Assembly (NCBI GenBank): GCA_965237525.1
Contig: CBDEFO010000004.1
Location: 492,595 to 556,594 of the forward strand
DNA: 64,000 nt
Reading direction: 5' to 3'
Source: Candidatus Latescibacterota bacterium
Lineage (GTDB): Bacteria > Latescibacterota > CBDEFO01
Part shown: piece after piece, positions 1 through 64,000 of the stretch
How positions within the stretch are numbered: position 1 is the stretch's first letter
How the letters are laid out: each line of letters opens with the position of its first letter
Program-made: the position numbers and the translations under genes
The notes under the pieces: model-generated
Databases searched by the model: none
What the model was told of the DNA's origin: nothing
The model's input: only the letters and a program-made list of their open reading frames with translations

Positions 1-188
1 GGCAATAAGTCAAGGACATTTTAGAAATGTTCCAACTGTTTACTTTCCACTTCGTGGCTTGCTGCCTACTCAACAGAGTGGACACTCCACCTATCTATAA
101 GAATTACAATATATTGAGCTATTCCATGCCAAAGAAACTTTGTCCAAGAGGATCAAATTAGTTCACAGTGATCGGAAGGTCAGAGCCT

Positions 189-1418
189 ATGATGAGTCTA
201 AACGAACAGCTGGACATCATAAAAAAAGGGACAGAGGAGATCATCCCTGAGGACGATTTAGTAACGAAGTTAGAACGATCTATAAAGACTAATACGCCCC
301 TGGTAGTGAAAACTGGGTTTGATCCCACCGCTCCCGATATACATATCGGAAACGCTGTGCCGATAAGGAAGATGAAACATTTTCAGGATTTGGGACACGA
401 AGTTGTGTTCATGATCGGGGATTTTACAGGGATGATCGGCGACCCGAGCCAAAAGGACGCTACCAGAAAACGCCTTTCAAGGCGAGAGATCCTAAAAAAC
501 GCACAAACCTACAAGGAACAGGTGTTCAAGATCTTAGATCCCCGAAAGACGAGGGTCGAGTTCAACAGCAAGTGGTGCAGAGCCTTGAAGATTGAGGATA
601 TGCTGGAGTTGGCCTCCAAGTACACTGTTGCCAGGATGATCGAAAGGGACGATTTTTTAGAGCGCTATCAGACGGGAAAGCCGATTACCATTTTAGAGTT
701 TATGTATCCTCTGCTTCAGGGCTACGATTCGGTGGCACTCAAGGCAGACGTGGAATTGGGCGGGACAGATCAGAAATTCAACCTCTTGGTCGCAAGGGAG
801 ATTCAAAGAGAGTACGGTCAGGAGCCGGAGGTGTTTATCACTATGCCCCTTTTGGTGGGCCTGGACGGCACCCTGAAGATGAGCAAGAGCCTGGGAAACT
901 ACATAGGCATCACTGAGCCGCCAGAGCAAATATACGGAAAGACAATGTCTATTTCAGATGAGCTTATCTATCGTTATTTTAAGATCGCTCTGGGAACAGA
1001 GACATCAGAAGGGGAGCTTGAGGACATAGAGAGACGTCTGAACGACGCCAGCCTAAATCCAATGGATGTGAAGAGGGAACTTGCGCGACAGCTTGTAAGC
1101 CTGTATTACGATAAGAGCGCAGCCCAAGATGCGGAGAGGGAATTCAACAGAGTATTCAAAGAGCAGAAACTCCCTGAGAACATCCCCCAACATCAGGTGC
1201 CGGAGGATTCGATATGGGTTGTGAAACTTGTTAAGGATTTAGGCTTTGCCAGAACGAACACAGAGGCAAGGAGACTAATCAAAGGGGGAGGCCTGAGCAT
1301 CGATGGGGAGAGAATATCGAATCCTGATGCGGATATCAGTTTTAAAGGAGGGGAGATAGTAAAGGCAGGCAAGAGGAGATTTGCAAGGATATTAAAACCC
1401 AACCGCACAGACAAATAA
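189..1418 (+). CDS. tyrS: Tyrosine--tRNA ligase
   Basis: [13 protein letters not shown] (HIGH-like), GGTDQ and KMSKS motifs, C-terminal S4-like domain. ORF opens at GTG 168; ATG 189/192 is more likely. Confidence 0.97.
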
Positions 1419-1435
1419 TATGTATGTTTAAACAC

Positions 1436-1537
1436 AGGGGCGGGGTAACCGCCCCTACTATGTCAGCTCTATATCTGTAGGGGCAGACCCGTGTGTCTGC
1501 CCTGAAAATACGGGCGAACACATGGGTTCTCCCGTAC
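1436..1537. repeat. GTAG-type REP-like palindrome cluster
   Basis: Three short hairpins with GTAG/CTAC feet (e.g. GTAGGGGCAGACCCGTGTGTCTGCCC) between convergent genes; related doublet at 44041-44108. Confidence 0.7.
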
Positions 1538-1557
1538 TACAAGAAGCAGATTATACT

Positions 1558-2415
1558 CTATTTCGAAAAACTGATCTGATCGTCAAGGAGCATCAACGCA
1601 GACCACGTAGTGACATCTGTCCGGGTGGGGTCTAATTCGTTCAAGTACTCCTGGAACGAGGCGCGCTCCTCATCTGTTTCGGGTCCAGCTTCTGAAACGC
1701 TTCTGTTGAAACCTGCAATCTCATCCTCTGTTTTCCCGGACTTTTGAAAAACCCAGTCTCCTAATTCTATATCGCTTGGATTGTTCACAGCCGCACGGGC
1801 AAAATCTTCTGCCGAGATGCCCAGAAACTCCAAAAGAGGTTTCTCGCCCTCGGAGTCATCGCCGTAATTATATTCTCCCAAGAGACCCGCGTTCGCAGCT
1901 CTGGCTTTGTCCGCCGCACGGGCAGCCCAGGCAATTCCTGCTACGTCGGTGCAATAGGGGGTGCGCGGCGGTTGTTCGGTGAGATCAAGTCTATAAAAGT
2001 TGCCCCAATCGTCCAGTTCTATAGACTGAACCCCTGTCTTGATATCTGTTCTTCCGGGGGCGTACTTTTCTATGCGCTCCTGGAGCAGGGCGCGATGCAT
2101 CTCATCATACGGTTCGCGCGACAGTTCGGCCTCATTGAAGGCGGCGATCTCGCCTTCGTTTTTCCCCGATTTTTGGAGCACCCACTCACTTATGCCAGCG
2201 TCGTCGTATTTTTCAACGGCTTCTGCGAATTCCGCGGCTGAGATCCCCAGAAAATTCAAAACGTTCATGTCCGATCCGGAAGCTTCCCCGTACACATATT
2301 CGCCCAACATCCCTCTGTTGGCCGCTCTTGCCTTGTCCGTCATTCTAGCAAGTCCGACGATACCTGCCATCGTTACGTTCGATGGACGACGTGGAGGCTG
2401 TCTTGTCAAATCCAT
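1558..2415 (-). CDS. Tandem DUF5069-like domain protein
   Basis: Two internal repeats of DLTxQPPR..AGI...AR..DKARAAN.G.LGEY.YG...L.FLGISA. Confidence 0.75.
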   Translation of the reverse strand: MDLTRQPPRRPSNVTMAGIVGLARMTDKARAANRGMLGEYVYGEASGSDMNVLNFLGISAAEFAEAVEKYDDAGISEWVLQKSGKNEGEIAAFNEAELSREPYDEMHRALLQERIEKYAPGRTDIKTGVQSIELDDWGNFYRLDLTEQPPRTPYCTDVAGIAWAARAADKARAANAGLLGEYNYGDDSEGEKPLLEFLGISAEDFARAAVNNPSDIELGDWVFQKSGKTEDEIAGFNRSVSEAGPETDEERASFQEYLNELDPTRTDVTTWSALMLLDDQISFSK

Positions 2416-2566
2416 TCTTTACATCCTTTCCAATTGAGATTTTGGGCTGTTACGATCCTGAAAATTAACTTATAGGAGATCTGCTGTCCTCTCTAAGAAG
2501 GTCGATTTGTATTAATGATACACATAGGAAGGGATTTACACAAGAAAAAAATATAGACAAACCTAA

Positions 2567-4085
2567 AAGCCTTGTGAAATAGTTATGTCCCAGGCAGCGT
2601 CTGAAGCGCCGATTATGGGTCAAAGAGTAGCATATCGTATCGTTTTGCTGTGGAATAAGCAAAATAGTCTTATCAGAGTTCTGGTCAGCAAGGAACAGGA
2701 GCTGTTTGAAGAACAGGATGCACTGTCTTTGACAGACAGGGCACACATAGACGCTTTCCCCCTTCTTATGAAAGATACAAGCCTCTTGAGATTCTGTACT
2801 GTTGCAACAAGATTCAACTGTTCATTCAGTGAGGCTGGTCCTCTGTAACGGGCTCGTCCCATACCGTGTTGTTGCCTGGCTTCAGCAAAGATATGTTCAC
2901 TGCGTTTACGGAGTCTCCGGGAGAGTTTGTAGTCAGCTGTTAATGAGATAGACCGTGCATGATTTCTGGCTTTCGCCTCTCGCACTTTTCTATCCCGTTC
3001 GGCCTGAATATGTGCTGGATTTGTCTTGTTTTTCCATGTAGGAATCGGTTCAATCTTCTCATCGGCTCGCAGAGGAATATGGGGTATGATTCCCCGGTCA
3101 AGTACATCAGCGATAAAATTACCAGAACCGTAACCGGTATCGGCACTAAGTGTCTGAATGTCTTTGGGCATGGTGTATGTTTCAAGGTCATCTACCATCT
3201 TAAGGGCACTTTCGGGCTCTGCTGTCCCTGTCGCCTGCGTGCCCTGAGTCTCAAGGATTACTCTGCTTTTTGTGTCGATCAGATCATGGCCCATAAACGA
3301 GAGAAAAGCCCCTTTGCCCTTCGATTTGCTGTATAAGCGCGCGTCGGGGTCTGTAGTCGAACGGTGTGTTTGGTTCGTCCACTTTTCACCATGAAAGTCT
3401 TTATCCTGAGGATGCCCGGACCTACCCTTTGTCTTATCACCTTCAAAACCGATTCCCTTGAGATAATCATCAAGAGAAACAGGGGGTTCTATCGGCTCAA
3501 TACTTTTCACTGAAGCATCAGCTTGTATCTGAGTGCCGTCGACACTAAGGTGTTTACCGCTCACAAGACCGACATCTATGCAACACTGGACTACCTGACG
3601 CATTATCCGTTCAAACAACCCACTGGATGCCCACTTGTGATTGCGAAGCTTGTTGATCGTGCTCCTATCCGGAACCGCATCATCAAATGTCTGATGACAA
3701 AACAACCGATATGCCGCATGCATCCCCACTTCCTGACAGAGCCGATTCTCACTCAAATTATACAGATAGCCAATAAGGATCATTCGAACAACTAATTCAG
3801 GATCAATACCGGGTCTGCCATTGTCAGGGCAATAACAATCTGATACAACGTCTCGTACAAATGAAAAATCAACTGCCTCATCAATCTGACGAAGGATATG
3901 GTCCTCGGGAACTAAATCCTCCATCTGAAAATAGTGAAACATCGGATTTGTCTGTTCCTGCTTTTGTGGGGTCATTGTTTCCTCCATGTATAATATTATC
4001 AATAACATAATATAATACATCGGAGCTGCTTTATCAATGCTTGTTTTATACTATTTTCTGAATCTAAGGGTTTTTCACAAGGCTT
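2567..4085 (-). mobile_element. IS1182-family insertion sequence, copy 1 (intact)
   Basis: 13-bp TIRs AAGCCTTGTGAAA / TTTCACAAGGCTT; 4-bp duplication CTAA at 2563-2566 and 4086-4089; encodes a transposase. Confidence 0.9.
2620..3975 (-). CDS. IS1182-family transposase
   Basis: VPEDHILRQID, GRPGIDP, VDGTQIQADAS, ADTGYG and RKRSEHIFAE motifs; GGAGG RBS before ATG 3975. Confidence 0.9.
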   Translation of the reverse strand: MTPQKQEQTNPMFHYFQMEDLVPEDHILRQIDEAVDFSFVRDVVSDCYCPDNGRPGIDPELVVRMILIGYLYNLSENRLCQEVGMHAAYRLFCHQTFDDAVPDRSTINKLRNHKWASSGLFERIMRQVVQCCIDVGLVSGKHLSVDGTQIQADASVKSIEPIEPPVSLDDYLKGIGFEGDKTKGRSGHPQDKDFHGEKWTNQTHRSTTDPDARLYSKSKGKGAFLSFMGHDLIDTKSRVILETQGTQATGTAEPESALKMVDDLETYTMPKDIQTLSADTGYGSGNFIADVLDRGIIPHIPLRADEKIEPIPTWKNKTNPAHIQAERDRKVREAKARNHARSISLTADYKLSRRLRKRSEHIFAEARQQHGMGRARYRGPASLNEQLNLVATVQNLKRLVSFIRRGKASMCALSVKDSASCSSNSSCSLLTRTLIRLFCLFHSKTIRYATL

Positions 4086-4102
4086 CTAACGTCGGTAAAA
4101 AC

Positions 4103-4132
4103 TTGACATCGGCTGAGCAATTCGTATATTAT
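4103..4132 (+). promoter_or_regulatory. Putative sigma70 promoter
   Basis: TTGACA at 4103-4108 with TATATT/TATTAT 16-18 nt downstream, ahead of the GH15 gene. Confidence 0.5.
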
Positions 4133-4190
4133 TCCAGTCCGGTAGAATATTATCCGCCTTTCAAAGAACACATAGAGACAGGAGCAGACG

Positions 4191-6205
4191 ATGCCGGGCG
4201 ACATTCCCATAGGAAACGGGGATCTTCTAATAACATTCGATAAATCCTACCAGTTGAGAGACATTTACTACCCTTACGTGGGACAGGAGAAGCACACGGA
4301 AGGACATTCCTTTAAGTTCGGAGCCTGGGTCGACGGACAATTCAGCTGGATAGATGACGTATGGGACCTGTCGCACAAATACCTTCCAGAGACACTGATA
4401 ACCGATGTGGTGGCCAAGAACGATCGGCTTAAGCTTGAACTTTATATTGGCGATACTGTGCATTTCCACGAACATATCTACATAAAGAAGATCAAAATCG
4501 TGAATCTGGAAAATAAAAAAAGACACGGGAGACTCTTTTTCGGACATGATTTCCACATATATGGAAGCGTTGTTGGGGATACGGCTTACTACGATCCTGT
4601 GGGGAAATCTATAGTTCACTACAAGGGGGAAAGGTACTTCAGGATGTGCTGTTCGGACTCCCAGAAGATAGGTATAGATCAGTTTGCCACAGGAAAGAAG
4701 GAGGTGGGTGGGGCAAAAGGCACCTGGAAAGATGCGGAAGACGGACACCTTGGGGGAAATGCAATAGAACAAGGAGCTGTGGATTCGACATTAGGATTTC
4801 ATATAGATGTTCCGGAAAAAGGCCAGAACACGGCCTATTACTAGATGGTTGTGGGTCGAAGATGGGCTGACGTAGATCGCCTTTATAACAGGGTCGTTGA
4901 GAAGTCGCATGAGGAATTGATAAAAAGGACAGGCGCTTACTGGAGACTCTGGGTAAACAAGGAGGACTTCAGCTACAAGGATCTTCCCCAGAAAATTGTC
5001 GACCTTTTCAAAAGGAGCCTGTTAATTTTGAGGACCCAGATTGACAACCGGGGAGCCATAATCGCCGCCAATGACAGCGACATACTGCATTTTTCAAGGG
5101 ACACCTATTCGTATATGTGGCCTAGGGACGGGGCATTGGTGGCAACCACTCTCATAAAGACGGGATATTCTGAGATCTCAAGGAGATTCTTCGAATTCTG
5201 CTACCACGCGATAAGGAAAGATGGATACTTCCTGCACAAATATAGCCCCGACGGTTCTGTGGCAAGCTCCTGGCACCCCTGGACGAAGGACGGCAAGCTT
5301 GAGCTTCCGATACAGGAGGACGAGACCGCGCTTGTAGTCTAGGCGCTCTGGGAGCACTTCAACAAATTCAGGGACATAGAGTTCATAAAGCCCTTGTACA
5401 GGAGATTGGTAACATCGGCTGCGGAATTTATGGTAAGATTCAGGGATGAGGAGACCAAGCTTCCCCTTGAGTCTTACGATCTGTGGGAGGAGCGTCACGG
5501 GGTTCATGCATATACGGTGGGAGCCGTGTGTGGAGGGTTGAAGGCCGCCGCCAAGTTCGCATCTGCCTTCGGAGAAGACGCCCTTGCAGAAAAATAGAAT
5601 AGGGCCTTTGAAGAGATAAAGAAAGCCGCGATCAAATACATGTACGACAAAAAGTACAATCGCTTCTGTCGGACAGCCGTTAGAAACGATGACGGATACG
5701 ATCTTGACATGACCATAGATGCCAGCATGTACGGCCTTTTCAGATTCGGAGCTTTTCCTCCCGACGATCCGAAAATTGTATCCAGTATGAAGCTATAAGG
5801 GACAGACTCTGGGTAAAGATTAATGTGGGCGGAGTAGCCAGATATGAGAACGACTACTACCATCAGATAAGCCAGAATATAGATAATGTCCCTGGAAATC
5901 CCTGGTTCATTTGCACGATGTGGCTTGCAGAATGGTACATAGCGACTGCCAGAAAAGTAGATGACCTTAAGACGGCAGTGGACATAATGGAGTGGGTCGC
6001 GGACAGAACACTTGAGTCGGGAGTCTTGGCAGAGCAGGTTCATCCTCACACAAATGAGCCGCTGTCCGTCTCCCCTTTGACCTGGAGTCATGCTACAGTC
6101 GTTATGGTTGTGATGAGCTATCTTGAGAAGCTCGAGGCGCTCACTATGGGAGATGTACTGAAAAAGAGCATATACAGGCACAGACTAATATCGGGCATAG
6201 AGTAG
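4191..6205 (+). pseudogene. Glycoside hydrolase family 15 (glucoamylase-like), disrupted
   Basis: YSYMWPRDG, QEDETA, DLWEER, LAEQV and PLTWSHA motifs spread over ORF fragments; in-frame TAG at 4842, 5340 and 5595, frameshift near 5790. Confidence 0.9.
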
Positions 6206-6564
6206 TATCTTATCGCTTCACGCTCCCTGTTTTTGCCCTCTGATCCTACCGACTTGTGGTGGACTGAAATGAACCTGCTATAACTTTTGTCTGTTTCTTT
6301 TCTACCTTTCTACTGTAAGATCCAGTTCACCGAAATATCTCTTGAATACCGAAAATTTCCGCTATTCTCCAAGAAATACCATCATATTAACGTCAGAGAT
6401 TTCTGGCCATAAATTCCGTTTTACCATCGGATTCTATCTCTTATTTTGAACGGACAGCATCATCAGCACAGAAATCCATGGTCTCACGAATAATTTTGCG
6501 TGACAGCATATATCTAAACGTTCAGGTGGTCAAGAGAATCTGCTCCTTTTTTCAAAACCCTTCT

Positions 6565-6900
6565 TCAGTCTTGCTTCATAATCTCTGAACTTTCGCTAAC
6601 CTCTCTCTTTCTTAAAGGAGCACGAAGATCATCCGGTGCAGATGTCGTGCCCTTAAGGTATTCTTTCTGGATATGGGAGTAGATCGTTGTGGAGTGGATA
6701 TCCAAATCTCCCATGATTCCTTGCAGGACCTTGAGGTTCACATGTGCCATCCAAAGCTATGGCGATGTGTATGTATAGTGGCATTTTTGCCATCTGCCCT
6801 TTTACAGACACGCTTGAAACTTTTCGAGAGATTGCCCTGATCATGATGTGTACTGTTACGGGTGACCCAAAGAATGGCCAACATGCTTTCTGCATCATGC
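6565..6900 (-). pseudogene. Tyrosine recombinase (XerC/D-like) C-terminal remnant
   Basis: VNLKVLQGIMGDLDIHSTTIYSHI resembles box II (L..VQ.LLGH..I.TT.IY.H); frameshifted and degenerate. Confidence 0.55.
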
Positions 6901-7079
6901 TTCTGTGTGCTGGATTAAGGGCCGTTTCTATAGCTTAGGATGTCTCGGTTCCACCTACTTTCTTCTTCGTCATCCAACTACCTCCTTGCCTGTAAAAGCA
7001 GTCGTACCGATCTAAACATCTGCAGCCTCATTTTCAACTGAAAGGGGTATTACAACGGTTTTTGACTGAGAACTTTTCA

Positions 7080-7108
7080 TTGACAAACACTATTTTCTTC
7101 CTTATCTT
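7080..7108 (+). promoter_or_regulatory. Putative sigma70 promoter
   Basis: TTGACA-17 nt-TATCTT upstream of the 7432-10657 gene run. Confidence 0.5.
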
Positions 7109-7116
7109 CAGTTGAT

Positions 7117-7137
7117 CCTCGATTGAACCTGTCGGGG
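7117..7137. repeat. 21-nt mini-palindrome, degenerate copy
   Basis: CCTCGATTGAACCTGTCGGGG, 18/21 identical to consensus. Confidence 0.65.
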
Positions 7138-7431
7138 ACTATCCGTGTGCCTTCAGCACTTCGCAGACACAGAGATAGTTGTGAGACCTCCCTGCAATTC
7201 ATTGAAGACCTGAGTGAAAGCATGTCGCCTACCGCCTTCGTGGCTGCTGTATGGGCTCAGTTTAGGTGTTCAGCGAGGGCGTGCAGCGGGGTTCGCTACC
7301 CGGTTTTTTCTGGAGACTATCAGAAGGCGCAAGCAGTCCTGGAACCTCCGTATGGGGGTCCCAAGTAGCTTTCACGTTCCTGAAGGAGGTAAACCCGCGT
7401 TGGAAACTGACCTGGGAGGGGAGAACACCAG

Positions 7432-8379
7432 ATGAAGGTTCTTTTAACAGGAGGCAGCGGCAGGCTCGGTGGCTATGCACTGCGAGAGTTACTCGGCGCC
7501 GGGCATACTGTCTCGAGCTTCGGTCGCCGAGAGCCGCTGGTGCCCGGTGCGCGATTCATTCAGGGTGACATCATGGAGGGGGAGCAACTGCGGCAGATCT
7601 GTCCGGGCCACGACGCCATATTACACCTGGCCGCTGTCACCGGATTGGGCCTGGTCACGCCCGAGCAGATGATGCACGGCAATATCATCGGGACGCTTCG
7701 CGTTCTCGAGGCGGCCGTGGCGGCGGGTGTGGCCAAAGTTGTGTTCGCGTCTTCAGCTGCAGCCGCGGGTATAACGTTCGCGAAAAATCAGATCATCCCG
7801 CGCTATTTTCCTATCGATGAGGAGCACCCCTGCGAGCCGCAGGACGAATACGGTCTTAGCAAACTGCTGGGTGAACTCACGTGCAAGCGGTACTCAGATG
7901 CGTACGGCATTCATACCATCTGCCTGCGCCTGGGAAACAACTGGTATGTGGATCGGGAAGGGGCCGAAGTGGCAGTTCGCTCAGGAGGCGGCACTGTGCG
8001 ATTCGCCTCCGTGGAAGAGATGTGGACGGAATACCAGCTCCGCAGGCAGGACCCCGAAAGGGGAAAACCGCCAGGTCCAAAGGTGCTCTGGGACGTCACG
8101 GACGCCAGAGATACCGGCGTTGCCTGCCGGTTGGCGCTGGAGAACGACGAAATCGTCCATGACGTCTTCCAGATTCTCGGCAATGAAGTCTACACCGTCC
8201 AAGAGACTGCGCAACTCGTTGCCCGTTATTATCCGAACGTCCCGCTAAAGACCCCCCTGCACGGGCATTGTTCCCTCTGGTCACATGAACGGGCAACCCT
8301 CATGTTGAATTACCGGCCGCAGGGATGGCGGAACAGCGATTTAGAAAGCTGGTTGGAGGAACGTGGTGATCCTATTTGA
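7432..8379 (+). CDS. NAD-dependent epimerase/dehydratase (extended SDR)
   Basis: LLTGGSGRLG, HLAA, ASS and YGLSK motifs. Confidence 0.9.
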   Translation: MKVLLTGGSGRLGGYALRELLGAGHTVSSFGRREPLVPGARFIQGDIMEGEQLRQICPGHDAILHLAAVTGLGLVTPEQMMHGNIIGTLRVLEAAVAAGVAKVVFASSAAAAGITFAKNQIIPRYFPIDEEHPCEPQDEYGLSKLLGELTCKRYSDAYGIHTICLRLGNNWYVDREGAEVAVRSGGGTVRFASVEEMWTEYQLRRQDPERGKPPGPKVLWDVTDARDTGVACRLALENDEIVHDVFQILGNEVYTVQETAQLVARYYPNVPLKTPLHGHCSLWSHERATLMLNYRPQGWRNSDLESWLEERGDPI

Positions 8380-9568
8380 CTACGATAAAGCAGTGCATCT
8401 GATGAAGCAGTGGGGCGTGGACGTGCTTTTGCCCCACACACTCTTGAACGCAGGCTACCTGGCCGACCACTGGAAGCACGACTTGTACACCAGCATCGGG
8501 CCGTGGACCACCTTTGACCGGGACGAGCCCTATCAGCTCTTCGTCGGGCTGCCGCAGGACCGGAAGATCGAGCCGTTCGTCACCTGCCGTCGGGCCAGTG
8601 AAGAGGGTGACATGTACAACTGGGACGTCTGGATCGAAGATCGTCGCGTCTGGGGTCCCGACGTGCCGATGCGCTCCACCAACAGCCCGCTCGGGCCGGC
8701 GATCACCGAACCCTACTTAGATCCCTTCGACGCGGCCGCCGATGCTCTCTGCCACCGCGGTCTGGATAAGGCGACAATCGGCATCGAGCGTCGCTTTCTG
8801 GGGATCGAAGCGTACGAGAAATTGCAGGGGTTGATGCCACAGGCGCAGTTTCGTGAGGTCCTGGGCCTCTTCGACGAACTTCGGATGCTGAAGACGCCGG
8901 AGGAGATCCGCCGAATGCGCTTCGTGGCCAAGGCCACCCAGGAGGCGTACAGGACCGCGTTCAACAGTGTCCGGGCGGGGATGACTGGCCTGGATTTCGA
9001 ACGGATCTTCGGCGCTGAACACTACCGCCGCGGCGTGCGCCACGAGTGGCTGCATACGATGATCGGGCCCCTGGGCATCGACGTGGTGGGACCGAATGCC
9101 ACGCTGTTCACACCTGGCCAGACCGTTTGTGTGGACGGCGGAGCCAGCTACCGCCACTATCAGAGCGATCTGTGCATGTTCATGTCCATAGGAGAGCCCA
9201 GCACCGAGCTGCTGAAGATCTACAAGGGCATGCGACGGGCGATGGACGCAGTGCTCGAGCTGCTGCGCCCGGGAGTTAAGCTGTCGAATATCTTTGAAAC
9301 CGGCAACGGACTACTGCAGAAGGAAGGACTCGAGAGCTATCTGCAGGGCTATATCGGTCACGGCGTGGGCAGAAATGTCCACGAGGAACCGGTGCTGGGC
9401 GCCGAAAGTGATCGCGTGCTTGTGAAAGGAATGACGTTGTCCATCGAGTTCAGTACTCGCCGGGTCGAATGGGGCGCCATTGGCCTGGAAGATGGTGTGG
9501 TCATCACAGAGGACGGGTACGAGGATCTGAGCACCATCGGGCGCGAGCTTCATGTGACAGCGGACTGA
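8363..9568 (+). CDS. M24 (Xaa-Pro peptidase/creatinase-fold) family hydrolase
   Basis: R.LKTPEEI, VDGG..Y.SD, GHGVG..VHE, SIE and LED metal-ligand motifs. Confidence 0.88.
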   Translation: MVILFDYDKAVHLMKQWGVDVLLPHTLLNAGYLADHWKHDLYTSIGPWTTFDRDEPYQLFVGLPQDRKIEPFVTCRRASEEGDMYNWDVWIEDRRVWGPDVPMRSTNSPLGPAITEPYLDPFDAAADALCHRGLDKATIGIERRFLGIEAYEKLQGLMPQAQFREVLGLFDELRMLKTPEEIRRMRFVAKATQEAYRTAFNSVRAGMTGLDFERIFGAEHYRRGVRHEWLHTMIGPLGIDVVGPNATLFTPGQTVCVDGGASYRHYQSDLCMFMSIGEPSTELLKIYKGMRRAMDAVLELLRPGVKLSNIFETGNGLLQKEGLESYLQGYIGHGVGRNVHEEPVLGAESDRVLVKGMTLSIEFSTRRVEWGAIGLEDGVVITEDGYEDLSTIGRELHVTAD

Positions 9569-9700
9569 CAGGATCGTCGGCCGGCGCGGGATCCGCCAGA
9601 ATTAACTTGATCATTTTTTCATCGTTCAATAAGGTACAACTGCACCCAGAATCGTCAACCTATTTTGGACAAAGCCTTGGTTCCAGAAAGGAGGCATAAT

Positions 9701-10657
9701 ATGTCTGATGTCGAGGGTTCAGAGGACCAGATTGCTGATCGAGAACAATCAACAGCATCAGGTCTTACGCCCGATCAAATCCAGCAGTTTAAAGACGATG
9801 GCTTTTTGATCGTTCGCGACCTGCTCCCACGCGAGGCACTTCGACCGTTGATTGACGAAATGGAGCAGAAGGTGGACGAGGCTGCACATGAGGCGGTCAA
9901 GCGGCGGATCCTGGACCCGTCGAACACCTTTGAAGACGCGCCCTTTGAGACGCGCCTCTCTCTTATCTGCAGGACCTGCTCAGAGCGCAACTGGCTCTGG
10001 GAACAGTATTTCTACGAGCAGGATATCTCCGACCAGAAACAGAAACCCCGTACAGCCGGGATGTTCATACTTAGAACCTGGCCGTCTCTGCTGGATGTCT
10101 TGGAATCAGTAATCGGTCCAGAGATTTTAGGCCACCCGACGTTCAACATACGCACAAAATTACCGGATCAGGAAGAGACCGTCATCCCCTGGCACCAGGA
10201 TCTGGCATTCCTTACACCGGAAGAAGCGGGGGATACGCTGGTTGCGAATTTCTGGATTCCTCTTGTGACGGCTACGGCAGAGAACGGCTGTATGCAGATG
10301 ATGAGGGGATCGCATCGTTTGGGTCTGTTGCCGCAGAATGCTCGGATTCCTCTTCCCGGTGATAGGGAAAATATAGGCATTGCCGATGCCGATTTGCCGG
10401 ACTGTGGAGTCGTGACGGGTGAAGTGGATGTAGGGGACGTCTTGATGACGACAGAACGGTTGGTGCATCGATCGTTACCCAACACGTCTAACAACATAAG
10501 ATGGAGCGTCGATACTCGCTATAGCGCAATTGGGCTTCCAACTGGTCGTGATCATGTGCCCGGCTTTGTCGTCCGCAGCCTTAAGAATCCCGAGAGCGTG
10601 GCGCGATCGCATCACGATTGGAATCGACTCTTTGAAGGGCAGGAAACCGAAGCCTGA
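9701..10657 (+). CDS. Phytanoyl-CoA dioxygenase (PhyH) family Fe(II)/2OG oxygenase
   Basis: PWHQD, WIPL...TAENGC...GSH, LVHRS..N....RWS; AGGAGG RBS before ATG 9701. Confidence 0.9.
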   Translation: MSDVEGSEDQIADREQSTASGLTPDQIQQFKDDGFLIVRDLLPREALRPLIDEMEQKVDEAAHEAVKRRILDPSNTFEDAPFETRLSLICRTCSERNWLWEQYFYEQDISDQKQKPRTAGMFILRTWPSLLDVLESVIGPEILGHPTFNIRTKLPDQEETVIPWHQDLAFLTPEEAGDTLVANFWIPLVTATAENGCMQMMRGSHRLGLLPQNARIPLPGDRENIGIADADLPDCGVVTGEVDVGDVLMTTERLVHRSLPNTSNNIRWSVDTRYSAIGLPTGRDHVPGFVVRSLKNPESVARSHHDWNRLFEGQETEA

Positions 10658-10892
10658 CGCATAAACAGAAAAATCCACAATCTGGGCGAACCAGATCCGA
10701 CGATCGAATTTCTACAGCCGGCCTGGATCGAGCCCATGCACTATGCCTTACGGGCGCTCGCCGGGGAAAAGGCGGGCGGTATGACCCACCTGCATGCGCT
10801 CATCCGGCCCATGATAGTTGAAAATCCAGTCGGTTGGACGTGGCGGCGATGAAGACGCTGCACGAACCATGGAAAAAAGCGGGGACTGAAAT

Positions 10893-12419
10893 ATGAAAGC
10901 TCTTCAGATTGCAGCCAAGTTACATCAAGAGACAGACCAGCCGATTTATGAACAAGGGATAGAAGCGTTACTTGTCATTGCTATGGTGGCGGTGATAGCG
11001 CTGCTATTGTCCGTGACCGCAGTCCCAGCCGTGCTTTCGCCGGGTGCGACCGAGGTATCGGAGGTGAGCGCTGCGCCGGTTCATGCGCTGCGCGTGATTC
11101 TGCCGGCCGGCACCGCCAAGACGCTCCGGCTGCACAACGTGCAGGAGCCGAAGGTCGAAGCACCGGACGGAGTGCGCGCCGAGACCTTCTGGCTCTGGGG
11201 CGACCTGCGCCCGTTCGTCGAAGGTGGCGATCGTTTCGTGCCTATGTGGCTGTTGCCCTGGCGCGTCGGACCCAGGCCGGACCCCATTGTCAGACTGCAC
11301 GCCGACAAGCCCGGAGAGTATGTCGTGCCCGTCGCCGAGGGCGTAACGGTCAACCTCGAGGTCACCCAGCCGCTGCCGAAGCCCGACATCGGCCTGGGGT
11401 TTTACAACCCGTTCACGTGGCCCAAGCCGGAGGAGGAGCCGCTCATCCGGCGCAGCATGCGCGATCATCTGCTGAACGTCTTCACTCCACGGCCCGATCC
11501 CGTGCACGATTCTCTGCCGCATGCACCCAGGCAGGACAACACTGCCGCGCGCATCGCCTGGCGCATCGACGCCGCTATCGAGGAAGGACTCATCGGTCCG
11601 AAACATCCGCTGTTGTGGCTCTCCGTCTGTCCAGAGGATATCGTCAAGGCCAAGCTGCTGGCACGCTACCCTGATCGGTGGCCGCCCCTTGTCTGCGGCA
11701 ACGTGGACGAGCCTGGTCTACACAGGGAGAAGTTGGTTCGCCAATACGCAGCCGCCGCACACAAGTTGGGAGTTCTCAGCGGCACGGCCATACCGGGTTA
11801 CAGCATCATGGCCTTCGGCGATGTGCTGGACATGTGGATCCTGAATATCGAGCAAATGAACGAAGAAATCCGACGCCGGGCACAGGAACAGGGTGCCTGG
11901 CTGTGGGTGTACACGTCGGCGATGCGCGGCACGAACGCGCCGATTCACCGATACCTGACCGGGCTGTGGGCCTGGGCCGTCCGCCCGGAGGGCGTGCTCG
12001 TGTGGGCATTCGCGCACGACTTACGTGAATTCACCGGGCCGCAGGACGTCTTCGCCATCCAGCACAGCCACGCCGTCGCAGGACCCGACGGCCCTATTGA
12101 CTCCGTGGGCATCGAGGGGATGCGAGACGGCGCCATCGACTACATGTTGCTTCGACATCTGGAGCAGCTGGTCGCGCACCCGAATTTTACAGATGCGGAA
12201 TGGGAAGATTACTATAATCTCCATAAGGCGGCGCAGTGGCTCGAGCAATTGCGCGCGTCGGTGCCACCGCACTTCTGGCCGCATGGTACCGCCTACTGGC
12301 CAACAAACATCCGCAAAAGCCTCTGGGATGGTCCAGACACCCAGAACCCGCCGGTGGCGTCCTTCTCCCACCTCCGGGCCAAGGCGTGGAAGTACATCAG
12401 CGAAATTGAACAGCAGTGA
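10893..12419 (+). CDS. Hypothetical, probably secreted protein (C-terminus resembles DUF4091/GH123-type proteins)
   Basis: Hydrophobic N-terminal segment, DEP motif, C-terminal GPIDS...EGMRDG..DY; GC-rich relative to flanks. Confidence 0.55.
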   Translation: MKALQIAAKLHQETDQPIYEQGIEALLVIAMVAVIALLLSVTAVPAVLSPGATEVSEVSAAPVHALRVILPAGTAKTLRLHNVQEPKVEAPDGVRAETFWLWGDLRPFVEGGDRFVPMWLLPWRVGPRPDPIVRLHADKPGEYVVPVAEGVTVNLEVTQPLPKPDIGLGFYNPFTWPKPEEEPLIRRSMRDHLLNVFTPRPDPVHDSLPHAPRQDNTAARIAWRIDAAIEEGLIGPKHPLLWLSVCPEDIVKAKLLARYPDRWPPLVCGNVDEPGLHREKLVRQYAAAAHKLGVLSGTAIPGYSIMAFGDVLDMWILNIEQMNEEIRRRAQEQGAWLWVYTSAMRGTNAPIHRYLTGLWAWAVRPEGVLVWAFAHDLREFTGPQDVFAIQHSHAVAGPDGPIDSVGIEGMRDGAIDYMLLRHLEQLVAHPNFTDAEWEDYYNLHKAAQWLEQLRASVPPHFWPHGTAYWPTNIRKSLWDGPDTQNPPVASFSHLRAKAWKYISEIEQQ

Positions 12420-12714
12420 CCATCGAGCACCCTGACGATGGACTCCCGGTGAGCTTTGGGCGCAGACGCCATCTGAAGCTGTGAGCCACAACTTCGACAG
12501 GAATTTATACTTTTCTCTGCTAAGTCTTCCCTCTCAAGATTTTCTCTGGAGACCAGGACCCCCAAGCTCCCCCGTTTCTCCAGCTTCGATTTTATCTGTT
12601 CCAAGTAAGCAAATAGATCGGTGTCGGTTCGATTTGGTCATGATCTTCATTAGAAGGAAACGCTGCCCCTGCCCTTGCCGCCAATGGACTTTTCCAGCGC
12701 CTCAAGAACCGCTC

Positions 12715-12748
12715 ACCGATGCCAGGCGGAGCTCCGCCTGGCATCGGT
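12715..12748. repeat. Perfect 34-bp palindrome
   Basis: ACCGATGCCAGGCGGAG|CTCCGCCTGGCATCGGT. Confidence 0.9.
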
Positions 12749-13027
12749 CCTGAGTATCCGTACAAAAGCGCGAACTCCCGGAAGAAAGATGCTCTCGCCA
12801 GAGTCAATGCTCCGGTGGATGCGGACTTCCCGACGATGAAGCTTGGACTACACCGTTGGGATCGACGCGGAAGAAGGGGTACGTCAGAATCGTCGAGATG
12901 CTTTCAGCTAAAGACGAATCAGTCGGAGATGGGAACGCATGAAGCATCTTGGCGTAAAGACTTACATGAAGTGGCTAAACTTGACTGCAAATCTTTGTGT
13001 GCGTGAGCGCTCGTGGGTCACTGGTCC

Positions 13028-13891
13028 TCAATCCACGGGTATGCGATAGGATGTTCGGTCTATGACCTCGTGATCAGAGGACCGTGCCGTCTGGAGCGCG
13101 TTTTCGGTAAGCGGAAGGTAGTGATGGGTCTCCGCGTTCATCGAGATAAAGCCTTCCGCGTAGGCGCAGTGGCCGCACATACCAAAAGCCCCGTCGTTGG
13201 CCTCGATCCGCTTGCGCGCATACGCTCCGGCGTAGCCCTGGCTCACCATGCAGTCCAAGGCCGCCAGCTTTTTGTCCACCACATCCGTGATGTCAACGAA
13301 CACGTCGTTGTAGTAACCGCCTTCAGAGTCCCACAGACTCCGGCGAATGGAGGCCGCACCCGCTCCATAGAAAAAGACCTGTGCCACCCGGTGAGGTGGA
13401 CGCCGATCTCCCGGTTCAACACTGCCGGCCAGACTTATGGCGGCCAAGACCGTCTGCCCTGTGATGGCGTGCGGATTTATCAGTCCTTCATGCTCCTTCG
13501 GGAAGTGGGTCAAGAGGATGTCAGGTCTCAATTCACGAAACAGTCGCCCCAGACGCCGCACAGTCTCCTCGGTGACCAGCAGCACCGCATCGTCGGCTCC
13601 GAAAAAGTGTATGTCCTCCACCCCTAATATCTCACAGGCCCTGCGAGTCTCCTCGGCCTTGACATCCGCCCGCTCCCCCATGAGCCGCACGAGCTCTTCA
13701 CTTTCCGGGACCTCGTCACGGTGAAACATCGAATCGCTGATCACGTCGTCGTGCACTCGGGCTCCATGGGTCATCACCACACAGCCTACGTAGTCACCGC
13801 GTCTTGTGTGGTGGGCCATGGTTCCCCCAGATTGGTCGAAGATGTCGGCTGGGTGTGCCCCAACTGAGAGTATGCGCAGTGGCTCGTTCAT
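13028..13891 (-). CDS. PIG-L/LmbE-family zinc hydrolase (HxAD variant as in GalB-like hydratases)
   Basis: VGAHPAD, ACEILGV, LRPDILLTH, VDIT..VDKK.AA....SQ, YAEGF motifs. Confidence 0.8.
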   Translation of the reverse strand: MNEPLRILSVGAHPADIFDQSGGTMAHHTRRGDYVGCVVMTHGARVHDDVISDSMFHRDEVPESEELVRLMGERADVKAEETRRACEILGVEDIHFFGADDAVLLVTEETVRRLGRLFRELRPDILLTHFPKEHEGLINPHAITGQTVLAAISLAGSVEPGDRRPPHRVAQVFFYGAGAASIRRSLWDSEGGYYNDVFVDITDVVDKKLAALDCMVSQGYAGAYARKRIEANDGAFGMCGHCAYAEGFISMNAETHHYLPLTENALQTARSSDHEVIDRTSYRIPVD

Positions 13892-14653
13892 TTGAGATCC
13901 CCTTTCGTCCGTGAGACGTTCTGCTTTGTCATTTGATGTTGCGGGCTCAGCCTGCCGTCAGCCTCCTTCACAGGAAGTCGTCCACCTCAACCCGGAGATG
14001 TACTAGCACTGTTCTCGGCCGCAAGCAGGGCCGTCGGAATGCGGCGTTCGTGTTCGAGACTGTTCCAGTAGTGCTTGCTTTCCTCAAACGCACCTAAGAA
14101 GGTAGACAGAAGAATTGTTATAGGAACTGAAAAAATATTCGACAAAGGCTCTCAATCAACTGGAGGATGGACTCAAATTGGCAGACAACTTTTTGGAGGA
14201 ACAGACTATAGTCTGGACAACACTGTTCCACTGATCGTAGAAGTGCCTCTATCTAACTCGGAGATCGTGTTCGTCACTTCCTTCGCCAGATCTTCCACTC
14301 TTTCTATCTCTGGACACCATGTATCCAGCGTCGGCCTCCCCTCCACCACCATGGGCAGAGCCTTGAACACCATCGTGCTCTCCCCTTTTTGCACGCCCAC
14401 CGCAATCTGTACGGTTCTTATTCTCTGACGACTCGCCCCGTCGAGAGAATCCGCCGCTCGGCTGTTCGCTCGAAGGACCTTTGTAACCTCGCCTCCTCAT
14501 CCTGAATGTCGTTTACCGGCAGTTTCAGACTCGGGGGGTAGTCCGGACCCGGTAGCAGACCCTTGCAGTTACCTTTTCATTCTGAAACTGCTTTGCCATC
14601 CCTCTGCCAAAGACAGTTTTGCTTATTTCGCCGATATCTTTTCTCATCAAGTG

Positions 14654-15829
14654 TCAGATTACCGCCAGCGCTTTGTTTTCGATCTCGTCCCAATTCGGTT
14701 CCTCAACGGGATAATCCTCGCAAGCGATGTACATATAGCCATCTTCAACGACGGCCCTACCGCTTGCGGTTCCCAACGTGCCCATGCCGACTCCCTTCTC
14801 GAATATCGGATCGTTCTTTATGGCCAGGATTACATTGGGGTCTCCACCGTGCACGCTGACCCCGAAGCTCTCGGCCAGATGGGCCAGCTTCATCTGTGCC
14901 GTAATATCTTTCCCACGTTGACGAACGATGTCCACAGCCTGCATGGCCAAAAATCCCGATGCGTTATACGGCTGTCCTGCTGTTACCGAGCCTGACCACT
15001 CTAAGGCTAATATCGGTAAATCCAATGTATCGCATAACTTCTTAAGTCCCATTAAGTCCCAATCTTGAAGGGGTTCCTCCATCCACGAATAGTTGAGTTT
15101 CTCCAAAGCTCGTCCCACCTTTACCGCATCGTTGTACGTATAGTTCTGGACAGGATCGTGCATTAAGAGAAAATCATCTCCCACTGCGGCACGGAGTTCC
15201 TGTGCCAGTTCGATATTCGTCTTCACACCGCCATAGGAGTGATCCTTACACCCCTTATACCCTTCTTCCTTGAACTGCACAGCTTGCGCGACCACATCGT
15301 CTATCGTTCCATCAGGGAGATTCCGGTACGCTGGAATCTTCTCCCTGTAACCTCCTAATAGCTTGTAGAGCGGTTGCTTGGCGTGGCGACTGGCAAGATC
15401 CCACAGCATATTGTCTATTATGTTGCTAATTCTGGGGTAGGAGAACCGTTTCGCATACCACAATCTCTGCCAGATGTATTCCCGGTCGAAAGCGTCCACG
15501 CCTATCAACAGAGTGGCAGTGGTCGCTTTGATGTGTTTGGCCTCCCACTCCAGGTCGTCACCGTAAAAACCATTGGCGAATGCTGTGTAGGCATCCAGAT
15601 CCCCATCGGTGACCAGCCGCAGCATAGAGCTATAGGTCGGCGTTGGAGTATCATCCTTGTACTCTATAATCTCTTGATTGTATTCCGAGTCTGGGCCAAG
15701 AATTCCATGCGAACGAGTAAAGATTCCTGACAATCCGGGAGGTACCTTCTCAATAGATTCTGTGTTCTTGACGTGCCTGTCACTAGGCTCGCCCTCGAGG
15801 ATATAAAACTTTACGTCCTTGATCTGCAT
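14654..15829 (-). CDS. Mandelate racemase/enolase-superfamily enzyme, tandem copy 1
   Basis: ID..LWDL, LYKLLGG, MHDP, WMEEPL, LALE and VHGG motifs. Confidence 0.9.
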   Translation of the reverse strand: MQIKDVKFYILEGEPSDRHVKNTESIEKVPPGLSGIFTRSHGILGPDSEYNQEIIEYKDDTPTPTYSSMLRLVTDGDLDAYTAFANGFYGDDLEWEAKHIKATTATLLIGVDAFDREYIWQRLWYAKRFSYPRISNIIDNMLWDLASRHAKQPLYKLLGGYREKIPAYRNLPDGTIDDVVAQAVQFKEEGYKGCKDHSYGGVKTNIELAQELRAAVGDDFLLMHDPVQNYTYNDAVKVGRALEKLNYSWMEEPLQDWDLMGLKKLCDTLDLPILALEWSGSVTAGQPYNASGFLAMQAVDIVRQRGKDITAQMKLAHLAESFGVSVHGGDPNVILAIKNDPIFEKGVGMGTLGTASGRAVVEDGYMYIACEDYPVEEPNWDEIENKALAVI

Positions 15830-15980
15830 TGAAAGAACCTCTCTTCTTAACGTGGTGAGGTGAGGATTAAGCGGAGGCAGTAAACCACGAAGCGGTCGCG
15901 CTTACATTTGTCCGTTATTACAATAATTCCTTATGTTAATTCTTTGATCTGCCGATTCATTTGCAGCCTCTTTCTAAACC

Positions 15981-17153
15981 TCAAATTACCGCCAGAGCTT
16001 TCTTTTCGATCTCGTCCCAATTCGGTTCCTCTACGGGATAATCCTTGTAATCGATGGACATATAGCCATCTTCGACGACGGCCCTACCGCTATTTGAATG
16101 TATATTTCCCAAGGTTACTGCCTCTAATATTGGATCGTTTTTTATAGCCAGGAGTACATGGGGGTCTCCACCGTGCACACTGACCCCGAAGCTCTCGGCC
16201 AGATGGGCCAGCTTCATCTGTGCCGTTATATCTTTCCCACGTTGACGAACGATGTCTACAGCCTGCATAGCCAAAAATCCCGAGGCGTTATACGGCTGTC
16301 CTGCTGTTACCGCGCCTGACCACTCTAAAGCCAATATCGGCAAATCCAATGTATCGCATAACTTCTTAAGTCCCATCAAGTCCCAATCTTGAAGAGGCTC
16401 CTCCATCCACGAATAGTTGAGTTTCTCCAAAGCTCGTCCCACCTTTACGGCATCGTTGTACGTATAGTTCTGGACAGGATCGTGCATCAACAGAAAATCA
16501 TCTCCCACTGCGGCGCGGAGTTCCTGTGCCAGTTCGATATTTGTCTTCACACCGCTATAGGAGTGATCTTTACACCCCTTAAACCCTTCTTCCTTGGCCT
16601 GCACAGCTTCTGCGACCACATCGTCTATCGTTACACCACCGATATTCTGGTACGCTGGTATCTTCTCCCTGTAACCTCCCAATAGCTTGTAGAGCGGCAG
16701 CTTGGCGTGTCGACTGGCAAGATCCCACAGCATAAAGTCTATCTTCTCGCTAATTCTGGGGTAGGAGAACCGTTTGGCGTACCACAATCTCTGCCAGATG
16801 TATTCCCGGTCGAAAGCGTCCACGCCTATCAACAGAGTGGCAGTGGTCGCTTTGATCTGTTTTGCCTCCCACTCCAGCTCGTCACGGTGAAAACCACTGT
16901 TGAATCCAGTGTAGCCATCCAGGTCCCCATCGGTGACCAGCCGCAGCATAGAGGTATAGGTAGGCATTAGAGTATCATCCTTGTACTCTATGAGTTCTTC
17001 ATTATAATCCGAATCTGCGCCAAGAATGCCATGCGAACGAGTAAAGATCCCTGACAATCCAGGAGGTACCTTCTCAACAGATTCTGTGTTTTTGACGTGC
17101 CTGTCGCTAGGCTCGCCCTCGAGGATATAAAACTTTACGTCCTTGATCTGCAT
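15981..17153 (-). CDS. Mandelate racemase/enolase-superfamily enzyme, tandem copy 2
   Basis: Same motifs; close paralog of copy 1. Confidence 0.9.
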   Translation of the reverse strand: MQIKDVKFYILEGEPSDRHVKNTESVEKVPPGLSGIFTRSHGILGADSDYNEELIEYKDDTLMPTYTSMLRLVTDGDLDGYTGFNSGFHRDELEWEAKQIKATTATLLIGVDAFDREYIWQRLWYAKRFSYPRISEKIDFMLWDLASRHAKLPLYKLLGGYREKIPAYQNIGGVTIDDVVAEAVQAKEEGFKGCKDHSYSGVKTNIELAQELRAAVGDDFLLMHDPVQNYTYNDAVKVGRALEKLNYSWMEEPLQDWDLMGLKKLCDTLDLPILALEWSGAVTAGQPYNASGFLAMQAVDIVRQRGKDITAQMKLAHLAESFGVSVHGGDPHVLLAIKNDPILEAVTLGNIHSNSGRAVVEDGYMSIDYKDYPVEEPNWDEIEKKALAVI

Positions 17154-17304
17154 TGGAAGAACCTCTGTTATTAACGTGGTGAAGTGAGGATGAAGCGGAG
17201 GAAGTAAACCACGAAGCGGTCGCGCTTACATTTGTCCGTTATTACAATACTTCCTTATGTTAATTCTTTGATGTACCGATTCATTTGCAGTCTCTTTCTA
17301 AACC

Positions 17305-18498
17305 TCAAATTACCGCCAGAGCTTTCTTTTCGATCTCGTCCCAATTCGGTTCTTCTACAGGATGATCCCCGCAAGCGATGTACATATAGCCATTTTCAAC
17401 GACCGCCGTGCCCTGGAAAGTAAGTTTTGCATCGGTCAGATCCCTTGCTGTTCCCCAGGAAGCTGCCTCGAATACTGGATCGTTTTTTGTAGCCAGGACT
17501 ACATGGGGGTCTCCACCGTGCACATTGACTCCGAAGCTCTCGGCCAGATGGACCACCTTCATCATTGCTGTTATATCTTTCCCGCGCTGGCGCACGATGT
17601 CTACAGCCTGCATAGCCAAAAATCCGGATGCGTTATAGGGCTGTCCTCCGGTTACCGCGCCTGACCACTCTAAGGCTAATATCGGTAAATCCAACGTATC
17701 GCATAACTTCTTGAGTCCCATCAAATCCCAATCTTGAAGAGGCTCCTCCATCCACGAATAGTTGAGTTTCTCCAAAGCTCGTCCAACCTTTACGGCATCG
17801 CTGTAGGTATAGTTCTCGACAGGATCGTGCATTAAGAGAAAATCATCTCCCACCGCGGCGCGAAGCTCCTGTGCCATTTCGATATTCCCATTCACACCGC
17901 GATAGGAGTGATCCTTACACCCTACAAACCCTTGCTCCTTTGCCCGCACAGCTTCTGCAATCAGATCGTCTATCGTTACACCGACGATATTCTCGTACGC
18001 TGGTATCTTCTCTCTGTAACCTCCCAATAGCTTGTAGAGCGGCAGCTTGGCGTGTCGACTGGCAAAATCCCACAGCATAAAGTCTATCTTGTCTTCAATT
18101 CTGGGATAGGAGAACCGTTTGGCGTACCACAATCTCTGCCAGATGTATTCCCGGTCGAAAGCGTCCACGCCTATCAACAGAGTGGCAGTGGTCGCTTTGA
18201 TGTGTTTGGCCTGCCACTCCAGCTCGTCACGGTGAAAACCACTGCCGATTCCGGTGTAGGCATCCAGGTCCCCATCGGTGACCAGACGCATCATCGAGGT
18301 ATATGTGGGCATTAGGGTATCGTCCCTGTACTCTATCAGTTCAGGATTATGTTCCGACTCTTGGCCACGAATGCCATACGAATGAGTAAAGAGTCCTGAC
18401 AATCCAGGAGGTACCTTCTCAATAGGTCCTGAGCCTCTGACGTGCCTCCCACTCGGCTTTCCCTCGAGGATATAAAACTTTACGTCCTTGATCTGCAT
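17305..18498 (-). CDS. Mandelate racemase/enolase-superfamily enzyme, tandem copy 3
   Basis: Same motifs; start set at MQIKD by alignment with paralogs. Confidence 0.9.
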   Translation of the reverse strand: MQIKDVKFYILEGKPSGRHVRGSGPIEKVPPGLSGLFTHSYGIRGQESEHNPELIEYRDDTLMPTYTSMMRLVTDGDLDAYTGIGSGFHRDELEWQAKHIKATTATLLIGVDAFDREYIWQRLWYAKRFSYPRIEDKIDFMLWDFASRHAKLPLYKLLGGYREKIPAYENIVGVTIDDLIAEAVRAKEQGFVGCKDHSYRGVNGNIEMAQELRAAVGDDFLLMHDPVENYTYSDAVKVGRALEKLNYSWMEEPLQDWDLMGLKKLCDTLDLPILALEWSGAVTGGQPYNASGFLAMQAVDIVRQRGKDITAMMKVVHLAESFGVNVHGGDPHVVLATKNDPVFEAASWGTARDLTDAKLTFQGTAVVENGYMYIACGDHPVEEPNWDEIEKKALAVI

Positions 18499-18691
18499 TG
18501 GAAGAATCTCTCTTGTTAATGTGATTAGGGAATGTGTTTTTGTACGGACGAGGCGCCACGGTCGCTTTGTTAGGGAGGATGTAGCGGAGGCAGTAACCAC
18601 GAAGCAGTCGCCACCACATTTATCCGTAGTTACAATAACTACTCATGTTAATTCTTTGATCTGCTGGTTCATTTGAAGTCTTTTCTAAACA

Positions 18692-19882
18692 TTAGATTAC
18701 CGCCAAAGCTTTCTTTTCGATCTCGTCCCAATTCGGTTCCTCTACAGGATTGTCCGCCCATGCGATGTACAAATATCCGTTTTCAACGACGGGCCTGCCC
18801 CGGACAGTGAGTTTCTCATCGCTCGGAGCACCTGCTCCATGCAAGGAGGTTAGCTCGAATGTTGGATCGTTTTTTGTAGCCAGGACTACATGGGGGTTTC
18901 CGCCGTGCACATTGACTCCGAAGCTCTCGGCCAGATGGACTACCTTCATCTCTGCCGTTATACTCCACCCACGTTGACGAACGATGTCCACAGCCTGCAT
19001 GGCCAAAAATGAAGATGCGCTAAACGGCTGTCCTCCGGTTACTGCTCCTGACCACTCTAAAGCTAATATCGGCAAATCCAATGTGTCGCATAACTTCTTG
19101 AGTCCCATAAAATCCCAATCTTGAAGGGGCTCCTCCATCCAGGAATAGTTGAGTTTCTCCAAAGCTCGTCCAACCTTTACCGCATCGCTGTAGGTATAGC
19201 TCTCGACAGGATCGTGCATTAAGAGAAAATCATCTCCCACTGCGGTGCGAAGCTCCTGTGCCATTTCGATATTTCCTTCCACACCGCGATAGGAGTGATC
19301 CTTACACCCAACATACCCTTCTTCCTTGGCCTGCAGAGCTTCCGCGACCAGATCGTCTATCGTTACACCGACGATATTCTGGTACACTGGAATCTCCTCT
19401 CTGTAACCTCCTAATAGCTTGTAGAGCGGCAGCTTGGCATGTCGACTGGCCAGATCCCACAGTATATTGTCTATCTGCCCACTTACCGGGTAGGAGAACC
19501 GTCTTGCGTACCACAATCTCTGCCAGATGTATTCCCGGTCTAAAGCGTCCACACCTATCAACAGTCGGGCAGTGTACGCCTTGAAGGTTTTTGCCTGCCA
19601 CTCCAGTTCGTGACGGTGAAAACCACTTCCGAATCCCATGTAAGCATCCAGATCCCCATCGGTGACCAGACGCACCATAGAGGTATAAGTCGGTTTAAGG
19701 CTATCATCCTTGTACTCTATGAGTTCAGGATTATGTTCCGACTCTTTGCCACGAATGCCATACGAATGAGTAAAGAGTCCTGACAATCCAGGAGGTACCT
19801 TCTCAATAGGTCCTGAGCCTCTGACGTGCCTCCCACTCGGCTCGCCTTCGAGGATGTAAAACTTTACGTCCTTGATCTGCAT
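18692..19882 (-). CDS. Mandelate racemase/enolase-superfamily enzyme, tandem copy 4
   Basis: Same motifs; start set at MQIKD. Confidence 0.9.
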   Translation of the reverse strand: MQIKDVKFYILEGEPSGRHVRGSGPIEKVPPGLSGLFTHSYGIRGKESEHNPELIEYKDDSLKPTYTSMVRLVTDGDLDAYMGFGSGFHRHELEWQAKTFKAYTARLLIGVDALDREYIWQRLWYARRFSYPVSGQIDNILWDLASRHAKLPLYKLLGGYREEIPVYQNIVGVTIDDLVAEALQAKEEGYVGCKDHSYRGVEGNIEMAQELRTAVGDDFLLMHDPVESYTYSDAVKVGRALEKLNYSWMEEPLQDWDFMGLKKLCDTLDLPILALEWSGAVTGGQPFSASSFLAMQAVDIVRQRGWSITAEMKVVHLAESFGVNVHGGNPHVVLATKNDPTFELTSLHGAGAPSDEKLTVRGRPVVENGYLYIAWADNPVEEPNWDEIEKKALAVI

Positions 19883-20016
19883 TGAAAGAACCTCTCTTGT
19901 TAGCGCGGTGACGTAATGTCTTCTTGCAGTGACCAGGCGCTGTGTCCACTGTGTGGCTCGCTGCTTCCACGGTAGGCCACGAATTGATCGCACTTACATT
20001 GTCTGATAACCCCTGC

Positions 20017-21045
20017 TCAGATTACACTCTCCGTCTGCTTCTCCACCTCTCCCCAGTCTATCTCTACCCCCAAACCAGGCCCCTGGGGCACTGGAAGATA
20101 TCCCTTTTCCAGCACCAGAGGGTTCTTAATCAGAGGTTCGCCTCCCTGAGAGCCGACCTCCCAACCTTCGAAGAAATCACAGTTCTTGATCGCTCCCAAT
20201 ACATGAGCGTGTACAAAACCATTCATCACCCCACCCGATTTGATCTCGCAGTTGACCCCGAAACTCTCCGCCAGATGTGCAATCTTGATCATATCCGTGA
20301 TCCCTCCGCGCCAGGGAACACTCGCCCGAACGATGTCCACCGCCTGAAGCGCTATAAGCTGTGACGTCGAGTAGAGCGTCCCAGGCAAGTACTCGGCCGC
20401 TGCAATCGGTATATCCAGTGACTCGGAGAGCTTCTTAAGTCCCATCAGATCGAAGTCCCGCAACGGCTCCTCAAACCAGTAATAGTTCTGTTCCTGCAGA
20501 GCACGACCCACCCGTATCGCCTCGATGTAAGTGTACTGCTGTACACTGTCGTGCATCAGATAAAATTCCGGGCCAACAGCCTCGCGGACTGCCTGTGCCA
20601 CCTTGATCATTTCATCGACCCCGAGGTTACAGTGGTCCTTATAGCCCCAGAATCCCTCCTCCCTAGCCTGCAGGGCGTCCTTCACAAAGGCACCGATATC
20701 CGACAGATTCCCCCCGCTCTTGTAAGACGGGATCTTGTCTCTGAAACCCCCTATTAACCGGTAGACCGGCATATCGGTTGCCTTACCCGCCAGATCCCAC
20801 AGCGCTACATCCACGTATGCCCGCACAGTCTGGGGCAGATAGCGGAGACGGTCCAGATGCACCAGTTCCTGCCAGAGACGCTCCCGGACCAGGGGATCCT
20901 GCCCGATCAATACGTTCCGGTAGGCCGATTGAATCTGGCGTGCTGTATCCTCGCCCACACCCATACACCAGCCCTCCAACTCAGTGTCCGTCAGGATTCT
21001 GAGAAGCCCAACAGGCTGATGGATCTTGATGTCGGTGATCTCCAT
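20017..21045 (-). CDS. Mandelate racemase/enolase-superfamily enzyme, divergent paralog
   Basis: VDVALWDLAGK, GYKDH, MHD, WFEEPL, PGLGVEID motifs; GGGAGG RBS before ATG 21045. Confidence 0.9.
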   Translation of the reverse strand: MEITDIKIHQPVGLLRILTDTELEGWCMGVGEDTARQIQSAYRNVLIGQDPLVRERLWQELVHLDRLRYLPQTVRAYVDVALWDLAGKATDMPVYRLIGGFRDKIPSYKSGGNLSDIGAFVKDALQAREEGFWGYKDHCNLGVDEMIKVAQAVREAVGPEFYLMHDSVQQYTYIEAIRVGRALQEQNYYWFEEPLRDFDLMGLKKLSESLDIPIAAAEYLPGTLYSTSQLIALQAVDIVRASVPWRGGITDMIKIAHLAESFGVNCEIKSGGVMNGFVHAHVLGAIKNCDFFEGWEVGSQGGEPLIKNPLVLEKGYLPVPQGPGLGVEIDWGEVEKQTESVI

Positions 21046-21512
21046 GATGTTTCCTCCCTCTCGATAATAGAGAATACCAATCTTTGCATAGTTGTTTAGA
21101 TTCTTTGGACACCCGCCCCATGCACAACGTCTATGAAAGGCTATTTGCGCCGAAGGACGTCCCTGTGCGCCGTCCACAGGCACCGACGCCCCATTAGATC
21201 AGTTTGCCCGCTCTGAGGCGAGGAAGACGACTGCGTGCCACTTCTTCGGTAATTCCAGAAGACAGGCGAAGAACTGCAGGATCTCAAGCTCGTTCAGTGG
21301 CTCCGAATCGTTCCTTTTGAACCGCTCCTACCCTGCATTTTCAGACTAGATCGAGACTGTCCAGACGCTGTTCACGGTGTTCTTATCTGGTGACAACTCC
21401 ACCGCTAGCCCCCTGCCGTGAAGATTCCTGGAAAACCTTGATTGGATTCAGGCTGGTGCTTCTTCTTAGGCTGCTTTACACAACAACTACAGGGGTACAT
21501 CTGAGCATGTTC

Positions 21513-23264
21513 CTACTTTGTCCTGAAGGCAATTTTAAGGTTATCTTCCCGAATATGCACCTGTGATGCGTATTTCTTTCTCAGTCCTTCCAAGAATTGC
21601 TCGAATATCTCCCGCTCCTTCGTTCTCCTTATCTGCCCTCTGACGCGCCTTTTGGCATCCTCAAATGGCTGTCTCTCACGGCGTCTGGATAGAACTTTGA
21701 ATATAGAGTATCCGCCCGCTACCTGGACAGGACCTCCAACGGTAGGATATGTACCCTTAACGTGAACAGGACCTGAAAGCTCCCCTATCTGAGCCTTCTT
21801 CGCAGCTCCCACTATGCCGCCGTATTTTTGGCTTTCGAAAGGATGAAAATGGAATCTGCCTTCTTCGTCCCGCTGGTCTGCAGGACGTGTAGAATGAGCC
21901 CTCGCAAGCTCGCTCAATGGAGCACCTTTTTGGATCTGTTCCATAAGGCTCAACGCCTCTTCCTGCGTCTCTACAAGTATCTCCTGTATATCTATCTTCT
22001 CAGGAAGCAGATACTTATCAGGATTGCTGTCGTAGTACTGTCGCATATCGTCCTCAGTTATGCTTATCTTACCTTCCAGCGCTTGTTCCCTGAGTTCAGA
22101 TATTAAGAACCTTCTTCCTTCGTTCTCAAGCCACCTTGCCGTATCTTCTTCCTTATCCATCCCGGCGCGAAGAGCAGCTTCCAAAATCATTTTGTCGGGA
22201 ATAATGAAACGCTCTGCAAAGGAGGCCAACTGTTCGCTATCTTCAAGAATAGGAAGACCACCTTTACCTTTACGCTCGCTGATAGCTTGAATATCTCTGA
22301 TCACGAAGATAAAGTCCTCTGAGGTTATCTTTCCATCGTCGTATCTGTAGACAACGATGCTCCTATCATCCTGCGTGGGAAGAGATACGCCGCCGCGCAA
22401 CCTTGCTAGGCAGCTCTTTAAGCCTTCCTGATCCAGTTCGAGGCGATATTTTATCTTTAGCTTTTCTACTAAAGCGGCTCTTTCAAGGGTAAGCTTTTTG
22501 TTGTAGAGTGCTTGGTAAATCTCTGAGCTGGGTTGAACTGTACTGTCAGCGGTGGCTTTGAATATCGAATATTTCCTGCCGATCTTTATGGGCTCTGATA
22601 CTTCGCCCACCTTAAGAGAAAATAACTTATCCTGAAGAATGGGGATCAGGCGTACTTTGGTGTGATATAATCCTGAATCGCCGCCCCTGGGTGCAGTCTC
22701 CTCATTAACAGAACGCCGTCGGGCTACCTCCTCAAAGCTCTCCCCCTGTTTGATCTCCTCAAGAGCAGCCCTTGCTTTATCCTCGCTGTCCACCATTATA
22801 TCGCTAAACCTGATCGCCCTAGAGTATTCCGACTTTTCGAATAAGTCCCGTAAGTCCTCTTCTTTTATATCTAGCGCTAATTCCCTTTGTTGAAAGATAC
22901 TTAGGAGCTTTTGTGTTCTGCTCTTATGCATCTTCCTCAGAAAGCGGAGACTCTTATTAATGCCCTTGGCCTTGGCCTCCATCATCAAAAGCTCCATGTC
23001 GATCACCGTCTGTAGATCATTCCTTTGTTTTTCTATCCCTGTTTTTGTGCTCTGGAAATGTAGAGGGACTTCATCGCTAAATTCTTCCAACTGCTTTACA
23101 ATTATCTCCTTATCCCCAACCTGGGCAAGTACCAGATCCTCCTTTTTCCCTGTGCAGCTCATGCTGACAATTAAGAGTGCAATTGGAAACGGCCAGATTC
23201 CAGCAGCTTTTCTTACGACAGAGGCGGTCTTTCGCGCCTTTGCATATATTCTGCAATTGTTCAT
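21513..23264 (-). CDS. SurA/PrsA-like peptidyl-prolyl isomerase, two parvulin domains, probable lipoprotein
   Basis: Signal ending SMSC; VLAQVG; two rotamase motifs (GESFEEVARRRS...GGD.G...VGEVSEPI and LSELARAHS...GELSGPV). Confidence 0.85.
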   Translation of the reverse strand: MNNCRIYAKARKTASVVRKAAGIWPFPIALLIVSMSCTGKKEDLVLAQVGDKEIIVKQLEEFSDEVPLHFQSTKTGIEKQRNDLQTVIDMELLMMEAKAKGINKSLRFLRKMHKSRTQKLLSIFQQRELALDIKEEDLRDLFEKSEYSRAIRFSDIMVDSEDKARAALEEIKQGESFEEVARRRSVNEETAPRGGDSGLYHTKVRLIPILQDKLFSLKVGEVSEPIKIGRKYSIFKATADSTVQPSSEIYQALYNKKLTLERAALVEKLKIKYRLELDQEGLKSCLARLRGGVSLPTQDDRSIVVYRYDDGKITSEDFIFVIRDIQAISERKGKGGLPILEDSEQLASFAERFIIPDKMILEAALRAGMDKEEDTARWLENEGRRFLISELREQALEGKISITEDDMRQYYDSNPDKYLLPEKIDIQEILVETQEEALSLMEQIQKGAPLSELARAHSTRPADQRDEEGRFHFHPFESQKYGGIVGAAKKAQIGELSGPVHVKGTYPTVGGPVQVAGGYSIFKVLSRRRERQPFEDAKRRVRGQIRRTKEREIFEQFLEGLRKKYASQVHIREDNLKIAFRTK

Positions 23265-23311
23265 CTTCCAAAATCTCCTTTTTTGGTAAATCGCGTATAT
23301 CTATTCAGTTC

Positions 23312-25522
23312 TTAATTATTTACAGAATCCTCATTCTTTAGAACGCTCATCTCCTTATAAAGGAGCGCTAATTTGAGACGGACATCGGAATAGTCCGACT
23401 CTATCTTAAGAATCTCTTCGTATTGAGCAGTAGCCTCCTTGTACTTCCCCTTCTCCTTATAGGCAGCAGCCAGATTATAACGGGCATCTAAGTTTTGGGG
23501 CTGGCTCTCTAACAGTCTCGTAAATTCAGCTATTGCCTCGTCCAGCAGCCCCTTCTTGGCATAAACAACGCCCAGATTATTTCGAGCTTCGAGGTAATCT
23601 CCTCCAGTCCGGATGATTTTTCTGTACTCATCCACAGCTGCGTCATAGAGTCCCTTCTTATCGTAGATATACGCTAACTTGAGACGAACCTTTACATTAT
23701 CAGGGTCTAATTTGAGGGCGCTTTCGCACTCATCTTGAGCCCTGTCGTACATGCCTAATTGTATGTAATTCTGCGCTAAGAAAAGACGGGTTTGGATGTA
23801 TCCTTCCACCCACAGGGGTCGGGCAAGCATCAAGCTCGGCCTGGCCTCCGCAACTTTTCTGCTGGCAGCTATAGAATCATCATACATCCCCATTCTTGCA
23901 TAGATGGAACCGAGATTCAGCCATGCCTCCCAATAATCCTCTTTAAGAGAGACAACCTTCTCAAACTCCACGATAGCGCTTGCATGCATTTGCTTGTTCA
24001 TATACATTGTGCCGACGTTATAATGAACCTCAGCATTGTTGACGGTGTCCATCTTTCCGATCTTTGTGTTTGCAGCCAGGGTGAAAAGGACAAACGGCAC
24101 AACGGAAAGACTCAGAGTCAGATAGCGACCGCCTTTAGCGCTCTGGAACCACCACCATATCGTGTAGGCTGCAAAGATCATCAAAAAGGGCAACACTGGA
24201 AGGCGATACCTGGACGTCACCAGAAAAAGGACCACAGAAGCGGCGTAGACTGTAACAAAGATATATAATAGCAGGAGCTTACGCCAACGGGGAAGAGATA
24301 TGATCAGACCCACAAGAGCAAGCGGAGACAAAACCCCAAAGGGGAACGCGATGATCCTCTTCCATACGGAAGCCCACATCAAAGAGGAATTCCCCCTGGA
24401 AAAATAGATTTCCTGATTGCGGCCGATTTCGTTCCCGTTCCAGAATAAAAAGAGCTTCTTACAAAGCAGTTTGAAATACGCTAAGGGCTGGTCTCTGATA
24501 AATTCCCACGCCTTGGAGAAGAAGTATCTCGAACTTTCGGAGTGCTTGTCTATGCCCTTCTCTAAAGGTTCAAAGGAGAGGTTCTCCCACTCCCATCCCG
24601 GTCTGATCCCGACGGTTCGATCGTAGTCAGGGTTGTTACCGATGTAGAAATTTATCCCTGCGTTGTAGGAAATTATGACAAAATCACCGCCTACAACGTA
24701 GTTTCTCAGTGTAACAGTTGAAATCACCAGAAGCCCACCCAGAAGGAAGCTGCCGCACCATACCGCAAATTGTGAAGTTCTGACACCTCTTTCGAGTTTG
24801 GGTTCTGCAGTCTCTATCGTCCCTCTGTCAGCCGACAGAACTGAATCGACGTTTGACCTGGATCCGAACGCTATCCACATCCAGAGCAGGATAAAAGGAG
24901 CAAGTGCTAAAACATTGGGGACCGTAATGGCAGATAGGCCGAAGATGAATCCCGAAAGGAGCCACTTCGAAAGGCGTGGACGTTCAGAAGCCTCTAAAAG
25001 AGACAGAATAAGAAGCAGATCCAAAAAGAGGGCGATGGATGCGGGCAGAAGTTCACAGTCAAAATATATCAAGATGCCGTAAAGTGCACCCAACAGCGAG
25101 GCGATGATACCCACAGACGTATTAAAAAATCGTCTGCTTATCAAAAATATCAGCACACATCCCAAAGAACCGAGTACAATCTGTATCAGGCGAACTGCCC
25201 AGAAGAACTGGTCTTTGAAGATCAGCCGTACTAAAGCCAGAAAGTACGGATAAAAAGGCGGCTGCCAAAAAGGGCCCTTCCCGAAACCGAGCCAGTTTCC
25301 GCCAACTATATCCCTGGCTTGATCTACATAAGTTAATGAGTCTACGACAGGGGAGTCGAAAAGCGGACTATCCGCTACCTGACTGAGATAGAAAAGCCTT
25401 GCTGCCATGGCAATAAGGAAAATGCCTAATGTCTTACTACTGAGGAAGCTCTCAACCCATCCCTTATTCTTCCACACCTGCATATACCGTAGCATAGGCT
25501 GAACTGCCCGTTTTGGGATCAA
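23312..25522 (-). CDS. GT-C fold (PMT/family 39-like) membrane glycosyltransferase with C-terminal TPRs
   Basis: DSLTY.....A, PFWQPPFYPYFLA, many TM helices, N.YIGNNP, SRYRLP, then multiple TPR units; exact start uncertain. Confidence 0.82.
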   Translation of the reverse strand: MIPKRAVQPMLRYMQVWKNKGWVESFLSSKTLGIFLIAMAARLFYLSQVADSPLFDSPVVDSLTYVDQARDIVGGNWLGFGKGPFWQPPFYPYFLALVRLIFKDQFFWAVRLIQIVLGSLGCVLIFLISRRFFNTSVGIIASLLGALYGILIYFDCELLPASIALFLDLLLILSLLEASERPRLSKWLLSGFIFGLSAITVPNVLALAPFILLWMWIAFGSRSNVDSVLSADRGTIETAEPKLERGVRTSQFAVWCGSFLLGGLLVISTVTLRNYVVGGDFVIISYNAGINFYIGNNPDYDRTVGIRPGWEWENLSFEPLEKGIDKHSESSRYFFSKAWEFIRDQPLAYFKLLCKKLFLFWNGNEIGRNQEIYFSRGNSSLMWASVWKRIIAFPFGVLSPLALVGLIISLPRWRKLLLLYIFVTVYAASVVLFLVTSRYRLPVLPFLMIFAAYTIWWWFQSAKGGRYLTLSLSVVPFVLFTLAANTKIGKMDTVNNAEVHYNVGTMYMNKQMHASAIVEFEKVVSLKEDYWEAWLNLGSIYARMGMYDDSIAASRKVAEARPSLMLARPLWVEGYIQTRLFLAQNYIQLGMYDRAQDECESALKLDPDNVKVRLKLAYIYDKKGLYDAAVDEYRKIIRTGGDYLEARNNLGVVYAKKGLLDEAIAEFTRLLESQPQNLDARYNLAAAYKEKGKYKEATAQYEEILKIESDYSDVRLKLALLYKEMSVLKNEDSVNN

Positions 25523-28175
25523 CTCCAGTGACGAACCTTTTGGTCACCCTCAAACCTAACTGGGTTATCAGTTTGTATCCCAAGTAGTCCCCAACGTTGG
25601 AGTATTGCACTGCACCTACGATTTCGGTAAAGTCGTCCAAAAGTCCTTTCTGTACGACGGTATGTTCAGGCTTCATCTGTCGGAAGATCGAATATTCAAC
25701 TCCGGTTTCTATTTCGGAGCGATTAAGCAATGGGAGTTTAGCAAGCAGAAAGAGAATTGTAGTATTTTCTCTTCGTCTAGGATCTGATACGAGCGCCGGA
25801 GATTCTATCCTGAGTTCGTTTTTGATCCGGGGCTGGATATCAAAGACCCCTATCTTAAAGGTATAGTCCACCTTATTGATCAGACCGAAAAAGGTGAACT
25901 TGTCTCTTTTTGGTAGTCCCAGAAGGTCTTCCGGTTCTGCTCTTTGGTCCCACACATCAAATTTTAGCTTGCTGATAATGTTCAGATTTCTTTTCTTTGT
26001 GTAATCAAAACTTACATAGGCCGAATTTATCCAGGTATCTTGCGCCGCCAAAGGATCTGGGGTCGGGACGTTTCTCCCTGCTCTACCTGACGCTACAAAT
26101 GCTGAATCATCCCATTGGAGAAGATCATCTTTTATATTGTCCTTTGCCAACCTAAAACTCTCGAATATCTTCAGCCTACCCAATGCCGGGAAGTCCTTGT
26201 CCAGAGTAATGAGCGCATAGCTTGTCAGGTTGTCCCTATAGTCGGCAAGGAGTTCTTCTCTGTTTTGGCCGATCATAAGTTTTACATCCGGAGTTACATG
26301 AAGACCAACATAAGCGTTGTATCCTCTGTGGTCCCTGTCGTAGGGAAAGTCGGCCTCGGTATCGTTTTCAAACCGATCTACCCATAAATTGTTGTTCATA
26401 TCTATACCGAACAGAAACTCCGGCCGATCTGTCCCGTACCTCAAGAACGGCTCATCGTAGTCAGGCACAGCGTTTGGCCGTTCCCTGCTGTTATTTTGAT
26501 TAAAGTCGGATATAAAGTCCTGGTTCTCATCATAGCCCGGGAATACTGCATCGTCCCGGGATTCGCCTCGCCTATCCCAATCGGGAAATCTGTCCTGATC
26601 GTCGTTGTCTTCCACAAGTTCGTACGTGAAACCCGAAATATTCCCGTAATCTATTTCAAGATCACCTAGTGCCAGAAATGTGGACGTATTATAGTTGTCG
26701 TCCATGCTGTAAGCCTCTCCCAAGAGGAACCACGGATAGTCAATCTTGGATATGTTTACCATCCACCCATCGCCTTCGTCAGAGGCTGTTTCGTGCTCTA
26801 AGTCCTGCCTGTTGGGATATTGTCTGTAACTGAGGCTCCGGTCAAATTCTGCGTAAATATCGAATCCCCAGAGATCGTTCGCCTCCAGCGTTACCCCGTA
26901 TATCTCGGTGCCCGTTGGCAGACCGTAGTCGATCCTGAGGAGCTTCAGATTCGAGCTGTCCTTGGTATTGCCTTTGGCTCTGGCGGCCAATAGATATACG
27001 AAATCGCCACGCCTGTCCAGCTGGCGGTCAGAGGTCACTTCGATCCTGTAATCGTTCCCTACCACCACCTCGAACGTCACCTTCTTTATCTCGGTAGGAT
27101 CAGGGCCTGTATAAGACGCCTCTGTAAAATCGAATATCAGGTCTATCTGTTCAGGTCCGCTGGCCTCCCAGAAACCTCTTCTCTGAAAGCCGCCCTGAGG
27201 AGAAGGGATGAGTCCCACTTTGCTTGCCCTGACTACCTCCCTTTCGATCGTCAGGTTTCCCTCTTCGTCAAATTTTTCAATATCCGCTTCTATGATCAGA
27301 TCCCATGAAAATAGGGCGGCTCCACCCTCCTCATCCTCGGGGGAATCGTCCATAAGCCGTAGGAATAGCCTTTTAATGTTATTGGAATTCTGGCCTGTGG
27401 AGAGCGATCCGCTTCTCGGGCTCCCCTTGAAGCTCTCTATAAGCGTCACAGAGTTGTGAGCGTTCACGTAGGTCGCTCCGATTTTGACAAAATCGCCCAA
27501 TTGGGCTGTTGCCCTCCCCCCTGTCAAGACTGTCTGGCTTGTTCGCCTTTGGCTGGGTACGCCACCCGTACTACTGGGCCGGGCAAGGAGCGCTGTGGCT
27601 TCATATTTATCGGATTGAAAATCAATCTGGATCCCGTTAAACGCAGGCTTTGAAAAGGTCATCGGAGTCAGCGTCGTCCTGATATCATCCCCTATAGTTA
27701 CCGATTGATGGTACTGCCCCTTTTGATCGGAGGCTACCAGTAGGTTGCTGAAGAAGCTTCCGTATCTCAAAGTCTTGAGTATACCGCTTCCGCTCTGCTG
27801 GGGCTGTGACTGGCTCCAGTCGTAGATCAACCATCCCCGGGTGATATAGGAGCCGTAGAGATCGTAGTAATAATCCCCCTCAAGTGTGATGTCCACATAC
27901 CGATCGTAGCGGTCCCGGGCGTAGTTAGTGTACTCCCACTGCTTCCATTGGTACTCCAGGAAGAGCTCCTGCGGGACATACCATTTCTTGACAGCCGGGT
28001 CCAAAGCGTCAAACAGGACACCAGGTCCGGTCGGTTCGAACGAGATCTCCCCCCCCCGACGCACACCTATACGACCCGCGCTGTAATCCTGGGCGTAAGA
28101 GATAGTGTTGAAGATCATCACCGCCCAAACCATAGCCGCACCAACAACACGCGCCTTAGATCTGAAAGTTATCAT
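25464..28175 (-). CDS. Large secreted / probable outer-membrane protein of unknown family
   Basis: Signal peptide ending SYA, Asp-rich Ca-binding-like stretches (DNDDQDRFPDW, DENQDFISD), C-terminal alternating beta-strand pattern. Confidence 0.65.
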   Translation of the reverse strand: MITFRSKARVVGAAMVWAVMIFNTISYAQDYSAGRIGVRRGGEISFEPTGPGVLFDALDPAVKKWYVPQELFLEYQWKQWEYTNYARDRYDRYVDITLEGDYYYDLYGSYITRGWLIYDWSQSQPQQSGSGILKTLRYGSFFSNLLVASDQKGQYHQSVTIGDDIRTTLTPMTFSKPAFNGIQIDFQSDKYEATALLARPSSTGGVPSQRRTSQTVLTGGRATAQLGDFVKIGATYVNAHNSVTLIESFKGSPRSGSLSTGQNSNNIKRLFLRLMDDSPEDEEGGAALFSWDLIIEADIEKFDEEGNLTIEREVVRASKVGLIPSPQGGFQRRGFWEASGPEQIDLIFDFTEASYTGPDPTEIKKVTFEVVVGNDYRIEVTSDRQLDRRGDFVYLLAARAKGNTKDSSNLKLLRIDYGLPTGTEIYGVTLEANDLWGFDIYAEFDRSLSYRQYPNRQDLEHETASDEGDGWMVNISKIDYPWFLLGEAYSMDDNYNTSTFLALGDLEIDYGNISGFTYELVEDNDDQDRFPDWDRRGESRDDAVFPGYDENQDFISDFNQNNSRERPNAVPDYDEPFLRYGTDRPEFLFGIDMNNNLWVDRFENDTEADFPYDRDHRGYNAYVGLHVTPDVKLMIGQNREELLADYRDNLTSYALITLDKDFPALGRLKIFESFRLAKDNIKDDLLQWDDSAFVASGRAGRNVPTPDPLAAQDTWINSAYVSFDYTKKRNLNIISKLKFDVWDQRAEPEDLLGLPKRDKFTFFGLINKVDYTFKIGVFDIQPRIKNELRIESPALVSDPRRRENTTILFLLAKLPLLNRSEIETGVEYSIFRQMKPEHTVVQKGLLDDFTEIVGAVQYSNVGDYLGYKLITQLGLRVTKRFVTGVDPKTGSSAYATVYAGVEE

Positions 28176-28232
28176 AAAGTACCCCCCTTGGTTACGAGCT
28201 AGAACTGCAGAAACTTTTAGATCAGTTAAAAG

Positions 28233-28279
28233 CCCCCGATTGAATCCCCGATTGCTTCTATCGGGGATTCAATCGGGGG
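28233..28279. repeat. Nested mini-palindrome (one copy inside another)
   Basis: CCCCCGATTGAAT-[CCCCGATTGCTTCTATCGGGG]-ATTCAATCGGGGG immediately after the stop of 28280-30022. Confidence 0.9.
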
Positions 28280-30022
28280 TCAATAGACTAAAGATACGGT
28301 TTCTGTTTTACCCTCTGTCACCGTATCTGTTTCTACCTCTACACGAAGAAAATACGATCCAGGGAGCAACAGTTGTCCGTCATCGTCACTCCCGTCCCAA
28401 ACCCGTTTGTATCTACCACTGGAATCATGACCCGAATAGATCTCCTTCCTTAACCTTCCGCTTATATCGTAAATACTTACCGATACCGGGACTATGTCTG
28501 TCAGTTTTAAAATGTCGTAGGTTACAAAGAGGATATCGTTTATTCCATCTCCATTTGGTGTAAAGGGATTGGGCGAGGCCTCTATGGAATGGAGCACGTC
28601 TTCACCCACAGGGATCGTTACGGAAAGGTCATTTCCGGCTGCCAGCGTATCCGAGGCTGCGTCTCCACCTACAACCGCTTGAGGTATCCAATCGGGTCTT
28701 TGGCTATCAGATACCCTTCCACTGAACACAGTGTTAAACTGCAGGGCGACGCTCTCGAAAATTACCCTGAGGATCTTGTCCCCTGTGACCCTCGGAAAGC
28801 GTATTTTGAACCCACCTGTGACATCTGTTTTGTCAATATCAACATCAATTCCATCTATTTGCACCCTTACCACGTCCACCGGCGCCAGGGTCTTTATTTC
28901 GAGGGTGTCGAAGCCTGTGCTGTTAAACGATCTTATCGTGTAGACGAAGGTGGTGTCTTGGGCGATGAGTGTATTTTGCGGCCATATCTCGCCCAATATC
29001 GACTCAGCTAGTGCAGGAGAAACTTCAAATGCGAGCGAATCGACAGTTGTGGCGGACTCAAAATGGTCGCTTTCGAAGAGGATACGAAACTGAAAGAAAC
29101 GGCGCGGTGATGGCGATACAATATCAGATAGGACGCCCGCCGGATAGGGCGGAGACCAATCGCTCCAAACAACGTCGTCGGGACTTGTTCCGCTTCCACT
29201 CCTTGTCGCTACGGTAGCACTCGATTTGGCCCGTTGGCCTATAATCCCCTTGGACCATTCTATACCGCCAAAGACGGAAAACTGTCCCTGGTTGAACATA
29301 TCAAAAGAATTGAATATCTTTGATGTGTACGACGCTGCGGCTACAAAACCTTCACTGAAGACCTGAAACTCGTCTATCTCCCAGTCCGATCTTAGAAGCT
29401 GTTCTATCTCTATACGACGGACATACTGCACTGGGACATCTATATCAACTATCTGCTCCTCGTTGTCAACCACTGACCTAAACAACCTGAACAACGGAGT
29501 CCCTCCTTCGGACGTCTGCTCCTTACTCCCATCGTTTAACTTTATCTGATAGCCTCTCAAGATAAAGTCTTTAAATTCAGGGCCACTTCTTGGGAAAAAC
29601 TTGATTCTGTTGACCGCGAAACGATCGCCCAAATCTATTTTAATTATGATCCCTAAGGCTCGTGTCCCCTTAACTTCAAAAGCCTCAGTCGTATCACCGT
29701 TTACAATCTGCCGTAATCTTTCTTCTATATCTGTATTCTTCATTAAGAGCGCTTTGTCGGCGTTAGGTGACGTTATTGACCCTCCTCTTTCGAATATGCC
29801 CAGGGAAATGTTATCGTTAGGATCAGTCCGTTTAGGTTGAACCGAGCCGGAATCAGTGCCAAAATCGATGACGGATATCTCGGAATATTGTCCGTCCCAG
29901 GGGAGATTGGCCGGGCCTCCCCCTATTATAATCGTCTCGCCATGGACCTGGCTTGTTGGAAGTTCTACTGACACAATAAGAAGGAGTAAGAGCCACGCCT
30001 TTCTATTAAAACAGCTGTCCAT
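28280..30022 (-). CDS. Secreted protein with discoidin-like region and C-terminal FlgD-Ig/CHU_C-like domain
   Basis: Signal peptide; IDLG; PNPFTPNGDGIND...IYDISG...WDG.D..G..LPG.Y. Confidence 0.75.
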   Translation of the reverse strand: MDSCFNRKAWLLLLLIVSVELPTSQVHGETIIIGGGPANLPWDGQYSEISVIDFGTDSGSVQPKRTDPNDNISLGIFERGGSITSPNADKALLMKNTDIEERLRQIVNGDTTEAFEVKGTRALGIIIKIDLGDRFAVNRIKFFPRSGPEFKDFILRGYQIKLNDGSKEQTSEGGTPLFRLFRSVVDNEEQIVDIDVPVQYVRRIEIEQLLRSDWEIDEFQVFSEGFVAAASYTSKIFNSFDMFNQGQFSVFGGIEWSKGIIGQRAKSSATVATRSGSGTSPDDVVWSDWSPPYPAGVLSDIVSPSPRRFFQFRILFESDHFESATTVDSLAFEVSPALAESILGEIWPQNTLIAQDTTFVYTIRSFNSTGFDTLEIKTLAPVDVVRVQIDGIDVDIDKTDVTGGFKIRFPRVTGDKILRVIFESVALQFNTVFSGRVSDSQRPDWIPQAVVGGDAASDTLAAGNDLSVTIPVGEDVLHSIEASPNPFTPNGDGINDILFVTYDILKLTDIVPVSVSIYDISGRLRKEIYSGHDSSGRYKRVWDGSDDDGQLLLPGSYFLRVEVETDTVTEGKTETVSLVY

Positions 30023-30048
30023 TAAATCTATACCTCCCTCAATAAAAA

Positions 30049-32886
30049 CTAATATGCAACGTGCACTAACCGGATGACAGAAGTATCTTCTACCGAACCT
30101 GAATCGGAATCAACATTAATCCTTATAATATATATACCGAGAGGCACTAAGTCTCCTGACTTATCAACGCCAGCCCAGGTCACTGTATATCTCCCAGAAG
30201 GTAGAGAATCATTGAGCAATTCACGCACTATATTGCCGCTAAGATCGTATATCTGCACCTGAACAGTAGTTGGTGATCCCACACGCAACACCGAAAAGCT
30301 TATCGACGTCTCATCGTTGATCCCATCACCATTCGGTGTAATTATCTCAGGATCTACCACAATATTGTCTAATATCTTATTTCCTTCAAGGGCTAATACT
30401 ATTGTCCTTTCACTGTCTGTAACGCCGTTTGCATCTCCGTCATCCACCCGTTGCCATGAACGCGGTACGGAAGAGCTGCCGATAAAGCCGTCAAAAAATG
30501 TGCTGAATCCAAATAACTGCGCTTCAAACTTGACCTCCAATAGAACATTACGCGTAGTCGTCTTTATAACATCTGGCAGATGAACCCACAGAGAATCGGA
30601 CGGATCGGGCTTATCTTTAGGTAAAACATCAAAACCTTCGCTTTCTTCTGTATAACTTTCATCAGGTTCCCTCAGAAGGCCATTTATGATCATGTCTTCA
30701 ATGCTTTCATCCTCCCACTTATTGACCTGCTTGAAGTTCATCCTGACTCCAGGAGGCGCTTCAATAAGGATCTCATCGAACTCCTGGTCGTCGGAATCGA
30801 ACGTCGGACGGATGAAATAGGAAAACTCCTGATTGACACCCAGCTCATCCAGACGGGTGGGTTTTATCTCGCCGACGACATTTGCAGCCACAGGATTTAG
30901 GAAATTAAGTGTCAATGAACGCAAAGTGGCCGACTGGAAAGGATCATCCGTCAATAACGTAGCCCTGATCGTAACGAATCTTCTGGGACTCGGAGACGTG
31001 ATCTTATCCCCCGGATGCTCATAGCGCTGGCTCCACCCGCTCCAGTCACTCCCCGGGAGGATGTCAGCAACTATGGGCCCCACCTCAAAGTTCGTGTTTT
31101 TATCGACCAGCCATTTTCGACAGAGCTTTTGGTCAATGACATCCTCGCCTTTGCTGCAGACGTCTTTCAGGGTGGGTGTGATTGGATCTCTCTTTTTCCA
31201 AAATAGGTCAACCTTCTTTTCATATTGTTCTTTGGGCGATTCGCCCCTTCTATTCGTCGTAAATTCTTTCTTCTTGCCTATGTCAAAGTAGCGGTATTCC
31301 GTCTCTGACGTATCCCCTGTCTTTGTCTGAATGAAAACATCTGTGCCTGGCGGAGTATCTGCATCCCACTCTATGGAAACCAGATTCTTTGAAGTCCCCA
31401 GCTCGATAAAGGGAGCACCTTCTTCAAAGACAGACTCGATCTGGGTCTCCGCCACGAAGCCCTCTCCGAATAATTGTATCTCCGCTAATCCTGCGGGTGT
31501 TCCTCCGCCGGTTGTAACCGCTGCTAATTGTGCTATGAACGCGGTGGTAAATTTGAAAAATCTTACTTTGGTAAGCTCGAAATTGTGGTTGTGAAATGCA
31601 TCTTCGCTGCCTATACCACTCTTCGACGCCACAGTTTTAAAGAGTACACTACCGTCGGCACCCCTGGAGCCGTCCGAAACCTTCAGGAAGTATGCTCCAA
31701 ATCCACTGGGAGGCTGAGTGATTGACATGATCACCCGGGCGTTATCTAAAAAGAAAGCGCCTCCAAGGTCTATAAACAAGTCGCGCTCGACATCCAGAGG
31801 CTCATTCGGCGGTATAGATTCGATTGAAAAACCTTGTTTGCCCAACCAGACATCTGTGAGATCGCCATTGACTATACGCTCTTCATTCCTGTTTTCAAGG
31901 CTACTTAAAGCACCACCACGATCTATTACGCCCAAAGCGACGTTGTCCCCAATTGACCAGACCTCCAACTCAGCCAGCCTCGGAAGCTCCCGACGGTAAT
32001 GGACTACAGGACCTCGTTTGCTCTCATCTAAAGCCTCCCAGAGTTCTTTCCCCGACAGCAACCTTAACCTTCCCGATGCTGCCTTTCTGAAGTACTCTAC
32101 ATCTCCCCTTCTGTTGGACTCCAGACTCTCAAACGTAGCCTTGGAGACCTGCCTCGCCTTTCCGAAATCGCTACCCGCTATCGCAACTTGCACATATCTG
32201 ATAGCGTCGCCGCTAAATTCTTCAATTTTTTCAGCTGAAGCAGCAGGAGATCGTGGCCCGCCCCGGATATGTTTACTCGTCAGAGTCAATTCGACCTCAA
32301 CGACCCTCTCATCCTTGAGCTTCTTTTCGGTAACAAAGACTTGTCTGTATCTAAGAATTCTATTGTCCACTAACCCCTGAGACGTGAGGACTTTAAAGAG
32401 CAAAAATGGATCTCCAAGATCATCCCCGACGAACTTGAGGACAACCTTGGTGGCGGATACAGCCCGTCCCAGATCTATCTGCACCCACCAATCCTCTATG
32501 CGATCATCCCTGTCCGGCTCCCAGAAGGTGTCCATTCTACCATCCAAAAGGTCGGAGACCTTTGAAGGGTTAGAACCTGCCGCCAAGTCGAGGTTATCTC
32601 CTCCAAACTCACTTGCGTTCAAGGAAGCGTTGATGCCGGGAACTCTCACGATCCGGCCATCTATCTCTATTTCTGTGCTCTTGTGTATGAACCCAGGTCT
32701 TACCCCCTCATCGGTGACCTGGATCGACTTTGCAGCAGCCTTCCAGCGGGACCAATGCTCTTCCGAATCTATGACGACCCTGTTGCCTTCGATAGAATAT
32801 CCCAACTGCTGAGCCCAGACGACCGAGTCTTTCAAGAGTACCCCCCAAGCTATTGCAAATAATAGACAAACTATTCTCCACTTCAT
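30049..32886 (-). CDS. Secreted protein with discoidin-like regions and C-terminal FlgD-Ig/CHU_C-like domain
   Basis: GGAGG RBS before MKWRIV signal peptide; LDG...T.W, WVQIDLG; ITPNGDGIND...IYDLSG...W.G.D..G..VP.G.Y. Confidence 0.75.
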   Translation of the reverse strand: MKWRIVCLLFAIAWGVLLKDSVVWAQQLGYSIEGNRVVIDSEEHWSRWKAAAKSIQVTDEGVRPGFIHKSTEIEIDGRIVRVPGINASLNASEFGGDNLDLAAGSNPSKVSDLLDGRMDTFWEPDRDDRIEDWWVQIDLGRAVSATKVVLKFVGDDLGDPFLLFKVLTSQGLVDNRILRYRQVFVTEKKLKDERVVEVELTLTSKHIRGGPRSPAASAEKIEEFSGDAIRYVQVAIAGSDFGKARQVSKATFESLESNRRGDVEYFRKAASGRLRLLSGKELWEALDESKRGPVVHYRRELPRLAELEVWSIGDNVALGVIDRGGALSSLENRNEERIVNGDLTDVWLGKQGFSIESIPPNEPLDVERDLFIDLGGAFFLDNARVIMSITQPPSGFGAYFLKVSDGSRGADGSVLFKTVASKSGIGSEDAFHNHNFELTKVRFFKFTTAFIAQLAAVTTGGGTPAGLAEIQLFGEGFVAETQIESVFEEGAPFIELGTSKNLVSIEWDADTPPGTDVFIQTKTGDTSETEYRYFDIGKKKEFTTNRRGESPKEQYEKKVDLFWKKRDPITPTLKDVCSKGEDVIDQKLCRKWLVDKNTNFEVGPIVADILPGSDWSGWSQRYEHPGDKITSPSPRRFVTIRATLLTDDPFQSATLRSLTLNFLNPVAANVVGEIKPTRLDELGVNQEFSYFIRPTFDSDDQEFDEILIEAPPGVRMNFKQVNKWEDESIEDMIINGLLREPDESYTEESEGFDVLPKDKPDPSDSLWVHLPDVIKTTTRNVLLEVKFEAQLFGFSTFFDGFIGSSSVPRSWQRVDDGDANGVTDSERTIVLALEGNKILDNIVVDPEIITPNGDGINDETSISFSVLRVGSPTTVQVQIYDLSGNIVRELLNDSLPSGRYTVTWAGVDKSGDLVPLGIYIIRINVDSDSGSVEDTSVIRLVHVAY

Positions 32887-32914
32887 AACAAAACACCTCC
32901 AGCTTGTAATGCAC

Positions 32915-35020
32915 TTAATAGACAACAGAGACAGTGCCGCTCTCAGTCTCCTCTTGCTCAGCCTCCACCGATAAGCGGTACAGATATATCCCGGGCGGAA
33001 CGAAATTATTGTCGCTGTCTGTCCCATCCCAAACCTGGGCATCTTCTCCTGTATATTCTCCTGCGGGATCAACTCCAGAATACACGTTCTTTATAAGGAG
33101 ACCGGATAGATCGTATATATCTACTGAGACCGGAACAGGAGCGGTCACCTTCAAAAGGTCATAAGATATCTTCAACTCATCGTTGATACCATCCCCATTG
33201 GGTGTGAAGGGGTTTGGTTCAACCTCAACGGAGGAGAACAGCGGTGCGTCCAAAGCCGTAATTACAGAAAGAACATCGCTTTCTATCTCATCTGCCGCAT
33301 TACCCTCCTTGATCCTCTGACGGACCTCGTGCGGCAGGTCGCTGTCAAACACCCTGCCGTCAAAAATGGTACCGCGCTCCATCAAAACAGGAGCGTTGAA
33401 GACGATTTCAATTAGAGATCCACTGTCTTCTATCTCCATCTTCCTCGGCAACTTAACCTCAAAGCCGTCTTCCCTTAGCATCAGGGTAAAATCTTCCCGA
33501 TTAATGTTGATGCCATCTATTCTGAGCGAATCGACCGAAGTAACCCCAAAAGGCGTTAAAATCTCCACGCTATCGAATCCTGTATCGCCAACTCTGATCT
33601 CCGAATTGATAAAATAAGTAAACTGTACCGGCTTTGCTATCTCGACCTCCACTGGGAATATCTCACCTACTACAGTCGAAGCCGCAGGAGTCACAGACGC
33701 TTTAAATTGTAAATAGTCGATCTTGCCCCCGTCCTGACCAAAAGAGAAAAAATCCACCTTTATCTGAAAGAACTTGCGGGGGCCCGGAGAAAATATGTCT
33801 GTTCCCGGACTTTCAAAAACGTAAGGTTGTGACCAGAAGCTCCAGTTTTGCGTATCGTGAGTAACTCCACCTTGAGTAGTGGGCAACATCTTATCGTATA
33901 CTTGTTTGTACTCCTTTGAACTGAGCTCTACTCCTTGCTGATTGGTCGAAGGAAGAACTGCCAACGTTTGCTGCGCCAGTAAGAGTTCCCAGTAGACGTC
34001 CGGTTGGGGATCCTTTCCGCTCCTTGTTCTGATCTCAACGCTGGCTTTGGGATCACGTCTCCCCGACCAGCTGATCTCTCCCAAAGTGGCGCTCTTATCC
34101 AACTCAATTATGTCAGCTATATAAGAGGCCTCAGGTACAAAGCCCGGTCCGAGGACTTCAATCTCAGCGAGCTCTATCGCCTTTTGCGATGTCTGCCAGA
34201 TCAACAACCCCAGATAAGCGACCCTCTGGCGTGGCTGAAAGGTGAAGCTAACTACAGGAGAAAGATTGTTAACCGGCACATGCCTTACTCTCTCCGGGTG
34301 AGTGTAATTGGGAAAATTTGGGAAGTCCGGGATGGACTGTGATCCTCGACACAACTGTCCCTTGCGATTCCCTCCGCCCATCCCTCCTGGTCCAGGATCA
34401 CTGAAACCCTCGAAATCCTCCGGGAGGCCTTGGCTGAGACCCAATTCGTACTCCGGCAAAAAGCGCTCCGGATGTTCCTGACGAGGGGAGAATCTTACTT
34501 CATTCACGAGAAATAGTCCACCTAAGAAAATAACCACCCGCCCACTGGCCCCAGAACATCTTGCGCCCCCTCGGTTTGTCCCCTGAGGCCACACATAAGC
34601 CGTGGTAGGATCCCCATCTAATAGGTTATTCCCCACGTTTCCTTCGATTTGAAATCCCTCACTCGAGCCTGGCGCCTCCAGTCCTTGGGTACCCATCCTC
34701 ACCCATCCTCCTCTGTCCAGAGCCGTTATGGCTATGCTCTCACCCTCAGCCGTAAACTTGGGTTGAATTGAGCCGGCATCCCCCACCTTCAGGGAATCCA
34801 CGTCGAGGCTATTCACCGACTCATAATCTTTCCAGCCGATCTCCCTGAAATCGAGCCCTATCTCCAGGAGACTGTCCTTTTCTACAGGTGAAAAGGGGCG
34901 TCCGATTCTATAGATAATCGCAGAGGAGGCGTCATCTACAAAGATAATCATGCCCATGAACGCAAGCACAATCAATCCTGTCAGCTTACATAAAATACTA
35001 CCTACTGTGGATGCCAGCAA
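32915..35020 (-). CDS. Secreted protein with C-terminal FlgD-Ig/CHU_C-like domain
   Basis: Signal peptide; LLDGDPTT; PNPFTPNGDGIND...WDGTD...VPPGIY; paralog of the two downstream genes. Confidence 0.75.
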   Translation of the reverse strand: MLASTVGSILCKLTGLIVLAFMGMIIFVDDASSAIIYRIGRPFSPVEKDSLLEIGLDFREIGWKDYESVNSLDVDSLKVGDAGSIQPKFTAEGESIAITALDRGGWVRMGTQGLEAPGSSEGFQIEGNVGNNLLDGDPTTAYVWPQGTNRGGARCSGASGRVVIFLGGLFLVNEVRFSPRQEHPERFLPEYELGLSQGLPEDFEGFSDPGPGGMGGGNRKGQLCRGSQSIPDFPNFPNYTHPERVRHVPVNNLSPVVSFTFQPRQRVAYLGLLIWQTSQKAIELAEIEVLGPGFVPEASYIADIIELDKSATLGEISWSGRRDPKASVEIRTRSGKDPQPDVYWELLLAQQTLAVLPSTNQQGVELSSKEYKQVYDKMLPTTQGGVTHDTQNWSFWSQPYVFESPGTDIFSPGPRKFFQIKVDFFSFGQDGGKIDYLQFKASVTPAASTVVGEIFPVEVEIAKPVQFTYFINSEIRVGDTGFDSVEILTPFGVTSVDSLRIDGININREDFTLMLREDGFEVKLPRKMEIEDSGSLIEIVFNAPVLMERGTIFDGRVFDSDLPHEVRQRIKEGNAADEIESDVLSVITALDAPLFSSVEVEPNPFTPNGDGINDELKISYDLLKVTAPVPVSVDIYDLSGLLIKNVYSGVDPAGEYTGEDAQVWDGTDSDNNFVPPGIYLYRLSVEAEQEETESGTVSVVY

Positions 35021-35091
35021 CCTTCACCTCCGTAGGAGCAAATCACTGCAGGCCTTTGCGTCTGGAACAGCGGCCCAAAGACTCTGCTAAC

Positions 35092-35127
35092 AAGAAAGAA
35101 GGGGAGCGGTAACATTCGCCCCCCCTC
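35092..35127 (-). terminator. Rho-independent terminator-like hairpin
   Basis: GGGGGCGAATGTTACCGCTCCCC followed by TTCTTTCTT after 35152-36087; duplicated at 37622-37657. Confidence 0.55.
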
Positions 35128-35151
35128 CAGACATCTGATCGTCATCCTCCT

Positions 35152-36087
35152 CTAGTTTTTGTTGAAGCTGGACTTGATGCGACCCCATGTGTCAGACTCA
35201 ACTGCAGTGACAGTCACCCATTGATCCGGATCAAAAGAAAGCATGATGAAGTCGTTGAAGAAGTCAGTATTCTGGTTAAGCGTTGTCGAGCCTCCGTTGC
35301 TCGTGTAGTTACCACCACCCGATGTAACCATGCCACAGCAGCGCTCAAGATTGTCAGCGTCTTGAACTTGAAATCCTATTCCCATGACGGCGTTATTTTC
35401 ACCATCTTCCTGTGTAAATTGGTGTACAACGCTCGTCTCTATACCTGCAGGATCCAGATCGTCAAACACCGTCACGCCCATCTCCACAATCAGGGTGCCC
35501 GGGTCACCCAGGTCGCCATCAAAGCTCCAGCCAAACGCCGCATAAGGAGCCACGTTTACCCACGTAGCGTTTCCCCAATGCCAGACAGGATCCTCTCGGA
35601 TCACAAAATAGCGATAATTCTGTGCGTGAGATCCGTTCCACCTGTCTCCATCCAGGTCCACTGTTTGCATGCGCATGTACTGTCCCCCGCTGTGGTCGGC
35701 ATCGATGCCAAGCTCAACCGACTCCTGAGGGGAATCTTTTGCCCAACCGACATAGACATCGTCAAATCTATCCTCAAACCAGTAAACCTTGTTGGTTATC
35801 GGACTCCACCCTATGATTATCCTCTCGGCGAGGTCAGCGGCGTTCACACCCTGCTCATTCTGGTTCTCTACCAAGTCTTCGTGAGTTATCCAGAACGCCG
35901 GGTCAACATTTGCCCACTCGCTGGGGTCACCGTCGTGTACAAGCCTCTGGGTGTTAGGGAGTATCCCCACAGTCCCATCAATGGGCACCTGGACAGCGAA
36001 AAAGTCCTCGCCCAAGTGAGCATAACTAAAGGAAGCCGCCAGAAGGAGGAATCCCAGTCCTAGTACAATCGAAAGTATCTTCTTCAT
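35152..36087 (-). CDS. Secreted acidic DOMON/CBM9-like protein with C-terminal TAVESDTWGRIK tail, copy A
   Basis: Signal peptide ending SYA; DGDPSEW, IDADHSGG; tail TAVESDTWGRIKSSFNKN. Domain call is tentative. Confidence 0.7.
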   Translation of the reverse strand: MKKILSIVLGLGFLLLAASFSYAHLGEDFFAVQVPIDGTVGILPNTQRLVHDGDPSEWANVDPAFWITHEDLVENQNEQGVNAADLAERIIIGWSPITNKVYWFEDRFDDVYVGWAKDSPQESVELGIDADHSGGQYMRMQTVDLDGDRWNGSHAQNYRYFVIREDPVWHWGNATWVNVAPYAAFGWSFDGDLGDPGTLIVEMGVTVFDDLDPAGIETSVVHQFTQEDGENNAVMGIGFQVQDADNLERCCGMVTSGGGNYTSNGGSTTLNQNTDFFNDFIMLSFDPDQWVTVTAVESDTWGRIKSSFNKN

Positions 36088-36241
36088 TTTGTTAACCCTC
36101 TCGTTTAAGATGATTAACTCCTACTACCAAAACATTACACTACAACTCTTGTCGCTCCTTTCTACTACCTCCCTTTGCGTTTACCATGTTCCAAATCGAT
36201 GTCTTGACACCACCCCCTTTATTTATTATGACTTTCTGAAT

Positions 36242-36495
36242 TAGGTCAAAACAGTTCAAATAGTTTCAATAAAGTGCTCGCCTACTATATAGTATGGCTT
36301 GTACGACAACCTGTGAAATCATAGTTAGCACCACATACCAAACATCAGGCAACTGAATATACTAATATCTCTTTTGCATGTCAAGGCTTTTTTTGATAGA
36401 ACTGAAGAATAAAGGGCAAATGCTATCCATATACCAAAAACCGGACGGTTGAATATACTAATACCTCTTTTTCATGTCAAGGATTTTTTTGATAG
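36242..36495 (-). promoter_or_regulatory. Repeated promoter/leader unit (one full, one partial)
   Basis: TTGACA-17-TATATT at 36384-36356 and 36480-36452; homologous to 38764-39104. Confidence 0.75.
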
Positions 36496-36502
36496 GTTGT
36501 AT

Positions 36503-36906
36503 TGTACTGGCATACCGTTCCCCTTGACAGAGCGACAAAGAATTTGCAAATTGGGGTTTGAGAAGGGAGGTTAAGGTGTCAAGCCCCAAGGTGGAAGATG
36601 GTAAGCGTTGGACATCTGGTCGTAAGGCAGAGGTCGTGTTGGCTCTTTTAAGAGGAGCGGATCTATCTGAGGTGTGTCGGAGGAATGGAATTAGCCAGTC
36701 GCAGGCGTATGCTTGGCGTGATAGTTTCTTAGAAGGGGGCCAGGAGAGTCTGAAGTCTCGGCGTGGTGGCAGGCATCCGAAGGAGCGGGAGGTCAGTCGG
36801 TTGGAGCGCAAGGTAGGGCAGTTAACCCTCCAGTTGGAGATACTCGAGGAGGTAGCCCGTCTAAAAAAAAGGAAGCGGTTGCCTTGAGTGGGCGGTTTTT
36901 GGGTCG
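36503..36906 (+). mobile_element. IS3-family fragment (left end plus orfA, truncated)
   Basis: ORF 36558-36887 has an HTH/leucine-zipper pattern (RW....K..VV...L.G....EVCRR.GI....Y.W...F; RLERKVGQL) and an A8G shift-like run at 36863-36871; orfB missing. Confidence 0.7.
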
Positions 36907-37301
36907 AGGTTATTCCCCACGTTGCCTGCGATTTCATATCCCTCACGCGAGCCTGGCTTCTCCAGTCCTTGCGTATTCATGGTTACCCATCCTTCTCTGT
37001 CCAGAGCCGTTATGGCTATGCTCTCACCCTCAGCCGTAAACTTGGGTTGAATTGAGCCGGCATCCCCCGCCTTCAGGGAATCCACGTCGAGGGTATTCAC
37101 CGACTCATAATCTTTCCAGCTGATCTCCCTGAAACCGAGCCCTATCTCCAGGAGACTGTCCTTTTCTGCAGGTGAAAAGGGGCGTCCGATTCTATAGATA
37201 ATCGCAGAGGATGCGTCATCTACAAACATAATCATGCCCATCAAGGCAAGCAGAATCAATCCTGTCAGCTTACATAAAATACTACCTACTGTTGATGCCA
37301 A
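36907..37301 (-). pseudogene. 5' fragment duplicating gene 32915-35020
   Basis: About 130 N-terminal codons near-identical (ASTVGSILCKLTG...GNVGNNL), then cut at the IS3 fragment. Confidence 0.9.
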
Positions 37302-37621
37302 CAGCTTTCACCTCCGTATGGTAAATCCTTGCCGTGCTCTACAATACTTTTGTTCTGATTCAGCAACCCATTTTCAGGATATTTTTTCTTTAGTTCCTGA
37401 TAATAGCTACGAATCTATCTTGTGTCAGTTTCAAATTCCTTCATTTTCTCAACGGAGGTAATTTTGTCCCCCATTCGGTGCGTATAGATAATCTTTTCCG
37501 TGTTGGGTTGCCTTTCAAATATTAGATATTTTCGAGGATCCCTAATCATAAATCAACAGGAGAATATCGCAACAGGGATTTACGTCTACGTCCGGAACAG
37601 CGGCCCAAAGATTCTGCTAAC

Positions 37622-37657
37622 AAGAAAGAAGGGGAGCGATAACATTCGCCCCCCTCC
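37622..37657 (-). terminator. Rho-independent terminator-like hairpin
   Basis: Copy of 35092-35127. Confidence 0.55.
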
Positions 37658-37680
37658 AGACATCTGATCGTCATCCTCCT

Positions 37681-38598
37681 CTAGTTTTTGTTGAAGCTGG
37701 ACTTGATGCGGCCCCAGGTGTCAGACTCAACTGCTGTCACTGTCACCCATTGATCCGGATCATAAGAAAGCAGCGTGAAGTCGTTGAAGAAGTCAGTATC
37801 CTGGTTAAGCGTTGTCGAGCCACCGTTGCTCGTGTAGTAGCCACCACCCGTTGCCATCATGCCGCAGCAATCTACAAGATTGTCAGCGTCCATAACAGCA
37901 AATCCCATTCCAATGACGTAATTGTCGCCATGTTCCGGTAAAAAATCGTGTACAACGCTCGTGCCAATACCTCCTGCAGAATCCAGATCGTCAAACACCG
38001 TCACGCCCATCTCCACAATCAGGTTACCCGAGTTACCCAGTTCGCCGCCATCGAAGCTCCAGCCGATCTCCGCATAAGGAGCCACGTTTACCCACGTAGC
38101 GTTTCCCCAATGCCAGACAGGATCCTCTCGGAAGAAAAAATAGCGATATTGCTGTGCATGTTTTCCGTCGAAAATCGCTGGGTCCAGCTCTGAATGATTC
38201 ATGTACCGTCCGCCGCTGTGGTCAGCATCGGTGCCCCACTCAACGCCCTCCTGAGGGAAATCTGATACCCCATTGACAAAGACATCGTCAAATCTATCCT
38301 CAAACCAGTAAATCTTGTCGGTCTCAGGACTCCATCCTATGATTATCCTCTCGGCGAGGTCAGCGGCGTTCACGCCCTGCTCATTCATGTTCTCTACCAG
38401 GTCCTCGTGCGTTATCCAGAACGCCGGGTCAACATTTGCCCACTCGGCTGGGTCACCGTCGTGCACAATATTCATTCTGTCCATCGTGCTGATCGGCAAC
38501 TGTACAGCGAAAAAGTCCTCGCCCAAGTGAGCATAACTCATAGAAGCGGCGAACATGACAATTCCCAGCGCTACGCATATAACAATTGTCTTCTTCAT
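37681..38598 (-). CDS. Secreted acidic protein with C-terminal TAVESDTWGRIK tail, copy B
   Basis: Paralog of 35152-36087 with identical C-terminal tail. Confidence 0.7.
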   Translation of the reverse strand: MKKTIVICVALGIVMFAASMSYAHLGEDFFAVQLPISTMDRMNIVHDGDPAEWANVDPAFWITHEDLVENMNEQGVNAADLAERIIIGWSPETDKIYWFEDRFDDVFVNGVSDFPQEGVEWGTDADHSGGRYMNHSELDPAIFDGKHAQQYRYFFFREDPVWHWGNATWVNVAPYAEIGWSFDGGELGNSGNLIVEMGVTVFDDLDSAGGIGTSVVHDFLPEHGDNYVIGMGFAVMDADNLVDCCGMMATGGGYYTSNGGSTTLNQDTDFFNDFTLLSYDPDQWVTVTAVESDTWGRIKSSFNKN

Positions 38599-38763
38599 TG
38601 TGACAAATCCTTTCGTTGAAGATTAGATACTACTGTGACTAAACATTTCACTCCCACATTCTTAGACGCTTCTTTCTACCACCTCCTTTCGCGCGTTTCA
38701 TATTGAGGCTGTCTTAGCACCACCACCTTTATTTATAATGACTTATTTATTTTGACTTGCTCA

Positions 38764-39104
38764 TAGGTCAAAACGGTTCAAAATAGTTTCAATAAGTGCT
38801 CGCCTACTATATAACATAGTTTGTACGACAACCTGCGAAATCATAGTGAGCGCCACATACCCAAAATCAGACGCCTTAATATATTCATATCTCTTTTGCA
38901 TGTCAAGGAATTTCTTTGATAGAACACCTGATAGGTCAAAACAGTTCAAAATAGTTTCAATAAGTGCTCGTCCCTACTATATAGTATAGCTTGTAAGACA
39001 ACCTGTGAAATCATAGTCAACGCCAGATACCAAACACGAGAGGCTTGATTATAATAATATCTCTTTTGCATGTCAAGGATTTTTTGTAGATTTTTTGATA
39101 GAAC
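38764..39104 (-). promoter_or_regulatory. Two tandem ~165-bp promoter/leader units
   Basis: TTGACA-17-TATATT (38906-38878) and perfect TTGACA-17-TATAAT (39076-39048). Confidence 0.8.
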
Positions 39105-41010
39105 AGAAGAGTAAGGGCACATGATATACATCCACACGGGATAATTTTGTCTATATTTCGTCTATATTTAGAAGCCTTGTGAAAAACCCTTAGATTCAGA
39201 AAGTAGTATAGAACAAGCATTGATAAAGCAGCTCCGATGTATTATATTATGTTATTGATAATATTATACATGGAGGAAACAATGACCCCACAAAAGCAGG
39301 AACAGACAAATCCGATGTTTCACTATTTTCAGATGGAGGATTTAGTTCCCGAGGATCATATCCTTCGTCAGATTGATGAGGCAGTTGATTTTTCATTTGT
39401 ACGAGACGTTGTATCAGATTGTTATTGCCCTGACAATGGCAGACCCGGTATTGATCCTGAATTAGTTGTTCGAATGATCCTTATTGGCTATCTGTATAAT
39501 TTGAGTGAGAATCGGCTCTGTCAGGAAGTGGGGATGCATGCGGCATATCGGTTGTTTTGTCATCAGACATTTGAGGATGCGGTTCCGGATAGGAGCACGA
39601 TGCAACAAGCTTCGCAATCACAAGTGGGCATCCAGTGGGTTGTTTGAACGGATAATGCGTCAGGTAGTCCAGTGTTGCATAGATGTCGGTCTTGTGAGCG
39701 GTAAACACCTTAGTGTCGACGGCACTCAGATACAAGCTGATGCTTCAGTGAAAAGTATTGAGCCGATAGAACCCCCTGTTTCTCTTGATGATTATCTCAA
39801 GGGAATCGGTTTTGAAGGTGATAAGACAAAGGGTAGGTCCGGGCATCCTCAGGATAAAGACTTTCATGGTGAAAAGTGGACGAACCAAACACACCGTTCG
39901 ACTACAGACCCCGACGCGCGCTTATACAGCAAATCGAAGGGCAAAGGGGCTTTTCTCTCGTTTATGGGCCATGATCTGATCGACACAAAAAGCAGAGTAA
40001 TCCTTGAGACTCAGGGCACGCAGGCGACAGGGACAGCAGAGCCCGAAAGTGCCCTTAAGATGGTAGATGACCTTGAAACATACACCATGCCCAAAGACAT
40101 TCAGACACTTAGTGCCGATACCGGTTACGGTTCTGGTAATTTTATCGCTGATGTACTTGACCGGGGAATCATACCCCATATTCCTCTGCGAGCCGATGAG
40201 AAGATTGAACCGATTCCTACATGGAAAAACAAGACAAATCCAGCACATATTCAGGCCGAACGGGATAGAAAAGTGCGAGAGGCGAAAGCCAGAAATCATG
40301 CACGGTCTATCTCATTAACAGCTGACTACAAACTCTCCCGGAGACTCCGTAAACGCAGTGAACATATCTTTGCTGAAGCCAGGCAACAACACGGTATGGG
40401 ACGAGCCCGTTACAGAGGACCAGCCTCACTGAATGAACAGTTGAATCTTGTTGCAACAGTACAGAATCTCAAGAGGCTTGTATCTTTCATAAGAAGGGGG
40501 AAAGCGTCTATGTGTGCCCTGTCTGTCAAAGACAGTGCATCCTGTTCTTCAAACAGCTCCTATTCCTTGCTGACCAGAACTCTGATAAGACTATTTTGCT
40601 TATTCCACAGCAAAACGATACGATATGCTACTCTTTGACCCATAATCGGCGCTTCAGACGCTGCCTGGGACATAACTATTTCACAAGGCTTTTAGGTAAG
40701 GACGAAAAAAAGGGGGATAGATACCATGGAGAATCCAGTCACTTATATCGACGTCCTTGCACTTAATCCTAATCCTGTTGATGTCCGTATCAAGATGGTT
40801 CAGACTGCACAGCAATAAGCTGTCTCGTATGCTGCAAGGGCTTTTAATACAACACGCAAAAGCGTAAGAAAATGGCCCAAACGTTATCGTGAAGTCCGAT
40901 CTGTAAAAAATCTTGAAAATCACACCAAAGCACCCATAAACCCTTACTGTCCGTTGCCGCAGGAGACCACAAAGCTCATCGTAAAGTTCCGACAGATCGA
41001 TAGACTGCCG
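39105..41010 (+). mobile_element. Degenerate IS481-like 5' part interrupted by IS1182 copy 2
   Basis: 39105-39171 joined to 40696-41010 aligns with 48553-48910 (left end, LNPNPVD.RIKMVQTAQ); premature TAA near 40816. Confidence 0.85.
39172..40691 (+). mobile_element. IS1182-family insertion sequence, copy 2 (frameshifted)
   Basis: Near-identical to 2567-4085 in opposite orientation; TTAG duplication at 39168-39171 and 40692-40695; one extra G at about 39602 splits the transposase. Confidence 0.92.
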
Positions 41011-41131
41011 ACGTTCTTCCCGGCATAATTTTGATTGACAACATAGTGCGATTTTGCTAAACTGTACTGTAGAAGATACCATATTTGATCCATAAGCTGA
41101 ACGCTCCAGACAAGCCTTTTTGAAAGGAACA

Positions 41132-44035
41132 ATGGGAATGCCAGATCTATCAGATGAACTTAAAAAGAACCTGGAAGGCGAAGTCAGATTCGACAAATAC
41201 TCAAGGATGCTCTACAGCACAGATGCCAGCATATACCAGATCGAACCTATAGGAGTCGTCGTACCTAAGCATAAGGACGATGTCGTTACAGCTATGAACA
41301 TCGCCAAAGACCGGAAGGTTCCGGTCCTTCCCAGAGGAGCAGGAACCAGCCTTGCAGGACAGGCCATAGGCGAGGCCGTTATCATAGATATGTCCAAATA
41401 CATGGACAAGATATTGGAATTAAATCGGGAGGAAAGATGGGTAAGAGTCCAGCCCGGAGTCGTGTTGGACGAACTGAACGCCTACCTCAAACCCTACAAC
41501 CTTATGTTCGCACCCGACGTAGCCACAAGCGACAGGGCCAACATCGGAGGGATGATAGGAAACAACTCATCAGGAGCACACTCAATTATCTACGGCAAGA
41601 CTGTAGATTACACACAGGAACTCTCTGTTGTCCTGTCAAACGGCAAAGAGACTGTATTTAAGGGACTCTGTGAGGTCGAATTTGGAGAGAAAATGAGCCT
41701 TGAAGACCTGGAGGGACACGTATATCGCGAAGTTAGAAGGATCGCACAGGAGAACAAAGAGGAAGTTTTGAGAAGTTACCCCAAGATACTAAGGAGAGTA
41801 GGGGGCTACAACCTCGACGAGTTTATAGACAAAGTCGAAGATAGGTTATGTGACAAATTCAATCTCTGCAAGATCGTTGTAGGCTCTGAAGGCACACTTG
41901 CGACAGTGGTCGAGGCCAAAATCGGTCTGGTCGAAGTGCCTCAAATGACAGCCCTTGACATAGTCCACTTTGAAACTTTGATAGATTCTATGGAAGCTGT
42001 GGAGACGATCCTCGACTCGGCTCCTTCGGCCGTGGAACTTGTGGACAAGACCCTCTTAGATCTGGCCAAGGGGTCGCTCGAGTTCTCGAGGAGGAGAACC
42101 TTTGTGCAGGGCGACCCTGGAGCTATCCTCATCGTGGAGTTCTATGGGACATCCCAGGATGAACTGAAAGATCAACTCGACGACCTAGAAGGTCGTCTCA
42201 AGAGCAAAAATATGGGGAGCGCCTTCATTAGAGCCATAGATCCCCAAGAGCAGAGTAACGTATGGAACGTAAGAAAGGCAGGACTGGGACTCTTTATGAG
42301 CATGAAAGGCGACACAAAGCCTATTCCGTTTGTGGAGGACACCGCAGTCTCACCCGAAAAGCTCCCCGACTATGTAAGGAAATTCGATAAGATAATAGAA
42401 AAATACGGAACCACCTCCGGTTACTACGCGCACGCCAGCGTCGGTTGTCTACACATCCGCCCTTTGATAAACCTTAAGGACAAAGAACAGATAGAGAATA
42501 TCAGATCCATAGCAGATGAGATAAGCGACTTGGTGCTAGAATTCGGAGGCTCGATGAGCGCGGAGCACGGAGACGGTCTGGCCAGAAGTTGTTGGAACCA
42601 GAAGATGTTCGGACCGGCACTTTACGGGGCCTTCAAAGAGGTCAAAGCCGCCTTCGACCCGGACAATATCATGAACCCGGGTAAGATTGTATATGCAGAG
42701 GACATGAACGAAAACTTGAGATTCGGAGCAGATTACAAGACCATTCAGGTAGAGACATACTTCGACTTTTCAGCCGACGGCGGATTCGACCTCTCCGTGG
42801 AACTCTGCAATGGCTCGGGGGCTTGCAGAAAAAAGATAGACGGGACGATGTGCCCTTCATTTATGGCGACCAAGGAGGAAGAACACTCCACAAGAGGGAG
42901 AGCAAACGCCCTCAGGGCTGTCCTTTCGGGCAGATTTCCCCACGAGGAGTTTACGTGCAAAAGGCTCTTTGACGTCCTCGACCTGTGCCTGGAGTGCAAA
43001 GGATGTAAAGCCGAGTGTCCCTCAAACGTTGACATGGCCAAGCTCAAATACGAATTCTTGGCCCACTACTACAAAAAGAACGGTCTCCCTTTGAGAAACA
43101 GGCTCTTCGGAAACATCGCTGCCCTGGGTCGATTTGGAAGCACCTTTGCTCCTCTTTCCAACTGGATAGCAAAGAGCTATCCCTCCAAATGGGCAATGGA
43201 GGTGCTATTCGGAATCGATAGCAGGAGAGATCTACCTCCCTTTGCTTCAAAGACCTTCTCAAAATGGTTTGACGATGGAAAGTTCCACACGTCAGGAGAG
43301 AAGAGCCAGAAGCGGGACCTGGGCACAGTTGTACTCTTTAACGATAGCTTTATGGAGTATAACTATCCCGAAATCGGAAAAGCGGCCGTCTATCTTATGC
43401 AAAGAGCAGGTTTCAGGGTGATTCTTCCTCAAAAGGTCTGCTGTGGCAGACCCATGATATCCAAAGGAATGACAGACAAAGCCATAGAAAACGCCGAGTA
43501 CAACGTCTCCAGTCTCTACGACTACGTCCAGAAGGGCTACAAGATAGTCGGATGTGAACCCAGTTGCGTCTCAGTCATAAGGGACGACTATCTGGACCTT
43601 GTAAAGGACCAAAAGGCCAAAGAGGTCGCTCGGAACACCTATATGATAGAGGATTTCCTCAAACTCCTGGTGGATGAAGGGGAACTCGACATTGAATTCA
43701 AAGACATAAAGAAAAAGATACTCCTCCATGGACATTGCCACCAGAAGGCCCTCATCGGATCAGGGCCCTCCATAGAAGTCCTAAGTCTTCCTCCCGGATA
43801 TGAAGTATTGGACGCCAACTCCGGCTGCTGCGGTATGGCAGGCTCCTTCGGCTACGAGAAGGAGCACTACGACATTTCAATGAAAATTGGGGACTTGGAT
43901 CTCTTCAAGACTATCGGCCAGACGCCTCCTGATTTCGAAATAGCTGCGTCCGGAATGTCCTGCCGCCATCAGATAGAGGATGGAACGGGAAGAAAAGCCA
44001 GACACCCTGTGGAAATATTGGCAGATGCGCTGTAA
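41132..44035 (+). CDS. FAD-linked oxidase with 4Fe-4S and CCG domains (GlcD/GlcF fusion, YdiJ-like)
   Basis: YSTDAS, RGAGTSLAGQ, GSEGTL, EHGDG, CNGSGAC...MCPS, CLECKGC...CP and CCG motifs. Confidence 0.92.
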   Translation: MGMPDLSDELKKNLEGEVRFDKYSRMLYSTDASIYQIEPIGVVVPKHKDDVVTAMNIAKDRKVPVLPRGAGTSLAGQAIGEAVIIDMSKYMDKILELNREERWVRVQPGVVLDELNAYLKPYNLMFAPDVATSDRANIGGMIGNNSSGAHSIIYGKTVDYTQELSVVLSNGKETVFKGLCEVEFGEKMSLEDLEGHVYREVRRIAQENKEEVLRSYPKILRRVGGYNLDEFIDKVEDRLCDKFNLCKIVVGSEGTLATVVEAKIGLVEVPQMTALDIVHFETLIDSMEAVETILDSAPSAVELVDKTLLDLAKGSLEFSRRRTFVQGDPGAILIVEFYGTSQDELKDQLDDLEGRLKSKNMGSAFIRAIDPQEQSNVWNVRKAGLGLFMSMKGDTKPIPFVEDTAVSPEKLPDYVRKFDKIIEKYGTTSGYYAHASVGCLHIRPLINLKDKEQIENIRSIADEISDLVLEFGGSMSAEHGDGLARSCWNQKMFGPALYGAFKEVKAAFDPDNIMNPGKIVYAEDMNENLRFGADYKTIQVETYFDFSADGGFDLSVELCNGSGACRKKIDGTMCPSFMATKEEEHSTRGRANALRAVLSGRFPHEEFTCKRLFDVLDLCLECKGCKAECPSNVDMAKLKYEFLAHYYKKNGLPLRNRLFGNIAALGRFGSTFAPLSNWIAKSYPSKWAMEVLFGIDSRRDLPPFASKTFSKWFDDGKFHTSGEKSQKRDLGTVVLFNDSFMEYNYPEIGKAAVYLMQRAGFRVILPQKVCCGRPMISKGMTDKAIENAEYNVSSLYDYVQKGYKIVGCEPSCVSVIRDDYLDLVKDQKAKEVARNTYMIEDFLKLLVDEGELDIEFKDIKKKILLHGHCHQKALIGSGPSIEVLSLPPGYEVLDANSGCCGMAGSFGYEKEHYDISMKIGDLDLFKTIGQTPPDFEIAASGMSCRHQIEDGTGRKARHPVEILADAL

Positions 44036-44040
44036 AGGCA

Positions 44041-44108
44041 GTAGGGGCAGATCCACCTGTCTGTCCCGAGACTACAATTAACTGGGCGAACACACGGGTT
44101 CGCCCCTA
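44041..44108. repeat. GTAG-type REP-like doublet
   Basis: GTAGGGGCAGATCCACCTGTCTGTCCC...GGGCGAACACACGGGTTCGCCCCTA; homologous to 1477-1537; between convergent genes. Confidence 0.7.
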
Positions 44109-45212
44109 TTTACATATAGAGAACCTACCTATTTCCTGACCCAGCTTACTTAATCTCATAAAACCTGAGCGGATAAGCTTGACTTCCACTCTATTTTCAA
44201 TTGGACTCTTTACCCAAAGCCGTCCCTCTTCAAAATCGATTTCCTCAATTATGCCCACGGCCAACGTTCGATCGTGTCCGTCGTTGAGTCCCACAATGAG
44301 ACCTTCAAGATCGCTCTTACCAACGATGCATATGCTCTGGCCAAACCGGGCCTCTATGCGATATATCTCATCTTTCGAATAATCCGAAGATACGACAATA
44401 AAAAGACATCGTACATCTTTCTCAGCGTAGACTACGCGAGTATCTAGTGTATCTGATAGAAAATTCAGATCGTTCGCTGAAAGTCCGCCTCCAAATGACA
44501 GAGGTGTCCCCGTAATCTGAACCTCCTTTCTTTCAAACTCCACAGTCCTGGCGTCCTTGAAATACCTCCCAAACTTCCCCTCTCTGTGAGCCTTCCTCCT
44601 CTCCATCGACCTTTTTGAGACATCAGGAGAAACCGAAAGCCTTATGATCTTCATATCCCCCCTTTTGTCGTAGGGACGCAAGATATGTTCGACTTCATCC
44701 TCCCTTTGAAAAGCTACGATATAGTCAGGGGACAGCATGTCGATCTTATGAGACTTCAGCCGCATTGCATGGTCACCCCAGACCAGACCAGTCGTATCCA
44801 GGAGGATCGCATCCGCCCCCATCTTTAGGGCCTCATCTGAAAGTCTCCGCAGTCCTGACACAATCTCCAAGGTGTGTCCCAGAGGAGAGGTATCACCCAC
44901 AAAATAAGAGACATCTGGCTTTATATCGGACATATCCCCCGAAATACGTACGATGAATGCAAGACTTACCGTAGTCGGGAGCCATACCGTCTTTTGACCT
45001 ATATCTGCATCTATGTAAGCTATCCTTAACCCTTCAGAATACGACCTTTCAATCAGGAACTTCGCAAAGGTAGTCTTGCCCACATCTGTCGCGCCCAAGA
45101 GCATTGTCAATCCGCCCGGAGTAGAGTCCTTGCAGACCGCCGTTCGAGCTTTTGACAGGATCTCTTCAGCAGTTCTGTTCCATTCTGGGGGATATTGCAT
45201 CTTCGGATTCAT
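44106..45212 (-). CDS. Clp1/Nol9/Grc3-family polynucleotide 5'-kinase
   Basis: GATDVGKTT Walker A, DADIGQ, FVG.TSP, DTTG, RS.ERRK..RE..F..YF. Confidence 0.85.
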   Translation of the reverse strand: MNPKMQYPPEWNRTAEEILSKARTAVCKDSTPGGLTMLLGATDVGKTTFAKFLIERSYSEGLRIAYIDADIGQKTVWLPTTVSLAFIVRISGDMSDIKPDVSYFVGDTSPLGHTLEIVSGLRRLSDEALKMGADAILLDTTGLVWGDHAMRLKSHKIDMLSPDYIVAFQREDEVEHILRPYDKRGDMKIIRLSVSPDVSKRSMERRKAHREGKFGRYFKDARTVEFERKEVQITGTPLSFGGGLSANDLNFLSDTLDTRVVYAEKDVRCLFIVVSSDYSKDEIYRIEARFGQSICIVGKSDLEGLIVGLNDGHDRTLAVGIIEEIDFEEGRLWVKSPIENRVEVKLIRSGFMRLSKLGQEIGRFSICK

Positions 45213-45244
45213 TGAAAACAAGTGGACAGCCAACAGGGAGAGGT

Positions 45245-45370
45245 AGTCTAAGTGAGATTGCTTCGGGGTTTCACCCCTTGCAATGACCAAAGGTCTCATC
45301 AGATCTCATTGCAAGCAAAGCGAACCGTCATCGGACCCCCGATTCAACCGGGGCGTAGCGAAGTAATCTA
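45245..45370. repeat. GTCATTGCGAG/GAGATTGC-type REP-like repeats carrying a short mini-palindrome variant
   Basis: GAGATTGCTTCG...TTGCAATGAC half, plus a second degenerate half containing CCCCCGATTCAACCGGGG at 45336-45353. Confidence 0.6.
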
Positions 45371-45411
45371 AAAGGAAGGGAGGAGATGCGCTGTCTACTA
45401 TCTTTGTTTGA

Positions 45412-46695
45412 TCACACTCTTTGTATCTTAGCGCCGAGCGCTTTGAGCTTTTCGTCTATCCTTTCGTATCCTCTATCTATCTGCCCGATATTGTGCATGA
45501 CGCTTGTTCCTTCGGCGCAGAGGCTGGCGATAAGGAGTCCCATTCCCGCTCTGATGTCGGGACTAACTACGGTCTCGCCGTGCAACTTGGAGGGTCCCTG
45601 TACGACGGCTCGGTGAGGGTCGCAAAGGATTATCTTTGCCCCCATTTCGATGAGCCTGTCAACGAAGAAGAGCCTGCTTTCGTACATCTTCTCGAAGATC
45701 AAGACCGTGCCCTCAGCCTGTGTAGCGACCACGAGTGCAATGCTCATAAGATCCGGGGGGAATCCGGGCCAGGGGGCGTCGTCTATCTTGAGGATAGCCC
45801 CGTGCAGGTCGGATTCTACTTTGAGACTTTGACCTGCGGGGACAAGTATGTCGTGGCCTTTTACTTGAACCTGGATTCCGAGGCGCTTGAAGATCATCAG
45901 AGTCATTCTCATGTGATGAGGGACAGCGCCTTTTATGAGTATCTCGCTGTCAGTGACAGAGGCAAGTCCTATGAAGCTCCCTATCTCCTGATAGTCGGAT
46001 TCTACTGTGTGAGTTCCGCCGCCGAGCGAGTCTGTGCCCTCGACTGTGATGGTGTTGCTCCCTATGCCCGATATTCGGGCTCCGATCATGTTGAGGAAGC
46101 AGCAGAGTTCCTGGACGTGCGGCTCTGATGCAGCGTTCCTTATGATAGTCTCTCCTTTTGCGGTCGAAGCCGCCATAATTGTGCTCTCTGTGGCGGTGAC
46201 GCTCGCCTCGTCAAGGAGAATGTCCGCTCCTTTCAGACCGTTGGGGGCCTCCATGTCGTAGAAGTAATACGAAGGCTCTATCCGAGCTCCCATCTGTCTG
46301 AGGGCGAGGATGTGGGTGTCTATCCTGCGGCGACCTATCTTATCGCCTCCGGGACGTGGAAGTCTGACTCTGCCGCATCTTGCAAGCATGGGGCCAGCTA
46401 ACGTTACGGATCCCCTGGCAAGTTCGCAAAGCTCTGGGTCTAACTCGGTGGCATCTATGCTCTTAGCCCGCACGGTGACACGGTTTTGCTCTTTCCGAAA
46501 AGATACCTCCACGCCTATCTTTTGGAGAATAGATATTATAGTCCCAACGTCTCTTATGCGGGGAACATTGTCCAAAGTCACCTGCTCATCTGTCAGAAGG
46601 CAGGCGGCCAAGATAGGCTGTGCCGAGTTTTTGTTCCCGCTGGGAACCACAGTTCCCTTCAGGGAATGGCCACCCTCTACTATGAGCCTTTGCAT
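45412..46695 (-). CDS. murA: UDP-N-acetylglucosamine 1-carboxyvinyltransferase
   Basis: [48 protein letters not shown] and IDRGYE motifs. Confidence 0.96.
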
Positions 46696-46784
46696 CTGTT
46701 CCTGTGTACGCAAACGATTTGCCCTAACGTGCGTTGTTGTATGGGCGGGTTAGTCCTGCCCCTGCATTCATGAGTTATAACAAG

Positions 46785-47078
46785 TTACTGGTTGTCGATC
46801 TCTTTGGACAACATTTCAGAAAGTCGAATAAGCCTTCCTTCCGTCGGATTTGGAGTTTGTGATTTCTTCTTTTTCTCCTGGAAGAGTTCGTCCGCTATGT
46901 TAAGAGCCGCAAAGACGGCTATCTGGAGGTCTGAGCGTCCGACGCTCTTTGCGGAGACCTCCTTCATCTTCTCGTCCACGTATTGGATGACCCTCTTTGC
47001 GTACTCTTCAGATTCCGATGTACTTATAGAGTAAGACACGCCGTATATGTTTAGTTCGACCGTTCTGTCCTGTGTCAT
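46785..47078 (-). CDS. zapA: Cell division protein ZapA
   Basis: VELNIYG..Y, YVDEKM, AVFAALNIADEL. Confidence 0.9.
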   Translation of the reverse strand: MTQDRTVELNIYGVSYSISTSESEEYAKRVIQYVDEKMKEVSAKSVGRSDLQIAVFAALNIADELFQEKKKKSQTPNPTEGRLIRLSEMLSKEIDNQ

Positions 47079-48448
47079 CTTAATTTTCTCAGTCTATCTT
47101 TGATGCTTTTGCACAAAAGTTCGGCTTTTTTTCTTTGTGGGGCTTCGGATATGAGGCGGAGCACAGGTTCGGTATTTGATGCTCTGACGTGGAGCCACCA
47201 ATCTGGTCCCATAACCTTAACCCCGTCTGTGTGATCCATGTGTTCTTTGGAATAGATCTGCTTTACTAAATGGAGCGCCTCCGATGGTTCTTTGGTCCCA
47301 AGATCCAGTTTTTGTTTGAGCATAACGTACTTCGGGATGGAAGATGCAAGATCTGAGAGAGTCTTTTCAGATTGGGCTAAATAGCTCAAAATTAACGCCG
47401 TGCCCAGAGGAGCGTCTCTCCCCAGATGAAGTGCAGGGAGCATAACACCTCCGTTGCCCTCACCTCCTACGACGGCATCTACCGTTTGCATCTTTTTTGC
47501 CACGTTGAGCTCTCCGACGGCTGATCTGTGCACCTTTGTGCCTAATTCAGCGGCAATATCGTCTAACATGCGGCTCGTAGATAGATTGGCGACCACTGGA
47601 CCTTTCTTCTTTGTCAATACAAATTTTACACAGAGAGCTAACGTATATTCTTCGCCGATAGCCTCCCCCTTTTCCGATACAATGGAGAGTCGGTCGGCGT
47701 CAGGATCGTTCGCAAATCCCACATCTGCACCATATTCTCCCACGGCTGTAGAGAGTTGTCCAAGACTCTCAGGAACAGGTTCGGGATCGTGAAGGAAGAT
47801 CCCATCAGGCTTTGAGTTCAGTTCGATCACTTCGCATCCGAGATGTCTCAGAAGGAGTGGGCTTATAAGGGAACCTGCCCCGTTGCAGCAGTCTATCGCT
47901 ACTTTGAACCTTCTCTCTCTTATCTTCTGAACATCCACAAGATCGAGTGAGAGTATTTTATAGATGTGTTCTTTTATGAAGCAGCTGGCAGCTTTGACGT
48001 GCCCTACTTTTTCCCAGTCCGGGGGAGGAACCTGGTATTTTTGGAAGAGATCTGCAAGTCTTCTGCCTTTTTCTTTATCCCCGATTGAATCTATCGGGGA
48101 TAAGAATATGCCGTCTGGACCTATGAATTTGAGTCCGTTCCACTCGGGGGGATTATGACTTGCAGTTACCGCTATTCCTCCCTGGAAGTCACCGTCCTTA
48201 ACGGCCAACTGAATTGTGGGGGTGGGACAAACTCCTGCATCTGTTGCGTCTGATCCTGTCCAGAGGAGGCCCGATATAGCGGCATATCTGAGCATATCTC
48301 CCGACGTCCTGGTATCCCCTCCCACCAGCACGTTTCCTCCCTCACAGATCTTTCCGAAGCCGGCGGACATCTCAAGAACATCCTTGGGAGATAGCCCCTG
48401 TCCTACTATGCCTCTTACACCTGAGACTCCTATGATGACCTTTTCCAT
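47075..48448 (-). CDS. glmM: Phosphoglucosamine mutase / phosphohexomutase
   Basis: SGVRG, TASHNP, DPDADR, GGEGNGG and RASNTEP motifs; substrate specificity not certain. Confidence 0.8.
   Translation of the reverse strand: MEKVIIGVSGVRGIVGQGLSPKDVLEMSAGFGKICEGGNVLVGGDTRTSGDMLRYAAISGLLWTGSDATDAGVCPTPTIQLAVKDGDFQGGIAVTASHNPPEWNGLKFIGPDGIFLSPIDSIGDKEKGRRLADLFQKYQVPPPDWEKVGHVKAASCFIKEHIYKILSLDLVDVQKIRERRFKVAIDCCNGAGSLISPLLLRHLGCEVIELNSKPDGIFLHDPEPVPESLGQLSTAVGEYGADVGFANDPDADRLSIVSEKGEAIGEEYTLALCVKFVLTKKKGPVVANLSTSRMLDDIAAELGTKVHRSAVGELNVAKKMQTVDAVVGGEGNGGVMLPALHLGRDAPLGTALILSYLAQSEKTLSDLASSIPKYVMLKQKLDLGTKEPSEALHLVKQIYSKEHMDHTDGVKVMGPDWWLHVRASNTEPVLRLISEAPQRKKAELLCKSIKDRLRKLR
48079..48099. repeat. 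21-nt mini-palindrome, in-frame inside glmM-like gene
   Basis: Exact CCCCGATTGAATCTATCGGGG; translated as SPIDSIGD. Confidence 0.95.
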
Positions 48449-48505
48449 AGTCTGATAGTGCTAAGAGAAGGAGATTGAAAGGTCCGATATTTTCTGCTTT
48501 GGATC

Positions 48506-48534
48506 AATATATGTCCCTGAAGGACTATTGTCAA
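48506..48534 (-). promoter_or_regulatory. Putative sigma70 promoter of glmM-zapA-murA
   Basis: TTGACA-17-TATATT. Confidence 0.65.
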
Positions 48535-48552
48535 TAGCATTCTGATAGTTCT

Positions 48553-49733
48553 AGAAGAGTAAAGACACATGGTATCCACCCTCACGGGATAATTTTGCCT
48601 ATATTTAGGTGAGGACTGAAAAAAGGAGGGTAGATTCCATGGAGAATGCTATCAGTTACAGTAATGTTCTTGTTCTTAATCCTAATCCTGTTGATCTTCG
48701 TATCAAGATGGTTCAGACTGCTCAGCTATACGGTGTCTCGTATGCTGCAAGGGCTTTTAATACAACACGCAAGAGCATAAGAAAATGGCTGAAACGTTAT
48801 CTTGAAGACCGATTCTTGAAGAGTCTAGAAAATCACACCAAAGCACCCATAAACCCTCACTGTTTGTTACCGGAGGAGATCAGAAAGCTGATTGTAAAGT
48901 TCCGACAGACCCATCCTCCTTTGGGATATCCGTATCTATTGGGTTTTCTCCAAAAACAAAATGTTCCAACTGATCAAATTCCCTTCAAGCCGACTGCCTA
49001 TGCTATCTGGAAAAAAACAATCTCATAAAGAAACGCAGGCGAAGATGGAAGAGAAAGAAACTTGTCTGCCAGTGGAAAAAGAAACTACGCCCCTTTGAAC
49101 ATATCCAGATCGATGTCAAACACCTGTGCGATATCCCCAACTACCTGAAACAACACTACAAAACAGGTGCCCAACTCCCTATGTTTGAGTATACTGCCAG
49201 AGATATCAAGACAGGCGGTCTCTTTGTAAGCCTGGCAGACGAACAGAGCCTGATCAACTCCTGCATCTTGGCCGAAGCATTACTCCAACACCTGGAAGAC
49301 CACAAGGTCTATCCACGAAAGATCCAAACCGACAACGGCAGCCAATTCGTCAATACAAAGGATGCCCTCAAAAAGACCCTCTTTACCGACCTCATCCAAC
49401 AAAGAGGCATAGAACATAAACGCATCCCACCAGGGGCTACTACATACCAATCCGATGTAGAACGCGCCCACGGCCTAATCGAATATGAATTCTACGACAC
49501 CATCAAGACTACCAACCGTGCCAACCTCTGCCGGAAACTCCAGACTTATCAATGGCTGTTCAATACCCAAAGACATAATAGCTACAAAGAATCCAAAACC
49601 CCTCTCCAGATAGCAACCGAACATACACCCACAGAAAACCTCGACCCTCAACTTTTTAACTTCCCAATCTTGATTCTTGACTCTCTTCTCTCTATCTTTA
49701 TCAAGGGTGGATACCATGTGCCTTTACCCGACA
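48553..49733 (+). mobile_element. IS481-like element, transposase split by a frameshift
   Basis: Imperfect ~30-bp IRs (GTAAAGACACATGGTATCCACCCT / AGGGTGGATACCATGTGCCTTTAC); 14-bp DR ATTCTGATAGTTCT on both sides; HTH then rve motifs QIDVK, QTDNGSQF, VERAH; frame break at A7 run 49011-49017. Confidence 0.85.
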
Positions 49734-49797
49734 ATTCTGATAGTTCTTGTGGTTCGGAAACGTGGAGTTTTCTTACGAGTTTTCAGAAAATCATTAG

Positions 49798-50046
49798 CCC
49801 GATTAATTCATAAACTTGGTGGAGTCATTGCGAGGAGCAAAGCGGCCCCCGATTGAGTCTATCGGGGAAGCAATCTCAAGGTTTTATAGTGGTCTCCTAT
49901 GAGAGCCGGAGAGTATTACAGCTACCACAGAATCGAGATTGCTTCGCCTTCAGCTCGCAATGACACCGAAGGTGGTTAAACGACATAACTATAATATAAT
50001 ACAATCCCTTAATTAATACACGGCCTTTTTTTGTGAATTATTCAGG
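49798..50046. mobile_element. MITE-like non-coding element, copy 1 (249 bp)
   Basis: TIR CCCGATTAATTCA / TGAATTATTCAGG, TTAG on both flanks, internal GTCATTGCGAG...CTCGCAATGAC pair; mini-palindrome at 49847-49867. Confidence 0.8.
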
Positions 50047-50136
50047 TTAGATTTGTTCCGCGTTGCGTCTCCGACGGGGTCGGGGGTTTCCAGCGCGCAA
50101 CACCCAAAGATTTCAACAAGCTATGTCATTTAGAGT

Positions 50137-50157
50137 CCCCAATTGAATCTATCGGAG
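50137..50157. repeat. 21-nt mini-palindrome, degenerate copy
   Basis: CCCCAATTGAATCTATCGGAG (19/21) inside a decayed GTCATT...GCGATCTC REP-like half. Confidence 0.8.
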
Positions 50158-50269
50158 AAGCCCGGAGCGAGTCGAAGGTCAGCGAAGCGATCTCAACCAT
50201 CGAGCAATTTCAATTGGGTTAAACAATAGGTCATACACGATTAAGGTTGAACTAAACTTGCTCTTTGAC

Positions 50270-50460
50270 AATTTGCTGATTAAGTAACCTTCGAAGCAGT
50301 TTTACTAAGTATTCGTTACGAAGATTTAATCGCCACTGTACCTCCTTTCGGTAGAGATGGAAATAGTGAGTTGGCACACCTCGGTAGTGATAGACCCAAT
50401 GCTTGGCGCACTATCAAAACTCTTCAATACCATTTATTCGCCATTCCCCATCTTAGACCC
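50270..50460 (-). pseudogene. IS1595-family transposase C-terminal remnant
   Basis: Manual translation RINGIEEF**CAKHWVYHYRGVPTHYFHLYRKEVQWRLNLR. Confidence 0.7.
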
Positions 50461-50519
50461 CAAAAATGTTTGTAAAGTCCCCAGAACATCTTATACTATA
50501 TGTAGATAAGACTCATAAA

Positions 50520-50735
50520 TGACGGATAGATATTGATCATGCAGAGGGTGAAAGCATAAATACAGAGATACTGCCGCTGCTCGAAAATCTCAACAGGCTG
50601 TCAGATATAAGTGGACTGTGGATTCAAGAAGGGACGAATCATTCTGGATTTGGACAGTTCCGAAAGCCCTGTACATGGCGAGCAGGACTGGTCAGCATAT
50701 AACTGTCAATTCCGGTGCACATGTCTCCATTGAGA
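50520..50735 (+). pseudogene. IS1380-family transposase internal remnant
   Basis: Manual translation IILDLDSSESPVHGEQDWSAYNCQFRCTCLH. Confidence 0.7.
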
Positions 50736-51097
50736 GGTGTCTCTAATTGGAAGATATAAGCACAAAAGAAAGTAATAATTCAGAGGAGAATGCTATTTTG
50801 ATTGAAAAAAGTACTTGTTGAAAAATGTAAAAGTGGCAATATTCATTCACGAACAAGATGCTAGCTAATTATAATCCCTTATAAATTTGATATGGGGAAT
50901 GTCGGATTAGAGGAGAGAGTGACCGTTTTGTTCCATGCCAGTCTCGATTTCGCCGTGAACTTCCGCAGAGGGCGCTCGCCAACAAAGGTTAGGAATAGCA
51001 CCTGTGAACGGCAACGGCGTAACGGCTCCGTAACGAGGTTGGCAACCGGAGTGGAGCGATTGGGGGACCGCTACGCCCAAGGTTTCCCCACTGGGAA

Positions 51098-52945
51098 TTG
51101 ACTGTTAGATTTGTGATCATTTCCCCTATCAAGACTTACCGGCTCGTTGCACCCATGAAATTACCTGCACGATTAAATCTATGCTGTTTCGACGGTGTTT
51201 GGAGCCAGGCATTGTCCAGGTTTCGGTGGGGTGCGGGCCTCTCTTTTAAGGTATTAAAACACCCTCTTGCCCTGTGTGCTGCTTTCTTGGAGCTCTCAGG
51301 TGACTCGGCCTTGGCAGACGAGGCGGTGGCTCAAGTGACCGTGATAAGAACTGTCGGCCTGCAGCCCCTGGATTGGGTGCTGATCGCAATTTACGCGATT
51401 TCCACGATCGGTCTGGGAGTCTACTTCAGCCGCAAACAGAATTCCACCGAGGAGTATTTCGTCGGTGGAGGCAACATAAACTCGCTCCTGATAGGCGTTT
51501 CGCTGTTCGCAACGCTGTTGAGCACGATCTCCTACTTGTCGATCCCCGGCGAGAGCGCTGGCAAAGGACCGGTTATTCTGTTCAGCCTGTTAGGCTACCC
51601 GCTGATCTATTTCATCATAGCGCACGTCCTGCTGCCAGTTTATATGCGACACCGCGTCACCAGCGCCTACGAGTTGCTGGAAGAAAGGCTGGGGTTGAGT
51701 ATACGCCTGTTAGGCGCGGTGATGTTCATTACGCTGCGTCTGTTCTGGATGACGCTGCTGGTTTATCTGGCCGCCAAGGCACTTACGGTGATGATGGGCG
51801 TTGATCCCAAATGGATACCGTTGATCGTGCTTGTAACCGGAGTGGTGTCGGTGATCTACACCACACTGGGTGGTCTTCGGGCGGTCGTGGTAACCGACTT
51901 CATGCAAACCATGCTGCTTTTTGGCGGTGCCTTGTTGGTGCTTCTGACCGTCAGCTGGAGTCTTGGTGGATTGGGGTGGTTCCCCACCACTTGGCACCCG
52001 AATTGGGATACGCAGCCCTTCTTCAGCTTTGATCCACAGACCCGTGTCACCGTGGTTGGTACCATCCTTTCGGTTCTTACTTGGTACGTTTGTACTGCTG
52101 GCGGGGATCAGACGGTCATCCAGCGTTTTATGGCGACGACTGATCTACGCGCGGCCCGCCGAGCAGTGGCCACGCAACTGACGGTTGGCGTGATCGTCGG
52201 GTTGACGCTGACCTTGGTCGGATTCGCTCTGTTGGGCTACTTTCAAGCGAATTCCGGTGATCTGCCGGAGGGCATGGACCTGAAAGCCAACGCCGATGAT
52301 CTATTTCCGCACTACATTGCCTTTTATCTTCCCATGGGCGTGTCCGGGCTAGTCGTCGCGGCGATGTTCGCGGCGGCCATGTCGAGTATCGATTCGGGAG
52401 TCAACTCGGTCACGGCTGTCGTCATGACCGATTTTCTGGATCGATTCGGCTTGAAGCCAAGAACCGAAAAGGGTCACGTGCTCGTGGCGCGGCTGTTGGC
52501 GCTGGGCATTGGCCTGACTGTGGTGCTGGGCAGCTCCTACATGGGATACATCCCCGGCAACATTACGGCCATGACGAACAAGACGGTCAACCTGCTGACG
52601 GCACCCATTTTCGGGCTCTTCTTTTTCGCCCTGTTCGTGCGGCGTGCGACGGCGCCGGGGGTCTGGATTGGAACAGTGCTGGCAATCGTTTCCGCAGCGT
52701 TGATCGCTTTTTCCGGTCCGCTGGTCTATTGGCTACACACGCAATTCGGTGTTGATCCGGCAATGTTTAACGTGGAAGTCATTACCAAGATCGACCCGGT
52801 CAGCGGCGAACCTTGGAAGACGTGCGTCGACCCGATCAGCTTTCAGTGGATTGGACCGGTGTCGCTGACGGTGAGCATCCTGGTGGGAACGGCGGTCAGC
52901 CTCATCCTCCCACGGCGCGATCTGCAGAAGGTGGAGCTCAAGTGA
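51098..52945 (+). CDS. Sodium:solute symporter (SSF) family transporter
   Basis: EEYFVGG, SLFAT..S, SAYE.LE.R.G, YTTLGGLRAVV.TD..Q, DQ..IQR, AAAMSSIDS..NS; true start probably downstream of 51098. Confidence 0.93.
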   Translation: MTVRFVIISPIKTYRLVAPMKLPARLNLCCFDGVWSQALSRFRWGAGLSFKVLKHPLALCAAFLELSGDSALADEAVAQVTVIRTVGLQPLDWVLIAIYAISTIGLGVYFSRKQNSTEEYFVGGGNINSLLIGVSLFATLLSTISYLSIPGESAGKGPVILFSLLGYPLIYFIIAHVLLPVYMRHRVTSAYELLEERLGLSIRLLGAVMFITLRLFWMTLLVYLAAKALTVMMGVDPKWIPLIVLVTGVVSVIYTTLGGLRAVVVTDFMQTMLLFGGALLVLLTVSWSLGGLGWFPTTWHPNWDTQPFFSFDPQTRVTVVGTILSVLTWYVCTAGGDQTVIQRFMATTDLRAARRAVATQLTVGVIVGLTLTLVGFALLGYFQANSGDLPEGMDLKANADDLFPHYIAFYLPMGVSGLVVAAMFAAAMSSIDSGVNSVTAVVMTDFLDRFGLKPRTEKGHVLVARLLALGIGLTVVLGSSYMGYIPGNITAMTNKTVNLLTAPIFGLFFFALFVRRATAPGVWIGTVLAIVSAALIAFSGPLVYWLHTQFGVDPAMFNVEVITKIDPVSGEPWKTCVDPISFQWIGPVSLTVSILVGTAVSLILPRRDLQKVELK

Positions 52946-52959
52946 GATTCTGGTCGTTC

Positions 52960-53520
52960 GACGAATTCGCTGCGGTGGACCTTCGTGATGGGACATTGCC
53001 GCATTCATAAGTAAGTACAGACTCAAGGTGACGAAGCTGCAGCCAAAATGAGGGTGAGTATGTAAAGGTTGTGATGAACACGGCCTTTTCTCTGGTAGAT
53101 GCCAAAGAACATACGTCTTCCTGAAGCTACCCGAACTCACTTACCAGATCGCCTACCACCAAAGATAGTCTCATCCATCTCAATCTGTCCTAAGAGAGTT
53201 AAGAGTTCCTTTGCCTACTGATCGTAGATTGTCACTCTAGGGATTCTAAACCATCGTTGAATCGTCTTAGGATCTAAAGGCACTGGGAATCTCAATAGTA
53301 ATTGCTGATACACCTAAAGAGAAAACGCTACCGGCCCGCCCCTCCAATAGGGAGACACTCTGGTTTTCTGCCAGCTGGTTTCGGTAAACCTTCTGGTTAA
53401 ACCACACCGCTAGCATCGTCTCTGGCCAGTAGAAAGTCTCCGAAATTTCTTACTGTCGCAGCAACGACGGATGAGCATGCATCAACTATACAGTAATGAC
53501 GCGAAGATCGCAATGTACTA
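52960..53520 (-). pseudogene. IS1595-family transposase N-terminal remnant
   Basis: Manual translation QIEMDETIFGGRRSGK*VRVASGRRMFFGIYQRKGRV; multiple stops and frameshifts. Confidence 0.7.
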
Positions 53521-53543
53521 GCTGCAATTCTGCTGGTTAATTA

Positions 53544-54830
53544 CTATATACTGAAAGGCTTGCCCGCTATCAGAACAGCGATATGTCCTCCAAAGCCATA
53601 AGACAGGGACATTATATTTTTTAAGGTCCTGGCGGCACCTTCGTTGGGTGTATAATCGAGGTCGCATTGGGGATCTATATTTTCCAGATTTATAGTTGGA
53701 TGGACGTAGTTGTTTTCCATACAGAGTAAAGATACGATAAACTCGACGCTCCCAGCGGCCCCCAGTAGATGCCCCATCATAGATTTGGTCGAACTTATGG
53801 CTACACTGTAGGCATTTTCTCCCAGCGCTCTTTTCATGGCTAAAGTTTCAGCTATATCCCCTTCTACCGTCCCTGTCGCATGAGCGTTAACATAATCTAT
53901 ATCTTTCGCGGAGAGATCAGCCCTCTGTATAGCGAGTTGGACAGCTCGACCTATAGTCTTTCCTCCGGGTTCGATAGCTGATACGTGATGGGCTTCAGAC
54001 ATTGCCACGGTAGAAAGTATCTCTCCATAGATACTGGCCTTCCGCCTTTTCGCTCCCTCCAAGGATTCCAAGACGACGATGCCGCATCCTTCACCGAGGA
54101 CGAATCCGTCCCTTTCGGCATCAAATGGGCGGGAGGCTTTTTGGGATAACGCTCCCATCTTGCTGAAGCCCCCTAATATCAGGGGAGTCAAGGAGGCGTC
54201 GCTGCTCCCGGCTATCATTAAGTCGGCTCTTCCCTCACTTATCAGGTGGGATGCCGAGATGATGGAATGAGCTCCGGTGGCGCACGCAGATACTATGCCG
54301 TAGGAAGGTCCCTCTAAACGTCGATCCCCGATTGAATCTATCGGGGATGATAGAAGTTTAGATACAGCTTGAGAGGCGGACGCCTGGTTTATGTTGAACC
54401 AGAGGTTTTTCGGAATCGATGAAGGGCCAGATCCCAAAAGGCGGGAGTGATATTTTTCGAAGGTGGATACGCCGCCTTTGCTGGAGCTGATAAGGACGCC
54501 TGTGCGCTCTTTCGAATCGGAGTCTAAGGCAAGTCCCCGATTGAATCTATCGGGGGCAAGCCCTGCGTCTTTTACTGCCTGTCTTGCTGCCGATAGGGCA
54601 AATTGGATAAAGCGATCATATCCGCTATCGCCGGGATCGGGTTCAAAATCACCAACCTGTGCTCCGATTTTGACGGGGAAGGGGTATTTCGCCCATTTCA
54701 GATGGGAGATGCCTGAGATTCCCTCTGAGACGTTCTTCCAGACTATCTCTTTTGAACATCCCAAGGGCGTGACGAGTCCGATGCCTGTGACTACAACTCT
54801 TTTCAAGTGGTGTGACCACTCCGTTGGCAT
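53544..54830 (-). CDS. fabF: Beta-ketoacyl-ACP synthase II family
   Basis: RVVVTGIG, SACATG, PFD..RDGFVLGEG, NAHATGT, STKSMMGHLLG and GFGG motifs. Confidence 0.88.
   Translation of the reverse strand: MPTEWSHHLKRVVVTGIGLVTPLGCSKEIVWKNVSEGISGISHLKWAKYPFPVKIGAQVGDFEPDPGDSGYDRFIQFALSAARQAVKDAGLAPDRFNRGLALDSDSKERTGVLISSSKGGVSTFEKYHSRLLGSGPSSIPKNLWFNINQASASQAVSKLLSSPIDSIGDRRLEGPSYGIVSACATGAHSIISASHLISEGRADLMIAGSSDASLTPLILGGFSKMGALSQKASRPFDAERDGFVLGEGCGIVVLESLEGAKRRKASIYGEILSTVAMSEAHHVSAIEPGGKTIGRAVQLAIQRADLSAKDIDYVNAHATGTVEGDIAETLAMKRALGENAYSVAISSTKSMMGHLLGAAGSVEFIVSLLCMENNYVHPTINLENIDPQCDLDYTPNEGAARTLKNIMSLSYGFGGHIAVLIAGKPFSI
54326..54346. repeat. 21-nt mini-palindrome, in-frame inside fabF
   Basis: Exact consensus; translated as SPIDSIGD. 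Confidence 0.95.
54535..54555. repeat. 21-nt mini-palindrome, second in-frame copy inside fabF
   Basis: Exact consensus, read in another frame (PDRFNRG); flanked by a GGCAAG direct repeat. Confidence 0.95.
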
Positions 54831-54973
54831 TTAGGGTCTTCGGATTGAGGATCAGAGTGTGGACCTCTATGGTCGGCTTTCCGCTTTCGAAATGGGAGAT
54901 TCATAGGGGCCAGGTAAGCTTGTCCCCACATTTAAACGATACGGAAAATCGGGCATGATGTAAAGGGAATTCT

Positions 54974-55891
54974 TCAGATCTTATGCGCCAGGACAACCCT
55001 ATCTATCCCATTGAAGTCCTTGACGATCTTTGGAGGGGTAAAAGCACGAAGTGGTCGCACCACTTTGAGGTCTCTGATTATCTGGAATACGGATTCTGAC
55101 TGTCCTAACCCTATCTCTAAGGCGAGGATCCCGCCAGATTTGAGGTATTCAAGGGACTGGGGGATAAGCCTCCTGTAGAAGTCGAGTCCGTCGTATCCGC
55201 CGTCAATGGCTCTATGGGATTCGTGATTTCTTATCTCGGCGAGAAGGTGCGGTATATCCGACCTCCTTACGTATGGAGGATTGGAGATTATAAGGTCAAA
55301 TTTGTTCTGGAGGTCGTATCTTTTGAAGGGATCGAAAAGGTCGCCGTGAAGGAACGTTATTTTAAAGGCGGTATCGTTGAGTCGGGAATTGTATCGGGCA
55401 AGTCTGAGAGATGGGAGGAATATGTCTGTGGCGTAGATGTGGATGCCGTGGATGTAGCGGGCAAGGGATACAGCTATGTTTCCTGCTCCTGTACCTATGT
55501 CGGCTGCCAGAAGTAGACGACTCTCTTTGCCTTTGAATCTGTCGAGGACGGTTTCTACGAGAATTTCAGTCTCAGGGCGCGGGATTAAGATCGGGGACTC
55601 GACTTTGAAGGGAAGGGACATAAACTCCGTCTTCCCAACGATGTACTGGAGTGGAATCCCTTTAATCCTTTTATTGAGTAGATAATGATAAGAGTCCAGT
55701 TCGTTCTGAGATAGAATACTATCGGGCTCAAGGTAGAGAGCAAACGAACTGTCAACGTCCAGAACATGACAAAGGAGCCTCTCTGCATTGAGCCGGGGAC
55801 TTTCAATGTCTCGGGAACTTAAAAACTGGATTGCATTGTTGAGGGCATCCCGGATAGATTCAATCGTGGAGAAGTTCTTATTCTCCGCCAT
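54974..55891 (-). CDS. prmC: Release factor glutamine methyltransferase
   Basis: [26 protein letters not shown] motifs; follows prfA. Confidence 0.95.
55849..55869. repeat. 21-nt mini-palindrome, reverse-orientation degenerate copy in prmC 5' end
   Basis: CCCGGATAGATTCAATCGTGG, 19/21 to the reverse complement; translated as STIESIRD. Confidence 0.7.
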
Positions 55892-56957
55892 CGTCTAATT
55901 GCGCTATCTTCTCGGCGTGGTCAGCTATGCGCACAGCGTCTACAAGTTCATCAATTGCACCTTCAAGGATGCCCTCGAGCTTGTGGAGCGTCAGATTGAT
56001 CCTGTGGTCGGTAACTCTGTTTTGAGGAAAGTTGTATGTTCTGATCTTTGCGCTCCTGTCTCCTGTCCCGATCTGTCTTCTCCTGTCGGACGAAAGTTTT
56101 TCCTGTTGTTCTCTGGTAGCAGCATCCAGGAGTCTGGAGCGGAGGACTTTGAGGGCTTTTGCTCTGTTCTTATGCTGGGATTTCTCATCCTGGCACTGGA
56201 CGGTGACGTTTGTAGGAAGGTGCGTGATTCTGACCGCTGAATCTGTGGTGTTAACACTCTGACCTCCGGGGCCTGAGGAGCGAAAGAAGTCTATTTTGAG
56301 GTCTTCAGGGTCTATTTCGACATCCACCTCCTCAGCTTCGGGGAGGATTGCGACGGAGGCTGCGGACGTGTGGATGCGCCCGCTCGATTCTGTTTGGGGG
56401 ACCCTTTGAACTCTGTGGACCCCACTTTCGTATTTCAGATCGCCATAGGCGTTTTTGCCCGAGACCGAAAAGATGATCTCCTTAAATCCACCTATTCCCG
56501 TCGGGTGTGAGCTTATGTGTTCGATCTGCCATCCTCTGTTTTCCGTATATCTGGAGTACATCCTGTAGAGGTCCGCCGCAAATAGGGCTGCCTCTTCCCC
56601 ACCGGTTCCAGCTCTTATTTCGACTATAGCGTTCTTCTCATCAGCGGGATCTTTAGATATAAGGAGAATCTTGAGTTCTTCTCCAAGCCGCTTTTCCTTT
56701 TCCTTCAATTCTTCAGCTTCTACACGGGCAAGTTCCACAAGCTCACCATCTTGAGAATCTTTGAGAATCTCCTTGGCTTCTAAAAGGTCATTTGAGACGG
56801 ACTTATGTTCCCTGTAGACTGAGACAGTCCTGCCCAGGTCACTATACTCCTTGGCCAGCTCCTGATAGCGGTTGTGGTCATTCACAGCCTGGGGTTCACC
56901 CAGGAGTTTTTCTATCTTTTCGTAGTGTTCCTCTATTTTATGAAGTTTTTCAAACAC
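55878..56957 (-). CDS. prfA: Peptide chain release factor 1
   Basis: [17 protein letters not shown] (PxT), GPGGQ, RTYNFPQ.RVTDHRI motifs. Confidence 0.97.
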
Positions 56958-56975
56958 TTCCTGTGCCCTTTTTAG

Positions 56976-57244
56976 CCCGATTAATTCATAAACTTGATGG
57001 AGTCATTGCGAGGAGCAAAGCGGTCCCCGATTAAGTCTATCGGGGAAGCAATCTCAAGGTTTTATAGTGGTCTCCAATGAGAGCCGGAGAGTATTACATC
57101 TACCACAGTAACCCCCGATTAAATCTATCGGAGGGATTGCTTCGCCCTCGGCTCGCAATGACACCGAAGGCGCTTAAACAACATAACTATAATATAATAC
57201 AATCCCTTAATTAATACACGGCCCTTTTGTGTAAATTATTCGGG
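56976..57244. mobile_element. MITE-like non-coding element, copy 2 (269 bp)
   Basis: Colinear with 49798-50046, TTAG flanks; mini-palindromes at 57025-57045 and 57113-57133. Confidence 0.82.
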
Positions 57245-57339
57245 TTAGTAACGATCCTCCCAAGCGCGGCTTTGAGCTCCGTGAGGGTCACCTCCAGCTG
57301 AGAGTAAGGAAGCTCATTTTGAGATCAGCTATCTGGAGC

Positions 57340-57564
57340 TTACTCCGCTTCTGTCTTTTCTTCCTTGTTCATTCCGTACTTACGCTTGAATCTTTCGACT
57401 CTGCCTGTCGAGTCCACAAGCTTCTGCCTGCCTGTGTAGAAGGGATGGCACTCAGCACAGATTTCAACTCTCAAGTTGGGAACTGTGGAGCGCGTCGTTA
57501 TGCTATTCCCGCAGGCGCAGGATATTGTGGTCTCTATATATTGAGGATGAATATCTTTTTTCAC
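57340..57564 (-). CDS. rpmE: 50S ribosomal protein L31 (Zn-binding type)
   Basis: MKKDIHP.Y, CACG, C..CHPFYTG, GRVERF. Confidence 0.97.
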
Positions 57565-57660
57565 TACGAGATTCTCCTTTCACGGAGACCCAAAAAGTAT
57601 CGAAGAACTTCTTGGCGAAAAAGTTTTAACAGTTTAAAACTTCGACCTCTGTGTGCCCCA

Positions 57661-58941
57661 TTACTCATTCATAATTTCCAAAAATTCGTTGTTGCTTTGC
57701 GTAGCACTTATCTTTCTAAGGAGGAGTTCGATGGCCTCCGGAGGCGGCATCTGGTTGAGGATTTTCCTTAGTATCCAGGCTCTATTGAGCTCGTAGTCGG
57801 TCATCAGGAGTTCCTCTTTTCTTGTCGAAGACTGCGTCACATCTATAGCGGGGAAGATGCGGCGATTGGAGAGCTTTCTGTCGAGTTTAAGCTCCATATT
57901 TGCCGTCCCCTTGAACTCTTCGAAAATGACTTCGTCCATTCTGCTTCCGGTCTCAATAAGAGCGGTGGCGACTATTGTAAGGCTGCCTCCTTCTTCAATC
58001 TTCCGAGCAGCGCCTAGGAATTTTCTGGGACCAAGGAGAGCTGTGGCGTCCACTCCACCTGTCAGTATCCTCCCGCTGTGGGGAGTGACTGTGTTATGAG
58101 CCCTGGCCAGGCGCGTAATGCTGTCCAGGAGTATGACCACGTCTTTCTTATGCTCCACGAGTCTTCGGGCTTTTTCTATGACCATGTCGGCGACCTGGAC
58201 GTGTCTTGTAGCGGGCTCATCGAATGTGGAGCTTATGACCTCTCCGTCAACAGAACGCTGCATGTCGGTGACTTCCTCAGGACGTTCGTCTATTAGAAGA
58301 ACAATCAGGATCATGTCGGGATCGTTTGTTGTGATGCTGTTTGCGATCTGTTGTAAGAGCACTGTCTTGCCTGTGAAGGGGGGCGCTACAATAAGGCCCC
58401 TTTGTCCTTTCCCGATGGGGCACAGAAGATCTATTATGCGCGTGGAATACTCTTTGGGATCCCGTTCAAGCTTTATTCTCTCGTTAGGATGTACAGGCGT
58501 AAGGTTGTCAAAAAGGGGCTTATACTTGGCGACTTCAGGGTCTTCAAAATTTGTAGCTTCGACTCTCAAAAGAGCGTAGTATTTCTCACCTGCGCTCTCT
58601 TTGGGCGGACGTATCTGACCGGAGACGGTGTCGCCAGTTCTGAGGTTGAAGCGTTTGATCTGGGAGTGACCTACGTAGATATCGCCGGGGCCCTGAAGAT
58701 AGTTGGAACTGGGCGAGCGGAGGAAGCCGTAGCCGTCCTCGTGAACCTCAAGGACTCCTTTTGCAAAGATGAGACCATTCTGCTCCGTCTTCGTTTGCAG
58801 GATCGAAAATATCAGATTCTGCTTTCTGAGTCCGCTGTGTCCCGGTATTTGGAGCTCGTCTGCCAGTTCGTTCAGTTCAATGATGCTCTTTTGCTGGAGC
58901 TCTGCAATGTCCAGGTTTTCCATGTTTATAGTAGGGGACAT
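57661..58941 (-). CDS. rho: Transcription termination factor Rho
   Basis: GVLE...[42 protein letters not shown] motifs. Confidence 0.98.
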
Positions 58942-58997
58942 AACTCTCCTGCGGGGTTACTAAAATTAGATGAGATGACAAGCGCACACAACAGCAC

Positions 58998-59051
58998 AGG
59001 GATACCGTGCCTTTGATAGACAAAAGGGATCTCGTGCCTTTGAAAGACAAA
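58998..59051. repeat. 27-bp tandem duplication in rho leader
   Basis: AGGGATACCGTGCCTTTGATAGACAAA / AGGGATCTCGTGCCTTTGAAAGACAAA. Confidence 0.85.
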
Positions 59052-59644
59052 CTTGCACACTGCTGTTGGATGGTTCAACTATATATATCGGTATTATTTC
59101 GGAATAGTTTAGTTCTATAGGAAACCGAGAGAAGAATTGATCGGTGAAGTTACGGAGTACCTGTGGAAGAATGCCAATTGTGAGGTATTTCCAAAATCAC
59201 TAATCTAAAGCTTAAGAGAATTAAGACAGTTTGTCAAGTCTTTTTTCTGGATTGGGCACTATTTTCAAGATTTGACAGGACAAAACTAGGGTAGATAGGT
59301 GAGGGGAAAGACAGTCTAAGTGAGATTGCCTGGCTTTCCCCCAAAAGTTATTCAGTGCTTTTTGGGGATCCTTTCGCTGGCAATTACAGTTCAGAGACTA
59401 TCAGGGAAGTTGCGAGTCCTTTTGCGTTCCGGCATTGCGCAAGTGAACAGCCAATAATGTCTATCCTCCCAACCGCATTATGAACACGCAGGTGTAATGG
59501 ATCAGACCATTTCGTGGTTTGTTACCATCCGCCACAGCAAAGAGGTCGTCCTTATCTGTCTGACGAAGCAATCTGAGAGACCTCGCTTTGCGTACAATGA
59601 GGGTTTAGGAAGGGTTTAGGTTGGAACAGGTACCCTTATCTACT

Positions 59645-60418
59645 TTATTCGGGAATTGCCCTTCGAAAATCTTCCGCAAGGGATCTTGCAGCACGGTGCA
59701 ACATTCCCAACTCATCCGTCCCTTCAAAGAATCTGGCTCCCATGTCGCTCCACTTCTTTGTGTCCTCGTAACCGTGAGTGTATATCCCCGGTGTAGAACC
59801 GTGCCTTTGTGCAGCCTCGAAGATCGCCTCGACGGCATCGGTGAACTTAGTGGTATCGAATCCACCGGGCACTCCAAGAGAAATTGACAGGTCATAGGGA
59901 CCTATGAACACCACGTCCACCTGTGGATTGGACGCTATAGCGTCAGCGTTTTCTGCGCCCTCCTCTGTCTCGATGTGAGCCACCACCAGAGTGGTTTCAT
60001 CGGCTTCCTTTATAAAATCGGATATGTTGATCTGGCGATAGTCAGAATTGCCGTATCCCGCGGCGATAGCGCGATCTCCGACGGGAGGAAAGTTCATCCA
60101 GCTTACGAGCGTATCGATGTCATCTCGTGTGTTGGTGCGGGGGAGCTGTATTCCGACGATCCCACAGTCTAGGAGCCTCGCGGTCTCCCCGCGATCCAGG
60201 CATCCGACCTTGGCTACTGCAGGAAGGTCATTATCCCTTCCTGCCACCACTATATCGGTCAGTTGAGTCGGAGAGAAGAACCCATGCTCGTTCTCGATGA
60301 AGACGAAGTCAAATCCCGCCTGAGCGTAGATCTTAATCAGAGATGGCCGGGAGTACTCAGCTAAAGTAGCTCCTATCACTGTCTTGCCTTCTTTCAACAT
60401 GGCTTTAAGATTCTTCAT
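59645..60418 (-). CDS. HpcH/HpaI-family class II pyruvate aldolase
   Basis: GFDFVFIE.EHG, FPP.G.R, IET, FIGP.DLS motifs. Confidence 0.9.
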   Translation of the reverse strand: MKNLKAMLKEGKTVIGATLAEYSRPSLIKIYAQAGFDFVFIENEHGFFSPTQLTDIVVAGRDNDLPAVAKVGCLDRGETARLLDCGIVGIQLPRTNTRDDIDTLVSWMNFPPVGDRAIAAGYGNSDYRQINISDFIKEADETTLVVAHIETEEGAENADAIASNPQVDVVFIGPYDLSISLGVPGGFDTTKFTDAVEAIFEAAQRHGSTPGIYTHGYEDTKKWSDMGARFFEGTDELGMLHRAARSLAEDFRRAIPE

Positions 60419-60528
60419 TGCAACTCCAGTTCGGGAAGGAAAAGTTGAAAGTTCAGAAAACCGAAAGATACGTCAGTAGAATATACAGATTTTCAATGTT
60501 CACGTCAAGCCGAGAAAAGACAGGGCAA

Positions 60529-61674
60529 CTACGACGTCCTGTCCCCCTCGGGATGCCAGCGCGTGACAGACACGTGGGTTATGGCATCAGGTTGCGTAAT
60601 GTAATAGGCTGTAAGGATAGAACCATCGTCCAGCTCCGTCGAGATCGGATAGCCCACATCAGAACTTCCGGACCCGGGCTGCGCGTGTTTCTCTGCAGGC
60701 CAAGAACTCGAAGTGGTACCGGCGTCGTCTCTTAACACATACTCGTGATCTAAATCCCAGGTGTTCCCTCTGTCTTGGCTAATGAGCGCACGCACTCCCA
60801 TAGGTTTACGACGATAGCCGAATGTGCACAAGATGCGTCCATCGTGCAACTTCAACAGATGGTTCGGATAACCCTGGAACTTCGTTTCCACCGGTTGAGT
60901 CCACGTTGTACCGCCGTCCTCGGACCACACCTCCAGGGTGTATATCCTGTCATTCTCCGGATTTCCCCATCTATAGCCCCAGCGGAGGTGTCCCAGCAAA
61001 CGTCCAGGTGCTACCTCTACCAATGCCCACTCGTTGCACACCCTTGGGACTGCTAAATAGAGCCTCCACGTCTCCCCTCTGTCGGCAGACCGGAAGATCA
61101 GACCGTCACCGCCTCCATCCTTCCGACTCGTGTAGACGGGGAAGAGCCAGGTTCCGTCCTCAAGGACCGTGCCGCGCGGGAATCCAATCAGACTAATGTA
61201 TCCCGGCACTGTCCAGGTTCGCCGATCCCACGTGGTGCCCTTATCCTGTGACCTTATCACCACCAGCCGATGCCCCGACACGACAAGCTTTCCGGGGAGT
61301 TGCTGGGAGATTATCTCGTCCTCTATTATTCTCAATCCACGAGCATCAGCTTCGGCGCGCCGACCGAAATCCCAAAGCTCATGTCCTACCGATCCCACTG
61401 CCATAAAGCTGCCGTCGGGCATTATACGGGAGAGTCTATCGTACTTCTCACGCGGGGTAGTCCCGGGCCAATTGGGAGGCAGCGTCGGATCGTCCGACCG
61501 CTGCCAGGTAGCACCGCTGTCCGATGACACAAACACTGCCCAATCCCCCATTCCCATATGATCGCCAACTGGCGAGGAGATGAAGCCCAGTGTCAACCGT
61601 CCGTCCGGGAGGTGGTCCAAAACGGGAAACGCGTTGTAGCGCCCCTTTTCCTTCAAAATTATCGTGTGTTCCAT
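60529..61674 (-). CDS. BNR/Asp-box (sialidase-like) beta-propeller protein
   Basis: Five Asp-boxes (SSDSGATW, SQDKGTTW, SADRGETW, SEDGGTTW, SQDRGNTW), AFP and DVGYP motifs. Confidence 0.85.
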   Translation of the reverse strand: MEHTIILKEKGRYNAFPVLDHLPDGRLTLGFISSPVGDHMGMGDWAVFVSSDSGATWQRSDDPTLPPNWPGTTPREKYDRLSRIMPDGSFMAVGSVGHELWDFGRRAEADARGLRIIEDEIISQQLPGKLVVSGHRLVVIRSQDKGTTWDRRTWTVPGYISLIGFPRGTVLEDGTWLFPVYTSRKDGGGDGLIFRSADRGETWRLYLAVPRVCNEWALVEVAPGRLLGHLRWGYRWGNPENDRIYTLEVWSEDGGTTWTQPVETKFQGYPNHLLKLHDGRILCTFGYRRKPMGVRALISQDRGNTWDLDHEYVLRDDAGTTSSSWPAEKHAQPGSGSSDVGYPISTELDDGSILTAYYITQPDAITHVSVTRWHPEGDRTS

Positions 61675-61724
61675 TGAGTAGAACTCCCTGTTTTTATCAC
61701 ATCGAGTGAATTTCCAGCTTACTT

Positions 61725-62910
61725 CTACAGCCTGTCCCTGTCGGGATGCGAACGCGCGCATGCAACGTGAGTTATGGCGTCAGGCGTCGTGATGTAATAG
61801 ACAGTCAAAATCGAACTTTCCTCTAACTCTACTGAGGTTGGATAACCCACATCGGAACTACCGAACCCGGGAATCTCATACTGCGGAGGACTCCAAGCGT
61901 CTGAAGTGGTGCCTCCATCATCTCACAACACATATTCGTGATCTAAATCCCAGGTGCGTCCTCCATCCTCGCTTATGAGAGCGCGCAACCCATAGGCTTG
62001 CGGCGATACCCGAACGTGCATAAGATGCGCCCATCTCTTAACTTCAATAGATGATTCGGATAGCCCTGAAAGGACGCCTCCACAGGGTATGTCCACGTTA
62101 ACCCGCCGTCCTCCGACCAGACCTCCAGAGCATATATCCTATCCCCGATTGAACCCCCGATTAAATCGGGGGTTGGGGACCTCGGATGTCCCCAACGATA
62201 GCCACTGCGGATGTGTCCTAATAGCAATCCTGACTCCACCTCCAAAATCGACCACTCGCCGCCTGCTCTCGGGTACGCCCCATGCAATCTCCACGTCTCT
62301 CCCCCATCGGTCGACCGGAAGATCAGACCATGTCTGGTCCCATCCTTCCACATAGCGTAGATGGGATAGAGGAAGGCCCCGTCCTGAAGCATCATAAGGA
62401 GTAGATGGAGCGGAACACCGTGGACATTCGTGTATCCCGGCACTGTCCACTCACGACCCTCCCAAGCAGCACCCTTATCCCAAGATCGCGTCACTAATAA
62501 CTTATAAGCCGACACCATGAGTTTCCCTGGGAAGTGCTCATGCTCCCGGGATCTGAATCGGCGCGCCTCAGCTTCGGAGCTCCTCAGCTTCGGAGCGCCG
62601 ATCGAGGTTCCAAAACTCATATCACGAAAACCTCACCGCCAGGAAACTCGCATTGCACACTATCCCGCAGGATCGGCTCATCCTCTGACCGGACGTCTTT
62701 GACGGTCAATTGTCAGGCAGTGTCGGATCGTCTGATGGATTCTGAGTTGCTCCGTAGTCTTTTGACACAAAGACTACTCAACCTATTCCCAAATGATTGG
62801 CAGACCTAAAGCCTGACAGCCTATCCTGAACTGACCATCAGGAAGGTAGTACGATCCCTGGGAAACGAGCCGCAGCGCCCTTTCTTCTTCACTATGATCT
62901 TGCGCTCTAA
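61725..62910 (-). pseudogene. Degenerate tandem paralog of the BNR protein
   Basis: Colinear with 60529-61674 but with several frameshifts and stops; longest ORF 61973-62620. Confidence 0.85.
62143..62178. repeat. Nested mini-palindrome inside the BNR pseudogene
   Basis: CCCCGATTGAA-[CCCCCGATTAAATCGGGGG]-TTGGGG; absent from the intact paralog. Confidence 0.88.
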
Positions 62911-62947
62911 AGGGCAAACCTCCTTTCCAGATCGGTCATCCTGAGCA

Positions 62948-62985
62948 CAAAAAAATCCCCGTCCGGAATTCTCCTGAACGGGGAA
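62948..62985 (-). terminator. Terminator-like hairpin
   Basis: TCCCCGTTCAGGAGAATTCCGGACGGGGA followed by a T run on the minus strand. Confidence 0.55.
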
Positions 62986-63312
62986 GAATTTATAAATGCC
63001 AGATGCTAAGGCCGCCTTCCTTCAGTCTGAAACTCATCAAATGTCGGTTACACGATGATTTTGCAGTAACGACCACTTCTGACCTGCCGATCTCTCACCG
63101 GCTTTTCTGCTACTTTTGTAAGCATCGCTACACAATTTTTCAAGGTTGTGCAGCCGTGCTCGGTTCTCTATAAGAGTAGACGTTCCACAAAGCTTTCTCT
63201 CACCATCTGTGACAGCAGCTTTATGATGGAGACCTTATCAAGCAACCTCTTCAGGTTTAGTCAATACCACTTTATGAAACAGTGTTATCCTCTCAATAAG
63301 GCTAATTCAAAC

Positions 63313-63516
63313 CTATGCGGGTTTGACTACATGAGACGCTTGGAGCCCTTTGGGACCTTGTACGATCTCAAACTCGACTTCTTGTCCTTCGCTTAGAGTC
63401 TTGAATCCGTCCTGCTCAATAGCTGAGAAATGGACAAAGACATCTTCTCCATTATCCTGTTCAATGAAGCCGTAACCTTTGCTATCATTGAACCACTTCA
63501 CCCTACCGATAGGCAC
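63313..63516 (-). CDS. Cold-shock protein (CspA family)
   Basis: [22 protein letters not shown]...GFKTL.EGQ.V.F; GTG start after an AGGGGG RBS. Confidence 0.96.
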
Positions 63517-63866
63517 ATAAATCACCCCCTTTTTACTTGGAATTTCAAGGATGGAGCTTATGACCTCTTGCCAATCCTGTCCTCACTAAAATCGATCCAG
63601 ACAAGACCTTGCTCCAACCGCTGAAAGCGTACAGTAAGATAAGCTACTTAACTGTATCTGTCAAGTATTTTTTGAATAGTTTGATATTTTTTTTCGCCTA
63701 TAACTTGGATATTCGATCGTAATTCGGTTCAAAATGACGTGAATGGTATCACTTATATATTGACTTTCAAAGTTGTGTTGCATATATTTTCGTTACCGAC
63801 AATTGGATCAGAATTTTTCATCAGGCAAAAAAGCGGTCCGTGTAAATAGAGGCAAAGGAACTCCAG

Positions 63867-64000
63867 ATGGCGCTTATAAAGATCGGCAATTCTCTTCAGT
63901 GCGGCCTCAGAGCAGTTCGAAATTCTGTCGAAAAGCTATTCAGCGACGATAAATTGGATGTCTATGAAGGCAGAAAGCATGTTTTGCATGTGATAAACGA
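63867..64000 (+). CDS. Partial ORF running off the window end, unknown product
   Basis: AGGA RBS, ATG at 63867, open to the end of the window (MALIKIGNSLQC...). Confidence 0.35.
   Translation, partial: MALIKIGNSLQCGLRAVRNSVEKLFSDDKLDVYEGRKHVLHVIN

Follow-up and report, generated by a model that had tools for sequence, protein, structure and literature searches.

Sequence comparison indicates that the locus at positions 21,513–38,598 of the window, the 64,000-nt stretch of DNA analysed here, is one copy of a cassette repeated across Latescibacterota. We favour, tentatively and with somewhat less than even confidence, the inference that the cassette serves surface capture and energised nutrient uptake through a predicted 24-strand barrel. 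The features of the locus, in the direction of transcription, are as follows.

38,878–39,076, minus strand: two tandem sigma-70-type promoter-like sites 5′ of W gene 1 (12/12 and 11/12 consensus matches)
37,681–38,598, minus strand: W protein 1, 305 aa, secreted, CBM9-like, with a TWGRIK tail, ending TWGRIKSSFNKN
37,628–37,657: terminator-like hairpin after W gene 1
36,861–37,301, minus strand: truncated duplicate of the 701-aa gene (84% identity across 141 aa)
36,558–36,887, plus strand: transposase HTH remnant, which cuts the duplicate of the 701-aa gene
36,356–36,480, minus strand: two promoter-like sites 5′ of W gene 2 (11/12 consensus matches each)
35,152–36,087, minus strand: W protein 2, 311 aa, ending TWGRIKSSFNKN, 73% identical to W protein 1
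35,097–35,128: terminator-like hairpin after W gene 2
32,915–35,017, minus strand: C protein of clade M, about 700 aa, with a WSxWS sandwich and a CHU_C/FlgD-like tail
30,049–32,883, minus strand: C protein of clade L, 944 aa if read from its likely start, with a CHU_C/FlgD-like tail
28,280–30,022, minus strand: C protein of clade U, 580 aa, all-beta
28,233–28,279, minus strand: 20-pair hairpin before the barrel gene, with 103 blastn pieces in the genome
25,464–28,175, minus strand: B protein, 903 aa, predicted outer-membrane barrel of about 24 strands
23,312–25,522, minus strand: GT-C glycosyltransferase (PMT_2) carrying TPRs at its C-terminus, an optional member whose precise start is uncertain
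21,513–23,264, minus strand: PPIase of the two-parvulin SurA/PrsA type with two rotamase domains, likely lipoprotein, usual member

A check of the window's open reading frames (ORFs) places the genes and motifs where a first-pass annotation had put them, all on the minus strand. The annotation had described one co-oriented run; this run is interrupted, with a duplicate fragment and the plus-strand transposase remnant inside it. W gene 1 and the fragment at 36,861–37,301 duplicate W gene 2 and the start of the 701-aa gene (81–93% DNA identity). After each tandem promoter-like site of W gene 1 comes a leader of about 150 nt, and the two leaders are repeats of one another (85–86% identity). The clade M ORF (701 aa) spans 32,915–35,020, with a likelier start at 35,017; the clade L ORF (1007 aa) spans 30,049–33,072, with the most likely start at 32,883; both starts lie behind GGAGG. 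The GT-C ORF and the barrel gene share about 59 nt. The hairpin at 28,233–28,279 was considered as a locus-specific element and discarded, as it is a genome-wide repeat.

The gene order, whose loss in relatives would have counted against the proposal of a dedicated locus, is conserved across Latescibacterota. The 80 loci compared represent the close clade of the barrel only (46–85% identity). A tail-bearing gene lies directly upstream of the barrel gene in 78 of 79 loci, and the sole exception is an ORF-overlap artefact. Exactly three tail-bearing proteins, one per clade, are encoded in 53 of the 60 full-length loci; a PPIase is likewise present in 53 of 60, and the GT in 13 of 60 and in one of the 19 closest. 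The exact order W-C-C-C-B-(GT)-PPIase occurs in 13/80 loci. Neither a small PorV/PorP-like barrel nor motor genes were found in any of these 80 loci, and ABC sugar-transport genes flank 9–10 of them.

Structure prediction and Foldseek support the earlier suggestion that the 903-aa protein is an outer-membrane barrel and not a soluble enzyme. The model has about 24 strands, a conserved N-terminal segment (44–109), an inserted beta-sandwich (242–418) and an acidic loop (492–615), the latter two predicted to face outward. In the model, longer strand links (20, 11, 15, 177, 10, 124, 5, 34, 14, 8, 15 and 5 residues) alternate with shorter ones (2, 3, 3, 2, 2, 2, 3, 5, 6, 2 and 2), as is the pattern of outer-membrane barrels. 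The N-terminal region is modelled with pLDDT below 50 over 20–100.

The barrel has no family in Pfam, NCBIfam or the PDB. A PDB sequence search with two barrel profiles gave no match with one and two chance matches with the other. PorP/SprF barrels are about 300 aa long, and the assignment of the 903-aa protein to a PorP/SprF-like class has to be abandoned: it has about 24 strands, and none of 36 family members matches PF11751 or TIGR03519. Similarly, hhalign gives a probability of 0.1 against a small PorV-like barrel, and of 0.3 against SprA, of which the barrel is thus not a fragment. None of the 36 members matches Plug (PF07715) or TonB_dep_Rec. The nearest named Atlas cluster is DUF6029, at 0.88, with a profile that matches 0/36 members.

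The top structural match is Deinococcus SlpA/OmpM (Z 13.5, rmsd 7.7, 419 aligned), which ties with several porins; the usher PapC gives Z 11.5 (rmsd 6.0, 315 aligned). SlpA/OmpM is a 30-strand barrel with an N-terminal SLH anchor. SlpA_C matches 12 of 49 scanned relatives, in each case below cut-off (best 30.2 bits versus 35, over about 90 residues), the Foldseek TM is 0.18–0.24, and no SLH domain was matched on the barrel. Membership of SlpA/OmpM was rejected, the SlpA_C match being short and sub-cut-off only.

Each of the three C proteins belongs to a different old clade (M, L or U), and clade U is the type usually found directly upstream of the barrel. The five shared motifs reported earlier are present in all three, with PY exact in two and QRY in the third, and the WSxWS motif is 97–100% conserved. 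The C-terminal domain had been called FlgD-Ig/CHU_C-like; CHU_C (PF13585) passes its cut-off of 27 bits in all three proteins (42.6, 30.4 and 38.0 bits), and FlgD_ig in only two. TIGR04131 stays under its cut-off of 35 on all three (24.2, 16.5 and 26.2 bits). The tails are type-B-like, as proposed, and separate as a class from the 47 type-A-like tails of the genome. As regards their role as cargo, comparison of the loci shows a fixed trio rather than an interchangeable set (one per clade in 53/60 full-length loci).

The C and W proteins are predicted to be sugar-binding or lectin-like. The model of the clade U protein (580 aa, pLDDT 91) is all-beta, with a CBM32-like domain at about 76–226 and the tail at about 475–580. 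The C-family profile matches CBM32 structures (best E 2.6e-5), Arg145 is 89% conserved, and the clade L protein has a weak discoidin match. Foldseek with the whole 580-aa model returned only generic beta-sandwich chains (TM ≤0.21). W protein 1 has 0.93–0.97 similarity to Atlas clusters that are 13–100% CBM9_1; the CBM9_1 profile itself gives weak matches, reaching E ≤0.1 in 2 of 10 W members (best E 0.019), and no CBM9 structure is among the PDB matches of the W proteins. Across the ORFs of the genome, TWGxIK falls within the final 25 residues 22 times and internally 3 times, a terminal enrichment of about 50-fold.

The GT-C protein has PMT_2 (E 5.6e-14, over the cut-off), TPRs, 10 hydrophobic segments and a first-loop Asp that is invariant in 11/11 aligned sequences. 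In these respects it resembles TMTC/PMT and ArnT-like PMT_2 enzymes; it differs from TMTC/PMT in that neither PMT nor TMTC domains are among the families listed for it. The 60 PDB matches listed for the GT profile include TPR matches only and no solved GT-C structure. The fold and the TPRs are as first annotated, and a core role in the cassette is not, the gene being absent in 18 of the 19 closest loci. C-mannosyltransferases sit on a GT-C branch other than PMT_2. The idea that WSxWS is a Trp C-mannosylation site for the adjacent GT-C was set aside, because the motif persists in mostly GT-less loci and the GT matches PMT_2. The PPIase proved to be of the SurA/PrsA type with two parvulin domains, as described; its lipobox is non-canonical at this locus (MSC), and 9 of 19 orthologues pass the strict pattern.

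The annotation had suggested a genome search for components of type IX secretion. SprA (751.7 bits versus a cut-off of 200), PorU (709.7 versus 420) and PorV are encoded in the genome, and type IX export is therefore plausible. GldK gives partial matches far below cut-off; GldL, GldM and GldN gave no match in the 96.6% complete genome, in searches whose controls were silent too. SprA is present in 26 of 27 barrel-bearing genomes.

The strongest outside link of the barrel family is to an ExbB/ExbD/TonB-like motor, which argues for a role beyond export and display. The DUF4159 protein is membrane-anchored with a TonB-like layout, and comes from ExbB/ExbD operons that often contain a barrel. Across 41 genomes, 25 have both barrel and DUF4159 arm, 14 neither, and two, both less than 80% complete, the barrel only; the genomes are not independent, since this 39/41 agreement depends mostly on two families that lack the barrel. 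The copy numbers of barrel and arm correlate (rho 0.70). In relative genome G003, each of the 11 DUF4159 copies listed for contig C2 has a barrel gene at most 5 kb away (mean under rotation 0.56). Of 18 hand-picked DUF4159-centred loci, a barrel is present in 13, a giant TPR protein in 15 and ExbB/D in 11. At locus L135, TPR-ExbB-ExbD-DUF4159 directly adjoins three C genes and a barrel of 41% identity. The window's own assembly has no orthologous TPR-ExbB-ExbD-DUF4159 block; contigs of two runs holding the window cover the block at about 96% identity. Thirteen genomes have SprA with neither barrel nor DUF4159 arm, which argues that the ExbB/ExbD-DUF4159 motor is not a general type IX motor.

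Membrane proteins with DUF6785 occur no more than 12 kb from 47 of the 120 barrel loci listed (13.6 expected, maximum 31 in 1000 rotations), versus 9/88 for a TonB-receptor control (10.1 expected). Across genomes, 18 have both DUF6785 and barrel, 9 the barrel only, 13 DUF6785 only and one neither; DUF6785 does not track the barrel and was rejected as a core partner at genome level, while the local association stays. DUF6785 may be a transporter; the idea that it is OPT-like finds no support in the PDB, and no relative was found there or in NCBIfam.

These observations are consistent with the barrel acting as an uptake pore with a gate; the lectin-like trio would likely cap it, and an ExbB/ExbD motor encoded elsewhere would likely open it. 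The type-B-like tails would direct the C proteins out through the SprA translocon, probably with one small PorV/PorP-like barrel from a separate site handling them. The trio would then assemble on the big barrel into a capture head of three parts, with the W proteins, under their own promoters and terminators, as abundant sugar-binding partners. The motor would pull the barrel's N-terminal segment via the DUF4159 arm, and a glycan or sugar-acid substrate would enter the periplasm. The PPIase would fold the large beta proteins, and the GT-C, in some copies only, would glycosylate one component. Gating is conjecture, because the N-terminal segment is poorly modelled and has no Plug match. The 24-strand barrel exceeds by far the width that an anchor requires (PorP/SprF barrels have 14 strands), and the 49–108 barrel matches per genome in four relatives resemble an expansion of substrate-specific importers. 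The motor-arm link, the local DUF6785 association, the ABC sugar-transport neighbours, the CBM32 matches and five enolase-family genes that lie 3′ of the cassette on the same strand in the window also speak for uptake. Against it stand the lack of motor genes in the 80 loci and of the orthologous block in the window's assembly, the failure of DUF6785 to track the barrel across genomes, the ordinary TonB-receptor plugs alongside the barrels, and the weak CBM9 matches.

SusCD utilisomes combine a big barrel with surface sugar-binding partners and an ExbB/ExbD motor (PMC7618045). The cassette family similarly has a large barrel, predicted sugar-binding partners, many paralogous loci, transport and catabolic gene neighbours and, at family level, ExbB/ExbD with a single-anchor arm; the motor link is seen in the barrel family and not within the window's cassette. 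The differences are that the barrel has no TonB-receptor or Plug match and about 24 rather than 22 strands, that the partners carry secretion tails and have no SusD family match, and that the arm tip is DUF4159, with TonB_C absent (18/18 arms). Barrel-rich relatives also have 16–29 ordinary TonB-receptor plug matches, and the window's genome has 4, none of them a B gene. It is possible, though we lean against it, that the cassette belongs to a second, separately evolved class of pmf-driven outer-membrane importer. In such a system ExbB/ExbD, via a DUF4159-tipped arm, would open a 24-strand barrel that is no TonB receptor, and a type IX translocon lacking the Gld motor would deliver a heterotrimeric lectin cap, in up to about 100 copies per genome as the phylum's counterpart of SusCD loci. 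If the uptake reading is true, a widespread uncultured phylum feeds via an outer-membrane machine unnamed in databases (up to about 100 barrel matches per genome), three orphan families (the barrel, DUF4159 and possibly DUF6785) gain roles, and type IX secretion is used in building transporter lids.

The main rival, which we consider somewhat unlikely, is the export-and-glycosylation model of the first-pass annotation: as an oversized PorP/SprF counterpart, the barrel would take type-B-tailed adhesins from SprA and retain them at the cell surface, aided by a dedicated chaperone and, where the GT is present, by a protein glycosyltransferase. PorP/SprF shuttles are 14-strand barrels (PMC9143113), and type B cargo genes adjoin porP/sprF genes, with the cargo directly upstream (SprB-SprF, PG1035-PorP; PMC12618676, PMC9143113). 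The cassette matches this arrangement in its TPNGDG.ND tails with CHU_C over cut-off, in the tail-bearing gene directly 5′ of the barrel (78/79 loci), and in the SprA, PorU and PorV of the genome. The absence of a small PorV/PorP-like barrel from all 80 loci fits as well, and so does the position of the close GT genes in barrel-bearing genomes, 7/7 directly downstream of a barrel gene. However, the barrel, at about 24 strands and 900 aa, has no homology to PorP/SprF; the three paralogues per cassette are fixed, with tails ending in V.[VA]Y that fall short of the TIGR04131 cut-off; and GldL/M/N of canonical systems gave no match, with silent controls. In motor-containing operons (L037, L039, L040, L132 and L134), moreover, the gene directly after the tail-bearing one encodes a small PorV/PorP-like barrel instead of the big barrel, and mere anchoring leaves the motor-arm link unexplained. 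If anchoring is nonetheless true, type B sorting extends past Bacteroidota, with a new barrel.

A distinctly unlikely alternative is that the barrel itself is the pore for a SprA-independent, ExbB/ExbD-driven secretion or surface assembly of the three C proteins. Its 24 strands are of usher size (PapC, Z 11.5), genome G014, at 96% completeness, encodes barrels and one C-like protein with no SprA match at E 1e-20, and the failure to find GldL/M/N might call for another motor, although the controls of those searches were silent. Such a pore is hard to reconcile with SprA in 26/27 barrel-bearing genomes, with orphan C genes far from any barrel in the window's own genome, and with the 13 genomes that have SprA but neither barrel nor DUF4159 arm. 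The question of what powers SprA is raised wherever GldL/M/N are not found.

A machine that transmits force in the envelope or drives surface motility, presumably like Myxococcus Agl-Glt and with the C trio serving as adhesin, is very unlikely: the motor core operon would fit, since it combines a proton motor and a TonB-like arm with two or three barrels and a giant TPR protein, but dozens of paralogous cassettes per genome beside transport and catabolic genes fit substrate diversity better, and no Glt family matches beyond generic TPR. A chance run of unrelated envelope genes, suggested by the IS remnant, the tandem duplication and the optional GT, is extremely improbable and largely refuted by the recurring order (13/80 loci) and trio (53/60 full-length loci).

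The locus is a real, conserved and apparently undescribed envelope module, a variant of motor-linked outer-membrane systems. Its window is G000 C4:492595-556594, and the named homologues and loci indicate Latescibacterota. All genes listed in the first-pass annotation were found on the minus strand with the domains given there, and the motifs it had described as common to three paralogues are present in all three. Specifically, the cassette contains two secreted WGRIK-tail proteins (W; 305 and 311 aa), three paralogues with a CHU_C-like tail (C; 701, 944 and 580 aa), a 903-aa predicted outer-membrane barrel (B), a glycosyltransferase (GT) and a two-parvulin SurA/PrsA-type PPIase. The barrel gene and the genes behind the cassette lie in the window as follows:

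25464-28175, minus strand, B
14654-21183, minus strand, five mandelate racemase/enolase-family genes in tandem, immediately behind the cassette

The gene order is conserved in relatives. The loci compared are the best 80 of 606 confirmed loci, which represent the close B clade only and come in many cases from related genomes. Among these 80, C lies directly 5' of B in 78 of the 79 loci having an upstream gene, the lone exception being an ORF-overlap artefact. W occurs in 67 of the 80, PPIase in 58 and GT in 16; for the 60 loci that span 20 kb or more the counts are 56, 53 and 13, and 53 of the 60 have exactly three C genes. The order W-C-C-C-B-(GT)-PPIase was found in 13 of the 80 loci. B is present in 27 of 41 genomes of the phylum, and its family, counted with fragments, has 1,006 representatives at 50% identity. 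The window's own genome (G000) has 4 B genes in three loci, and four relatives have 49-108 B matches each.

The 169 C proteins of these 60 longer loci, compared over their C-terminal 330 residues (sequences below 520 aa or lacking an aromatic end excluded), fall in a tree into three deep groups, two with supports of 0.99 and 0.95 and a third weakly supported at 0.52. One C of each group is found in five cassette subtypes, so the trio predates the cassette copies; two further subtypes were captured only in part. The 580-aa C protein is predicted with confidence as an all-beta fold (pLDDT 91), and the C-family profile matches CBM32/discoidin structures and FlgD. The nearest Atlas clusters of the W proteins are CBM9-like, with weak HMM support.

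GT, proposed earlier as a part of the locus, is a PMT_2 GT-C enzyme that carries TPRs and has an invariant Asp in its first loop. Its close clade is linked to B: in B-bearing genomes 7/7 close GT genes lie directly downstream of B, as do 10 of the 16 GT genes in the best 80 of 606 loci. However, GT is absent from 18 of the 19 closest cassettes and is an accessory. Nine B-free genomes carry a GT relative at 32-38%.

The structure of B was modelled with AlphaFold2 from an alignment of 82 sequences (mean pLDDT 68, pTM 0.65). The model has 24 strands by reading, and the links between them strictly alternate long and short. From the usual topology of outer-membrane barrels, an inserted beta-sandwich (242-418) and an acidic loop (492-615) are predicted to face outward, and the N-terminal segment to lie inside the barrel or in the periplasm. 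Conservation is highest in the acidic core (0.72) and the N-terminal segment (0.68), against 0.48 in the C-terminal strands, although both of these best conserved parts are modelled poorly. Structure searches (Foldseek, VIA) returned only other outer-membrane barrels, none close, with Foldseek TM of 0.14-0.26 and, as best match, one that ties with porins (Z 13.5, rmsd 7.7 over 419 aligned). B has no family match in Pfam or NCBIfam, and profile comparisons with SprA and with a small PorV-like barrel were negative. SlpA_C matches weakly in 5 of 36 aligned members and, always below cut-off and over ~90 residues, in 12 of 49 mostly distant members.

In more distant relatives, the motor operons consist, in this order, of C, a small barrel, two or three B, a giant TPR, ExbB, ExbD, ExbD and the arm, a DUF4159 protein made up of a single N-terminal anchor, a basic linker and the DUF4159 head. 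The small PorV/PorP-like barrel directly follows C and is itself followed by the big barrels. Presence or absence of arm and B agrees in 39/41 genomes, a figure that rests mainly on two families lacking the pair and does not amount to 41 independent tests; their copy numbers correlate over 25 genomes (rho 0.70). On contig C2 of another genome (G003), 11/11 listed arms have a B gene no more than 5 kb away, one arm on contig C1 standing outside the count, and B occurs in 13 of 18 arm-centred loci hand-picked from the top of the list. One locus (L135) connects the motor genes to a trio of C genes and to a B of the close clade. Motor genes were found in none of the best 80 of 606 cassettes, so a motor for the window's cassette would work in trans. 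In a sister genome (L130:3363-12011), a 5.7-kb TPR-ExbB-ExbD-DUF4159 block lies between two direct-repeat small barrel genes; the corresponding stretch of the G000 assembly (C8:1741307-1743307) has a single merged small-barrel copy and lacks the block. Because contigs of two runs holding the window cover the block at ~96% identity, its absence likely reflects assembly collapse or deletion in part of the population. A run resembling a Bat/vWA operon by eye (G000 C8:1955210-1971646) lies just upstream of an orphan C and a W-like gene.

The commonest other cassette neighbours are DUF6785 membrane proteins (37 of the best 80 of 606 loci). In the top-150 lists of four related genomes, DUF6785 lies within 12 kb of 47/120 B loci versus 13.6 expected, and TonB-receptor loci of the same genomes show no such excess. 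Across genomes DUF6785 does not follow B; it is strongly expanded in G000 and G041-G044 (15-78 matches per genome). ABC sugar-transport genes lie beside one cassette subtype, and in the sister genome, too, the enolase-family genes follow the cassette. ASPIC/UnbV proteins, spermidine-synthase-domain membrane proteins, GDSL-TPR and a second PMT_2-TPR family repeatedly adjoin cassettes (L042-L059, L090-L118).

We tentatively favour capture plus energised uptake, a reading that falls somewhat short of probable, because of the pore-sized barrel, the fixed lectin-like head, the arm following the barrel, the dozens of copies and the transport and catabolic neighbours. The C trio would form the head for capture, B would be the pore for uptake, and the motor would power it through the arm. 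The comparison is with utilisomes (PMC7618045); a genome study of the phylum (PMC4454575) portrays it as living by sugar degradation and equipped with porins and TonB receptors. Titles and abstract starts in broader literature searches gave nothing on this system, DUF4159 appeared in the searched literature only in the Pfam paper, and DUF6785 was absent from a search that left most subscription papers outside.

It is less likely, and on balance doubtful, that B anchors the tail-bearing proteins on the surface. In Bacteroidota, a type B cargo gene commonly has porP/sprF directly after it (PMC12618676), and 14-strand PorP/SprF barrels anchor this cargo (PMC9143113). The cassette likewise has a barrel gene right after a tail-bearing gene, but B differs in size and sequence, and the PorP/SprF-like partner proposed by the first-pass annotation is not supported.

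As to the T9SS-like locus proposed by the first-pass annotation, G000 has SprA, PorU, and PorV beside SprA, and about ten small PorV/PorP-like barrels. GldK gave partial matches only; GldL, GldM and GldN, of the Gld-based energy chain described in PMC12635249, had no match in G000, where the search controls were silent as well. Two classes of tail occur in G000, a type-A-like motif in 47 ORFs and TPNGDG.ND in 17, 16 of the latter ending in VY or AY. A literature search missing most subscription papers found none joining Latescibacterota and type IX secretion. A stand-alone export pore is improbable; in its favour, the 96% complete genome G014 (L039), with three B genes in tandem plus a C-like gene, gives no SprA match at E 1e-20. 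SprA is present in 39/41 genomes, 13 of these without B. A motility-type machine is less probable still.

A tandem duplication of the second W gene together with the beginning of the 701-aa C gene accounts for the upstream W gene and a 146-aa fragment next to it; a transposase remnant cuts the duplicated C copy. An IS1182-like transposase at 39237-40638 (plus strand), here split into two ORFs, has many copies in G000, several beside cassette loci. Both W genes have near-consensus promoters ahead of them and terminator-like hairpins behind, in a region whose total of promoter-like sites equals the shuffle mean; judged from these patterns, the W product would exceed the rest of the cassette in abundance. 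A ~150-nt leader stands behind near-consensus promoters at 39076-38740 and 36480-36240 (minus strand) in three full copies and one partial, with a further partial copy at G000 C8:139182-139274, and could be an operator array or a structured leader. The TWGxIK tail ends 22 G000 ORFs, none with a PNPFN or PNGDG tail motif, and is a separate C-terminal tag.
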